Program-made: the position numbers and the translations under genes | Notes under the pieces: model-generated | Seen by the model: only the letters and a program-made list of their open reading frames with translations | Database searches by the model: none | Told to the model about the DNA's origin: nothing | IMG/VR virus record: IMGVR_UViG_3300025392_000001 | Coordinates: 1 to 37,376 of that record | Strand: one strand, 5' to 3' | DNA from: a virus | Taxonomy: Duplodnaviria; Caudoviricetes | Length of the DNA stretch: 37,376 nt | Shown: piece after piece, positions 1 to 37,376 of the stretch | Position numbering within the stretch: position 1 is the first letter of the stretch | How the letters are laid out: every line of letters starts with the position of its first letter

Positions 1-127
1 CCCCAGCGAAGGCAAATGCTGAGGCCCCTGTGGTGCCAGAAGGTAGCGAAAGCGATCCCTCAAGCGTAGAACCAGAAATTGATTCCGTTGAATCTGAAGA
101 TAGTGAAGCAGCCATAGATGAAGGAAA
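1..127. repeat. Terminal direct repeat, copy 1 (identical to 37250-37376); circular assembly overlap
   Basis: ccccagcgaaggc...gatgaaggaaa is present at both ends. 127 nt is a common assembler k-mer, and the repeat lies inside a continuous ORF. Confidence 0.95.
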
Positions 128-1028
128 CGCCCCTGAAGAGGTAAGCACCCAAGATTCTACACAGCAAGAGATCATTGATTTCTTAGAGTTCGCAAATGAA
201 AATCCAAATGCGAAATTTAAGTTCATGCGTAATGGCAAGGAAATGGTCATAGATGCTAAACGAGCAGCCAGTATCTTAGGACAAGGTGGAGCAATACATG
301 AAGAAGCCAGAGAATTAAAGATCCAAAAGGCAGAGTTTGATGACTACCTACAGACCAAAAGGGCTGAGGCAGAAGGTTTAACTCTAGCACTAGAATTTAC
401 GGTTAGACCGCAGATTCAGAAAGCCTATGATGAGATTCTAAAGACACAGGGATACCAGACAACATTCCAACAGCAGTATGCACAGGCTCAGGCCCGTGGT
501 GATGTGGCAGCAATGACACGCATTGAAGCAAACATGCAACAGAATGAACGCTGGATTCAACAACAAGTTGGAACAATTCAACAACTGAAACCTAACCTGG
601 ATCAGTTTTATCAAATTCGTAAACAACAAGTTGGTGAAGTCCTACAACAAAACCGCAAGAACTTTACAGATAAGGAATTGCGTAATGAATATGTCTACAA
701 TGAACTTCGTGATAAGATTAGTAAGAATTGGCAGTCAGCAAATAACCAACTAGTGCCAGGTATTCCAAACATTGATCTGATTAGTGCAGATGAACACATC
801 CTAAGTCTAATCAGAGATGGATTGAAATATCGTGAGAAACCATCAAGCAGAAGTGCTGGTAGTAGCATAGCCGCATTGACACAGAAAAAGTCAAATGCAG
901 TGGCCAACGCTAAGACACAGGGTCAAGCAAATCTTCAGGAACTTCAGGAAAGAGCCAATAAGGGCGATCGTAAAGCCCAGGATAATCTATTAGTCGCAAA
1001 GTTACAAGCAATGCGAAGTCGTAGATAA
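1..1028 (+). CDS. Capsid scaffolding protein, 3' part (true start ATG 37105, spans the circular junction, ~390 aa)
   Basis: Acidic N-terminal half, coiled-coil Q/E-rich middle and basic C-terminus; lies between portal and capsid. In frame with ATG 37105, 58 codons upstream of the GTG at 30. Confidence 0.8.
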   Translation, partial: PAKANAEAPVVPEGSESDPSSVEPEIDSVESEDSEAAIDEGNAPEEVSTQDSTQQEIIDFLEFANENPNAKFKFMRNGKEMVIDAKRAASILGQGGAIHEEARELKIQKAEFDDYLQTKRAEAEGLTLALEFTVRPQIQKAYDEILKTQGYQTTFQQQYAQAQARGDVAAMTRIEANMQQNERWIQQQVGTIQQLKPNLDQFYQIRKQQVGEVLQQNRKNFTDKELRNEYVYNELRDKISKNWQSANNQLVPGIPNIDLISADEHILSLIRDGLKYREKPSSRSAGSSIAALTQKKSNAVANAKTQGQANLQELQERANKGDRKAQDNLLVAKLQAMRSRR

Positions 1029-1058
1029 CATTAAAGACATTTTTATAAGGAAATTAAC

Positions 1059-2270
1059 ATGTCACAAATCGCAACATCCGCTATTGGTAACGGTACTACA
1101 GCATACGCTTCAGACATCGTTGTCAAAGACTTAGACCTAGATGTGTCTAACCGTGTCAAGGACGACACACCTGTTTTAAACATGGCTATGGCCAAAAAGC
1201 GTAAAGTAGTTTCTACTTTACCACTATGGACAAACGATGTGTATCGTTTGCCAGCCACTCAGGCTAACCAAGAAGGTATGGCTGTTTCTAGCTCTATGGC
1301 TGAAAGCAACCAGCGTGCCAACTTAGGTAACTACACACAGATCTTCAGTACCGTTATCAGTGCTACAGGTTCTGCTCGTGCAGTTGAACAATCTGGTGGT
1401 GATCCTCAAGCATACCAAGAAGTCAAGCAATTGATTGAATTGATGTTTGATGTGGAAGCACAAATCGTTCGTGCTGACCAAATTGGTACAAAATACGGCG
1501 GTCAATCTGGTACTGCTGGTGGCGTTACTGGTGCAAGCCAAACAGGTCGTCGCTTTGGTTCTTTGAACTCTTTCGCGGCTACTCACTCTTTCAACGCAAC
1601 TGGTGGAAGCACAGCAACATTCATCACATACACAAACGGCGAAACAACTGATGTGGCAACAACACAAAGTGGTATCGTAGTTGGTGGTGGATCTGGTTCT
1701 ACTCAAGGTGCTTACCTAGGTAGCACATATTATGTTGGTAGCGATGAGGCTAACACTCAATTCTACCCAGCGATCTACAAGCAGTTGGTAACAATGGCTG
1801 AAAAGCGTTTCAACGCTAAGATCCGTACCGTAGTTTGCCCAACCAGCCTACGCACACACCTAAGTGATAACATGCCTACAAGCCGTGGTATCAACCGTGT
1901 TAACGCAGAGCGTGGTGATACAATCCAAACTTATGAAGGCGACTTCAACTATACATATGAAATCTATGATTCTTGGATCATGGACCAATATGTTGCTAAC
2001 AACATCTACTTCTTGAATGAAGAAGTGTTACAATGGGGTTCGTTGCGTGACCTAGGTCCTAACAACGAAATCTTCTCTAACGCTGACGCAAGTCTAGACC
2101 AGTTCATCATGGAAGGAACATTAATTGTTCGTAACCCAGCAGGTGTTGCTGTTCTACACGATATCAGTTCTAGTGCAAGTGCTCCAAGTTTGAACGCTTA
2201 TGGTGCTGGTCCACTACGCCCAGCCGCTTTAGTTGTTCGTTTGAACGCATGGGGTGGAAGTACATTCTAA
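1059..2270 (+). CDS. Major capsid protein (SU10/P22-like podovirus type)
   Basis: 403 aa after the scaffold, RBS AAGGAA, highly biased codons. Motifs DTPVLNM, W-x-x-D, NQEG and R-x-N-x-x-N-Y-T-Q-I-F, plus C-terminal MEGTLIVRNP, are typical of this MCP family. Followed by a terminator. Confidence 0.9.
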   Translation: MSQIATSAIGNGTTAYASDIVVKDLDLDVSNRVKDDTPVLNMAMAKKRKVVSTLPLWTNDVYRLPATQANQEGMAVSSSMAESNQRANLGNYTQIFSTVISATGSARAVEQSGGDPQAYQEVKQLIELMFDVEAQIVRADQIGTKYGGQSGTAGGVTGASQTGRRFGSLNSFAATHSFNATGGSTATFITYTNGETTDVATTQSGIVVGGGSGSTQGAYLGSTYYVGSDEANTQFYPAIYKQLVTMAEKRFNAKIRTVVCPTSLRTHLSDNMPTSRGINRVNAERGDTIQTYEGDFNYTYEIYDSWIMDQYVANNIYFLNEEVLQWGSLRDLGPNNEIFSNADASLDQFIMEGTLIVRNPAGVAVLHDISSSASAPSLNAYGAGPLRPAALVVRLNAWGGSTF

Positions 2271-2294
2271 TCTTAACGGTTAGAATCACACTCA

Positions 2295-2319
2295 ACAAAA
2301 GGGCCTTTGGCCCTTTTGT
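2295..2319 (+). terminator. Rho-independent terminator after MCP
   Basis: acaaaagggcc-ttt-ggcccttttgt, perfect 11-bp inverted repeat with a U tract. Confidence 0.85.
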
Positions 2320-2357
2320 CTTATGTGGGCATTAGAAACAGCCTATTCACGAAATAA

Positions 2358-2365
2358 TATAAATA
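2358..2365 (+). promoter_or_regulatory. T4-late-like promoter TATAAATA
   Basis: Exact TATAAATA just after the MCP terminator, 12 nt upstream of ATG 2378; no -35 element. Confidence 0.65.
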
Positions 2366-2377
2366 AAAGAAAAGGAA

Positions 2378-2992
2378 ATGAACGAGATGACACCAGAAGA
2401 AGAATATAGCCTTAAGAATCCCAACGCAAGTATGTTAGATGACAAAGATCCAGAAACCAATTTGGATTATACACGCAGGGATCATGGTGGCATGATTGAC
2501 AGCAATAATGGTCTAGCAGATGCCTTGTTAAGAAACAATGATCTATATCGTTCAATGAAAGGCGATTGGACCCGCACAGCCACTAACAAGAGTGGTAACA
2601 TAATAACTACTACTGGACGCGAAGATGGCAAGTTCTATATTCGTAGAGAACAAAAGAATTACTTTGATGTAATTGAAAGATGCAAGCGTTACAGAGAAGC
2701 CGCAGAGATGGGTGTTCCAGATCCACTAGCACCTTTAACAGATGATGGCAAACTAGCACACCGTTGGATGGATTTACCCTCAGTTGTTGAACAACAAATT
2801 AGTGATAACTATTTTGGAGGTATGCGTTGGAACACAATCAAGCGTGATAGAACACTAAAGGCACAATTCTATCGCGTAGTGCAAGAAGAATATCCTCAGT
2901 TTATCTGCTACCCAGGTGGCAAATTACCTATTCCTATTGATGTGCCATATCCAGCCCGTGTAGGCCAAAAGAAATTCTTCCAAGGAAACTAA
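2378..2992 (+). CDS. Hypothetical protein of the head/tail module
   Basis: 204-aa ORF with RBS AAGGAA, between MCP and adaptor. Confidence 0.75.
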   Translation: MNEMTPEEEYSLKNPNASMLDDKDPETNLDYTRRDHGGMIDSNNGLADALLRNNDLYRSMKGDWTRTATNKSGNIITTTGREDGKFYIRREQKNYFDVIERCKRYREAAEMGVPDPLAPLTDDGKLAHRWMDLPSVVEQQISDNYFGGMRWNTIKRDRTLKAQFYRVVQEEYPQFICYPGGKLPIPIDVPYPARVGQKKFFQGN

Positions 2993-2995
2993 ACA

Positions 2996-3733
2996 ATGAG
3001 TCAAATAGCCAATGCTGACCAATTAGTAGCATTCGTCAAAACATTTACAGGCAGCACTAACACTGACGAAATTAAAGAATGTATATTCATGGGCGAGATG
3101 ATGATGCGTAACCTAGAGTTACCTATTCAACGCAGTAACCCATTTGATCCCGCATTTATAGCAGTCGCTGATCAATATGGTATGATACCTATTCCAGGCG
3201 ATATGTTAAAGCCTATCTTGTTTTTCAAGATGGGTGGCGTTCAAGGCTCCAGTGGTTCTAATCAATTAGGACCTTGGATTGTCTATGATCGCATTGGTGA
3301 TCGCGATATCATAACAGAAAGTCTAGTTGAAGCATTGTATTTGAAGCCTATCAACATTCCTTCAGTATATCGTGGTAAGTTCAGTGAAGTAGGTCAGAGT
3401 TATAAATTCCTACCAGGTCTGAGCCAAGGCGACTTAGTCAACATGTACTACTATCGTGCGTGGCCGTACCTATACAGCACTGATGTTAATGGTAATGTAG
3501 TTCAGACCAATGGTGTTTTACAAAGTTTCCCAGAAGGTTATGTTTACGCAACTCTACATTGTTATTATGTCAAGCGTAAATCGTCAGAAGACGCAGAAGT
3601 CTATAAAGCCAAGTTTGAAGAATCAATGAACATCATTGAAGACCAAAACAGCAAGGGCAAATGGAGTGGCGGACACACAAGATTAACTTCAATATTCCAA
3701 CCAAGAAAAGATCGCAGATATACTGCAAAATAA
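2996..3733 (+). CDS. Head-tail adaptor (tail tubular A-like)
   Basis: Position. N-terminal helical segment (IKECIFMGEMMMRNL) and C-terminal 'TNGVLQSFPEGYVYATL...YKAKFEE' resemble podovirus adaptors. Confidence 0.65.
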   Translation: MSQIANADQLVAFVKTFTGSTNTDEIKECIFMGEMMMRNLELPIQRSNPFDPAFIAVADQYGMIPIPGDMLKPILFFKMGGVQGSSGSNQLGPWIVYDRIGDRDIITESLVEALYLKPINIPSVYRGKFSEVGQSYKFLPGLSQGDLVNMYYYRAWPYLYSTDVNGNVVQTNGVLQSFPEGYVYATLHCYYVKRKSSEDAEVYKAKFEESMNIIEDQNSKGKWSGGHTRLTSIFQPRKDRRYTAK

Positions 3734-3743
3734 GGATTAGACG

Positions 3744-6700
3744 ATGCCTTCATTATATGGGAATACTACAACCACTTATACCGTTACAGCCAGTAATGTA
3801 AGCACCTTATATCTTGGCAGTACCAGCACGGCAATCACAGCCACAACTTATAGCACTAACCTGGCTGGCTTATATGGTGGATCATACGCGGCATTACCTA
3901 CCAACGCTGAACAACTTATTCAATTGTTTGACAACAATGGTAATGTACATTTTTATCTGGATCCTGTTACCAATAGTGCAACTATCTATGCTAACTTTGT
4001 TGGCACAGGCACAATCTCTTTGGGCAACTATCAGATCTCTGGTGATTCTATCATCAACTCCAGCAATGATAATATTAACTTTGTCACTAATGGATTGAAT
4101 TGGTATCTAAACAACAATGGCACAACACAATTTCCTAACTATACATTTCCATCAGCACATGGATCTGCAGGACAGGTTCTAATTGACAATGGCAGTGGCA
4201 TATTAGCATGGACCACTGCTTCAAGTACATTTAATCTAAGCACGGTCACTAACCAAGCACTATTCACAACCAGCTCAGTTCAATTTAATAGTGTCAAGTT
4301 TGGCGACAACACACAACAAACAACTGCTTGGACAGGCACGGTGGCTGCAAGTCAGATTACCAGTGTTAATACTAATACAATTCGTGGTCTAAGCACAATT
4401 GGCTACACAGGTAAACTAAGTGATGGCATTGGACAGATATCTACTTCAACCGTAAGTGGATTGAGTATTGTTGGTTATACAAACAACTACAATGACCTAT
4501 CTAATAAGCCCACAATACCTGCACCATTTAACCTAAGCACGGTCACTAACCAAGCACTATTCACAACCAGTAGCGTTAAGTTTGGCGGACTACAGGTTAC
4601 TAACTTAACCACAATAACACACATTGATACATTAGGTGTACCTTTGGTATTGGCATCTCTTACCACAAGTACAAATTATCGTTACCTAAACGCATATGGT
4701 AATATACTTCATGGCGTAAACTCAGGTAATAGTGCTCGTATCACTTTGGATACCTATAATAATACCTCAACTTCTTATTCAGATAAGAGTTATTATTCAG
4801 CTCGTCGTGCTCGTGGCACTATTGACGCACCTTCAGCACCACAGCCAGGTGATTACCTTATGCGTATGGCAGGTTACGGATATGGAACAACTGGTTTCTT
4901 AAGTACAGCCAGTGCTGGCATTTGTTTCGTGGCATTTGAACCATTAAGTGATACTGCGGCAGGTGGTCAAATTTCTTTTGACACAATGGTTCCAGGTTAT
5001 AATGATGTAACTCATCAAGAAATTATTGCCACAATGGATGCTGTCAATGGTTTCAGTGTTGGACTTATTACATTCAATGATAATTCACAACAAACCACAG
5101 CATGGAATTCAGTAGCCTCTGTTTCAACAAGTCAGATCAATGGTCTAAGCACAATTGGTTATACTGGCAAACTAAGTGATGGCATTGGCAGTATATCTAC
5201 AAGCCGTGTTTCAGGTCTAAGCACCATTGGATACACAGGTAATTTAAGTGATGGCATTGGTAGTTTATCTACAAGTCGTATTGCTGGCCTGAGTGTTGTT
5301 GGTTATACAAACAACTATAATGACTTATCTAATAAGCCTACACCATTTAACATTGGCACCGTAACTAACCAAGCATTGTTTACAACCAGTAGTGTTGTCT
5401 TCAATGGTCTACAGATTAATAATTTAACCACAATAACATTTGTTACTTCAACAAGCTCACAAGCACCCTTGTTTATCAACTCCAGTGGAGTAAGTAATCC
5501 TCCTCCTCCAGCAACTGATGGATATTCAATCTGGGCTGTTGGCAAAACAGGAACCAGTGCCGCAATTGCCTTGGATAGTTACGCTAATACTCCTTCAATT
5601 GGTGTTCAATATCCACGATTCTTGGGACGCTTTGCTCATGGAACAGCCTCAAGTCCAACAGCGGCACAAAATGGCGATACATTGTTATCTCTTAGAGGTA
5701 ATGGTTATGCTACAACTGGATTTAACACCACAGCCAGTGCTTATTTGAATTTTGTAGCCAACGAAAACTTCACAGATACTACTCGTGGTACCAAATTCCA
5801 AATGTATGCTACACCAGTTGGCACACAAGATCCAACATTGATCAATACATTTGATCCTAATGGCAGTCGTTTTTATGGAACCTATACACAATCTAGTAGT
5901 GTTATAAGTGCAGTTGGTCCTGGATCAAGTGCCAACTACCAAGGACCTTCTAATGACGGATACCTATTCTGGGGTATTAACAAACCTAATACTGCGGGTC
6001 GTCTAACTATTGATACCTATGCCAATCCAAATGCAGGTGGTTCTAGTTTAGATAAAACTTATTTTACAGGTCGTCGTGCTCGTGGCAGCAGTGGAAGTCC
6101 TACAGCAGTTCAATCAGGCGATACATTGTTGCGAATTGCTGCCTATGGTTATGATGGCACAGGATTTGTTGGAACAGCCAGTGGTGGTATAACTTTCTAT
6201 GCCGCTGAAAACTTTAACTCAGGTTCAGCAGGTGGTAGTATTATATTTGATGTAATGGAATTAGGTTGGAATCAACCAGCATTCCAATTTACTCCTTTAT
6301 CTTTAGATTACACTAATGGTGTTTCTATTGGTAACAAGATAACATTCCCTGATAGTAGTGTTCAAACTACCGCATGGACTGGCAGCATCAGCACCAGTAG
6401 CGTAATTGGATTAAGTACCATTGGCTATACAGGCAAATTAAGTGATGGTCTTGGACAAATTTCTACTTCAACCGTTGCTGGCCTAAGTGTTGTTGGTTAT
6501 ACAAATAATTACAATGATCTAAGCAATAAACCTACAATACCTAGTCCGTTTGATCTAAGCACGGTTACCAATCAAGCCTTGTTTACTACAAGTTCAGTGA
6601 CCTTCAATAGTATCACTGCTACTAACGGATTGTATTCAGTTGGCACATACAATAAAACTTACACTGATGGTATCGTAGTTGATTATGCTACAGGTAATGG

Positions 6701-8321
6701 TCGTGTCAGCGTTGGTCCTGCTGATCAATTAACATTCTACACAGGTGGCGTTGCCAACACAGCAATGGTCACTATGGGCAGTGGTGCTACTACAATGTCC
6801 AGTGCCTTAAATGTGGTTGGTCCAATCACAGGTCAAAGTTTGGTCATTACAACTGGTACGGTGGGCATACAGGCAATTTCTGCAGGTGGCTATCCATTAG
6901 ATATCAATGGACAAGCATTAATTTCAATTGGTAATACACAAAGTCCAAGTTTAGTAGTCAGCAACTATACCAGCGGTCTTCGTGGAGGTATTGTAACCCG
7001 TAACTGGGGACAAAACTTACCAGGCGGAACCAGTACTACAAGTCCTAACCCTGCAATTTTAATGGATGGTGCTCGTGGAACTCCAGCAAGTCCAACAGCA
7101 GTTCAAAACGGTGATACTCTTGGTTCTGTCAGTGTTAGTGGATATGACGGTGCTAACTGGTCTACATCAACCAACCTAGCACCAGGACAAATAGTATGGC
7201 AAACTACAGAAGCCTTTGTTGCTGGTCCAGGTGGAACTACAAACAACGCAGGTACAAGATACTTCTTCCGTCAACAACCTCAGTTTGTTAAGTTAACTGC
7301 TACAAGTCGTCAAATTGTTAATTTAACAAGTTGGTCTACAGCATCTAATGCACCTCCACAACTTAACTATTTGGTTGGTAGTGGTATTGATGGAACAACT
7401 CCTACATTAACAAGTTCAGACGGTGCTAACAACTATACAGGTTATGGTCGCACTAACTTTAACTTAATAAATGGTGCATTTAACATATTTGGCGTTACTG
7501 GACAAGATTCAGCACCAGATAACTCTACCTTAACTGGCACGAACTTTTTAAGCATTTACAGCAGCCGTCAAAGTGCTGTTAGTGGTCGTCGCAACGCTAT
7601 ACAATCAGGCGATACTATTGGTGGAATTAACTTTGCTGGACAAACAACCAATAGCTCAACAAGTAATGGTTTATTTGGTGCTAGAATTAATGCCTATGCG
7701 TTAGAAAACTTTTCAAATAGTGCAAACGGTACTGCTTTAAACTTTGGCACCGTAAACACTGGAACTACAACATTAAGTAGCAGATTAACCTTAAATGACA
7801 AATCAAACACTTATGTGTCTGAAGGTCATTATTTCTTACGCAACAACAATGCTGGTATTCAGCGTATAGCTCTTTTGAATACTGCCACTACTTTTATTAA
7901 TAGTGATAATATTCAATTCAATGGATTTAACAATGGCACATTACAAAATATTGCCACATTTACAACTTCCAGTGTTACTTTAAATGCATCTAACTTAACC
8001 GTTGGCACATCAAACTGGTCTATTCCAACTACAACTGGTATCAGTGGAACAAGTCCTCAATTGGTGGGTGGTTTTGATACTACACAATATACAACTGGAA
8101 AATTTATTGTTTCTATTAAAGATGGAACCAATTTTCAAAGTGCAGAAGTATTGTTGCTTTCAAATGGTTCAAGCACAGCAAATACGGTATATGGTATTGT
8201 TATCATAGGTGGAAGTATGGGATCGTTTAGTAGTTCGTTGAGCGGAACAATTGCACAATTATACTTTACACCAACAGGTGCTTCAAGTATGACAATCAAA
8301 TCATCATTGCAGGTAATTTAA
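3744..8321 (+). CDS. Long tail fibre / adhesin with internal repeats
   Basis: 1525 aa, T/S/G/N-rich. Repeated STVTNQALFTTSSV, GLSTIGYTGKLSDG, GYTNNYNDLSNKP and ARGTxxxPTAxQxGD modules. Confidence 0.8.
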   Translation: MPSLYGNTTTTYTVTASNVSTLYLGSTSTAITATTYSTNLAGLYGGSYAALPTNAEQLIQLFDNNGNVHFYLDPVTNSATIYANFVGTGTISLGNYQISGDSIINSSNDNINFVTNGLNWYLNNNGTTQFPNYTFPSAHGSAGQVLIDNGSGILAWTTASSTFNLSTVTNQALFTTSSVQFNSVKFGDNTQQTTAWTGTVAASQITSVNTNTIRGLSTIGYTGKLSDGIGQISTSTVSGLSIVGYTNNYNDLSNKPTIPAPFNLSTVTNQALFTTSSVKFGGLQVTNLTTITHIDTLGVPLVLASLTTSTNYRYLNAYGNILHGVNSGNSARITLDTYNNTSTSYSDKSYYSARRARGTIDAPSAPQPGDYLMRMAGYGYGTTGFLSTASAGICFVAFEPLSDTAAGGQISFDTMVPGYNDVTHQEIIATMDAVNGFSVGLITFNDNSQQTTAWNSVASVSTSQINGLSTIGYTGKLSDGIGSISTSRVSGLSTIGYTGNLSDGIGSLSTSRIAGLSVVGYTNNYNDLSNKPTPFNIGTVTNQALFTTSSVVFNGLQINNLTTITFVTSTSSQAPLFINSSGVSNPPPPATDGYSIWAVGKTGTSAAIALDSYANTPSIGVQYPRFLGRFAHGTASSPTAAQNGDTLLSLRGNGYATTGFNTTASAYLNFVANENFTDTTRGTKFQMYATPVGTQDPTLINTFDPNGSRFYGTYTQSSSVISAVGPGSSANYQGPSNDGYLFWGINKPNTAGRLTIDTYANPNAGGSSLDKTYFTGRRARGSSGSPTAVQSGDTLLRIAAYGYDGTGFVGTASGGITFYAAENFNSGSAGGSIIFDVMELGWNQPAFQFTPLSLDYTNGVSIGNKITFPDSSVQTTAWTGSISTSSVIGLSTIGYTGKLSDGLGQISTSTVAGLSVVGYTNNYNDLSNKPTIPSPFDLSTVTNQALFTTSSVTFNSITATNGLYSVGTYNKTYTDGIVVDYATGNGRVSVGPADQLTFYTGGVANTAMVTMGSGATTMSSALNVVGPITGQSLVITTGTVGIQAISAGGYPLDINGQALISIGNTQSPSLVVSNYTSGLRGGIVTRNWGQNLPGGTSTTSPNPAILMDGARGTPASPTAVQNGDTLGSVSVSGYDGANWSTSTNLAPGQIVWQTTEAFVAGPGGTTNNAGTRYFFRQQPQFVKLTATSRQIVNLTSWSTASNAPPQLNYLVGSGIDGTTPTLTSSDGANNYTGYGRTNFNLINGAFNIFGVTGQDSAPDNSTLTGTNFLSIYSSRQSAVSGRRNAIQSGDTIGGINFAGQTTNSSTSNGLFGARINAYALENFSNSANGTALNFGTVNTGTTTLSSRLTLNDKSNTYVSEGHYFLRNNNAGIQRIALLNTATTFINSDNIQFNGFNNGTLQNIATFTTSSVTLNASNLTVGTSNWSIPTTTGISGTSPQLVGGFDTTQYTTGKFIVSIKDGTNFQSAEVLLLSNGSSTANTVYGIVIIGGSMGSFSSSLSGTIAQLYFTPTGASSMTIKSSLQVI
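4236..4570 (+). repeat. 38-bp exact direct repeat (4236-4273, 4533-4570) in tail fibre 1
   Basis: ctaagcacggtcactaaccaagcactattcacaaccag occurs twice; degenerate copies near 5356 and 6555. Confidence 0.9.
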
Positions 8322-8330
8322 GGAAATTAA

Positions 8331-11177
8331 ATGTCAGATTTTAACTCGCCATTTTTAACACAGAACGGTATCAGTGGATCAACTGCCACGGTTACTGCTC
8401 TTGTGTTTACTGATAATACGCAACAAACAACTGCATGGACTGGAACCGTTGCCGCAACCAATGTCACTGGATTAGCCACGGTAGCCACAAGCGGAAGTTA
8501 TAATGATCTAAGCAATAAGCCTAGCCTACCTAATCAAACATTAAACACTTCCAGCAATGTACAATTTAATAGTATTATTGTAAATGAAGGTCCTCCAGGT
8601 ATGGGTGGTTTGACTTTCAGCGAGCCAGGCAACGACACAGGTATCTACAGCAATGAAGATGGACAAATTGATATCTACGCTAACAATGCATTGGCTATTC
8701 AAATTGATGAAAGCGGATTAGAAATTAAAGTAGATGGCGGATTAACTTTCTATGATAATACAGCACAATACACAGCATGGACTGGATCTGTATCTACAAG
8801 CTCAGTAACTGGTCTAAGCACAATTGGTTATACAGGTAAACTAAGTGACGGCACTGGGCAAATATCTACATCAACCGTTGCTGGTCTAAGCACAATTGGT
8901 TATACAGGTAAACTAAGTGACGGCACTGGGCAAATATCTACATCAACGGTTAATGGATTATCAACCGTTGGTTATACAAACAACTACAATGATCTAATTA
9001 ACAAACCTTTTATTCCTAGTGGGTCTAGTGATCAAAATTTATATACAACTTCCAGCGTAACATTTGCAAGTTTAGGTATAACAACAGGCACTAAACTTAC
9101 ACAGACATTATCTTTAGGTGGATATCCTTTAGATCAAAATGGACAAGCATTAATTTCAGTTGGAAGTTCACAAAGTCCTAACATTATTGCCAGCAACTAT
9201 TCAAGTATATTACGCCCTAGTATTAATATTAGAGCTTATGCAGCCAACTATCCAGGCGGCACACCATCAACAGGTGGAACTGGTGTTTTAGTATTAGAAG
9301 GTGCTCGTGGAACAGGTGCAAGTCCTACGGCTACTTCATCCAGTGACACAATAGGTTCTGTTTCATTTGGTGGATATGACGGTGCTAACTGGTTAGGTAA
9401 CCAAAATACTGGTGGAGCAGTCACATTACCTCCTGGACAATTATTAGTTCAGGCTGCTGAAACATTTGCCAATAATGGAACCACTACAACCAATGCTGGC
9501 ACAAACTTAGTATTAAGATTGCAACCTCTTGGTGCTCAACTAAACAGCACCAGTCGCGTTATTCCGTTATATATTAACTGGACAGCAGGTTCAACTGCCA
9601 CTACCATACCTCCAACGATGAACATCAGTCTTGGACAAACAGGTGGCAACGGTAATCCAACACAAACTCCTTCAAGTAGTGTGGGATCATTTGGCACAGG
9701 GACAGGCGGTACAAACTTAGTTTATACACATGTTAAGAATACAATCTATGGTGTGCCTAACCAAGATAGTGCTCCAGACAACAATGGTATATTAGGTTCA
9801 AATACCATTAACTTCAGCACAAGTCGTCGCAGTGGATTCAGTGGTCGTCGTAATCCATTGTTGTCAGGTGATACGGTTTTCAGTATTGCTGGAACTGCAC
9901 AGACCGCAACCAATAGTACATTAAATGGTACTTCTATTGGTTACTTTAGTTTTGGTATGTTAGAAAATGCAACCAATACCGCAGTTGGTAGCCACGCTTA
10001 TATTGCAACGGTTCAAACTGGGACTACTATCATTTCAAACCGTGTTGATTTTAGTGATAGAGCCAATAGTTATTTTAGTGATCTACATAGATTCTCTGAT
10101 AAGACTGGGTCATTTAATGCTCTTAATATTACTACTAGTACAATTAGAGTTAATGCTCCAAGCATTACATTCCCAGATAATACGGTTCAAACAACTGCTT
10201 ACACAGGAACAGCGGCAGTAAGTTTTGTATCAATTACAGCGGCACAAACTACAACAACCAATACTTCAACACAAATTGTATTGATTAGTGATAATGGAAA
10301 TACTCCAGCATATTACAATTCAACTATTAGCAATTGGTTATACATAGGATCAAATAATATTGTTTATACACCTCCTGCTTCAACATATACCATTAACTAT
10401 CTAGTTGTTGGTGGTGGTGGTGCTGGTGGTTTTAAACGAGGTGGTGGTGGTGGTGCTGGTGGATATCAAACTGGTTCTTATACGGTTACTCCAGGTACCA
10501 CCTATACTATTACGGTAGGTGCTGGCGGTGCTGGTGGAAGTCAAACTGGAGCCAACGGAAATAGTTCAAGCATGGTTGGAACTGGCATTAGCCTAACATC
10601 AACTGGTGGTGGTAAAGGTGCTGGTGGTGGTGGTGCTGGATATGATGCAGGATCTGGAGCAAGCGGTGGTGGTGGTACTTATGTTGATGGAGGATTACGC
10701 AACTATGGTTCAGGAACTGCTGGACAAGGTTATGCAGGTGGTGCTGCCAATTCATCCTATTCAAATGCTGGAGCAGGTGGCGGTGGTGCCGCAGCCGCAG
10801 GTTCACCAACATCTGCAAACAACGCTGGTTCAAATGGCGGTAATGGTGTTCAATGGCTTGATGGAAACTATTATGCTGGTGGTGCTGGTGGTGGAGGACA
10901 ATCTTCCGCAGGCACTGGCGGTTTAGGTGGTGGTGCTAATGGACAATATGACCATTCAGGTGATAATGGTTATGCAGGAACTGCTAACACAGGTGGTGGC
11001 GGTGGCCCAGGTGGAGATTCTACACAAATTTCAGGTAATGGTGGTAGTGGTGTAGTTGTTATTCAAGTATTAACTTCACATGCAGGATCTATTTCAACAA
11101 CAGGTTCTCCTACAATAACTACAGCAGGTTCTTATACCTATTACTACTTTACTGGTAGCGGAACATTTACATCATAA
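8331..11177 (+). CDS. Second tail fibre with C-terminal glycine-rich domain
   Basis: 948 aa, shares repeat modules with fibre 1. C-terminal YLVVGGGGAGG...GGSGVVVI...YYYFTGSGTFT is a glycine-rich domain. Confidence 0.8.
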   Translation: MSDFNSPFLTQNGISGSTATVTALVFTDNTQQTTAWTGTVAATNVTGLATVATSGSYNDLSNKPSLPNQTLNTSSNVQFNSIIVNEGPPGMGGLTFSEPGNDTGIYSNEDGQIDIYANNALAIQIDESGLEIKVDGGLTFYDNTAQYTAWTGSVSTSSVTGLSTIGYTGKLSDGTGQISTSTVAGLSTIGYTGKLSDGTGQISTSTVNGLSTVGYTNNYNDLINKPFIPSGSSDQNLYTTSSVTFASLGITTGTKLTQTLSLGGYPLDQNGQALISVGSSQSPNIIASNYSSILRPSINIRAYAANYPGGTPSTGGTGVLVLEGARGTGASPTATSSSDTIGSVSFGGYDGANWLGNQNTGGAVTLPPGQLLVQAAETFANNGTTTTNAGTNLVLRLQPLGAQLNSTSRVIPLYINWTAGSTATTIPPTMNISLGQTGGNGNPTQTPSSSVGSFGTGTGGTNLVYTHVKNTIYGVPNQDSAPDNNGILGSNTINFSTSRRSGFSGRRNPLLSGDTVFSIAGTAQTATNSTLNGTSIGYFSFGMLENATNTAVGSHAYIATVQTGTTIISNRVDFSDRANSYFSDLHRFSDKTGSFNALNITTSTIRVNAPSITFPDNTVQTTAYTGTAAVSFVSITAAQTTTTNTSTQIVLISDNGNTPAYYNSTISNWLYIGSNNIVYTPPASTYTINYLVVGGGGAGGFKRGGGGGAGGYQTGSYTVTPGTTYTITVGAGGAGGSQTGANGNSSSMVGTGISLTSTGGGKGAGGGGAGYDAGSGASGGGGTYVDGGLRNYGSGTAGQGYAGGAANSSYSNAGAGGGGAAAAGSPTSANNAGSNGGNGVQWLDGNYYAGGAGGGGQSSAGTGGLGGGANGQYDHSGDNGYAGTANTGGGGGPGGDSTQISGNGGSGVVVIQVLTSHAGSISTTGSPTITTAGSYTYYYFTGSGTFTS
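8809..8947 (+). repeat. Near-tandem exact 67-bp duplication with 72-bp (24-aa) period
   Basis: 8809-8875 is identical to 8881-8947. Confidence 0.9.
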
Positions 11178-11187
11178 GGAAAGATTA

Positions 11188-11547
11188 ATGGCACATTTTG
11201 CAGAATTAGATCAAAATAATGTTGTCACCCGCGTGGTGTCTATTAATACATTGGTCTGTTTAAATTCATTAGGACAAGAAGTTGAAGAAATAGGAAAAAC
11301 ATTTTGTCAAAATCTTTTTAATACACCTAATTGGGTACAGACCAGTTATAATAATAAAATAAGAAAACATTTTGCTAGGGCTGGTTATACTTACAACAGC
11401 GGATTAGATGCTTTTATTCCACCACAACCTTACGCAAGTTGGACATTAGATTCAAACACATGTGATTGGGTTAGTCCAGTTCCTTATCCAACAGATGGAA
11501 AAGATTATAAATGGAATGAAGCAACACTTTCATGGAATGAAGTTTAA
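11188..11547 (+). CDS. Tail-fibre-associated small protein (MAHFAEL family, possible fibre chaperone)
   Basis: MAHFAELD...WVQTSYN...RKHFA-x-x-GYTY...DAFIPPQPY-x-SW; this family commonly follows glycine-rich fibre genes. Confidence 0.7.
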   Translation: MAHFAELDQNNVVTRVVSINTLVCLNSLGQEVEEIGKTFCQNLFNTPNWVQTSYNNKIRKHFARAGYTYNSGLDAFIPPQPYASWTLDSNTCDWVSPVPYPTDGKDYKWNEATLSWNEV

Positions 11548-11561
11548 GATAAGGAAAACAA

Positions 11562-13469
11562 ATGACAATACAAGTAGTTAAAGTCCCCTTAGCCAAAATG
11601 AGTTTTACTCCTGATGTGCCTTCAGCGGCCTTGGGACCTAACGAATATAATGCAGGTAAGAATGTTGAAACAGATGTTCGTGGCATTCGCTCAGTGGCAG
11701 GTGATCAAGAAATATTAAATTATGTTCCAGGAACTCCTAACTATGTTACTGGCGGTTATCGCTTAGGTGGTCAATGGTGGTTTGTGGTTGCCACTGATGA
11801 AGGACACTGGTGGGCCAGCAATGGTGGTGCTTGGCAAGACATTACACCTAATGTAGGTGATTTTTCTGGTTACAATCAAGCCACTAACATTACTGAATCA
11901 TGGAACGGAACCGTTTTATTCTTAAACGATGAACACAATCCTCCAATGTTCTGGCCTGATGTTGCAGGTGCTGTTCTTGTAATGTATAGCAATCAAGTTC
12001 CACTAAGCATCAATACCATTACAAATACAAGCCTAACAACAAGAACAATTTCATTTGATAACAACGGCACACCTCCTTTTCAGGTTGGTGGATACATCAG
12101 CGTAAGTGGTGTGGATCCTCGTTATTATGATGGCGTTTTCAGTGTAACCAGTTGCACTAACACATCTGTCACTTATAAAGATAACACGGTTGGTCCTTAC
12201 AATGGCGGCGGAACCGTTGCTCCAAATTACACATGGAATTACAATCCTAATTGGTCCAGCGTATATGCCAAGTTTATGCGTATGTACAATACACCTAATG
12301 TGGGATCTATCTTAGTTGCAGGTAATTTAACAGCCACTCCTGTGACAACTTCAACGCAAGAAGTCTATCCTGTTACAATTCAATGGTCGCAGGCGTTTGG
12401 TCTTAACCAAGCACCTACTACATGGACACCAACCGTAGTCAATGTGGCCAACCAGTTAGAAGTTCCCCTAAGAGGACAGGCCCTTGATGCTTTCCCTTGC
12501 AATGGACAATTCTTCTTGTGTTCATATTGGGATACCGTTGTATTCAGTCCGTTGAACTATTCAACAACATCAGCACCTATTCTGGGTGTTCGTCAGTTTA
12601 ACCAAGGTCGTGGACTATTAAGTTCTAACTGCTGGGCCAACACAGACAAATTAGTCTATGGAGTTGATGCTCGTGATATTTGGGTATTTGATGGACAAGA
12701 CTTCCAAGGTATTGGTAATCAGCGTGTTAAGAATTGGTTCTACAATGAATTAGCTCCGCAATACTATGATCGTGTGTATATGCAAACAAACACACAAAAA
12801 TCACAGATTGAAATTTACTATCCAGATAGCAACGCAGAAAATGGCGTGCCTAACAAGATGCTAAGTTATCGTTATGACATTGATTGTTGGAATGCTCCAC
12901 GAGATATTGACAGCGGCACATTTGCCTGTGAAAGTCCTGTATGGAGCGGAACAAACACGGTCAACACAGGAACTCGTTGCGTAGTTTATGCTCGCGGTTG
13001 CACTAATCAAAAGTTATTACAAAAAGATCAAGGATTCTATTTCTTAAATTGTGATGATCTAGTTCCTGGACAAAGTGATATATTACCAATTGCCAGTGAG
13101 TTCCGCAGAGACAACATTAAAATATTGCCTAACTATACCAGCAAACTAATGGTACATCGTGTATTACCTGAAGTTGTTAACCTAGGTGCTGATTTAAATG
13201 TTGCCAATGAATTACCATTATATCCTGCTCCTGGATTTGTCACGGTAACCGTTGAAGGTGCTAACTCTGTTGGTTCCACTGCCACAGCAATTACTCCAGT
13301 CACCCTTGCAGTTGATGCTAATGGTAATCCTGGACAAGATCCTTGGGCACAGATCAATCAAAACGCATTCCGTGTTAATACTTTAAGTTTAAGTAATTCA
13401 AGCACTAGCACTATCTGGCATTGCTCTGCTACTACATGGCAAATCGCACAAGTTGAAGAGGATCGTTAA
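11562..13469 (+). CDS. Tail nozzle / stabilisation protein (P22 gp10 / T7 gp12-like)
   Basis: 635 aa, beta-rich. Motifs 'IQWSQAFG...WTP...ANQLE', 'DIWVFDGQ' and 'EIYYP...PNKMLSYRY...W'; position in the tail module. Confidence 0.7.
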   Translation: MTIQVVKVPLAKMSFTPDVPSAALGPNEYNAGKNVETDVRGIRSVAGDQEILNYVPGTPNYVTGGYRLGGQWWFVVATDEGHWWASNGGAWQDITPNVGDFSGYNQATNITESWNGTVLFLNDEHNPPMFWPDVAGAVLVMYSNQVPLSINTITNTSLTTRTISFDNNGTPPFQVGGYISVSGVDPRYYDGVFSVTSCTNTSVTYKDNTVGPYNGGGTVAPNYTWNYNPNWSSVYAKFMRMYNTPNVGSILVAGNLTATPVTTSTQEVYPVTIQWSQAFGLNQAPTTWTPTVVNVANQLEVPLRGQALDAFPCNGQFFLCSYWDTVVFSPLNYSTTSAPILGVRQFNQGRGLLSSNCWANTDKLVYGVDARDIWVFDGQDFQGIGNQRVKNWFYNELAPQYYDRVYMQTNTQKSQIEIYYPDSNAENGVPNKMLSYRYDIDCWNAPRDIDSGTFACESPVWSGTNTVNTGTRCVVYARGCTNQKLLQKDQGFYFLNCDDLVPGQSDILPIASEFRRDNIKILPNYTSKLMVHRVLPEVVNLGADLNVANELPLYPAPGFVTVTVEGANSVGSTATAITPVTLAVDANGNPGQDPWAQINQNAFRVNTLSLSNSSTSTIWHCSATTWQIAQVEEDR

Positions 13470-14401
13470 TGAGTCAATATCCAGTTAATACTGAACAAGG
13501 TCTATATGATGCAGTTAACTATTTGGCATCAGGTCCCAGTGGCCTGGGCCAAAACTTTGCTGGATTCAGTTCTTACACTCCTTCATATGTGCGTGGAACA
13601 TTTCGCCAACCATTTACCGTGGCTACAACTGCTACAACAAGTCCTCCTAAATGGTATATTGCACCCATTACGGTAACTGGAGCAACAATATTAGGTAATG
13701 CCACTGGCACTAATACTTCTACCAATTATCAAATATCTTTTACTCCTCAAGCAACTATTCCATTTGCCGCAGGTGATAGTGCTAACCCAGAAGGCATTGT
13801 AGATACATTATATGGAAGCGGCAGCAACTTTAATGGAACTGCCACTATATTAAGTGGAACTACCAGCACGGTTATCTTTCAAACTAATAGTTCATATGAT
13901 TTTGGTACCTATGTCAGTGGCGGAACTATTACTAAAAATAACATTAATAATTTTGTTTCTACTGATTGTAATGCCCGCGTGGTTGTAACTGGTCCTACTG
14001 ACCGTGTTTTTATTAGCAGTCAATTATCATTGAATTTTACATATAGTTGCACTACATCCAGTGCCTTTGATCTTGTTGTGGCAATCAATCGTTATGTGCC
14101 AACTTCAAATGCACCATTGGCACAAGGAACTGATTATGCCTTTGTGTTTGATCAAACAATTAGCCAAACGGTCACACATTATTCAACCAGCACAGCAGGC
14201 ACCTTCAGCGTAAACGGTGGGCAGAATATCTTTACAACCGTATTGGACCAACCAAGTTATGGATATTATTGGTATATCTGTGAAATCAGTTTCAATACCA
14301 TAGTTCCTGGAACTACATCAACCCATTATACAGGTAATGCAGAACCAGGAACATTCACGGTAGGATTAAGAAGTTTGACCGCACAGGTAGTTAAACAATA
14401 A
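13469..14401 (+). CDS. Putative virion (tail) protein
   Basis: 310 aa, T/S-rich beta protein, TAATG-coupled to the upstream gene. Confidence 0.6.
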   Translation: MSQYPVNTEQGLYDAVNYLASGPSGLGQNFAGFSSYTPSYVRGTFRQPFTVATTATTSPPKWYIAPITVTGATILGNATGTNTSTNYQISFTPQATIPFAAGDSANPEGIVDTLYGSGSNFNGTATILSGTTSTVIFQTNSSYDFGTYVSGGTITKNNINNFVSTDCNARVVVTGPTDRVFISSQLSLNFTYSCTTSSAFDLVVAINRYVPTSNAPLAQGTDYAFVFDQTISQTVTHYSTSTAGTFSVNGGQNIFTTVLDQPSYGYYWYICEISFNTIVPGTTSTHYTGNAEPGTFTVGLRSLTAQVVKQ

Positions 14402-14418
14402 GGATCTTGCATATTCGC

Positions 14419-14424
14419 TAAATA
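14419..14424 (+). promoter_or_regulatory. TAAATA late-promoter-like motif
   Basis: gcTAAATAc in a 48-nt intergenic gap upstream of the GNAT gene. Confidence 0.5.
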
Positions 14425-14449
14425 CGCTTAAGAAATGTATTGAGGCGAT

Positions 14450-14908
14450 ATGCTAGAATTTAGAAATGAAGCGTTTGATGACGCACTAATTGAAGAATTA
14501 AAACCTTTAACTAGGCGTCATTATGAAGAAGTAGCATTAGATAAAGATCAGGTTTTATTAGATCCTGATTGGGACAAATACAAAAGGTTAGTAGCATTGG
14601 GATTTGTCATGTTTATAGGTGCTAGAGATAGTGGTAAATTAGTTGGTTATAGTTTGTTTATAATGGCAGATATGATACATTATAAAACAACCAAAGTGGC
14701 TGACAATGATGTGTTATATCTAAGTCCTGAATATAGGCAAGGTATGGCAGGTATTAAGATGATTAAGTTTTGTGAAGCAGAACTTAAACGGTTAGGAATA
14801 AAGAAAATTCTTTGGCATGTGAAAGCAGCCAAAGATTTTAGAAAGATATTATATCGTATGAATTATCATGATGAAGATATGATTCTAAGTAAAATTTTAA
14901 AGGATTAG
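14450..14908 (+). CDS. GNAT-family acetyltransferase
   Basis: LYLSPEYRQGMAGIKMIKFCEAELKRLG is the acetyl-CoA-binding motif A; sits between tail and ejection genes as in many podoviruses. Confidence 0.8.
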   Translation: MLEFRNEAFDDALIEELKPLTRRHYEEVALDKDQVLLDPDWDKYKRLVALGFVMFIGARDSGKLVGYSLFIMADMIHYKTTKVADNDVLYLSPEYRQGMAGIKMIKFCEAELKRLGIKKILWHVKAAKDFRKILYRMNYHDEDMILSKILKD

Positions 14909-14911
14909 AAT

Positions 14912-16096
14912 ATGGGAATTAGTGCCGTTGTTGCTGCCGTTACAGATGCTGTCGCTACTGATGCGGTTGTTGCTACCGTAGCAGATGTAGCCACAACTGC
15001 TGTGGCTGATGTTGCTGTTAGCGATGCAGTGGGAGCAGCCGTTACAGATGCTGTGGCCGCTGGTGCTACTGATGCAGGTGTAGCCGCCGCCGCTGATGCC
15101 GCTGGAACTGCTGCCGCTGATGCTGCCGCAACTGGGGCTACTACTGATGCTGCCGCGGCTGCTGGTGCTGATGCAGGTGCCTCTACTACAGCAGTTGAAA
15201 CAGGGGCTGTTGCTCCAACTGCTGATACTACTGCTGCCGCTGTTGCACCAGTTACTGATGCAAATGGTTTAACTATTTTAGATCAACAACAAACAGCAGA
15301 ATTAATGAAAAATGTTGATCCTAATTTAATCAATAGTCTGCAACCAGTAGAAGGTGCTACAGAAGGTGCCGCTGTTCCAGAAAGCACCGTAGCCAATGTT
15401 GAAGTTACACCTGAAGGCGATGTAGTTAATGGTGTGCAAACTGGTGCTAATCCAACAGAAGCAGTAAGTCCAACTACAGGACCAGTTACTGATGCAAATG
15501 GTAATGTTCTTGCTGATGCAGGTGGTCCAGGACAAGCACCAGTTTATGATGCAAATCCAGTTCCAGCCGCAGGAGCAGGCACAGCAGATCCAACACTGGG
15601 AACTGCATTGGGCCATTATGCTGATGCAGTGGCTGGTAGTTTAGGCACCGCTGGATTAGTTGGTGCTGGGGCATTAGGTGCTGCCATGTTAAGCGGAGCA
15701 TTAGCTCCAACACCTAGCCTAAGTGGCAATGTAGGATCTGGCAGCGTAAACTATACATGGGGACAAGGAACACCTTTACAATCAGGTGGATTGAATCCAG
15801 GATACATTGGCGGAGCCGCAAGCATACCTTATTACAATACTGGCAATCCAACAGATGCACAATATTATTGGGGTGTACATGCCCCAGTAAACACAGCCGC
15901 AGATCTAGCAAATTACAATCAACAGGCAGGTGCTCCTGCAACTCCTTGGGGAGCTGGTGCACACGCAGTAGGTGGGCAAGGACAATTCAATCCTGCTAAC
16001 TTTGTAAATCAATATATTTTAAATCCAGGTTGGACAGGTGTTAACAATGCCACAAGCCCTGGATACACAGGGCCAGCCGTGCCAGTCAAAGGATAA
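14912..16096 (+). CDS. Ala/Thr/Asp-rich internal virion (ejection) protein
   Basis: Low-complexity Ala-rich N-terminus, hydrophobic Gly/Ala segment (GTAGLVGAGALGAAMLSGAL), position. Confidence 0.55.
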   Translation: MGISAVVAAVTDAVATDAVVATVADVATTAVADVAVSDAVGAAVTDAVAAGATDAGVAAAADAAGTAAADAAATGATTDAAAAAGADAGASTTAVETGAVAPTADTTAAAVAPVTDANGLTILDQQQTAELMKNVDPNLINSLQPVEGATEGAAVPESTVANVEVTPEGDVVNGVQTGANPTEAVSPTTGPVTDANGNVLADAGGPGQAPVYDANPVPAAGAGTADPTLGTALGHYADAVAGSLGTAGLVGAGALGAAMLSGALAPTPSLSGNVGSGSVNYTWGQGTPLQSGGLNPGYIGGAASIPYYNTGNPTDAQYYWGVHAPVNTAADLANYNQQAGAPATPWGAGAHAVGGQGQFNPANFVNQYILNPGWTGVNNATSPGYTGPAVPVKG

Positions 16097-16101
16097 AAAA
16101 C

Positions 16102-16746
16102 ATGGGACAACCAATTAGCCAAGTAGCACAAGCAGTACAAGGTGCAAACACACCAATAGCAACGCCAGGTGGAAATGCTCCTGGAACAAATCCAGGAATG
16201 ATAGGACAATTTGATGAGAATGGAAATTTAATTCCAGGAACTGGGGGCATAGGAAATCCTAATGGACCTGGTGGATCAGCTCCAGGTGCAGGTGGTAAAG
16301 GTGGATTGCCAGGTCCAGTAAATGGTCCATTACAACCAGGTATTGTGCCAGGGCAAACAACTCCAGGTGCAGGTGGCAAATTGGGTCCAGGAATGAATAT
16401 GCCTATTCCAGGTCAACCAAGCACACCACAACCTAACTTACCAAGTTCTCCTCAAATGATGACACCACAAAGTGGAACACCAGGTCGTCCTGTTCCATCT
16501 ACACCATTTACTCCAAGAGGTCCTGGTTATGCTAATCCAGGTGGTGCAGGAGTTGTTCCACATCCAGCAGGACAAGTTCCAGGCGTACCAGGTCCAGTAA
16601 ATGGTCCATTACAGCCAGGCATACTAACTAATCCACAAGGACAAAACGCACCACTAACTGGCAACTTCCAACCTGGTGGTTATAATACGCAAAGACCTAA
16701 TGTAGCATCAGTTCGCGGAGCAGGTCGCGGTGGATTGCTAAGGTAA
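16102..16746 (+). CDS. Pro/Gly-rich disordered protein, probably virion-associated
   Basis: 214 aa, RBS AAGGA, duplicated PGPVNGPLQPGI and PGAGGK. Confidence 0.6.
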   Translation: MGQPISQVAQAVQGANTPIATPGGNAPGTNPGMIGQFDENGNLIPGTGGIGNPNGPGGSAPGAGGKGGLPGPVNGPLQPGIVPGQTTPGAGGKLGPGMNMPIPGQPSTPQPNLPSSPQMMTPQSGTPGRPVPSTPFTPRGPGYANPGGAGVVPHPAGQVPGVPGPVNGPLQPGILTNPQGQNAPLTGNFQPGGYNTQRPNVASVRGAGRGGLLR

Positions 16747-16770
16747 TCTTAGGGTAAATCCTAAAACGAA

Positions 16771-16776
16771 TAAATA
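16771..16776 (+). promoter_or_regulatory. TAAATA late-promoter-like motif
   Basis: aaTAAATAg after a small hairpin (ttagggtaaatcctaa), 18 nt before ATG 16795. Confidence 0.55.
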
Positions 16777-16794
16777 GAATAAAAGGAAACGAAT

Positions 16795-17517
16795 ATGTCA
16801 TTTGGAAAAGGTGGTGGTACTACTACAACAATCCCAACATTAAGTCCTGAGCAGAACGCACAAATTGCGGCGCAGACTAAGTTCTTTACGAACACAATAG
16901 GGCCGCAGTATCAGCAATATGCTAATGCCTTATCTAATCAATATAACAATTCAGTTGGCGGCGTAAACAATGCCGCACAAAACCTAGCGGGCACAGCCGC
17001 ACAAGCACAAAATACATTAGGATCAACTGGTGAAAGTGCATTGAGAACAGGTGTAAGTGGTTTAGAAAACTTATTTGGCAATGATTATGAAAATCAACAA
17101 GTGCAGGCCGCATTGATGCCAGCACAAGCACAATACGCACAAAACATGGCTAACCAGGCTGCACAATTTGGTGGTAGTGGTCAATTAGGTAGTGCTCGTG
17201 ATGCTCTTGCACAAGCTCAAACAGCAGGTGCTACACAGGCCGCACAAATGCAAGCAGCCGCAAATGTAGAGCAACAAATTGCCCAACAAAGATTAGCCGC
17301 TGGACAAAGTCTTGCAGGTCTTGGTCAGGGTGGTATTGGACAAGCATTGGGTGCCGCTGGTCAAGGTGTATCAGCAAGCCAGATTCCATTAAACTTTATG
17401 AATCAATATGGAGCGGCATTAGGTCTAGTTCCTGGTGCTACATATAGTCCTAACTTTGCTGGCACACAAGGATCAACAACAAATCAAAGTTCAAACAACT
17501 TTGGTATCAAGATTTAA
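16795..17517 (+). CDS. Ejection / DNA-transfer protein
   Basis: MSFGKGGGTTT start, Q/A/G-rich helices and 'GGSGQLGSARDALA', typical of podovirus pilot/ejection proteins. Confidence 0.65.
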   Translation: MSFGKGGGTTTTIPTLSPEQNAQIAAQTKFFTNTIGPQYQQYANALSNQYNNSVGGVNNAAQNLAGTAAQAQNTLGSTGESALRTGVSGLENLFGNDYENQQVQAALMPAQAQYAQNMANQAAQFGGSGQLGSARDALAQAQTAGATQAAQMQAAANVEQQIAQQRLAAGQSLAGLGQGGIGQALGAAGQGVSASQIPLNFMNQYGAALGLVPGATYSPNFAGTQGSTTNQSSNNFGIKI

Positions 17518-17526
17518 GGAACTCAA

Positions 17527-19965
17527 ATGGATTTTGGAAATATATTAAGTCAAGTAATTGATAACAGGGTTAATCAAGCGATCCAACCATTTAGTAACCC
17601 TGGCAATTATCTTGAAAACAGATTAGGAATTACTACAGCAACTAACCAATCTCAAGTTGGTCCTACCGTTGCGGCCGCACAGGGACAACAACCTGAAAAT
17701 CCTTTGAACCAAGTTGCTGGTGCTGGACGCGGATATGTAAATCCTGAACCAGTTACACCTGCTCCAGTATCTGGACCAGCAGTTCCAAACCAGGCTTCTT
17801 ATAATGCCAGCATTGCTCAACAAGAAAGTGGTGGTAATCCTAACATTGGGTATCACAATCAAGCAAAGAGTTCAGCCTACGGACCTTATGGTATTACAGC
17901 AGGTGCTTGGCAAGATGCTCGCAAAGTTGATCCAAATCTCCCTGAAGACATTACTAAAGCAACGCCTGAACAAATGAATCAGGCACAAAATGCTGTAACT
18001 TCTAATAACGCAAAATATCTACAACATTATGGTGTTGATGTAAATCCTAACACATTAGCAGCCGCACACTTCTTAGGTGCAAAAGGTCTAAGTGATTATC
18101 TAAAAGATGGCACAATTAGTTCTGCTGCCGCTGCCGCTAATGGTGGTGAAGATAAGGTTCGTCAAATTGTTAATGCTCGCCTAAATGGTCAGGCTGCTCC
18201 AGCCAGTGGTGCTGTTCAACCTCAGGCTGCTACACCTGCGGCTCCAGTTGCGGCTCCTGCTGTTCCTGGTGCTCCACAACCTGCTCCTGCTGAACAACCA
18301 GCAACTGCTGAACAACCACAACAAGGTCCTGCAGGACCAATGTACAACAAAGAATATGAACAATTGAACAGCAATGATCCAATTAATATTCTAGCATTGA
18401 CCAAACATGATAATCCTGCGATTGCATCAGCAGCCAAGGCTCGTGCCTATGAGTTAGTCAAAGATGGCAAACTTAGAATGGACGCACAAAACAAAGTTGA
18501 AACAGATCTTAACAATGGTAAGATTCCTGACATCAACAGAGCTAAAGGCGAAGAAGGCAGTTATCTAAAAGCCTACTTATTTGCTCGTCTAGGTTTAACT
18601 GATCTTGCACAACAAGAACAAGAAAAAATTAGTCCAAGCAAACAAACTATGCCAGTCATGCTTGGTGATCAACACTATGCTGCCACTTATAGCAAAGATG
18701 GTCAGTTGTTATACGCATATGATGAAACAGGCAAGCCTGTAGATGATGCTACCAAGGCCAAACTAGCGGCTAACGCATTTGGTAGTAATGGTCTTAAGAC
18801 TGGTCAAACAATGGGTTATGACAAGGGCGGTAATGTTATTAGTCATACTATATTACCTAACGGACAAGTTCGTTGGAAGAATGAAACTACCAACACCGTA
18901 TTACCAAGTGCCCCAGAAGGTTATCACACAGGTAAGGATCAACAAGGTGCCTTGGCTGATACTGCATATAAACAAAGTTTGGCTGCTGATGAAGCGGAAA
19001 ACAGAAAACAATATGCGGCAACTAAAACAAACTTATACACTCCAGCACAAATGGAAGTCCGTGCTCAAGAAAAACGCAATAAGATTCTTGGTCTAAGTCA
19101 TCCAGGTGGTGAAGTTCCAGGGGTGGCAAATGCTCCAGCGGGTGGTGCTCCTACTCCTACAGCAACTCCTACTCCTACAGCAACTCCTACTCCTACAGCA
19201 ACTCCTACTTCAACAGCCACTGCTCCTTTACAACAAGCAGGTACTCCATTGGCTGATTCAGCATTGGAAGCACAAGCACAATCTATTGCTCGTGGCGAAA
19301 CTAAAATGCCAACAGGAATGGGTGCTAATAACCGCCGTGCTCAAGCCCTACAAAATCGTGTCTATGAGTTAGATCCAAACTTTGATCCAACTAGATATGA
19401 TAAGATGAAGAAAACTGAAGATGTGTTTAACACTGGTAAACAAGGCGAAGCAGTTAAATCAATGAATGTGGCCATAGATCACTTAGACACATTACAACAA
19501 GCCGCAAATGCTTTGGACAACCGTAATATGCCATTGTTTAACAAAATTGGTAATTTATATGCTACCAATACAGGACAGACTGCTCCAGGTAACTTTGATG
19601 CTGTTAAAACTATTGTTGGTAGCGAAGTTGCCAAGGCTATTGCTGGTGGTGCTACTGCATTGGGCGATCGTGAAGAAATCCGTAAGGAAATTGATAACGC
19701 TAAAAATCCACAACAATTGGCACAAATTATTCAAAAGTATCAACAACTATTGTCTGGACAGGTTAAAGGTCTTCACCAAGAATTTATTGGTGGTCATGGT
19801 CGCCAAAGCGAATGGGATAATAAACTTACCCCAAGAACTAAAGAAATTCTTGAAGGTAAACCAGCAGGAACTAATGCGGGTCCTGGACCATACCAAGATA
19901 CTAGTAAAGAACAACGCTATCAAGAATGGCTTAAGAAGCACCCTGAATTTCAAGGAAACAAGTAA
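17527..19965 (+). CDS. Internal virion protein with N-terminal lytic transglycosylase (lysozyme-like) domain
   Basis: IAQQESGGNP (catalytic E-S), SSAYGPYGIT (G-x-x-Q-like) and LAAAHFLG (A-Y-N-x-G-like) motifs; P/A/T-rich linkers. Confidence 0.75.
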   Translation: MDFGNILSQVIDNRVNQAIQPFSNPGNYLENRLGITTATNQSQVGPTVAAAQGQQPENPLNQVAGAGRGYVNPEPVTPAPVSGPAVPNQASYNASIAQQESGGNPNIGYHNQAKSSAYGPYGITAGAWQDARKVDPNLPEDITKATPEQMNQAQNAVTSNNAKYLQHYGVDVNPNTLAAAHFLGAKGLSDYLKDGTISSAAAAANGGEDKVRQIVNARLNGQAAPASGAVQPQAATPAAPVAAPAVPGAPQPAPAEQPATAEQPQQGPAGPMYNKEYEQLNSNDPINILALTKHDNPAIASAAKARAYELVKDGKLRMDAQNKVETDLNNGKIPDINRAKGEEGSYLKAYLFARLGLTDLAQQEQEKISPSKQTMPVMLGDQHYAATYSKDGQLLYAYDETGKPVDDATKAKLAANAFGSNGLKTGQTMGYDKGGNVISHTILPNGQVRWKNETTNTVLPSAPEGYHTGKDQQGALADTAYKQSLAADEAENRKQYAATKTNLYTPAQMEVRAQEKRNKILGLSHPGGEVPGVANAPAGGAPTPTATPTPTATPTPTATPTSTATAPLQQAGTPLADSALEAQAQSIARGETKMPTGMGANNRRAQALQNRVYELDPNFDPTRYDKMKKTEDVFNTGKQGEAVKSMNVAIDHLDTLQQAANALDNRNMPLFNKIGNLYATNTGQTAPGNFDAVKTIVGSEVAKAIAGGATALGDREEIRKEIDNAKNPQQLAQIIQKYQQLLSGQVKGLHQEFIGGHGRQSEWDNKLTPRTKEILEGKPAGTNAGPGPYQDTSKEQRYQEWLKKHPEFQGNK
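19148..19209 (+). repeat. 18-bp tandem repeat x3.4 encoding (PTPTAT)n
   Basis: ctcctactcctacagcaa repeated perfectly. Confidence 0.95.
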
Positions 19966-20972
19966 TGGCTGACCTAACAGAAGATCAACTAAGACAACAA
20001 GAAGACGAAGAATTTGAATTTCGTGCTCGTGCTGAACAAGAAGCTCGTGCTCGTGCTCAACAAAATGCACCTGCGGCTGCATCTGCTGGCAATGGTCCTA
20101 TAGCACCACAAGCAGAACCAAACTTAGGTGAAAAGGTCATTGGTGCCGCACAAGTTCCATTTCAAATTGCCGCAGAGCATCCTGTTGAAACTGGAATAGG
20201 TTTAGGTGCTGCCAAAGCACTACATTTGGCTGGCAAATATGTTGAAGGTCAAAAAATGGCTGCAAATGCTGCCAATGCTGTAGCACAAACTAATGCCGCA
20301 ACCAGTGCCGCTGAAAGTGCTTCAAAACAATTTACCAGCATGTTAGGCAATTATTCTAAAATGAATAATGATATTAGACAATATCAAAAATTAGAACAAC
20401 AAGTTCCTCAGTCATTGTTAGATGCTCAAGCACGCCTTGGACAACAAATTGAATTAGCACAAAGCAAATTGCCTGGTTATAATCCTAATATCAAAGCACC
20501 AACTGCTCCAACATCTGCAGGTCCAGTTGCTCCAGAAGCACCTGCCGCTCCCCGCCCAATGCCAAGTGCGGCACCTGTAGCACAAGCCGCAGAACAACCA
20601 GGTATGATAAACAAATTTGGTCAATTGGCCAGCAAGTATGGATCAGCATTGGCTGAAAGTCCTTTGGGTAAAACATTAGGTGGTGTTGCCCGCATTGCAG
20701 GAAGTGCTCCAGTTCAAGGTGCTATGTTAGCATTACATAGTGGAGATCTAAACACAGGCGAAGCACAGGCAATGGCACAAATACATCAGTTCCAAAATAA
20801 CTTTGCCAAATTACCACCTGCTCAGCAATCAGCCTATTTTAATCTACCACATGATAAACAAATACAAGTTCATGCTATGATTAGAAACGGACAAGATCCA
20901 AGTTCAATCTTAGGACAAACAAATGCGATGACCAGTGGTTATTCGCAAGAACTACAACGCTTGGCAAGATAA
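19965..20972 (+). CDS. Internal virion (ejection) protein
   Basis: 335 aa, A/Q/P-rich, TAATG-coupled to the upstream gene. Confidence 0.55.
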   Translation: MADLTEDQLRQQEDEEFEFRARAEQEARARAQQNAPAAASAGNGPIAPQAEPNLGEKVIGAAQVPFQIAAEHPVETGIGLGAAKALHLAGKYVEGQKMAANAANAVAQTNAATSAAESASKQFTSMLGNYSKMNNDIRQYQKLEQQVPQSLLDAQARLGQQIELAQSKLPGYNPNIKAPTAPTSAGPVAPEAPAAPRPMPSAAPVAQAAEQPGMINKFGQLASKYGSALAESPLGKTLGGVARIAGSAPVQGAMLALHSGDLNTGEAQAMAQIHQFQNNFAKLPPAQQSAYFNLPHDKQIQVHAMIRNGQDPSSILGQTNAMTSGYSQELQRLAR

Positions 20973-20982
20973 GGAATAAGAA

Positions 20983-21432
20983 ATGATTGAACAAGAATTA
21001 ATTAAGGTATTCTCAACAACCTTTGTCACATACTATAAAAGTCATGCGGCACATTGGAATACCACTGGACGCAATTTCTACTCAGATCACAAATTGTTAA
21101 ACAAGATCTATGAAGATATTTTTGATAGTGTTGATGACATTGCTGAAATTGCCCGCACACTAAAGATTGAAGTTCCCTGTGTATTAAGTGATATCATTGC
21201 TGATAGCCTTGTAGCAGATGCACCAATTGTTGACGATGGTGATGGCGATGAATTCTTACAGGCTGTCTATGATGATATTGAAACATTGATCACTGCATTT
21301 CACGATCTAGAAGAAATCACAAACACAACTGAATACAGCCATATTAATAACTTTGCACAAGATCGTGTTCGTAGTCTACAGAAATTCTGCTGGATGCTAC
21401 GAAGCACATTAGATAACCGTAGTATTTTCTAA
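20983..21432 (+). CDS. dps: Dps / ferritin-like DNA protection protein
   Basis: HWNTTGRNFYSDH...YEDIFDSVDDIAE gives the ferroxidase pattern (H, H+12, D-x-x-x-E); C-terminal KFCWML. Confidence 0.85.
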   Translation: MIEQELIKVFSTTFVTYYKSHAAHWNTTGRNFYSDHKLLNKIYEDIFDSVDDIAEIARTLKIEVPCVLSDIIADSLVADAPIVDDGDGDEFLQAVYDDIETLITAFHDLEEITNTTEYSHINNFAQDRVRSLQKFCWMLRSTLDNRSIF

Positions 21433-21433
21433 T

Positions 21434-21676
21434 ATGAATGTATTTCCTTTATTAGGCAAAGAGCGAGAAGACCTCGCAACACATGTGGACATTTGTGCAG
21501 AACGCTACAAAGGTCTAGATGAACGCCTGGACAAAGTAGAAAAGAAAATTGACGATATCTATGCAATGGTCAAGAACAGCAAAAGCGATTTAACTAAAAC
21601 ATTGATAGCCACAGGTGGAACAATCCTAGTGGCTCTTATTGGCTGTGCTGGTATGATCATCAGCCATATGAAATAA
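21434..21676 (+). CDS. Coiled-coil protein with C-terminal TM helix (holin/XhlA-like)
   Basis: HVDICAERY, a heptad coil, then hydrophobic TLIATGGTILVALIGCAGMII. Confidence 0.55.
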   Translation: MNVFPLLGKEREDLATHVDICAERYKGLDERLDKVEKKIDDIYAMVKNSKSDLTKTLIATGGTILVALIGCAGMIISHMK

Positions 21677-22084
21677 TCAATCTACATAGCCATAACGATC
21701 TGGCTTACGACTTACATAGGTTTTCAAAGTCTGTAATTTAATTCCAGTCTTTTTAGACGCATCATGTATGTCTAGATATACTTTATCCCCAATGCGATAT
21801 TGACGAGCTGGTCTTCCAGGTTTTATCCGTGGTTTTGGCTCTGGTTTGACTATTTTTTCGTCTGGATTCATGCTAAGAATGCGTGGATCTTGGAACTTTT
21901 GTATCCTATCTTCAATATACAAGATAGTGTTTACTAGTTCATCTAATACGGGCCAAACTTCCTCAAAGCATTCATGTAATGGCTTATTGAGATTGTATGT
22001 CTTGGACAATGTCTTTAAATGTCGTTGACATTCGTCGTAGTTAAATTGTTCAACCTGTTCTTTGCTTAAAAATAATTCTGTCAT
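21677..22084 (-). CDS. Hypothetical protein with C-terminal HTH/NUMOD1-like DNA-binding motif
   Basis: GDKVYLDIHDASKKTGIKLQTLKTYV. Confidence 0.6.
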   Translation of the reverse strand: MTELFLSKEQVEQFNYDECQRHLKTLSKTYNLNKPLHECFEEVWPVLDELVNTILYIEDRIQKFQDPRILSMNPDEKIVKPEPKPRIKPGRPARQYRIGDKVYLDIHDASKKTGIKLQTLKTYVSRKPDRYGYVD

Positions 22085-22593
22085 TTTAGTGTATCCACGA
22101 TAATATGTAGTCTATTGGTTGTGCCTGCGTTTGTTACAGAATGTGTGATGTGATTATTGAACCACCAAATTTCTCCACGCTTCATATGTAGTGTTTCATC
22201 TCCTGATGTCATTTGAACTTCTGGATTAGTTGCAACAACCAAATGATAGCGATCAGTGTTATTACTATAATATCCTTCATCAACATGTGGTTGAATTGAT
22301 TCGCTGGGTTTAAGTTTGGCAATGACAATACGACCCAATGGGCGATTAAACACAGCCTGCACAAGGGCCATAGTGAATGGAAAGTATTCCTGAACAAAAT
22401 AATCAACGCAGGTTATGTCTGTGAAAAAGTCCTGTGCTACATGTGGTGCCTGAACACTTTGATAACGCAGTACAATGTCATCTCCATGCCCAGCATGTTG
22501 CCTGAGGCTAAGCCAATTCCAAAGTGGAGTTGCGGCTATTTCTGTCAGCAAAGGCTGATAATCAAAGTCTGCTACTTTACGAAAGTTATTCAT
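22081..22593 (-). CDS. Aspartyl/asparaginyl beta-hydroxylase-family 2OG-Fe(II) oxygenase
   Basis: GRIVIAKLKP...IQPHVD (HxD), RYHLVV, GEIWWFNNHITHSVTN (distal H), RLHIIVD. Confidence 0.85.
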   Translation of the reverse strand: MNNFRKVADFDYQPLLTEIAATPLWNWLSLRQHAGHGDDIVLRYQSVQAPHVAQDFFTDITCVDYFVQEYFPFTMALVQAVFNRPLGRIVIAKLKPSESIQPHVDEGYYSNNTDRYHLVVATNPEVQMTSGDETLHMKRGEIWWFNNHITHSVTNAGTTNRLHIIVDTLK

Positions 22594-22784
22594 TTTAATT
22601 CCTCAAATGTTTGGGTGCGTTGGACAATGCGGCATTCACATTCCTTCATGTAATCAATAGTTTTGAAATGCGTGATGCGGGCATGAGCATCTTGTAGTGT
22701 GTTTAGATAGTCCCAGGTTCGTTGCCAAACTTTGGGCGTTTCTGGGTGGCAGTATTCAATGTAGTAATCAATTTTAGGTTTCAT
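22590..22784 (-). CDS. Small hypothetical protein, probably leaderless
   Basis: 64 aa, ATGA overlap with the next gene, ATG 6 nt downstream of a -10 box. Confidence 0.65.
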   Translation of the reverse strand: MKPKIDYYIEYCHPETPKVWQRTWDYLNTLQDAHARITHFKTIDYMKECECRIVQRTQTFEELK

Positions 22785-22790
22785 CTTTTT

Positions 22791-22819
22791 AATTTACAGG
22801 GTATTTAGCATTTTGTCAA
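22791..22819 (-). promoter_or_regulatory. Leftward sigma70-type promoter with embedded TAAATA
   Basis: Minus strand TTGACA-N17-TAAATT; the spacer contains cTAAATAc (22802-22807). Confidence 0.7.
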
Positions 22820-22856
22820 TTAGGTCATTTGCCAAAACGATTGGCTAGATAACCAT

Positions 22857-22889
22857 TTGACAATAGGTACAGATGCTTTATAATAAATA
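22857..22889 (+). promoter_or_regulatory. Consensus sigma70 promoter for the sRNA, overlapping TAAATA
   Basis: TTGACA (22857-62)-N16-TATAAT (22879-84); TAAATA at 22884-89. Confidence 0.75.
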
Positions 22890-23082
22890 ACATGTAGGAC
22901 GAGAATTCCTGTTTTGTTTCTCCAAACTTCTTAGGGTTTACTTTTAACTCGTCCTACACTGATTATTGCGTGTCAATTCTTTAATTGTTGATATTGATCT
23001 TTCTCCACGGCAGGCTGAAATCAAATAACCAATGATCAGTGTGGAAACCCGCTAGGTGCAATGCCTAAGCGGGTTTTCTTTT
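22890..23082 (+). ncRNA. Putative antisense/regulatory small RNA (~190 nt)
   Basis: Own promoter; stem 22893-903/22948-58 (11 bp perfect), stem 22956-68/23030-42 (13 bp, one GU), terminal terminator; loops complementary to phage RBS/leader sequences; no ORF in the track. Confidence 0.7.
23044..23082 (+). terminator. Rho-independent terminator ending the sRNA
   Basis: gaaacccgct-agg...cct-a-agcgggttttctttt. Confidence 0.8.
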
Positions 23083-23096
23083 GACTAAAATTCCTG

Positions 23097-23135
23097 TTGA
23101 CATAATTTTTGGTTTCCTGTAAATTTGTATAAATA
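23097..23135 (+). promoter_or_regulatory. Rightward early promoter plus TATAAATA
   Basis: TTGACA (23097)-N17-TAAATT (23120), the same CCTGTAAATT as the leftward promoter; TATAAATA at 23128-35. Confidence 0.7.
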
Positions 23136-23236
23136 GAAGTACAGCCTTGCCGCTACCTGGAGAGAGATCTATAAGCAAAGATCTAAAATTGCTTGGTTAA
23201 GTTCGCACCTAGCGACAACAATTAAAGGAAATTAAA

Positions 23237-23935
23237 ATGAGTATTTTTGAAGAAGTTAAAGCCCGCATACAGAGCGGAAATAATATTAAACACTTAACAC
23301 TAAACACTAAACATTTAACATTAGATACTAATACACTAGATTTGCCCTCTGGCGAGGGCGAAACAAGTGACCTATTGAGGCTAAAGCCTCCGTCTGGCCT
23401 CGCACCAGAGGTGCTCTCTCCTCAGGTAGGGGTCAGTAGTTCTGGAGAGGTAATTCCCGCTTTGGTAAACGCAGACTTTCAATATATCGCAGTTAGTCTT
23501 AAAACACAAACCAAAGAAGAACGCATTGAAGTTAATGTAGATTTCAAACTACAGAACAGCACAACTTTTAATAAGTTAGTGTTCAACTTAGTAGGATGGA
23601 ATCGTCGCAGAGAGTTTTTTGATAACATTCAAGAAGTTGCTGATTGGCATGGTTATCAATCAGCATACAAACAACAGACCAAACCAGATTACATTGGTAA
23701 AGGACGCCCTAGATCCAAACAGAAAAAAGGAGCAATTCAGCGTACTCCTATTAGAGAAGAAACAGCAATGATGGTTTCTACAGAAGAACAATTGATGTGC
23801 CACTTATGGATTGAAGACGCACATTTTGTTTTACCATTTGATCCTTGGAGTGATGCTCGTAAAATATTTTGTGCCAAAGCAGAATATGTTAACAATCCAG
23901 GTAGCAAGCGTATCAAGCGTGGAGGTTGGTTATGA
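23237..23935 (+). CDS. Hypothetical protein, candidate replication-associated gene containing a putative origin
   Basis: First gene of the early operon, RBS AAAGGAA; 5' part carries 7-bp repeats and clustered hairpins. Function is inferred only. Confidence 0.6.
   Translation: MSIFEEVKARIQSGNNIKHLTLNTKHLTLDTNTLDLPSGEGETSDLLRLKPPSGLAPEVLSPQVGVSSSGEVIPALVNADFQYIAVSLKTQTKEERIEVNVDFKLQNSTTFNKLVFNLVGWNRRREFFDNIQEVADWHGYQSAYKQQTKPDYIGKGRPRSKQKKGAIQRTPIREETAMMVSTEEQLMCHLWIEDAHFVLPFDPWSDARKIFCAKAEYVNNPGSKRIKRGGWL
23287..23328 (+). repeat. Six degenerate tandem 7-bp repeats (consensus TAAACAC), iteron-like
   Basis: taaacac ttaacac taaacac taaacat ttaacat tagatac. Confidence 0.8.
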
Positions 23936-24489
23936 AACATTTAACTCAAGAACAAGAAGAATTATGGCGTAGAGCAGATCCAGAACTATGGGCTGATCTT
24001 GATACACTTCGTGAACCACATGAAGCACCTATCAGAATTTCAAAGGCCACTGGACAAAAATTAACTACCTGGCGAGATGGATTTGAACGCAAAGGCAGAG
24101 GACAATTTCAATTTACTATTGGCCAAGGTGCTGCCAAAGAAAAAATAATATTGAACTTTGCTTGGGGAAAAACAGGTCCAGGTTGTACTACAACACTTAA
24201 TCGTTGGTTTGAAGAACTACAATATTTGTTTCGTAATGAGCACGGTGTTAAGATGTCTAAATCAACTCCGTATATTCCTGATACACAAGATCACCAAGTA
24301 TGGTGCCAATTTATTGAAGTTCAACATTTTGGTATGCCAGTCCAAGCCTATTGTGTATGGAATGGTGATATGATCATTCAAAGCAAAGGACAGCCTATTA
24401 TTAGAGAACATGCTTACGATTGGACCTTTGATTGGCGTAATGGCAAATCATTATCAGAAATGTTAGCATTGGTTAAGGATATTGAATAA
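23932..24489 (+). CDS. Hypothetical protein
   Basis: GGAGG RBS and ATGA overlap give start 23932; 185 aa. Confidence 0.7.
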   Translation: MKHLTQEQEELWRRADPELWADLDTLREPHEAPIRISKATGQKLTTWRDGFERKGRGQFQFTIGQGAAKEKIILNFAWGKTGPGCTTTLNRWFEELQYLFRNEHGVKMSKSTPYIPDTQDHQVWCQFIEVQHFGMPVQAYCVWNGDMIIQSKGQPIIREHAYDWTFDWRNGKSLSEMLALVKDIE

Positions 24490-24662
24490 TGACACCAGAA
24501 CAACGAGCAAAGATACAAGCACTTCGTAATGGTACTGAATATGTTCCGCCTAAGGAACATATTCGCCAGATGCCTAAAGCAATTCAACAAATAAAACAAC
24601 AAATAAACTTTAAAAAATTATTTGAAACAAAAGCAAACAGGCATCAGAAAGGTATAAATTGA
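24489..24662 (+). CDS. Small hypothetical protein (57 aa, not in ORF track)
   Basis: TAATG coupling, AAGGA upstream; MTPEQRAKIQALRNG...INFKKLFETKANRHQKGIN. Confidence 0.65.
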   Translation: MTPEQRAKIQALRNGTEYVPPKEHIRQMPKAIQQIKQQINFKKLFETKANRHQKGIN

Positions 24663-24690
24663 TTGACAAAAAATATAAATAAAATATAAT
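24663..24690 (+). promoter_or_regulatory. Sigma70 promoter with embedded TATAAATA
   Basis: TTGACA (24663)-N16-TATAAT (24685); TATAAATA at 24674-81. Confidence 0.75.
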
Positions 24691-24708
24691 AAATTGAAAG
24701 GCAATGTA

Positions 24709-25164
24709 ATGACCACAAATGCGTTAGACAAACATAGAGATATTGTGTATCTTTGGATGGACATGGTTGATCTTCACTGGGAAAGAATTCTAGGTGAATA
24801 CAACAATGATGAACAATTTTGGAAAACGGTATTTCACTCAATGAACAAAGATGATTGGTGGAGTATTGTTGAAGTTGCCAAAGCAATTCAATTAGCCTAT
24901 CCAGAAGAAATTCGTCGCTTTCCAAAATTCTCTTACAATTTAGAAGTTGTTGAAAAGAGATTGCATCAGGCCAAAGAAGTAATCAAACCTTACAATCGCC
25001 AAGGTTATAACATTCCAGCCACTGGTTTGTTTATGAGTGTGCGTGATACTTTAAATGAAGTAAATGGCACACCTACTCGTCGTTGGTCAGATAAAGAAAA
25101 AGCCAAAATATTAACAGACCGTAAAGTCACTCCCTTTGAAACACTATTTGAAAGAACACAATGA
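24709..25164 (+). CDS. Hypothetical helical protein ending in PFETLFE
   Basis: ATG 24709 downstream of GAAAGG; 151 aa. Confidence 0.7.
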   Translation: MTTNALDKHRDIVYLWMDMVDLHWERILGEYNNDEQFWKTVFHSMNKDDWWSIVEVAKAIQLAYPEEIRRFPKFSYNLEVVEKRLHQAKEVIKPYNRQGYNIPATGLFMSVRDTLNEVNGTPTRRWSDKEKAKILTDRKVTPFETLFERTQ

Positions 25165-25532
25165 ACCCAGAAAAGAAATGGCGTAGATACACCAAAGTAG
25201 GATCTATATTTGTTAACATGACCAAATACCGCCAAATGATCCAACCCGCTGACAACGGATGTCTTGAATACAAGGGCCCTCTTCACAGACAGGGCTATGG
25301 TATGATTGGTGTCCTAAATGAAGCAGGTCAACGCAAGATGACCGTGGTGCATCGTGTGGCCATGCGTATGAAATTAAATCGCGAACTTAAAACCAATGAA
25401 GATGTCCGTCACGCCTGTGGTAATCCAGTGTGTGTAAATCCAGCACATCTTTATATTAGAAATGACGAGCATAGAAATGACAACAACATTACAGAAATCA
25501 CTATTTCAAAAATACCAGTGCTCGCCAAATGA
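25161..25532 (+). CDS. HNH (His-Me finger) homing-type endonuclease
   Basis: GCLEYKG...GYG...VHRVA...VRHACGNPVCVNPAHL. Confidence 0.85.
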   Translation: MNPEKKWRRYTKVGSIFVNMTKYRQMIQPADNGCLEYKGPLHRQGYGMIGVLNEAGQRKMTVVHRVAMRMKLNRELKTNEDVRHACGNPVCVNPAHLYIRNDEHRNDNNITEITISKIPVLAK

Positions 25533-26040
25533 TAGTTGGGCTTGGAACTATGCCCAATGGAGTGATGTTGAAGATATGTATCAACTTGCCAAAGTGCATT
25601 TTGAAAGAGAGATGGATACTATTTTTACAATCAATGATAACGCATATCGTTATGCATTAGATATTAGCACCAGTCATCAACGACATAATCTAGCCCTGGA
25701 ACAACTATTGGTCTGCAGAGACAAGGCCACTAATAAATTATTGGCCTATAGTTGGTTGGGCAGAGGCCACCGCACTCCATATAGCAATGATGAAATGGCA
25801 GAAGCCAGAATGTTGCACACTGATCTTGAATTAAGTAGTCGTCACCGCATACACATCTGTGTTCAAGCAATTAACTATTGGGAAACATGGGCCAAAGCCT
25901 GCGGCATACCTATATTGGTATCTACTTCAATCCGCGAAGAACAAGACACATTTTTACGATTACACGAGCGTTTAGGATTCATTGTTCGTGGCGGAATATG
26001 TTATAAAAGAATCATACCAAAGGAAAACAAAAATGATTAA
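25477..26040 (+). CDS. GNAT-fold protein (putative acetyltransferase)
   Basis: C-terminal WAKACGIPILVSTS...FLRLHERLGF resembles GNAT motif B; start may be 25462 or 25477. Confidence 0.5.
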   Translation: MTTTLQKSLFQKYQCSPNDSWAWNYAQWSDVEDMYQLAKVHFEREMDTIFTINDNAYRYALDISTSHQRHNLALEQLLVCRDKATNKLLAYSWLGRGHRTPYSNDEMAEARMLHTDLELSSRHRIHICVQAINYWETWAKACGIPILVSTSIREEQDTFLRLHERLGFIVRGGICYKRIIPKENKND

Positions 26041-26299
26041 GGCAGTGGGAACAAAATTAGTAATTGAGCGTGTGGAACGCGAACAACAAACAGCAGGTGG
26101 TATCTTTATCACCAACCAAGCAGATCCAAACCCCTTGGCTGTGGTTCTAAGCAAGGGTGATGATGTCACTATCAAAGTCAATGAAGGTGACAAGATCGCA
26201 GTATTGTGGGGCAACACAGCCACACAGCCCTACAACGGCAAGAACTATTATATAGTGGATCAAACAGGCGTCACAGCCGTGGAGAAAGAAAATGACTAA
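26033..26299 (+). CDS. groES: GroES-like co-chaperonin
   Basis: IKAVGTKLVIE...QQTAGGIFI (mobile loop)...AVVLSKG...VNEGDKI; RBS AAGGAA. Confidence 0.8.
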   Translation: MIKAVGTKLVIERVEREQQTAGGIFITNQADPNPLAVVLSKGDDVTIKVNEGDKIAVLWGNTATQPYNGKNYYIVDQTGVTAVEKEND

Positions 26300-27122
26300 T
26301 ATATTGCCAATCCATAGCAAAGATGGACACACCTATTGGGTTGAAGAAGGTGATACTCTTTATATCCAGCGTTTACAAGCAGGACAATATCAAAGAACAA
26401 ACTGGAAGTTTGCTCAAACACTTGTTGATGTTTGGACACGAGCCTTAGATGTTGGAACCAATAATGCTTGTAATGCTATTCATTATGCCAAACGATTTGG
26501 ATATGTAGAATGTTTTGAACCTACGCCATTAGCACAACAATTATGGACTAACACCGTTAGAGACAACGGAACACAAAATGTTATTTTACACAAAGTTGGA
26601 TGTGGTGAAAAACAATACGCAACGGAAATTATAACTCATTGGAAAAATGGCGGACACAATCATTTAACTCATTATGACAAAAATCCACGCACTCATCAAG
26701 AGCGTAGCACACGCCTTAAAGTTCCAGTTCAGGTTGAAACTATAGATTCTTATAATTTTCAGGATGTTGGTTTTATTAAAATTGATGTTGAAGGTTATGA
26801 AAAGTTTGTACTAGAAGGTGCCCAACAAACTATTGCTCGTTGTCGCCCAACCATTCAATTAGAAATTGTGGCTAATCAATGTCGCAAATTTAATTATAAA
26901 GCAGAAGATATGATTGAATGGATTCGTTCATTGGATTATACTATTGTAAGTAAAAATCGCGGAAATTTATATGGTAAGTTTAGTAGTAATGCTCGTCAGG
27001 TGCTTTATGAAAATCAACATTATAAGCGTGAAATGGACCTATGGTTTCAACCTAATGAACGAGTGCGTCCAGAAATGACAAAAGTAGATACATTTAAAAT
27101 ATTATTTGAGGAAATAAAATGA
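26292..27122 (+). CDS. FkbM-family SAM-dependent methyltransferase
   Basis: ALDVGTN, VECFEP, FIKIDVEGYEKFVLEGA...RPTIQLE. Confidence 0.9.
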   Translation: MTNILPIHSKDGHTYWVEEGDTLYIQRLQAGQYQRTNWKFAQTLVDVWTRALDVGTNNACNAIHYAKRFGYVECFEPTPLAQQLWTNTVRDNGTQNVILHKVGCGEKQYATEIITHWKNGGHNHLTHYDKNPRTHQERSTRLKVPVQVETIDSYNFQDVGFIKIDVEGYEKFVLEGAQQTIARCRPTIQLEIVANQCRKFNYKAEDMIEWIRSLDYTIVSKNRGNLYGKFSSNARQVLYENQHYKREMDLWFQPNERVRPEMTKVDTFKILFEEIK

Positions 27123-27439
27123 CTGAAAAAATTATCGCAAATGCCCCAACAGAAGATGAAGTGCTCACAGCCAGCCTTAAACTAATTGTGGATCGCTTTG
27201 TTGAAATGGGCTATGAAGAAAAGATCATATTTGGCAAAGTAAACTTAATCCTAAACAAATTTATTACCAATGAAGGCACATTCACAGCGGAGTATATCAA
27301 ACTGGCAGAAAACGCAATTAAGATGCGAGCATCAAAAGAGTTTGAACAAGCCATTATGAATCCAGAAGGCCCTGCCAATGATGGTAGTGGTATTAGCCTT
27401 ATTGTGCCAGGAGGCGGCATAGGCGGAGGTAGACTATGA
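27119..27439 (+). CDS. Hypothetical protein
   Basis: 106 aa, ATGA overlaps at both ends, GAGG RBS. Confidence 0.7.
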   Translation: MTEKIIANAPTEDEVLTASLKLIVDRFVEMGYEEKIIFGKVNLILNKFITNEGTFTAEYIKLAENAIKMRASKEFEQAIMNPEGPANDGSGISLIVPGGGIGGGRL

Positions 27440-27921
27440 AAGGAAAACCTCTAAAAGGACACATGCGTGTTCGTGATCATGTTCTGTATCGTCGTTGGTC
27501 ATTCATGCGTCAGGTATGCAACAATCCCCAACATTCAGACTACAAGAGTTATGGAGGCAAGGGCGTTAAAGTAGATCCTGCCTTCAATGAGTTTTGGGAC
27601 TTTGTTGATATCATTGAAACCAAGTTTGGTTATCCACCTAACTTTGATGCCAGTTGGAAATTGGCCCGTAAGGATCACGACAAAGATTATACCATTAAAA
27701 ATATGGAATGGAGTAAGAGCAAGGCAGTGGGTCGCCGCTCTCCAAGAACACACATCTTGACCTACAAAGGCAAGACCAAACCCTTAAAACTATGGTCAGA
27801 AGAATTGGGCATAAACTTTTTTACATTATTAAATCGTGTAGAATTGAATTGGAAGCCAGCACAGGTATTGGGATTTCAACCTGGTCCTCGTGCTCAAAAA
27901 CTAGCCCGTAAAAAACGATAA
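27436..27921 (+). CDS. HNH-like endonuclease (YGGxG family) with C-terminal HTH, possibly degenerate
   Basis: LYRRWSFMRQVC-x-N...YKSYGGKGV...LARKDHDKDY-x-x-x-N; C-terminal LTYKGKTKPLKLWSEELGI. Confidence 0.7.
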   Translation: MKGKPLKGHMRVRDHVLYRRWSFMRQVCNNPQHSDYKSYGGKGVKVDPAFNEFWDFVDIIETKFGYPPNFDASWKLARKDHDKDYTIKNMEWSKSKAVGRRSPRTHILTYKGKTKPLKLWSEELGINFFTLLNRVELNWKPAQVLGFQPGPRAQKLARKKR

Positions 27922-27950
27922 AAACTCTTTCTCGCAAGTTTGAAGTTTTT

Positions 27951-27975
27951 ACCCACAATCCTGTGGGTTTTTTTT
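27951..27975 (+). terminator. Rho-independent terminator ending the early operon
   Basis: acccaca-atcc-tgtgggt followed by a T run. Confidence 0.85.
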
Positions 27976-28098
27976 GACTTAAATATTCAGTGCTAGTGTT
28001 AATGATCCCACGCAGGATGCCAGTAAGAGTGTTTTGATCATTTCCCCTTACAACCATAAAGCCAAATGCGTCTAGCATACCACTCGTAAATATCCATT

Positions 28099-28515
28099 AT
28101 GGATAACGAGCAATTTCAAAAAAAGATCAATGGTCTAATCAAATACAGCAACAAATCAGAAACATGGAAACTCATAGATAAAACAAAAGTCTGTGACTAT
28201 TGTCATGCTGAAGTTAAGAATCAAAGAATAGAATGCAATGCCTATAGATTGGGCACACCCCACGAATACTTTAAACATATATGTAGACCCTGTGGCTTTG
28301 TGTTGTTTGATGGCAGCATGATTAGAGAACCACATCGCAGACCAGATAAGCCCATTGAAATTAAAAACACAGCGGGACGCAGACGCAGCCGTGAAGTTCA
28401 AACTCCTGATGGTGTATTTCCCAGCCTTACTAAAATGGCTGAATTTTATAAGAAGACGCCCAGTACTATGCTGACACTTATGAAGAAAAAACCCACAGAA
28501 TACTATTATATATGA
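28099..28515 (+). CDS. Zn-finger protein with NUMOD1/HTH-like C-terminus
   Basis: CDYC...CRPC; TPDGVFPSLTKMAEFYK; TAAATA at 28087-92. Confidence 0.65.
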   Translation: MDNEQFQKKINGLIKYSNKSETWKLIDKTKVCDYCHAEVKNQRIECNAYRLGTPHEYFKHICRPCGFVLFDGSMIREPHRRPDKPIEIKNTAGRRRSREVQTPDGVFPSLTKMAEFYKKTPSTMLTLMKKKPTEYYYI

Positions 28516-28937
28516 AAGAAGCATTTGTTTATCGCTGGCGTAATACACAAACCAAACAATGGTATGTAGGCTATCATAAAGGCACACCTGATGATGGTTA
28601 TATCTGTAGTAGTATTGTAGCCAAACCCTTAATTGAATCTAATAATAATTGGGTGCGTAAGATACTTAGATTTGGTTCTAAACAAGAAATGATTAATCTT
28701 GAAAAGCGTATTCTTAAAGGACTTAACGCTAGACGCAATCCTCATAGTTTAAACAGAAGCAACGGTAGTCCCGCTCGCTATAGTTCATTTGACATATTAG
28801 GTTATAATCTTAACAATATGTCAGCACATGAAATAGCATTAAAATACAAAGAAGAAATAGATTCCAACAACAAAGAGCGTAGATTGGTTGTAGAGGAATG
28901 GCTTTTAAACAAGGTATTTTTCAAGAACGCTAAATAA
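28512..28937 (+). CDS. GIY-YIG endonuclease (Seg-like)
   Basis: FVYRW...WYVGYH...GYICSS...LEKRIL...SLN. Confidence 0.8.
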   Translation: MKEAFVYRWRNTQTKQWYVGYHKGTPDDGYICSSIVAKPLIESNNNWVRKILRFGSKQEMINLEKRILKGLNARRNPHSLNRSNGSPARYSSFDILGYNLNNMSAHEIALKYKEEIDSNNKERRLVVEEWLLNKVFFKNAK

Positions 28938-28944
28938 AGTATCT

Positions 28945-29325
28945 ATGAATGTTAATCAAAAAAATTCAGAATCAACAGAAAAGCCAGGTAGAGGTGGTGC
29001 ACGCCCTGGTGCTGGCCGTCCCAAAGGTTCTAAGAGTCATGTGACTATTGCTGGACTATTAGAAGCCATTGAGAATAAAACAAATGGCCGCACCTATGAA
29101 GAACTATTGGTTGAAGACTTTATCAACGCACGCCTTGACGGTGATACACAATTGACACACAAGTATCACACACTACTATCTAATAAGTTTGTGGCTAACT
29201 TAAATGAGATCACCGTAGAAGACATTGGCGACCAAGTAGAAGGTAAGCGTACAGCGTTCTTAGAAGCGGTGAATTCTATCATAAACATAAATAAAACAAA
29301 GGACAATGAAGATGGCCAAGAATAA
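28945..29325 (+). CDS. Terminase small subunit (putative)
   Basis: N-terminal RGGARPGAGRPKGSK motif; preceded by TAAATA (28931-36). Confidence 0.65.
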   Translation: MNVNQKNSESTEKPGRGGARPGAGRPKGSKSHVTIAGLLEAIENKTNGRTYEELLVEDFINARLDGDTQLTHKYHTLLSNKFVANLNEITVEDIGDQVEGKRTAFLEAVNSIININKTKDNEDGQE

Positions 29326-29611
29326 TGGAACTTCTAGTCCTGCTAAGAGAGCCACACAAAAACGCTATGACATGAAAAAGAATTATGGTCTTAGTGTAGC
29401 AGAAGCAGATTATCTTAGAACTCTACCATGTGAAATATGTGGTGTGAAACATAAGAAGATGTGCATTGATCATGTAATACCTGGCACATACCGTGGGGTG
29501 TTATGTAATAGTTGTAATCCTATGCTTGGATGGTTTGAAAAGCGTAGAGAGATTATAGAAGAATATTTGGAACGAGGGCCACAAAATGCCATTAGTAAAA
29601 AGCAAGAGTAA
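29312..29611 (+). CDS. Endonuclease VII-family protein
   Basis: KKNYGLS...CEICG...CIDH...RGVLCNSCN-x-x-LG; start 29306 or 29312. Confidence 0.8.
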
Positions 29612-29744
29612 GCAAGCGTTTAAAGAAAATATCAGCCGTGAGGTCAAGGCTGGAAAACCTGTGAAGCAAGCCGTCGCAATCGCATATAGCGTAAAACGAT
29701 CTGCACAGGACAAGAAAGCCTCAATCACTAAAGGAAAAAAGTAA
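29586..29744 (+). CDS. Small basic protein (52 aa, not in ORF track)
   Basis: [35 protein letters not shown]..., a common phage small basic family; GAGG RBS. Confidence 0.8.
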
Positions 29745-29745
29745 A

Positions 29746-30204
29746 ATGGATAACTCTACATTAGGCCGCAAGGCTGGTAATGATATGAAGAAAGGTGCTG
29801 GCTTACCTAAGATGGGTAACAACCCAGCAAGTTGGCAAACCGCTGACAAAGGTCTTGGCTTCAATGGACAAGAAGTAACAGAACAGCGTGCCTCGTCAAG
29901 CAAATGGAATGTGAATCAACATACTGGACATTTAAATGATGGCCGTGATGTTCAGTTCCGTCAAATGCCTAACACCAAAGGCAACATTGGTGAGATGGGA
30001 AGCAAGCGTGTTCCTCCAACCAGTGCCAACAACGGCAAAACAAACTTCAGTGACCCAGATAAGATCAACATGGGTGCTGGTCCTCGCAGTTATGGTGGTC
30101 CTGCTCGTTCATGGGATCCCAAGCGTGGTCAAAACTTTGTAGGCAATCCTGATAAGATTCAAGATCGTCAATTGTTCAATAACCGTGGTAACAAGGATCA
30201 ATAA
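29746..30204 (+). CDS. Hypothetical G/N/K-rich protein
   Basis: 152 aa, RBS AAGGAA. Confidence 0.7.
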   Translation: MDNSTLGRKAGNDMKKGAGLPKMGNNPASWQTADKGLGFNGQEVTEQRASSSKWNVNQHTGHLNDGRDVQFRQMPNTKGNIGEMGSKRVPPTSANNGKTNFSDPDKINMGAGPRSYGGPARSWDPKRGQNFVGNPDKIQDRQLFNNRGNKDQ

Positions 30205-30206
30205 TC

Positions 30207-30581
30207 ATGCCTGTACAATATAATTCTACAGACTATTTCAGCCCAGCAGGTCCTACGGTAGCTCTAGTGGCAACAACCGTAAGTTCCTATGCTGCCGTAA
30301 CAAGTCTAGTTCCAGTTCAGCGTTATTACATTACCAACACTGGCACAACACCTGTTCAAGTTCGCTTCCATGTTAATACAAGTTCAGGCGTTGCGGTATT
30401 GGCCACTCCAGGCTCACCAACATATGGTCCTGTGTTAGGTGCTGGTGATGACTTTACCTGTGCCCTTCCACAAGAAGCACAAGGTCAATTGCCAAATGGT
30501 TTTACAACTTCAGCAGTCATCAGCGTTATTAGTCCAAGTGGTTCTAATAATGTTTACATTACTCCAATGATGGGACAATAA
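30207..30581 (+). CDS. Small beta-rich protein, possible capsid decoration
   Basis: 124 aa, T/S/V/P-rich; YITNTGTTPVQVRF and NVYITP motifs. Confidence 0.55.
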   Translation: MPVQYNSTDYFSPAGPTVALVATTVSSYAAVTSLVPVQRYYITNTGTTPVQVRFHVNTSSGVAVLATPGSPTYGPVLGAGDDFTCALPQEAQGQLPNGFTTSAVISVISPSGSNNVYITPMMGQ

Positions 30582-30582
30582 T

Positions 30583-30765
30583 ATGGAAAAGAAACACATG
30601 TGGATCAAAGATGCTATCAAGCATCCTGGAGCACTACACAAAGAACTAGGTGTTCCCATGGGCAAGAAGATCCCTGCCAAGAAACTGGCCAAGGCTGCTA
30701 AGGCACCTGGCGTTCTAGGCAAGAGAGCACGCCTTGCTGAAACTCTAAAAGGATTTAAAAAATGA
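30583..30765 (+). CDS. Small basic protein
   Basis: WIKDAIKHPGALHKELGVP-x-GKKIPAKKL...KRARLAETL, a common phage family. Confidence 0.8.
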   Translation: MEKKHMWIKDAIKHPGALHKELGVPMGKKIPAKKLAKAAKAPGVLGKRARLAETLKGFKK

Positions 30766-31007
30766 ACTACGAAAAATTAAGACCCATGAAAGAAAACTTT
30801 GGTAGTGGTCCAAGGATTGGTAACACTAATCCCAGTGAGAAGCGTAAGAACTTCAAGGAAGGCAAGATGGAAAGAGCTGACCTTGCAGATCAAATCAAGA
30901 CTGCTTACGCTCACCACTCTTGGGAGAAATCTAATACTAAGCATGACCCACAGGTTGAGCCTATCGTAGAAGAGATTAAACTTCCAAAGCGTTTTAAAAA
31001 GTCTTAA
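30762..31007 (+). CDS. Hypothetical protein
   Basis: 81 aa, ATGA overlap, AAGGA RBS. Confidence 0.7.
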   Translation: MNYEKLRPMKENFGSGPRIGNTNPSEKRKNFKEGKMERADLADQIKTAYAHHSWEKSNTKHDPQVEPIVEEIKLPKRFKKS

Positions 31008-31015
31008 AAGGTTAT

Positions 31016-31040
31016 GGGCTGTCCTTAACAGCCCTTCATT
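31016..31040 (+). terminator. Hairpin, weak terminator or processing site
   Basis: gggctgt-cctta-acagccc followed by ttcatt. Confidence 0.5.
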
Positions 31041-31054
31041 ATATTTGAAAGGAA

Positions 31055-31864
31055 ATGATTATGAAAAAGCCCACAGGCAAACCAGTAGATGTCTGGAATG
31101 ATGAAATCAAAGAAGATTCAACACTAACACCAATTGAACCAGAAGTTTTAGACTTTGAAGAACCTATTGAAACAATCAACTCAGTAGACGCACTAAAACC
31201 AGAACCAATTGAATACAGCCTAGAAGGCCTGAAGTCAGACTTCCCAACTGCCACTGAGTTGGAGAAGTTTGTATTTGATGAGACTCGTGTTTCATTAAAG
31301 TTAAAAGGTCTAGCACCTGAAAAGAAATATGAGATTGCCCTAGCAGTTTTACGCAATGAAGACATTGATCCACGCTACATCACAGGTGCTAACCCTTATG
31401 TAGACAACAATGATCTAATCCCAGAAGATCCAATCAAACCAATTCCTAAACGCGATCCACGCTTGCCCTCTAACAGCCAAGTTATGAGTGTGTTCCACGA
31501 TATGGCTGTGCCTCACCCTGACTACAACATGCGAGCAGTTGATGCCAAAGTTGTTTGTCAATTCAAGACCTATGATGATGGCAGCATTTCATATGAAATC
31601 ATGGGACCATTAGAGAAACAATCATTTGGTGAGAAGATTGACAAGTATGGTCGTCCACGCCCAGAGAAGTTTGTATGGATTGATCCACGCACTGGTGAAC
31701 AAGCCATTCGTTACGCTGATGGCACCTACACCAAAATGGGACAACGCCTACGCACCCTAATGGAAAGCAAGCGTGTTAACCGTACACAAAGTTTCTGGTC
31801 AGTTTGGATTGATCGTTCATTCACTCAGTTCAATCAAGGTGCCATTGACAATCCCTGGAATTGA
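31055..31864 (+). CDS. Hypothetical protein
   Basis: 269 aa, RBS AAAGGAA, strongly biased codons. Confidence 0.75.
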   Translation: MIMKKPTGKPVDVWNDEIKEDSTLTPIEPEVLDFEEPIETINSVDALKPEPIEYSLEGLKSDFPTATELEKFVFDETRVSLKLKGLAPEKKYEIALAVLRNEDIDPRYITGANPYVDNNDLIPEDPIKPIPKRDPRLPSNSQVMSVFHDMAVPHPDYNMRAVDAKVVCQFKTYDDGSISYEIMGPLEKQSFGEKIDKYGRPRPEKFVWIDPRTGEQAIRYADGTYTKMGQRLRTLMESKRVNRTQSFWSVWIDRSFTQFNQGAIDNPWN

Positions 31865-31865
31865 T

Positions 31866-32222
31866 ATGCTAATTGATCTATTTGCCGCAGAAGACAAATA
31901 CAATAAACAACGGCATAGAGCAAAACAGCGTGGAGTTGATTTCAAATTGTCCTTTGAAGACTGGATTAACATCTGGTTAGAATCAGGACATTGGAATCAA
32001 CGAGGTAATGGAAAAGGCAAATACAATATGAGTCGCATTAACGATACAGGTGCGTATGAAATTGGTAATGTCTTTATCCAAAGCCATGAACACAATGCTC
32101 GTGACGGACATATTGGTATTCCTAAAACTCCTGAAGAATGTTTAAAAAATAGTTTAGGCAATTTAAAACGCTGGGAACAAAAAAGAAAGGAATTAATCCA
32201 TGGACTCAACCAAGAACTTTGA
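31866..32222 (+). CDS. HNH-like endonuclease
   Basis: AKQRGVDFKLSFEDW-x-x-IW...MSRINDTGAYEIGNV-x-I...N; ATG 31866 follows the upstream stop. Confidence 0.7.
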   Translation: MLIDLFAAEDKYNKQRHRAKQRGVDFKLSFEDWINIWLESGHWNQRGNGKGKYNMSRINDTGAYEIGNVFIQSHEHNARDGHIGIPKTPEECLKNSLGNLKRWEQKRKELIHGLNQEL

Positions 32223-32484
32223 AAAGCAAGTTCTGGACACACGCATTCTCCAGAAGGTAAATGGCGCACACCGTGAAGCCTTCTTGGAGAAGTTTCCAAA
32301 TCAACTAGAACATATTCTACGCTTGATCACAGAGCGCCTACACCTAGGCCTAGACAAGCGTGATGGTGTGCGTGCCAATGATCCAGACACATGGATTCTC
32401 TCAGCAGAAGAAATTTGTTCATTGGCTGCGGCCATGAATCAAATAAACCAAATAAGGTCTAGCCTAAAAGATGTTCAATCATGA
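32200..32484 (+). CDS. Hypothetical protein
   Basis: 94 aa, AAGGAA RBS. Confidence 0.7.
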   Translation: MDSTKNFEKQVLDTRILQKVNGAHREAFLEKFPNQLEHILRLITERLHLGLDKRDGVRANDPDTWILSAEEICSLAAAMNQINQIRSSLKDVQS

Positions 32485-32704
32485 TTGGGATCCCTATCAG
32501 AAGTTAGAAGAACTATTTGTTCGTGACGCTGTGCATGAACATAATGTAGATGCCATGGGTGAAAAGTTATCACAGGTTTGCCACCTAATGGAACAAATGG
32601 CTGAACAGATAAAACATTTGACCAATGCTGTGGCAGGCCTACAAAGACAAAATAAAATACTTCATGATAGGCTCACAAGAGTAGAGTTTAAAGAATATGA
32701 TTGA
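32471..32704 (+). CDS. Hypothetical coiled-coil protein
   Basis: 77 aa, overlaps both neighbours. Confidence 0.6.
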   Translation: MFNHDWDPYQKLEELFVRDAVHEHNVDAMGEKLSQVCHLMEQMAEQIKHLTNAVAGLQRQNKILHDRLTRVEFKEYD

Positions 32705-34322
32705 TTCCAATGTTATCATGCGTAGGGCTGTGCGTTGGGTCTGTGATGAACATAACCTAAAGCCAGATAGCCTAAAACTATTTGATACCTACACTCGCAC
32801 AAAGTTTGAAGACTTTGCTATCAGTGTGGCTGATGAGATGCAATACAATCAGTTAAAGTATTTCAGGCCCTTTAATCATCAGATGAAGTTTTTTGCTACA
32901 GGCGGCAGTCCACGCAGAGGCATCCTGGCTGCTAACCGTATTGGTAAAACGGTATCAACATGTTTTGAAACTGCTTATCACCTGACTGGACTTTATCCTG
33001 ATTGGTGGCCTGAAAATGCCAAGCGTTTCACAAAGCCCATAACCGTGTTTGTCAGTGGTGAAGGATGGGAACAGGTTGCCCGCGTTCTACAAGATGAATT
33101 GATTGGTACTAAAGATGTCAAGATCAAAGATCACATTGGCACAGGTGCCATACCCCGTAATTGCATTGTGCAGGATACCATGCGATGTGATGGTGCTAAC
33201 ATTTTGGGTGTTGAGGTTCGTCATGTTTCAGGTGCTAATTCATATTTGCTATTTGGTAACTACACGCAGGAAGTTCGTAACTTACAGGGTTTCAAATTAG
33301 ATCTATGTGTGTTTGATGAACAACCACCTGACGCAATCTTTTCAGAATTAGTCACTCGTACTGCCACAACACAAGGACAGGTGCTTTGTTCATTCACACC
33401 ATTAAAAGGCTTGAATGGATTAGTAAGTAAATTTTGGTATGAAGAAGATGGTTATGAACATGTTCGCGTAACATGGGATGATGTTCCAGAATATGATCCT
33501 TGGGGCGAACCTTTCTTGCTTATGGAAACACGCCGCCAATTGGAGCGTGATTATCTACCACATGAGCGTGAAGCTCGTATTGCTGGTGTGCCAGTTATGG
33601 GTCAAGGTGCTGTATTTCAAATACGCAATTGGCCCACATACAAGACTGGAGATTTTAACTTCCGTGAAATGAATGACATAGAGCGTGTGATTGCCCTAGA
33701 CCTTGGATTGGTTCGTGATAAAACGGTTATCAGTTTGATGTATTGGAATCCACGCGAAAATGAAGCATGGCTACATTCTCAAATTGTAGTCAAAGGCACA
33801 GAAGAAGCCGCTCCTGTAAATTGGATACAACATCTAATGCGTTCAGAAGTATTTGGCTGTCCTATTGTTCTACCCAGTGATGCCAACACAGCGGGCCGCT
33901 ATACAATGTCAGCCCTAAGCCTAAGGCAGATGTTTGAAGAATACAATCTCAATGTTGTTGCCCATCCTGTTATGAATCCTCCTGATAGTGAGGGCAAAGT
34001 AACTAATCACAAATCATTTGGTGTAAACACAATGCGTCAAATGTTAGAGTTAGGAACACTACATGTCAATGAAAACTGCGTGGAATTTCTGCGTGAAGCC
34101 AAGAATTATTTTGTGGATGAAAAAGGAAGATTTTCAGACCCTGATGATTGTCTAGATTCAGCCCGCTATGCTTTATTAGGTTGTTTAAATGGATGGTCAG
34201 AACCTTATGATCACAAGACTCCTCAACAGCGTATGGCTGAATATAGGATGATGGCTGAGAACATCAAAGCCCGCAAAGAAATTAATATACCACAATGGAA
34301 GCGTCCTTTAGAAGTTAGATAA
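32697..34322 (+). CDS. terL: Terminase large subunit
   Basis: Walker A AANRIGKT, Walker B CVFDEQP, FTP coupling motif, nuclease IALDLG and DDCLDSARY. Confidence 0.95.
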   Translation: MIDSNVIMRRAVRWVCDEHNLKPDSLKLFDTYTRTKFEDFAISVADEMQYNQLKYFRPFNHQMKFFATGGSPRRGILAANRIGKTVSTCFETAYHLTGLYPDWWPENAKRFTKPITVFVSGEGWEQVARVLQDELIGTKDVKIKDHIGTGAIPRNCIVQDTMRCDGANILGVEVRHVSGANSYLLFGNYTQEVRNLQGFKLDLCVFDEQPPDAIFSELVTRTATTQGQVLCSFTPLKGLNGLVSKFWYEEDGYEHVRVTWDDVPEYDPWGEPFLLMETRRQLERDYLPHEREARIAGVPVMGQGAVFQIRNWPTYKTGDFNFREMNDIERVIALDLGLVRDKTVISLMYWNPRENEAWLHSQIVVKGTEEAAPVNWIQHLMRSEVFGCPIVLPSDANTAGRYTMSALSLRQMFEEYNLNVVAHPVMNPPDSEGKVTNHKSFGVNTMRQMLELGTLHVNENCVEFLREAKNYFVDEKGRFSDPDDCLDSARYALLGCLNGWSEPYDHKTPQQRMAEYRMMAENIKARKEINIPQWKRPLEVR

Positions 34323-34350
34323 GTCTAATCTATGCCTAATCTAAGAAATA

Positions 34351-34358
34351 TATAAATA
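34351..34358 (+). promoter_or_regulatory. T4-late-like promoter TATAAATA upstream of portal
   Basis: Exact TATAAATAAAAGAAA, identical context to 2358; no -35 element. Confidence 0.65.
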
Positions 34359-34383
34359 AAAGAAACCATTTAGGAATCCCGCA

Positions 34384-36729
34384 ATGTTTGATAAAAGCCA
34401 TTTCGTAGTATCAGAAGTTTACAATCCCACAGGACGCATGGAGCGTTTCTTACATCTAAAGCGTATCATGGATCAGAAATGTGCTGCCAACTTACGCTTG
34501 TTGGCCACCAAAAATAACATCAATCGTGCTAGTGATTACCACTACTTAAACCTAGCAGTTACGCAATCAACTGAACCTGTTAATGGTATTGACTACATTC
34601 ACCCTGTGGTAAAACCCTCAGTGGATTACTCTACAGCAGTTATTTCTAAGGGCCTAATGCAGAATGGTGAGATCAACTTTGAGTTTGTGCCTGATAACGA
34701 AGATGACACAGCAGCCGCTCGCCAGGCTACTGAAATGGTACACAAACTAGTAAACCAAAACAACGATCCACATTTTATTCTACAGCACTGGATCATGGAC
34801 GCCCTACTACACAAGAACGGCGAAATGATGATCAGCCCAGATCGTGAATTGATCACACGCTATGTCAAGACAACTGGTACCAACGATCAACTACAGGCAT
34901 TTGAAGCACAGGCTGCTGACGCTGGCCTAACTGCCCTACGCACCAAGAAGCGTAAGGTCAAGGTTGATGTTGAACAGGTCATGAAAGAAACTCAACAATG
35001 GCATCAAGGTGCTATTCAAGAACGCAGACAAAACATTCTAAACAACTTTGAAGAACAAATGCGTCGTGGTGCAGAAGGTGATGAAGATTCCATGCACACA
35101 CCTTTGATGACACCAGAAGACAATACTCCAATTGCTGATGGTGAAGCCGCTGTAAATGAATCAGTGGCACGCAATACCATATTTGAAGCAGAATACAAAC
35201 TAACTGGTTACAACCTAAACATTCGTTTCCGTCCTATAGCACAACACTATTGGATGTGTAATCCCACAATCATTAACATTCAGGAACAAGATTTCTGTGG
35301 CTTCTATGATCCTATGAGTATTCAAGAAGCCTATGAACGCTATCCTGATATTAATCTTGAGAAGTTCATGGAGTTCGCAGAATATAGTAATGTTGGTGCA
35401 TATCAGGCTGGATCCCTTCTCAATAACCTTGCCATTCACGCTAGGGACTCTGTTCCTATCAATGGTCTGCCAAGCACAGGTTATGCGGCCCAGGATCCTA
35501 CAGCCCGCCAAGTCACGGTTCTAACAACATGGAACCGTTATGATATTGACAATGATGGTGAATTAGAATTAGTGGAAATTATCTACTCTGGACAATACAT
35601 TATCAGTGCCCGCGAAGTAGAGTTTATTCCAGTGGCCAACATGTGCCCAAGACCACTGCCACAAAACTTCTATGGAATGAGTTTGGCTGAATCGCTAGTT
35701 CCAGCACAGGAATATATGACATCCGCTCATAGAGCAGAGATTCAATTAGGTTTGCTAACAGCCACCCCACGCATTGGTGTTAAACCAGATCGCGTTGACT
35801 TTGAAATGATTCAAGACGGTGAAGCCGCTATCTTTATTTTAGACAGCAAGTTTGATCCAGCAACTGATGTCTATCCAATGCCAGCACCAAGTGGTAACTT
35901 AGCCTTCGTTGAAACTGCCATGAGCAGATTACAACAAGACATCATGGCCCTAGTTGGTATGACTACTCCAACAGACACATTCACACCAGAAGTTATGAGC
36001 CCAGGTAATAGTGGTGCCAAACTACAATTGGCCATGGGACCTAACCAACTTATCCAGGACAACATTGTTAAGAATTGTGCCCAAGGATTAGAAGATGCAT
36101 TATGGTTAGTATGGCGTACTCTAGTTCAGTATGGTGATGATTATGGTGTTAAGAAGTTGGCTAAACAATTTAACCCAAATCACGAACCTGTGTTCTTAGA
36201 TGCAGAACGCTTTGACAACATGGATTTCTGTGAGCGTAAGATTATACACATTGATCTAGCAGTTGGCATGGCATCAGAAGAAAACAGCCTACAACGCATT
36301 CAAGCCATCAAGGCAGCACAAACACAATTGGTTCAAGAAGTTGCACAAGGTGTTGCAATGAATGCCATTACTCCTGAATCATTCAAGAAGATGCGTCGCC
36401 CTTATGAAGATATGATGTATGTTCTAGGTGTTAAGGATGCTGACACTTATCTTCTAACTGAAGAAGAAGTTATGAAGATGGCACAACAAGCACAACAGGC
36501 TGCGGCACAGAAACAACCTAGCCCAGAAGAAGTTAAAGCCAAAGCACAGGCTGCATTAGATCAAGCTCGTACACAAGAAATTATGAGCAAGATGACAGGA
36601 CAACATCCTGATGCAACCAAGGCATTGGCACAGGCCAACAAAGATAATTCTGATGTTGCAGGAACATCAGCAGGCAAGCAGTTAGATGCCATTGCCCTAA
36701 TTAAACAACATAAGGCCACGAACTATTAA
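34384..36729 (+). CDS. Portal protein (P22/SU10-like)
   Basis: 781 aa after terL. F-x-P-x-x-x-DD-x-x-AA-x-QAT, DALLHKNG, YDIDNDGELEL and P-x-P-x-x-FYG-x-SLA motifs; Q/A-rich C-terminal barrel. Confidence 0.9.
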   Translation: MFDKSHFVVSEVYNPTGRMERFLHLKRIMDQKCAANLRLLATKNNINRASDYHYLNLAVTQSTEPVNGIDYIHPVVKPSVDYSTAVISKGLMQNGEINFEFVPDNEDDTAAARQATEMVHKLVNQNNDPHFILQHWIMDALLHKNGEMMISPDRELITRYVKTTGTNDQLQAFEAQAADAGLTALRTKKRKVKVDVEQVMKETQQWHQGAIQERRQNILNNFEEQMRRGAEGDEDSMHTPLMTPEDNTPIADGEAAVNESVARNTIFEAEYKLTGYNLNIRFRPIAQHYWMCNPTIINIQEQDFCGFYDPMSIQEAYERYPDINLEKFMEFAEYSNVGAYQAGSLLNNLAIHARDSVPINGLPSTGYAAQDPTARQVTVLTTWNRYDIDNDGELELVEIIYSGQYIISAREVEFIPVANMCPRPLPQNFYGMSLAESLVPAQEYMTSAHRAEIQLGLLTATPRIGVKPDRVDFEMIQDGEAAIFILDSKFDPATDVYPMPAPSGNLAFVETAMSRLQQDIMALVGMTTPTDTFTPEVMSPGNSGAKLQLAMGPNQLIQDNIVKNCAQGLEDALWLVWRTLVQYGDDYGVKKLAKQFNPNHEPVFLDAERFDNMDFCERKIIHIDLAVGMASEENSLQRIQAIKAAQTQLVQEVAQGVAMNAITPESFKKMRRPYEDMMYVLGVKDADTYLLTEEEVMKMAQQAQQAAAQKQPSPEEVKAKAQAALDQARTQEIMSKMTGQHPDATKALAQANKDNSDVAGTSAGKQLDAIALIKQHKATNY

Positions 36730-36747
36730 TAACAAAATGGAATTGAA

Positions 36748-37092
36748 ATGATCATAAATGACGAATTGACCCAGGCATTTAACCAAAAGCCTAAATTAGA
36801 TATAAATAAAATTAAGACAATGTCGCCAGGGCAACTGGATGCCATTAAAACTTATGGTAGTGGAGCAGAAAACCTGCTGTCAAATAAAGACTTTGCACTC
36901 TTTGTTCACCACTTTAAGTTTGACATAGCAGACGAACTCAGCGGCATTAACGGACATACACCAGATGACAATTGTAAGCGAGTTGCTCTCGCCCATATGA
37001 TCGCTGGAGTTGACAAATTCGTAGCCAGTCTGCAAAGAGCAGTCTACTACAAAAATCGTGCGGTAAGCATTCAAAATGCCCCCACAGAATAA
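36748..37092 (+). CDS. Hypothetical protein between portal and scaffold
   Basis: 114 aa, 'AENLLSNKDF' motif; internal TATAAATA at 36801-08. Confidence 0.7.
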   Translation: MIINDELTQAFNQKPKLDINKIKTMSPGQLDAIKTYGSGAENLLSNKDFALFVHHFKFDIADELSGINGHTPDDNCKRVALAHMIAGVDKFVASLQRAVYYKNRAVSIQNAPTE

Positions 37093-37104
37093 AGGAAAAT
37101 TTAA

Positions 37105-37376
37105 ATGACTACAGAACAAGTAGTGAGCACGCCTAATGCACCAAGCACGGCCCCTGCTCAAAACGCAGTTCCATCATTGGATTCAATTGCCCAGAAAATG
37201 GCCGCTATGCGTAACCAACTTCCAGCAACCAATGAGACTGAGACAGGTTCCCCAGCGAAGGCAAATGCTGAGGCCCCTGTGGTGCCAGAAGGTAGCGAAA
37301 GCGATCCCTCAAGCGTAGAACCAGAAATTGATTCCGTTGAATCTGAAGATAGTGAAGCAGCCATAGATGAAGGAAA
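37105..37376 (+). CDS. Scaffolding protein, 5' part (continues across the junction)
   Basis: AAAGGAA RBS, ATG 37105, MTTEQVVSTPNAPS... reads through into VVPEGSES. Confidence 0.85.
   Translation, partial: MTTEQVVSTPNAPSTAPAQNAVPSLDSIAQKMAAMRNQLPATNETETGSPAKANAEAPVVPEGSESDPSSVEPEIDSVESEDSEAAIDEG
37250..37376. repeat. Terminal direct repeat, copy 2
   Basis: Identical to 1-127. Confidence 0.95.

Follow-up and report, generated by a model that had tools for sequence, protein, structure and literature searches.

A podovirus-type phage family with TAAATA late-type promoter boxes and no detected sigma factor gene: a candidate self-packaging satellite of large phages

Genome and gene content

The window, by which we mean the whole stretch of DNA analyzed here (37,376 nt, IMG/VR record IMGVR_UViG_3300025392_000001), is, as the earlier note had claimed, a complete genome, that of a 37-kb freshwater podovirus-type phage from a large family. 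It is a closed circle with a 127-nt overlap of its ends and a CheckV completeness of 100%, and a second, separate assembly matches it at 99.99% identity across 17.6 kb. Profile matches identified TerL (terminase large subunit; 32697..34322, plus strand), an SU10-type portal protein (34384..36729, plus strand; PF23899, E 1.8e-49) and an SU10-type major capsid protein (1059..2270, plus strand; PF17236, E 3.2e-31). A probable scaffold gene (37105 to 1028, spanning the circle junction) lies 5' of the capsid gene, and an adaptor, two long tail-fibre-like proteins and other virion proteins are encoded at 2996..14401 (plus strand). The capsid, portal, adaptor, TerL and fibre-like proteins bear out the claim that the phage has a full virion of its own, and they are the virion and packaging proteins by which a self-packaging satellite would be recognized.

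A Dps/ferritin-like protein, present in 20 of 22 family genomes, and a possible holin (at 21434, XhlA-like by a weak match) are encoded at 20983..21676 (plus strand). An accessory module at 25161..27921 (plus strand), partly common to siphovirus-type small phages, encodes an HNH protein, a GNAT-like protein, GroES, an FkbM methyltransferase and another HNH protein. Most genes are transcribed in one direction, starting from the early block. Searches of the 47 ORFs gave no match to a sigma factor, RNAP, clamp, DNA polymerase, primase, helicase, integrase or endolysin, so the earlier note's account of no recognizable replication, transcription or endolysin gene stands. Cultured phages gave no match to the tail fibre at 8331 and plasmids none to the capsid, and Rfam returned a low-complexity match only.

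The family is represented by 2419 capsid homologs and an estimated 1,400 or so IMG/VR stretches, and 22 genomes were compared. No integrase was matched in the window or the family genomes searched. A GTDB search for prophage context yielded two matches, both short MAG contigs. The contigs of four other freshwater runs (29-30 of 30 bins covered) gave no clear integration joint, although contigs cannot show absence. The loose ends of these contigs were mostly adapter or short chance matches.

TAAATA boxes in the window

TAAATA occurs 13 times in the window, at the sites listed in the earlier note and at no others on either strand. This compares with 37.7 +/- 5.3 occurrences expected from dinucleotide shuffles of the window and 30.7 from an order-2 Markov model. 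Ten of the 13 fall in non-coding DNA, which is 3% of the window; the suspected rarity of the motif inside ORFs, for which a Markov comparison of intergenic and coding DNA had been proposed, is thereby confirmed. A same-strand start lies 6-60 nt downstream of nine sites (binomial P about 4e-11), and none of the 14 permutations of these letters did better than 8 of 23 (for ATAAAT, itself overlapping TAAATA) and 8 of 40. A stop-codon artefact (TAA+ATA) was rejected, as TAATAA and other permutations had no comparable enrichment. Among hexamers, TAAATA ranks only 141st for genome-wide depletion, since avoidance of restriction sites has the larger effect. The full 8-mer TATAAATA is present at five of the 13 sites, against 2.6 expected, and at least five copies occurred in 15 of 100 shuffles; its count on its own is not above chance in the window.

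The boxes of the virion and packaging regions are on the plus strand. The TATAAATA box at 2358..2365 follows the terminator-like hairpin of the capsid operon, 18 nt 5' of ORF 2378, and 18 of 21 orthologous family genes have it too. TAAATA at 14419..14424 lies 31 nt 5' of the GNAT gene at 14450, and that at 16771..16776, present in 21 of 22 orthologs, lies 24 nt 5' of 16795, a probable internal virion/ejection operon. A box at 27980..27985 is immediately 3' of a terminator-like hairpin, and another at 28087..28092 lies 12 nt 5' of the ATG at 28099, which predicts a near-leaderless mRNA. Two boxes are within the 3' tail of the preceding ORF, 14-18 nt 5' of the next start: 28931..28936, 14 nt before the TerS-like gene at 28945 (19 of 20 orthologs, offset mostly 10-12), and 29288..29293, 18 nt before an endonuclease VII-like gene at 29306. 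The TATAAATA box at 34351..34358, present in 21 of 22 orthologs, lies 33 nt 5' of the portal gene and comes first in a predicted portal-scaffold-capsid operon. The last copy (36801..36808, TAAATA at 36803) is within the conserved ORF 36748 and may be an internal promoter or chance. Terminator-like hairpins are directly 5' of several boxes (near 2300, 23050-23080 and 27955-27975).

Four early sites differ, in that they overlap or adjoin sigma70-like promoters of the form TTGACA-16/17-TAnnnT. The leftward one (22790..22819, minus strand) is TTGACA-17-TAAATT with TAAATA (22802-22807) in the spacer. The others, on the plus strand, are TTGACA-16-TATAAT with an overlapping TAAATA at 22884 (22857..22889), TTGACA-17-TAAATT followed by TATAAATA (site 23128), upstream of ORF 23237 (23097..23135), and TTGACA-16-TATAAT with TATAAATA in the spacer (site 24674), upstream of ORF 24709 (24663..24690). 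The early genes thus appear to retain host sigma70 promoters, which amends the earlier note's reading. Sites 2358 and 34351 do have a 15-mer in common and no -35 element, as the note stated.

The motif across the family

Of 492 TAAATA occurrences in the 22 family genomes, 243 lie at most 60 nt upstream of starts, where 3% would be expected. The motif ranks second among all hexamers for upstream position, was seen upstream in 22 of 22 genomes and often precedes orthologous genes. The distance from box to ATG peaks at 11 (45 cases, against 8 and 8 at the neighbouring offsets), and a count made without a gene caller gave 57 at offset 11 and at most 9 elsewhere. With the start site taken from the ATG offset, TAAATA occupies the T4 late position of -11 to -6. 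The spacing equals that of T4 P23, in which +1 comes 5 nt after TAAATA (PMC7892883). The upstream profile is flat, with no -35 element, and a sigma70-like pair is found beside the box in only 3 of 138 core genes. The proposed consensus TATAAATA did not survive this comparison: the family consensus is RMTAAATA (A 44% and G 33% at -13; C 47% and A 37% at -12), which differs from the full T4 consensus (T-13, A-12).

For comparison, the box ranks 1-12 among hexamers in phages with gp55. The pattern is absent from four autonomous podoviruses whose capsids are related (ranks 430, 840 and 1088; 0 of 4 sites in the fourth). One relative, MW202484 (Manatee Spring Caudoviricetes sp.), has a capsid 59% and a terminase 52% identical and the same head-gene order, but it encodes Erf, SSB, Cro, RusA and a chitinase-type lysin and has no TAAATA signal (1 of 17). 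It is a natural autonomous control. Siphovirus-type small phages also carry the box, with a weaker signal (ranks 3, 3 and 15), and have none of core clusters 0-10 and 12-17. Because of the offset-11 peak, the lack of a -35 element, the conservation in 22 genomes and the absence from the four related autonomous podoviruses, a gp55-type, -10-like promoter is the supported reading of the box from sequence. An archaeal TATA box, which sits about 25-30 nt before the start site, was rejected on spacing, given the sharp peak 11 nt before the ATG.

The boxes could instead be read by host RNAP through an alternative or lineage-specific sigma, the phage being autonomous. This would explain the box in unrelated virion types with no common gene, the abundance of the family and the C at -12, which fits no tested phage. 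However, the canonical promoters beside the boxes point to two recognition systems, and the spacing is the gp55 geometry, not the sigma70 offset of 12-13. In addition, we know of no bacterial sigma with such a -35-less element, and the related autonomous podoviruses do not carry the box. A host sigma is thus an unlikely explanation, if the best of the alternatives to a sigma borrowed from a co-infecting phage.

Search for a late factor in the family

In none of the 22 family genomes did the searches detect gp55, a jumbo late sigma or sigma70 region 2. The profiles phrog_234, PF04542 and phrog_12791 each matched 0 of 22, and custom gp55 and jumbo-sigma HMMs with hhalign were negative for the family, which makes five profile searches, each negative. 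The earlier note had named four hypothetical ORFs, any of which would count against it as a late sigma factor, activator or host-replisome loader. Structure prediction covered two of them, 23237 and 31055. The protein at 23237..23935 (plus strand), which is not conserved family-wide, is a predicted beta-barrel with a disordered N-terminus. The core protein at 31055..31864 (plus strand), found also in motif-negative MW202484, is predicted to combine a small helical domain and a beta sheet and is mostly beta. Neither model is sigma-like, and 23932 and 24709 were negative in profile searches, the one test applied to them. Foldseek and VIA returned no significant match for these two beta-rich models (best Z 6.0 and 4.2); sigma domains were absent from the matches listed, although such a listing does not by itself exclude them. 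ESM Atlas gave no usable match for either. One homolog of 23237 is labelled "RNA polymerase auxiliary subunit epsilon", but neither Pfam nor the fold supports this and it was set aside. Clusters 2, 10 and 12 had no PDB sequence match below E 0.19.

Alternatively, the phage might encode an unrecognized late factor of its own, such as a highly divergent sigma or a small activator: many ORFs have no family, models were made for two proteins only, the virion genes are SU10-type and phiEco32-like phages encode their own sigma. However, a factor for a motif found in 22 genomes should be conserved, and no early gene is conserved family-wide (maximum 10 of 22 genomes). Core clusters 2, 10, 14 and 17 occur also in motif-negative MW202484, and the other core candidates are Dps, TerS-like, virion or low-complexity proteins. 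With the negative profiles and the two beta-rich folds, we consider an own factor improbable.

Proposed life cycle

As the family has no detected sigma gene, the late sigma would be borrowed from a co-infecting phage. Recognition of the boxes is likely due to the gp55-type sigma of a large phage, probably one of the PA5oct/Atu_ph07-like jumbo phages, and particles are likely made only in cells that such a phage co-infects. After entry, host sigma70 would likely transcribe only the early block (22.6-28 kb) from its canonical promoters. A helper would then provide its late sigma for the RNA polymerase of the host. With it, the early block would stay active through its overlapping TAAATA boxes, and the operons for packaging, head and tail would be turned on, with leaderless mRNAs in many cases. 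The DNA would be packaged into the phage's own particle, with exit likely by the helper's lysis. We infer the transcription start, the identities of sigma and helper, the dependence and the mode of lysis from these patterns. Overall, we think it probable that the family consists of self-packaging, virophage-like satellites that obtain their late sigma from a co-infecting phage.

The model is weakest on replication by the helper. No replication gene was recognized in the window, as the earlier note held, and no DNA polymerase in the 22 family genomes, but 12 of the 22 encode a primase and/or helicase. Because of these genes, and because lack of a polymerase is common among autonomous phages, the sequence evidence for borrowed replication is weak. 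In addition, the family is larger than one might expect of an obligate satellite that lacks an integrase and any other known means of persisting, which counts against the model.

The primase and helicase genes also fit facultative use, in which the phage completes its cycle on sigma70 read-through or persists as an episome. The boxes would then serve only to raise or restore late expression when the cell's RNA polymerase has been taken over by a large phage. The four early promoters are dual, and the mostly unidirectional genes make read-through from the early block geometrically possible. Against this are the terminator-like hairpins just 5' of several boxes, with no antiterminator recognized, the 135 of 138 core-gene boxes that have no sigma70-like pair and the lack of any endolysin match. 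We give facultative use as little credence as an own late factor.

Candidate helpers

For the borrowed late sigma, PA5oct/Atu_ph07-like jumbo phages are the best helper candidates, because they have a gp55-related sigma (hhalign 99%), TAAATA with the nearest flanks and genes in common with family members. TAAATA ranks 1-2 in eight of nine sets from this group, and an offset-11 peak was seen in two (G042 and G044); these phages were chosen through the early gene in common, and the T4-like controls were not habitat-matched. That early gene is absent from the window, and no window protein matches the four closest jumbo contigs. Motif-negative MW202484 also has two genes in common with those contigs.

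The match is not exact in any tested large phage. C at -12 reaches at most 24%, against 47% in the family, and the -12 base in the jumbo phages is mostly A. In T4 gp55, A-12 fits into a deep pocket (PMC7892883). The C at -12 counts against the helper model. CBB, a relative of these jumbo phages, is reported to have no gp33 and gp45 homologs. Because of this, and because the family flanks are nearer to the jumbo phages than to T4, a link to the sliding clamp is not established. A scan for an 18-letter terminator-promoter pattern found five mixed contigs; this yielded a single additional small phage (G054) but no helper.

Comparison with known systems

T4 late transcription (gp55, gp33, gp45; PMC7892883) is alike in the TAAATA core, the -11 to -6 spacing and the lack of a -35 element. 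However, T4 encodes the sigma itself, its consensus TATAAATA (T-13 69%, A-12 76%, computed here) differs from A/G-13 and C/A-12 in the family, and the 100 kb of T4 tested had no offset-11 leaderless class. PA5oct relies on host RNAP, and its group carries the gp55-related late sigma (PMC5259590, PMC7318152); the PA5oct/Atu_ph07/CBB-like phages are autonomous, at 280-520 kb, and would be helpers rather than kin. Unlike phiEco32-like podoviruses with their own sigma, the 22 family genomes have no detected sigma70-family gene.

P4, PICI, PLE and cf-PICI are helper-dependent and often carry a primase-helicase, as 12 of 22 family genomes do. P4 transcription is described as activated by P2 Cox. These satellites integrate and borrow capsids or tails, whereas the family has its own head and tail genes and no detected integrase. 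Virophages have eukaryotic hosts, a giant virus as helper and a non-tailed capsid of an unrelated lineage, and with Shine-Dalgarno motifs, tailed-phage genes and sigma70-like promoters the family would be their bacterial counterpart by analogy only, not a member. In Sputnik and mavirus the giant virus supplies the whole RNA polymerase (PMC6723459), as opposed to the sigma proposed here.

The earlier note had presented the phage as the reverse of P4, PICI and PLE. Its own head and tail genes agree with this, but self-packaging satellites are already known. MiniFlayer, the satellite of MindFlayer, resembles the window in that it codes for its own head, its packaging and a podovirus-like particle; it is described with no integrase or primase and as inseparable from its helper on purification, and it differs in its 17-kb genome and Streptomyces host (PMC10690885). 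Its main text describes no borrowed sigma, as the word "promoter" is absent there. The MulchRoom and Ando satellites borrow tails, and Phanie is named in the same source (PMC13587820). The new part would therefore be the borrowed late sigma, not self-packaging. The literature searched (subscription journals not included) contained no description of sigma-less tailed phages with T4-type late promoters.

If the model is true, the members of this family, at present taken for ordinary lytic phages, would in fact parasitize other phages. Bacterial satellites are known to take capsids, tails or replication; wholesale use of a helper's late-promoter signal was described, within the literature searched, for eukaryotic virophages only. 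It would change the reading of viromes and name a likely brake on freshwater jumbo phages, and a promoter with no sigma would become a sequence-only test for such satellites. Whether podo- and siphovirus-type phages of 25-40 kb form a large, widespread guild of obligate virophages that exploits co-infecting PA5oct/Atu_ph07-like jumbo phages for their late sigma, and probably for lysis, is in our judgment evenly balanced. Such a guild, if real, would be recognizable in metagenomes by TAAATA promoters in genomes with no sigma gene.

A predicted RNA in the early block

A structured non-coding RNA with a terminator-like hairpin at its end is predicted at 22895..23085 (plus strand), with no match in Rfam. 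Its fold has z = -6.84, and 0 of 200 shuffles were as stable, the terminator hairpin being counted in. Positions 22996-23018 of the predicted RNA are partly complementary to the leader at 23142-23170.

Distribution of TAAATA in the window

The TAAATA hexamer, the core of the T4-type late promoter read by the gp55 sigma factor, occurs 13 times on the two strands of the window, and these 13 boxes are exactly those listed in an earlier note. The hexamer is rarer than expected, with dinucleotide-type shuffles giving 37.7 +/- 5.3 copies. The check proposed in that note, intergenic versus coding copies against a Markov null, was borne out: 10 of the 13 copies lie in non-coding DNA, which represents 3% of the window, and the order-2 Markov expectation is 30.7 copies. 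Nine of the 13 sit 6-60 nt 5' of a start (P ~ 4e-11), a behavior not shown by same-letter permutations. Of the three copies in coding DNA, two are 14-18 nt ahead of the next start and one is within the ORF starting at 36748. The 8-mer TATAAATA, also offered as a signal, is present in five copies, for which chance alone suffices.

The box pattern in related genomes

Capsid homologs accounted for 2,419 of 7,998 scored candidates, and about 1,400 IMG/VR stretches carry the family capsid. A pattern scan of GTDB genomes gave 105 matches, of which only two proved to be relatives; each lies on a short MAG contig. The family analyzed comprises the window and 21 of the longest contigs from 87 loci (29-40 kb, 82-100% complete; contig G022 was excluded), and the GC content of the 22 genomes is 37-48%. 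Genes were called by our own script, the final 130 and 471 bases of contigs G003 and G006 are absent, and G012 and G013 are near duplicates.

The family-wide box pattern is a real feature. In the 22 genomes, 243 of 492 TAAATA copies lie 6-60 nt 5' of a start, versus 3% expected, and TAAATA ranks second among hexamers upstream of genes, after a Shine-Dalgarno word. A box precedes orthologs of the TerS-like gene (19 of 20), portal (21 of 22) and the numbered protein groups cluster 1 (21 of 22) and cluster 6 (18 of 21). The box-to-start distance peaks sharply at 11 nt (45 boxes, versus 8 at 10 nt and 8 at 12 nt), and a wider group of boxes, placed as for Shine-Dalgarno starts, spans 20-36 nt (n=129); a gene-caller-free count gave 57 at offset 11 versus at most 9 elsewhere. 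Because transcription from T4 P23 starts 5 nt after TAAATA, a -10-like element that works there without a -35 (PMC7892883), the offset-11 peak would fit leaderless mRNAs from a gp55-type promoter. No upstream consensus was found 5' of the family boxes, and a sigma70-like pair stands beside 3 of 138 core-gene boxes versus 11 of 98 non-core-gene boxes. The T4-type TA flank claimed earlier was not recovered, as the family profile has A/G at -13 and C/A at -12, where T4 has TA.

In phages encoding gp55, the box ranked 4 in T4 (100 kb examined) and Mosig, 1 in S-SRM01 (140 kb), 9 in Moby and 12 in Cr30, and Mosig has seven box sites at offset 11. In the autonomous, motif-negative relative MW202484 (Manatee Spring Caudoviricetes sp.; capsid 59% identical, lambdoid-type genes, chitinase), 1 of 17 TAAATA sites is upstream of a gene and the rank is 1088. 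Other podoviruses with related capsids have 1 of 6 (pCB2047-A), 3 of 68 (C75C1) and 0 of 4 sites in 20 kb (Ss1) upstream. In Caulobacter phage Cr30 (KF301602; L182-L189), TAAGTA is enriched upstream of genes above TAAATA, showing that gp55 specificity drifts.

Gene content and search for a reader

The window is a closed circle of 37,249 bp (127-nt end overlap, direct terminal repeats, 100% completeness). A second, separate assembly matches it at 99.99% identity across 17.6 kb. Thirteen of 24 rows of freshwater metagenome runs contain at least half its words, seven of these being possible sources, and four other freshwater runs, which may be one campaign, cover 29-30 of 30 window bins, mostly at 99% identity. 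Pfam and PHROGs scans of its 47 ORFs named an SU10-type capsid, portal and adaptor, TerL and fibre-like proteins, together with Dps, GroES, FkbM, a 2OG-type hydroxylase, GNAT, nucleases (several HNH, GIY-YIG-like and endonuclease VII) and a weak holin-like match. No sigma factor, RNAP, clamp, polymerase, primase, helicase, integrase or endolysin was found among these ORFs, the same outcome as the earlier claim of a full virion set lacking its own transcription, replication and lysis genes.

Several searches were made for a reader. First, six-frame searches of the 22 genomes detected no gp55 (T4 positive control, E 2.5e-70), sigma70 region 2 or jumbo late sigma. Secondly, a gp55 HMM over 934 family proteins gave a best E of 1.1, hhalign of gp55 against 109 family clusters a best probability of 3%, and a jumbo-sigma HMM on the family a best E of 0.046. 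Third, PHROGs scans of 201 further cluster representatives (137 also with Pfam), leaving out 24 proteins of more than 700 aa and all of less than 45 aa, detected no sigma factor, DNA polymerase, integrase or endolysin.

Two of the four hypothetical ORFs previously named as possible sigma factors, activators or replisome loaders were folded. ORF 23237 was modeled as a beta-barrel (pLDDT 70; best Z 6.0 versus designed barrels), and ORF 31055 as a beta sheet together with a small helical domain (pLDDT 76; best Z 4.2); neither predicted structure resembles the helical sigma region 2. ORF 31866 matches sigma-decoy families weakly (E 0.003-0.008) but scores better against two others, one HNH and one unknown, and it is gone in a strain variant of run X10, which bypasses the HNH-like gene at 31866-32222 (joint 31869 to 32351). 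This gene is probably a mobile endonuclease.

Who reads the boxes

The boxes are probably read by the late sigma factor of a co-infecting helper phage, judging from the genomes compared. Reading by a host sigma factor is unlikely; four early TAAATA sites in the window, a feature absent from the earlier note, overlap or adjoin TTGACA-16/17-TAnnnT promoters. A hidden factor of the family's own is less likely still. A motif kept across the family should have a reader that is kept as well, yet no early gene was found in more than 10 of the 22 genomes; MW202484 shares core clusters 0-10, 14 and 17, and what is left of the core consists of Dps, TerS-like, low-complexity and virion proteins. Facultative use of the boxes is as improbable as a hidden factor. 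As annotated on cluster representatives, 12 of the 22 genomes encode a primase-like protein, a helicase or both; the window encodes neither.

The family most likely consists of virophage-like satellites, for which helper dependence is predicted. The self-packaging satellite proposed earlier is partly supported: the boxes are real and family-wide, and the searches found no reader. Its borrowed replication is made less likely by these primase-like and helicase genes. Because many autonomous phages lack a polymerase, the want of one is no sign of a helper. The closest working analogy is that of Sputnik and mavirus, which carry their helper's late-promoter motif (PMC6723459). MiniFlayer encodes its own head and short tail but neither an integrase nor a primase, and attempts to separate it from its helper failed; the account of these traits does not discuss promoters (PMC10690885). 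The window family is not a P4, PICI or PLE member, and no description of tailed phages with this sigma-less T4-type promoter arrangement was found in the literature searched.

A candidate helper group

The PA5oct/Atu_ph07-like jumbo phages may serve as a lead to the helper group. One early gene of 9 of the 22 genomes (the window not among them) matches only 15 of 50,697 phage records, all jumbo (Phosso, Atu_ph07, PA5oct group, SCTP-2), and is found in about 5,000 IMG/VR stretches. The late sigma phrog_12791, a gp55 homolog (hhalign 99%), is present in 4 of 4 cultured members, in 8 of 19 contigs (the two complete contigs among them) and in 11 of 12 others. In the related phage CBB, a gp55-like sigma and an ATAAATA motif before structural genes are reported, with no gp33 or gp45 detected (PMC5259590); PA5oct uses host RNAP and is described with sigma70-like promoters (PMC7318152).

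By our own count, 8 of the 9 jumbo sets have TAAATA at rank 1 or 2, and offset-11 peaks occur in jumbo contigs G042 (15) and G044 (10). The -13/-12 profile distance to the family is 0.36-0.57 for jumbo phages versus 0.66-1.03 for T4, Mosig, S-SRM01 and Moby; C at -12 reaches at most 24% in the jumbo set versus 47% in the family. Thirteen family clusters match four jumbo contigs (660 kb) versus two for a T4-like set (540 kb), with habitat unmatched, the jumbo contigs chosen through one shared gene and MW202484 also having two matches there. No window protein matches these four contigs, and the actual partner was not found among the phages compared. A gene of ~95 aa (L100:16018-16308 and orthologs, cluster 23) is common to nine small genomes and the PA5oct/Atu_ph07-like phages, and is a candidate for interfering with or mimicking the helper.

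Small phages beyond the family

Some accessory genes of the window recur in small phages whose heads or tails are of siphovirus type (FkbM up to 81%), from which core clusters 0-10 and 12-17 are all missing. The upstream rank of the box is 3, 3 and 15 in siphovirus-type G056, G057 and G055, and the divergent podovirus G054 has it at rank 2; as these contigs are 57-90% complete, this is supporting evidence only. At L137-L147 and G054-G057, an accessory module of FkbM, HNH, 21677-like and 21434-like genes with TAAATA boxes lies alongside other, siphovirus-type virion genes.

Other features of the window

The Dps/ferritin-like gene (20983-21432), present in 20 of 22 genomes and absent from MW202484, is close to being core and closes the probable ejection-protein operon. 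GroES (26033-26299) is encoded without a GroEL, as in large phages. The two fibre-like genes (3744-11177) have diverged internal repeats common to both (families D2, D4, D9, D10, D20).

A non-coding stretch of ~190 nt at 22895-23085 (+), with a double promoter on one side and a terminator-like hairpin on the other, has a strong predicted fold (z -6.84 with the hairpin included) and no Rfam match. One segment within it shows complementarity to the leader of the transcript that follows (23142-23170), an arrangement that may be like that of antisense immunity or copy-number RNAs.

Restriction sites are strongly avoided in the window and G001-G021, with ACGT, CCGG, TCGA and ACWGT absent and AGCT and GCGC nearly so. 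The set of avoided sites varies from relative to relative, a pattern suggestive of more than one host and of numerous restriction systems among the hosts.

Follow-up and report, generated by a model that had tools for sequence, protein, structure and literature searches.

A predicted antisense RNA and its target leader form a conserved cassette in a 37-kb freshwater phage with T4-late-type promoter boxes

Introduction

What holds the non-structural operon of a phage in check when no protein repressor can be recognized in its genome? The question is raised by a virus record of 37,376 bp, complete and flanked by direct terminal repeats, recovered from 2017 freshwater metagenomes and analysed here over its full length, which is referred to below as the window. 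The phage encodes its own virion genes, with an SU10-like capsid, portal and adaptor and a large terminase, together with a ferritin/Dps-like protein, GroES, an FkbM methyltransferase and several HNH nucleases. Among its 47 ORFs there was no DNA polymerase, helicase, primase, integrase, CI-like repressor or sigma factor, and none of these gene classes appeared among the 30 ORFs searched in NCBIfam. At a divergent junction past the virion operons lies a structured non-coding unit, directly ahead of gene 23237. The original prediction, made from the letters of the DNA, read this unit as an RNA-only repressor that is aimed at the adjacent leader and keeps the element quiet until a helper arrives, in a genome without a clear CI repressor; on the last point the searches agree with it, as neither a CI-like repressor nor an integrase was found.

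Several observations place the phage in its setting. Comparison with GenBank phages by blastn returned nothing relevant, contigs assembled from four DNA runs held no variants, and the GC skew of the genome gave no clear origin. The ferritin/Dps-like gene (20983-21432) closes the virion operon and was found in 19 of 19 near-complete relatives. No sign of a lysogenic state was seen. The only match in prokaryote genomes was one 3.2-kb contig (L246), binned in an uncultured Actinomycetota MAG and carrying a 69% identical capsid gene; a contig of this length does not give a reliable link to a host. Rfam matches to isrG at 14.9-15.2 kb were sub-threshold, lay inside a repetitive ORF and were rejected.

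The predicted RNA unit and its promoters

The locus had been described as a promoter-to-terminator unit with long stems (22890-23082), and this is borne out both by a promoter that matches the sigma70 consensus at every position and by the fold of the predicted transcript (Table 1). The RNA folds at -63 kcal/mol with a z-score of -6.55, a stability that none of 200 shuffles equalled. By folding, its architecture consists of hairpins H1 and H2, followed by a terminator hairpin and U-tract; a simple terminator scan missed this last hairpin, which folding reveals.

Table 1. Features of the cassette and of related sites, in coordinates of the window
Feature	Position	Strand	Remarks
TAAATA boxes (examples)	2360, 14419, 16771, 24676, 27980, 28087, 34353, 36803
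Leftward promoter	22791..22819	-	TTGACA-17-TAAATT with TAAATA at 22802-07; serves genes 22784/22593/22084
P1	22857..22889	+	TTGACA-16-TATAAT at 22857-84 (sigma70 consensus, 12/12), overlapping T4-late-type TAAATA (22884-89); start predicted at 22892-22896
Predicted non-coding RNA, ~190 nt	22892..23083	+	H1, H2 and terminator by folding; longest ATG-led ORF 12 codons
Hairpin H1	22893..22958	+	interior C/U-rich, anti-SD-like; without good target in own genome
Hairpin H2	22959..23039	+	by folding; interior bears anti-leader segments
Segment a, anti-RBS	22977..22990	+	pairs with 23216-23229
Segment b	22996..23007	+	pairs with 23158-69, 12 bp, one G-U
Segment c, conserved exposed seed	23008..23017	+	GGCA core; pairs with 23142-52, one bulge
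Segment d	23026..23032	+	7 bp with 23193-99; poorly conserved
Intrinsic terminator	23044..23083	+	-22.5 kcal/mol; conserved GCAAUG loop; holds segment e
Segment e	23050..23059	+	10/10 with 23205-14; in terminator stem, not conserved
P2	23097..23135	+	TTGACA-17-TAAATT at 23097-125 (10/12) with TATAAATA at 23128-35; start predicted at 23132-23141
Target leader	23142..23236	+	by pairing and folding; c' 23142-52 (TTGCCG core), b' 23158-69, a' and SD 23216-29; hairpins at 23165-84 and 23203-15
First operon gene	23237..23935	+	232-aa orphan; disordered N-terminus, predicted beta-barrel; short repeats at 23288-23329
Predicted second target	26276..26289	+	RBS of FkbM-type methyltransferase gene 26292-27122; 14/14 Watson-Crick with 22998-23011

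The two promoters of the cassette stand apart from the other TAAATA boxes of the genome. Of the 12 boxes on the plus strand only those of P1 and P2 scored for a -35 box, the other ten being without one; the boxes ahead of the virion operons have no -35. Across the cassettes a -35 box is found beside P1 in four of the seven close ones but in only one of twelve distant ones, and beside P2 in six of the seven close ones.

Predicted pairing with the leader of gene 23237

Five segments of the RNA had been proposed to be complementary to the leader, and all five are present and pair as proposed. The strongest contact is that of segment a, in which 22979-90 and 23216-27 form 12/12 Watson-Crick pairs and which extends to 14 bp with one G-U (22977-90 with 23216-29); a Watson-Crick helix of 12 nt was reached by 4 of 2000 dinucleotide-shuffled leaders. 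In the cofolded duplex, a, b and c pair in colinear order and mask 23216-29, including the SD of gene 23237. These three segments had been described as both colinear and exposed. Their colinearity stands. Exposure is more limited: the unpaired stretches (P 0.9-1.0) in the free RNA are 8 nt at the start of a (22979-90) and 5 nt at the start of c, and b is mostly paired.

The remaining two segments fare less well. Segment e has 8 of its 10 nt inside the terminator stem, and because d and e fall outside the colinear order of a-c and neither is intact in the two closest relatives (G002/L004 and L006), both are probably incidental and were rejected as functional contacts, leaving a, b and c of the five proposed. 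The SD of the free leader is not sequestered (P unpaired 0.4-0.7). An activating role for the RNA was considered and rejected, given that the free SD is open and that segment a covers it.

Conservation in close relatives

Protein homology identified three separate loci whose upstream region is complete: L004 (the same as G002; 76% amino acid identity), L006 (70%) and L007 (55%). Further relatives were found by synteny (G043), by a DNA pattern that contained the seed pair (G005) and by a covariance model that likewise contained it (G001), so that the seed was selected for in the last two. Matches to DNA patterns scanned against IMG/VR were mostly due to chance: one scan gave 46 loci, the real ones being L029 (=G002) and L030 (=G005), and another gave 39 loci, with only the window's copies, G002 and G005. 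Covariance model R1, run on 50 records, regained its two training genomes and found G001 weakly (E 0.019); no weight was placed on its other weak matches.

The RNAs of the close cassettes share 48-70% identity among themselves (52-70% for the six related cassettes). All of these cassettes keep the TAAATA box, H1, the GCAAUG hairpin, the terminator and the second TAAATA, and in all of them the mRNA bears, close to its 5' end, a TTGCCG core that lies opposite a GGCA core in the RNA. The cassette is wholly inverted in G001 and G043. The first gene behind it codes for the 232-aa orphan in four cases; two others have an unrelated protein of 332-338 aa, and one has a protein of about 130 aa. The occurrence of the same cassette ahead of three unrelated first genes indicates, at the level of sequence, that the RNA and its leader travel together as one unit.

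In all seven close cassettes the RNA cofolds better with its own leader than with shuffled ones, of which 0, 3, 0, 3, 0, 0 and 0 of 100 paired equally well. H1, used as a control, cofolded with the leader no better than shuffles (44-282 of 300 equal) and so not above chance. Six related cassettes pair with their own, differently worded leaders, even where an unrelated first gene follows, and it is this retention of pairing through sequence change that supports the earlier reading of an RNA-only repressor aimed at the adjacent leader. Segment b of G002 forms 8/8 Watson-Crick pairs in different letters; G005 has an 11-bp anti-RBS helix, G043 a 14-bp helix across the SD and G001 a 7-bp helix across the AUG, while G052, which belongs to another phage family, has an entirely different seed (8/8) plus an anti-SD helix. 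A helix covering the SD or AUG is kept in G000, G002, G005, G043, G001 and G052.

With the seed removed, only 7 of 5040 permutations of RNAs and leaders matched the cognate pairing, and the cognate RNA was best for its own leader in only three of seven columns; in the full cofold matrix it was best in five of seven. Column-wise covariation in a three-row MAFFT alignment gave a score of 0.148, with 417 of 500 shuffles as high, a null result that arises because indels shift the helices out of register. The support from covariation is found in the per-genome duplexes.

The interior of H1 (22904-22947) has a homologue in G002 (L004 about 2689-2701) that pairs over 12-13 nt with the RBS and AUG of a leftward gene. 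The H1 of the 37-kb phage, which is without a good target of its own, may address helper or host mRNAs.

Breadth of the cassette and predicted second targets

A layout rule that takes no account of pairing (TAAATA, no long ORF, terminator, TAAATA) was applied to 104 sequences and returned 22 matches. Nineteen were kept, in 14 of the 23 genomes of at least 28 kb, three partial records and two loci; those dropped were G044, with a 57-codon ORF, a nested match in L007 and a second, short unit in G052. By this rule the cassette is absent from nine of the 23 near-complete genomes, in a linear scan that could miss cassettes at contig ends. In two of the genomes that carry it, G051 and G052, nothing matches the capsid of the window, and the cassette therefore spans two phage families; one of the 14 near-complete genomes is from the second family. 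A stricter rule without the second promoter found eight units among 580 TAAATA sites, every one of them with the next TAAATA within 18-52 nt, compared with 1/950, 2/955 and 1/870 for control hexamers.

Cofolding against start regions fixed at -45/+15 placed the cognate leader of the window at only 5/45; such a span cuts off b' and c', the method leaves loop-loop contacts unmodelled, and an accessibility-based score was used in its place. This score ranked 32-49 start regions per genome. The adjacent leader came first or second in 9 of 16 genomes, against 0.8 expected, and was poorly ranked in G027 (34/41), G029 (35/44) and G051 (20/32). The best other target lay within 7.5 kb downstream in 11 of 16 genomes (4.4 expected), a clustering of second targets in the downstream operon for which the nominal p of 0.0006 is too small because the genomes are related; G032/G036 and G015/G016/G028 are related groups, so that the counts are not independent. 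For the other start regions of its own genome the cognate RNA was ranked first in only 3 of 16, the anti-SD loops pairing with many genomes.

In the window itself, the predicted second target is a match that the original prediction had overlooked. Segment b together with the start of c (22998-23011) is perfectly complementary to the RBS of gene 26292, the longest such match in the genome, and one that 7 of 2000 shuffled RNAs reached. In G051, where the gp23237 homologue is the second gene, the RNA pairs over 17 nt with the RBS and AUG of that gene.

Three further arrangements resemble the cassette. The gp23237 homologue of G054 lies on the strand opposite a long hairpin and terminator (L253:281-480) that run leftward from a divergent TAAATA. 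Judged by eye, this unit seems able to pair with the homologue's leader, and it may be the cassette in inverted form. G044 and G045 carry TAAATA, H1 and terminator without a second TAAATA about 2.1-2.3 kb past the Dps gene, and G004 has a very long H1-like hairpin 0.2-0.8 kb past it; the rule counts none of these three.

TAAATA boxes and probable helper dependence

All 13 TAAATA sites in the window lie at gene borders and none deep in genes, whereas 34/40, 26/39 and 22/37 of the sites of control hexamers (59-85%) lie deep in genes. A phage with a 59% identical capsid and annotated Cro, Erf, SSB and RusA (MW202484) shows the opposite pattern, with 11 of 11 TAAATA sites deep in genes and none past the capsid gene. 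Among relatives of the window, a TAAATA box follows the capsid gene in 72 of the 75 that could be scored (80 loci, five of them too short).

The late promoter box of phage T4 reads TATAAATA. In the available part of PMC2988020, T4 late promoters are described as having an 8-bp TATA box at -10 and no -35 element, and as being read by gp55 together with gp33 and gp45. The promoters studied here resemble them in having a TAAATA-type box at gene borders, just upstream of starts and mostly without a -35; they differ in that their 37-kb phage showed neither a gp55-like gene nor one for a clamp or a polymerase. No sigma factor was found among the core genes, nor any Sigma70_r2/r4 match in a six-frame search of the genome, gp55 being too divergent for Pfam models to exclude a phage-encoded equivalent. 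With all TAAATA boxes at gene borders, and with searches for a sigma factor, polymerase, integrase and repressor all negative, a T4-like helper is likely for this phage; the whole family, which encodes its own virion, may depend on the late transcription of such a helper. The helper dependence proposed at the outset thus gains independent support from the genome-wide pattern of TAAATA boxes and from the missing sigma factor and polymerase.

Proposed action of the RNA

The layout of the unit, its complementarity to the leader, the conservation of this complementarity with changed letters and the TAAATA boxes at both promoters can be read from the genomes themselves. For transcription of the RNA, its pairing in vivo, repression and timing, we infer the following sequence of events. 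The antisense RNA probably represses translation of the non-structural genes at several targets. The exposed seed c would make the first contact, at the 5' end of the P2 mRNA, and the duplex would zip through b until a covers the SD of gene 23237 and blocks its translation; the b/c segment would block at least one more gene of the operon (26292) by masking its RBS. Because P1 and P2 join a host sigma70 consensus to a T4-late-type box, the RNA could be made with and without a helper, from P1 by host polymerase alone and again after a T4-like helper brings late transcription. In the absence of a helper it would thereby keep the non-structural operon low; it would switch the operon off late, and stand in for a protein repressor. 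In this clade host polymerase alone could transcribe RNA and target alike, so that the RNA would hold the operon down ahead of a helper's arrival, in line with the original prediction. The late box in P1, and the lack of a -35 in 11 of 12 distant cassettes, fit late shut-off better than a resting-state lock, which suggests that late shut-off is the more general role.

The same pairing might, instead of or before a block of the ribosome, cause premature termination or RNase cleavage within the leader, the former being how P4 CI acts according to the available part of PMC4825925. The most conserved contact, c/c', lies 11-20 nt past the TAAATA of P2 and 26-96 nt before the AUG, and is far from the SD in long leaders, as would suit such a mechanism. 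The helices that cover the SD or AUG in the six genomes listed above argue against it, as do the second targets, which centre on the RBS, and a terminator scan that found no intrinsic terminator in the leader; we consider it unlikely, if the foremost of the alternatives. Close behind stands the idea that the RNA is mainly a weapon against mRNAs of the helper phage or host, as with SviR of PLE, which regulates both genomes in the available text of 10.1101/2022.04.08.487710, the match to its own leader being secondary self-regulation. H1 interiors do hold anti-SD and anti-AUG words, that of the window lacks a target within the genome, and P1 carries the late box alone in most distant cassettes; the longest and best-conserved matches nevertheless sit in the phage's own operon, and a mainly offensive role seems rather unlikely.

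Repression by a diffusible RNA also has to be set against a switch in cis, in which read-through from P1 makes a long leader whose a, b and c segments fold back on it. Such a read-through RNA does fold with all three segments paired, at -108.6 kcal/mol, and in the close clade RNA and leader are always adjacent. Every close cassette, however, places a strong terminator (-17 to -23 kcal/mol) and a second promoter between the two, and distant targets (gene 26292, 3.4 kb away, and the second gene in G051) are easier to reach for a free RNA, which makes a cis switch improbable, more so than the two preceding readings. Least credible of all is chance complementarity, or the functionless relic of an old inverted duplication. 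AT-rich sequences pair readily and segments d and e do look incidental, but the cognate pairing persists where sequences differ by 30-50% and where the gene has been replaced, and another family shows it again with a different seed, so that this explanation is strongly disfavoured.

Relation to known antisense RNAs

The original prediction named the C4 RNA of P1 and the CI RNA of P4 as analogues. The working of the three is similar; Rfam searches and layout speak against membership in either family. C4 of P1/P7 (RF01695) is, in the available part of PMC12197685, a structured trans-acting phage RNA whose loop segments pair at the leader and RBS and block translation, and its sequence specificity could give heteroimmunity. 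The predicted RNA shares this feature in its modelled fold, where most of a and of c is free of pairs and a masks the SD. C4 differs in being 77 nt long, compared with a predicted primary unit of about 190 nt. It targets antirepressor (ant) mRNA, and the predicted targets here are non-structural genes for which no match to an antirepressor family was found. The RNA here is also set off by a promoter and terminator of its own, ahead of a distinct promoter for the target, in a phage genome where no protein repressor was found. The C4 covariance model RF01695 gave no match in the genome at E <= 10, and Rfam none at the locus at E <= 1; on the relatives, Rfam gave only two sub-threshold matches, ctRNA_p42d and fstAT.

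The satellite phage P4 is not known to have a capsid, portal and terminase of its own, all of which the phage described here encodes. As set out in the available text of PMC4825925, its CI RNA is processed from the transcript of its own target, has pairing partners on both sides (seqA upstream, seqC downstream) and acts by termination; it resembles the RNA predicted here in exerting RNA-only control over a non-structural operon of a helper-dependent element through several short complementary boxes. The present RNA is a predicted primary transcript with targets downstream only, and the cassette has its own terminator and a separate downstream promoter; no antisense match of at least 10 nt was found upstream, except for the RNA's own hairpins. 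CI also gives a lysogen immunity; no integrase was found in the present phage. SviR of the Vibrio cholerae PLE, which represses translation of the helper ICP1 and alters PLE processing, is likewise a multi-target trans-acting sRNA of a helper-dependent element in the portion of 10.1101/2022.04.08.487710 available; the targets detected here are the element's own genes, a distinction drawn from the description of SviR.

Taken at the level of sequence, the cassette is a real, conserved antisense unit that resembles C4 and CI in mode and is a member of neither family. No description of such a cassette was found in the available text of the literature on phage antisense RNAs or on small or satellite phages with late promoters of the T4 type, nor, in the literature searched to the same extent, any capsid-encoding phages that run on T4-like late transcription. 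The cassette adds an RNA family without an Rfam model, present in two phage families, in which a regulator and its target leader co-vary and move as one before unrelated genes, and it hints at a class of capsid-encoding phages seemingly run on the late transcription of a T4-like helper. A wider picture may be sketched tentatively: widespread phages of 28-40 kb might build their own virion while borrowing late transcription, and probably replication, from T4-like helpers, with one multi-target antisense RNA under a dual host/late promoter replacing the protein repressor, holding down the non-structural genes and giving clade-specific immunity through co-varying seeds, and with H1 perhaps directed against helper mRNAs.

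The genes behind the cassette

The product of gene 23237 falls into no PHROG, Pfam or NCBIfam family, and its model has no Foldseek match at E <= 0.001 and no Atlas match; fold comparison gave weak beta-barrel matches only, the best with Z 6.4 and rmsd 3.2 over 87 aligned residues. The unrelated 332-338-aa protein that replaces it behind the cassette (L030:1695-2711 and L218:13599-14597) has 82 homologues, no Pfam family, and PolA-like motifs seen by eye only; the model of the 338-aa form is poor (pLDDT 50.5) and matched nothing, and the protein is possibly a replication protein. At the 5' end of gene 23237, at about 23282-23335, lie short repeats, which in all homologues correspond to NTKH-like peptide repeats in the disordered region and could be iteron-like DNA sites.

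What the first reader, a model, noticed from the sequence alone, without database searches (positions are those of the whole stretch)
26276..26294. The same sRNA loop has a perfect 14-nt match to the FkbM methyltransferase RBS 3.3 kb away
Seen: 22998-23011 tctttctccacggc is the exact reverse complement of 26276-26289 gccgtggagaaaga, which covers the GGAG Shine-Dalgarno 2 nt before ATG 26292. An exact 14-mer landing on an RBS is unlikely by chance in 37 kb. Inference: the sRNA acts in trans on several targets and silences the methyltransferase together with the first early gene.
Basis: partly seen in the sequence, partly recalled or inferred. Interest (0 to 1): 0.75.

Follow-up and report, generated by a model that had tools for sequence, protein, structure and literature searches.

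The report
Phage small RNA; methyltransferase match incidental
A freshwater phage carries a predicted small RNA that likely silences the gene right next to it, while its perfect 14-letter match to a distant methyltransferase gene is real but most likely a by-product of an older sequence that related phages keep without that gene.

Summary
The 14-nt match is real, and uncommon: shuffled sRNAs reached 14 nt against the 46 start regions in 95 of 20,000 trials. But it is not an fkbM feature. It lies in the last codons of groES (A-V-E-K-E), which double as a GGAG Shine-Dalgarno. Relatives keep nearly the same site with no fkbM behind it. The window's sRNA fits their sites about as well as its own (-28 to -32 vs -29 kcal/mol), their own sRNAs show no cognate fit (p=0.65), and a phage with both the sRNA and fkbM shows no pairing. 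What is conserved is a three-hairpin sRNA, seen in 10 phage records, whose second loop covaries with the leader directly downstream (p=0.006-0.012). In the window it pairs in three blocks, the last covering the first gene's SD. Verdict: likely a C4-like trans-acting repressor of the first early gene, with no Rfam family. The fkbM match is probably incidental cross-pairing (about 20-25% that it is a selected target); a weak hairpin-1 signal at the post-groES start keeps that open.

The parts
22857..22884 (+). Promoter-like site P1 (TTGACA-16-TATAAT, 12 of 12) in front of the sRNA
   Evidence: consensus match only
22890..23083 (+). Predicted ~194-nt small RNA of three consecutive helices (H1, H2, terminator); ends inferred
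   Evidence: MFE -63 kcal/mol, z -5.8; longest stop-free stretch starting with ATG is about 15 codons; homologues in 9 other records; no Rfam family
22894..22957 (+). Hairpin 1, with CUCC (22920-22923) at the predicted apex; an anti-SD-like element
   Evidence: closing stem: 8 of 11 pairs with two-sided changes in 6 sequences; a CUCC lies in the first hairpin of 7 of 7 tested
22977..22990 (+). sRNA block C': pairs with the SD region of the first gene (12 nt exact, 14 bp with one G-U)
   Evidence: cognate pairing ranks 1 of 24 permutations over 4 phages; shuffle p 0.014, 0.054, 0.034, 0.20
22996..23017 (+). sRNA blocks B' (22996-23007) and A' (23008-23017, family core GGCA). The reported 14-mer (22998-23011) is the B'/A' junction
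   Evidence: duplex with leader -37.3 kcal/mol; core paired with TTGCCG/TTGTCG of the leader in 10 of 10 records
23043..23083 (+). Terminator-like hairpin with a conserved GCAAY loop and U-rich tail
   Evidence: 9 of 15 pairs with two-sided changes in 5 sequences; not listed by the simple terminator scan
23097..23135 (+). Promoter-like site P2 of the leader (TTGACA-17-TAAATT; TATAAATA at 23128-23135)
   Evidence: TAAATA precedes the leader seed in relatives; start site not known
23142..23169 (+). Leader target blocks A (23142-23152) and B (23158-23169)
23216..23229 (+). Leader target block C, covering the SD (AAAGGA, 23224-23229) of the first gene
   Evidence: paired in the cofold MFE
23237..23935 (+). 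First gene of the rightward early operon, 232 aa, no known family; likely main target
   Evidence: no Pfam or PHROG hit; homologues in metagenomes; model matches only uncharacterised phage proteins
24663..24690 (+). Promoter-like site (12 of 12) upstream of the genes that lead to groES-fkbM
26033..26299 (+). groES-like gene; its last codons hold the matched site
   Evidence: Pfam Cpn10 E 1e-9; C-terminal AVE in 41 of 73 and AVEK in 22 of 73 phage homologues
26276..26289 (+). The matched site: groES codons A-V-E-K-E and the GGAG SD (26281-26284) of the next gene
   Evidence: 8-13 nt of exact complementarity to the window's sRNA kept in four relatives where no fkbM follows
26292..27122 (+). FkbM-family methyltransferase, likely inserted at the start codon of the ancestral post-groES gene
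   Evidence: absent from 4 of 4 relatives at least 90% complete; AAAATGACT stands at both its start and the start of the next gene
27119..27439 (+). Conserved 106-aa gene that follows groES directly in 7 of 7 relatives examined

Best explanation
The stretch at 22890-23083 is likely a small RNA that pairs in trans with the leader of the next transcript and is predicted to block translation of the first early gene, and its exact 14-nt match to the fkbM start is likely a by-product rather than a selected target. Inferred mechanism: RNA made from P1 stops at its terminator. The GGCA core in helix 2 starts pairing on TTGCCG near the 5' end of the P2 transcript (block A). Pairing extends to block B and then to block C, which covers the Shine-Dalgarno of orf 23237, giving a brake on the early operon once the RNA has built up. 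The 14-mer is the junction of blocks B' and A', and all 14 bases are already used in the leader duplex. The fkbM site is the end of groES, where the A-V-E codons and a GGAG SD for the coupled next gene are kept for their own reasons; fkbM likely moved in behind it later. Some cross-pairing at that site is physically possible but about half as strong. Shown: sequence, conservation, covariation, gene order. Inferred: transcription, repression, direction of effect, order of events.
For: Leader: sRNA and leader found together in 10 records, 8 of the 9 relatives found by protein searches, not by the pairing (L046 came from the seed pattern). Cognate pairs beat non-cognate ones (p=0.012, n=10; p=0.006, n=7). 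Shuffle p at most 0.004 in 7 of 10. Block C covaries over the SD. Net cofold -24 to -27 kcal/mol against -11 to -12 for the fkbM site. fkbM site: groES is followed by the orf 27119 homologue, not fkbM, in 7 of 7 relatives, and fkbM is absent from 4 of 4 near-complete relatives. The window's seed segment pairs with four relatives' groES ends at -28.1 to -32.2 against -29.2 for its own, with exact runs of 10, 12, 13 and 8 nt, while those phages' own sRNAs reach only 6-7 nt on their own sites. No cognate signal at the site (p=0.65; 0.54). With accessibility, the post-groES start ranks 3 of 45 in the window and 27/38, 26/41, 6/48, 7/45, 11/25 and 14/17 in relatives. L007 holds both parts and shows no pairing. 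Synonymous null with residues and GGAG fixed: 658 of 5,000 reach 14 nt, and 26% reach the observed duplex energy.
Against: The match is nominally rare (95 of 20,000), and by plain duplex energy fkbM is the best of the 45-48 called start regions in the window (z -3.5). Over 73 natural GroES C-termini only 22 of 2,469 codon draws reach 14 nt, so the fit is not forced by the family. The post-groES start ranks above the median in relatives for the seed segment (combined z -2.2) and more so for the hairpin-1 CUCC segment (ranks 5/38, 2/41, 12/48, 4/45, 2/25, 3/17; z -2.9, the best of 34 gene groups; cognate p=0.059). The sRNA has U opposite a leader G (a wobble, shared with L025) where the fkbM site offers A. 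Leader pairing is weak in three records (L066 p=0.05, L067 0.12, L007 0.61). The covariance model from six members did not find L066, L067 or L007, and gave only E=0.33 for L070, so these four are assigned by motifs and layout. Start codons in relatives were called by my own script and are crude.
Confidence: 0.62

Rival explanations
1. The start site behind groES is an ancestral second target of the sRNA family, read mainly by the CUCC element of hairpin 1. fkbM inserted at that start codon and inherited the control, and in this lineage the second loop fits as well.
For: Hairpin-1 segment ranks the post-groES start 1/45 in the window and 2-12 in six relatives (z -2.9). The flank-shuffle p is at most 0.1 in 4 of 6 relatives against 6 of 35 other GGAG/GAGG starts. 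In the window, L068 and L023 the predicted duplex reaches from the SD to the start codon. GGAG or GAGG is kept at this site in 7 of 7 records tested.
Against: The probe was chosen after I saw the pairings. Any CUCC probe favours GGAG starts (median rank 4-16 with shuffled flanks). The difference from other GGAG/GAGG starts is not significant (p=0.11), cognate p=0.059 and 0.25 with the whole loop. The energies are weak (-10.6 to -16.2), the signal fades with accessibility, and four of the six relatives share nearly the same site, so they are not independent.
Confidence: 0.17
2. One reading: the sRNA's second loop was tuned in this lineage to silence fkbM together with the first early gene.
For: Perfect 14 bp over the SD, p about 0.005; best plain duplex among the window's starts; net binding about -11 to -15 kcal/mol.
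Against: The site predates fkbM. All 14 sRNA bases also pair with the leader. L025 carries nearly the same loop with a matching leader. L007 has the sRNA and fkbM without pairing. With accessibility two other starts score slightly better.
Confidence: 0.08
3. The complementarity works in cis or on transcription: read-through from P1 folds the sRNA part back onto the leader (IsrK-like isoform switch), or pairing triggers premature termination as with P4 CI RNA, or it activates rather than represses. The fkbM match is then incidental as well.
For: sRNA and leader are on one strand about 60 nt apart; a 10-nt match links the terminator arm (23050-23059) to the leader (23205-23214). In L068 the paired site lies far upstream of the SD. 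Precedents in PMC4825925 (passages).
Against: A separate promoter-like site precedes the leader. In L070 an ORF of about 58 codons lies between the sRNA and its leader and the pairing is kept (-27.6, p=0.002), which fits action in trans. Block C covers the SD itself.
Confidence: 0.13

Closest known systems
C4 antisense RNA of phages P1/P7 (Rfam RF01695)
   Same: Phage-encoded, trans-acting, multi-hairpin RNA that pairs through separate segments with a phage mRNA, one giving specificity and one covering the ribosome-binding site (PMC5320573 and PMC8546580, passages seen). That c4 lies upstream of its targets on the same strand is recalled, not from a call.
   Different: No Rfam hit; about 190 nt rather than about 77; appears to have its own promoter and terminator rather than being cut out by RNase P; the pairing blocks lie side by side in one helix; the target is an unknown early gene, not icd-ant; no repressor or integrase was recognised in the window.
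CI RNA of satellite phage P4
   Same: Small RNA that pairs with complementary sequences on the same strand to restrain the phage's replication genes (PMC4825925, passage seen). In L068 the leader heads GIY-YIG, primase and helicase-like genes.
   Different: CI is processed from the leader transcript, pairs both upstream and downstream, and causes termination; here the predicted effect is SD occlusion. No Rfam hit.
IsrK of Gifsy-1 prophage
   Same: Short terminated RNA acting in trans on a transcript from its own locus (PMC4825925, abstract and passages seen).
   Different: IsrK acts on its own read-through isoform and activates translation; here the target seems to have a separate promoter and the predicted effect is repression.
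Multi-target phage sRNAs (VpdS of VP882, PreS of lambda, DicF)
   Different: Those targets were shown by experiment; here the second target lacks conservation support.

Membership tests
C4 antisense RNA (RF01695) | Match to the covariance model | tested here: not met
   No hit at E up to 5 for window 22600-23400 beyond three chance-level matches to other families; none at gathering score in the window and 8 loci
C4 antisense RNA (RF01695) | Two-part pairing with a phage mRNA, one part covering the RBS | tested here: met
   Blocks A/B plus block C over the SD, with covariation; prediction only
C4 antisense RNA (RF01695) | Processing by RNase P to about 77 nt | not testable with these tools
   No RNA run listed
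C4 antisense RNA (RF01695) | Target is the icd-ant antirepressor operon | tested here: not met
   Downstream genes have no antirepressor match in Pfam or PHROGs
P4 CI RNA | Pairing causes premature transcription termination | not testable with these tools
   Needs transcript mapping
Multi-target trans-acting sRNA with fkbM as a target | Complementarity to the start region beyond chance | tested here: met
   95 of 20,000 shuffles; rank 1 by duplex energy; rank 3 of 45 with accessibility
Multi-target trans-acting sRNA with fkbM as a target | Pairing with fkbM homologues conserved where both parts occur | tested here: not met
   L007: -8.8 and -7.8 kcal/mol; one record only
Multi-target trans-acting sRNA with fkbM as a target | Covariation of sRNA and site across relatives (site taken as the post-groES start) | tested here: inconclusive
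   Seed segment p=0.65 and 0.54; hairpin-1 segment p=0.059; whole RNA p=0.36
Multi-target trans-acting sRNA with fkbM as a target | Repression of an fkbM fusion with compensatory rescue | not testable with these tools
   Experiment

The most novel reading that the evidence does not exclude
A family of freshwater-phage sRNAs uses two recognition elements, a GGCA seed for the early-operon leader and a CUCC anti-SD element for the start site coupled to groES. That start site acts as a regulated slot: a methyltransferase gene that inserted at its start codon came under the sRNA's control at once, and in this phage both elements fit it.
Probability: 0.22. Interest if true: 0.62.

Novelty: new variant of a known kind. 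Interest (0 to 1): 0.4.

Why it matters
The fkbM match alone is a cautionary case: a perfect 14-mer on a ribosome-binding site can arise where an anti-SD-rich sRNA meets conserved codons. The underlying unit is more useful: an sRNA-leader cassette without an Rfam family, kept in front of four unrelated kinds of first gene in small SU10-like freshwater phages, with natural compensatory pairs that make a ready reporter test. If it works as predicted, it shows C4-like RNA control of the early operon in phages in which no protein repressor was recognised. If the second-target reading holds, it would show a newly acquired gene being put under regulation simply by where it landed.

Tried and rejected
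Exact 16-nt pattern scan of viral contigs: 5 of 7 hits were unrelated chance matches, 2 were identical copies. Seed-pair pattern scan: 2 of 37 hits were family members (L045, the same record as L023, and L046). Genome-contig scan: 2 hits over 28 residues only, not followed. GenBank phages: no match for orf 23237 or for the sRNA region; the nearest capsid relative MW202484 had no hit to model R1. L027 (30% identical first gene) and L086 were left out of the sRNA set because no seed pair was recognised; L086's groES end was used only. No RNA holder listed, which says nothing on expression. Contigs of 8 DNA runs showed no variant at either 14-mer where they covered it, so no within-population covariation test was possible. 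MAFFT did not put helices 1 and 2 in register over the full set, so model R1 holds only the terminator pairs, and helix 2 has no alignment-based covariation count; its arms are listed per sequence. Two database proteins (P0002, P0104) share a longest-contig length, which might mean a close relative with a different groES end, but no accession was given, so this was not used. Function of orf 23237: no Pfam, PHROG, PDB sequence, Atlas or PDB fold match. A small ORF inside the sRNA was rejected. A CsrA-sponge reading from the opposite strand was considered and dropped because the promoter and terminator signals and the conserved pairing are on the + strand. Novelty searches: Rfam; seven paper searches listed nothing on this element. 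In PMC10690425 I saw passages and searched 4 of 9 supplementary files for five sample numbers and one motif, without a hit; its alignments and figures (mmc1-5) could not be read, so this RNA may be among its roughly 10,000 candidates.

Full report
Setting. The window is a complete 37,376-bp phage record with direct terminal repeats, with SU10-type capsid, portal and adaptor genes and a terminase. All 20 listed runs that hold the region are freshwater metagenomes. The host is not known.

Observation. The 14-mer pair is exact and occurs only at these two places. It covers GGAG 26281-26284, 7 nt before ATG 26292 of a Pfam FkbM methyltransferase. The same bases are the last codons of a groES-like gene (A-V-E-K-E), whose stop overlaps the fkbM start. 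A 14-nt inverted pair somewhere in this window is expected (3 seen, 4.2 in 60 shuffles). A match of 14 nt or more between the shuffled sRNA and any of 46 start regions arose in 95 of 20,000 trials. So the match is uncommon for one genome but not extraordinary for something spotted after the fact.

The sRNA. Between a 12-of-12 promoter consensus (22857-22884) and a GC-rich hairpin with a U-rich tail lies a unit of about 194 nt that folds into three helices (z -5.8) and has no useful ORF. It has no Rfam family. Protein searches for neighbouring genes brought in relatives with the same layout: L023, L025 and L026 by the first gene, L066-L068 by GroES, L070 by the gene before groES, and L007 by FkbM. 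L046 came from a pattern that demands the seed pair. Folding z-scores run from -2.1 to -6.3 in all 10. Helix 1 has two-sided changes in 8 of 11 pairs over 6 sequences, and the terminator in 9 of 15 pairs over 5. A GGCA core and a GCAAY loop are shared. A model built from six members found only those six at significant scores, so L066, L067, L070 and L007 are assigned by motifs and layout. Transcription is inferred; no RNA run was listed.

The conserved target is the adjacent leader. In 10 of 10 records the core faces TTGCCG (TTGTCG in L007) near the start of the next predicted transcript. The flanking segment changes in step with the leader: cognate pairs beat non-cognate ones with p=0.012 (n=10) and p=0.006 (n=7), and shuffle p is at most 0.004 in 7 of 10, but 0.05, 0.12 and 0.61 in L066, L067 and L007. 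In the four phages sharing the first gene a third block pairs with the SD region, cognate best in 1 of 24 permutations, with single-phage p of 0.014, 0.054, 0.034 and 0.20. In the window the cofold pairs all three blocks and covers AAAGGA, net -27 kcal/mol. In L070 another ORF lies between sRNA and leader and the pairing holds, which favours action in trans. The genes behind the leader differ: orf 23237-like, a protein of about 320-330 aa (L046, L066; 49% identical), a 130-139 aa protein (L067, L007) and GIY-YIG proteins (L068, L070). In L068 primase- and helicase-like genes follow. I infer a brake on the early operon.

The fkbM site. The 14-mer is the junction of blocks B' and A'; all its bases pair with the leader as well. 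On the target side, groES is followed by the orf 27119 homologue in 7 of 7 relatives, and four records at least 90% complete have no fkbM (the call itself held no positive control, but the same protein found 13 loci). AAAATGACT stands at both the fkbM start and the orf 27119 start, which fits an insertion at the old start codon. GroES homologues end in AVE in 41 of 73 and AVEK in 22 of 73 cases, and GGAG or GAGG is kept at the site. The window's seed segment therefore pairs with the groES ends of L066, L067, L068 and L070 at -28.1, -32.2, -30.6 and -31.9 kcal/mol against -29.2 for its own, with exact runs of 10, 12, 13 and 8 nt, while their own sRNAs reach 6-7 nt. There is no cognate signal (p=0.65). 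Start regions of 7 fkbM homologues do not pair with the window's segment (-4.8 to -11.6), and L007's sRNA does not pair with its own fkbM (-8.8 and -7.8). With residues and GGAG fixed, 658 of 5,000 synonymous draws reach 14 nt; over 73 natural C-termini, 22 of 2,469 do. With accessibility the fkbM start scores -11.8, rank 3 of 45, half the leader's -24.0; relatives rank 27/38, 26/41, 6/48, 7/45, 11/25 and 14/17.

What speaks for a second target. By plain duplex energy fkbM is the window's best start region. Hairpin 1 carries a CUCC in 7 of 7 tested, and this segment ranks the post-groES start 1/45 in the window and 5/38, 2/41, 12/48, 4/45, 2/25 and 3/17 in relatives (combined z -2.9 without the window; cognate p=0.059). 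I chose this probe after seeing the pairings, CUCC favours any GGAG start, the excess over other GGAG/GAGG starts is not significant (4 of 6 against 6 of 35 at p up to 0.1; p=0.11), and four relatives share nearly the same site. Start codons in relatives were called by my script; two post-groES starts were added by hand. I put a selected role of this site at about 25% (17% ancestral, 8% tuned in this lineage). A reporter might still show some repression under overexpression, since 14 perfect pairs give a net -11 to -15 kcal/mol.

Comparison. It works like the C4 RNA of P1/P7 (two-part pairing, one part over the RBS; PMC5320573 and PMC8546580, passages) and resembles P4 CI RNA and IsrK (PMC4825925, abstract and passages), but fails the Rfam and target-gene tests for membership. 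Multi-target phage sRNAs are known (PMC12197685, passages). PMC2864571 (passages) lists c4 among its motifs. I found no description of this family in Rfam, in seven paper searches or in the 4 of 9 supplementary files of PMC10690425 that could be searched; the unread files may hold it.

Verdict. Observation confirmed; interpretation partly supported. The sRNA and its leader target are a credible new variant of C4-like control. The fkbM match is most likely incidental. Interest 0.40.

Noticed in passing
window 22894-22957; L023 6187-6260; L068 4667-4738 (-): The hairpin-1 loop keeps TTTTGTTTCTCC...TTACTTTTAAC in three records whose second loops differ; it reads like the complement of an SD-spacer-AUG and may have host or other phage targets.
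   Followed up: partly
window 23057-23061 and 9 relatives: A GCAAY loop is conserved in all 10; in L066, L067 and L007 it sits on a short hairpin of its own before the terminator, so it may be a protein-binding element.
   Followed up: no
L046 6246-7211; L066 2995-3993: First gene behind the leader is a 320-330 aa protein with no Pfam, PHROG or PDB sequence match; three motifs recall family A polymerases (recalled, untested).
   Followed up: partly
L068 3820-4740 (-); L070 5556-6702 (-): The cassette is inverted relative to groES and heads a GIY-YIG gene; in L070 a short extra ORF with its own promoter-like site lies between the sRNA and the leader.
   Followed up: partly
L023 6391-6407 and 6465-6481: A perfect 17-nt inverted repeat links the P2 spacer with the leader; L046 has a 12-nt one at a similar place (6101, 6173). 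It could be an operator or a hairpin.
   Followed up: no
window 23050-23059 and 23205-23214: A 10-nt exact match between the terminator's 5' arm and the leader hairpin just before block C; possible antitermination or a fourth pairing block.
   Followed up: no
window 24656-24693: Other contigs in runs X7, X9 and X10 share this 38-nt promoter-like stretch with different flanks: possibly a promoter motif common to co-occurring phages.
   Followed up: no
window 20983-21432, 22081-22593, 14450-14908: Accessory genes: ferritin/Dps-like, aspartyl/asparaginyl hydroxylase-like and a GNAT acetyltransferase; several HNH and GIY-YIG-type endonucleases.
   Followed up: no
L009-L012: Two fkbM-like genes in tandem.
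   Followed up: no
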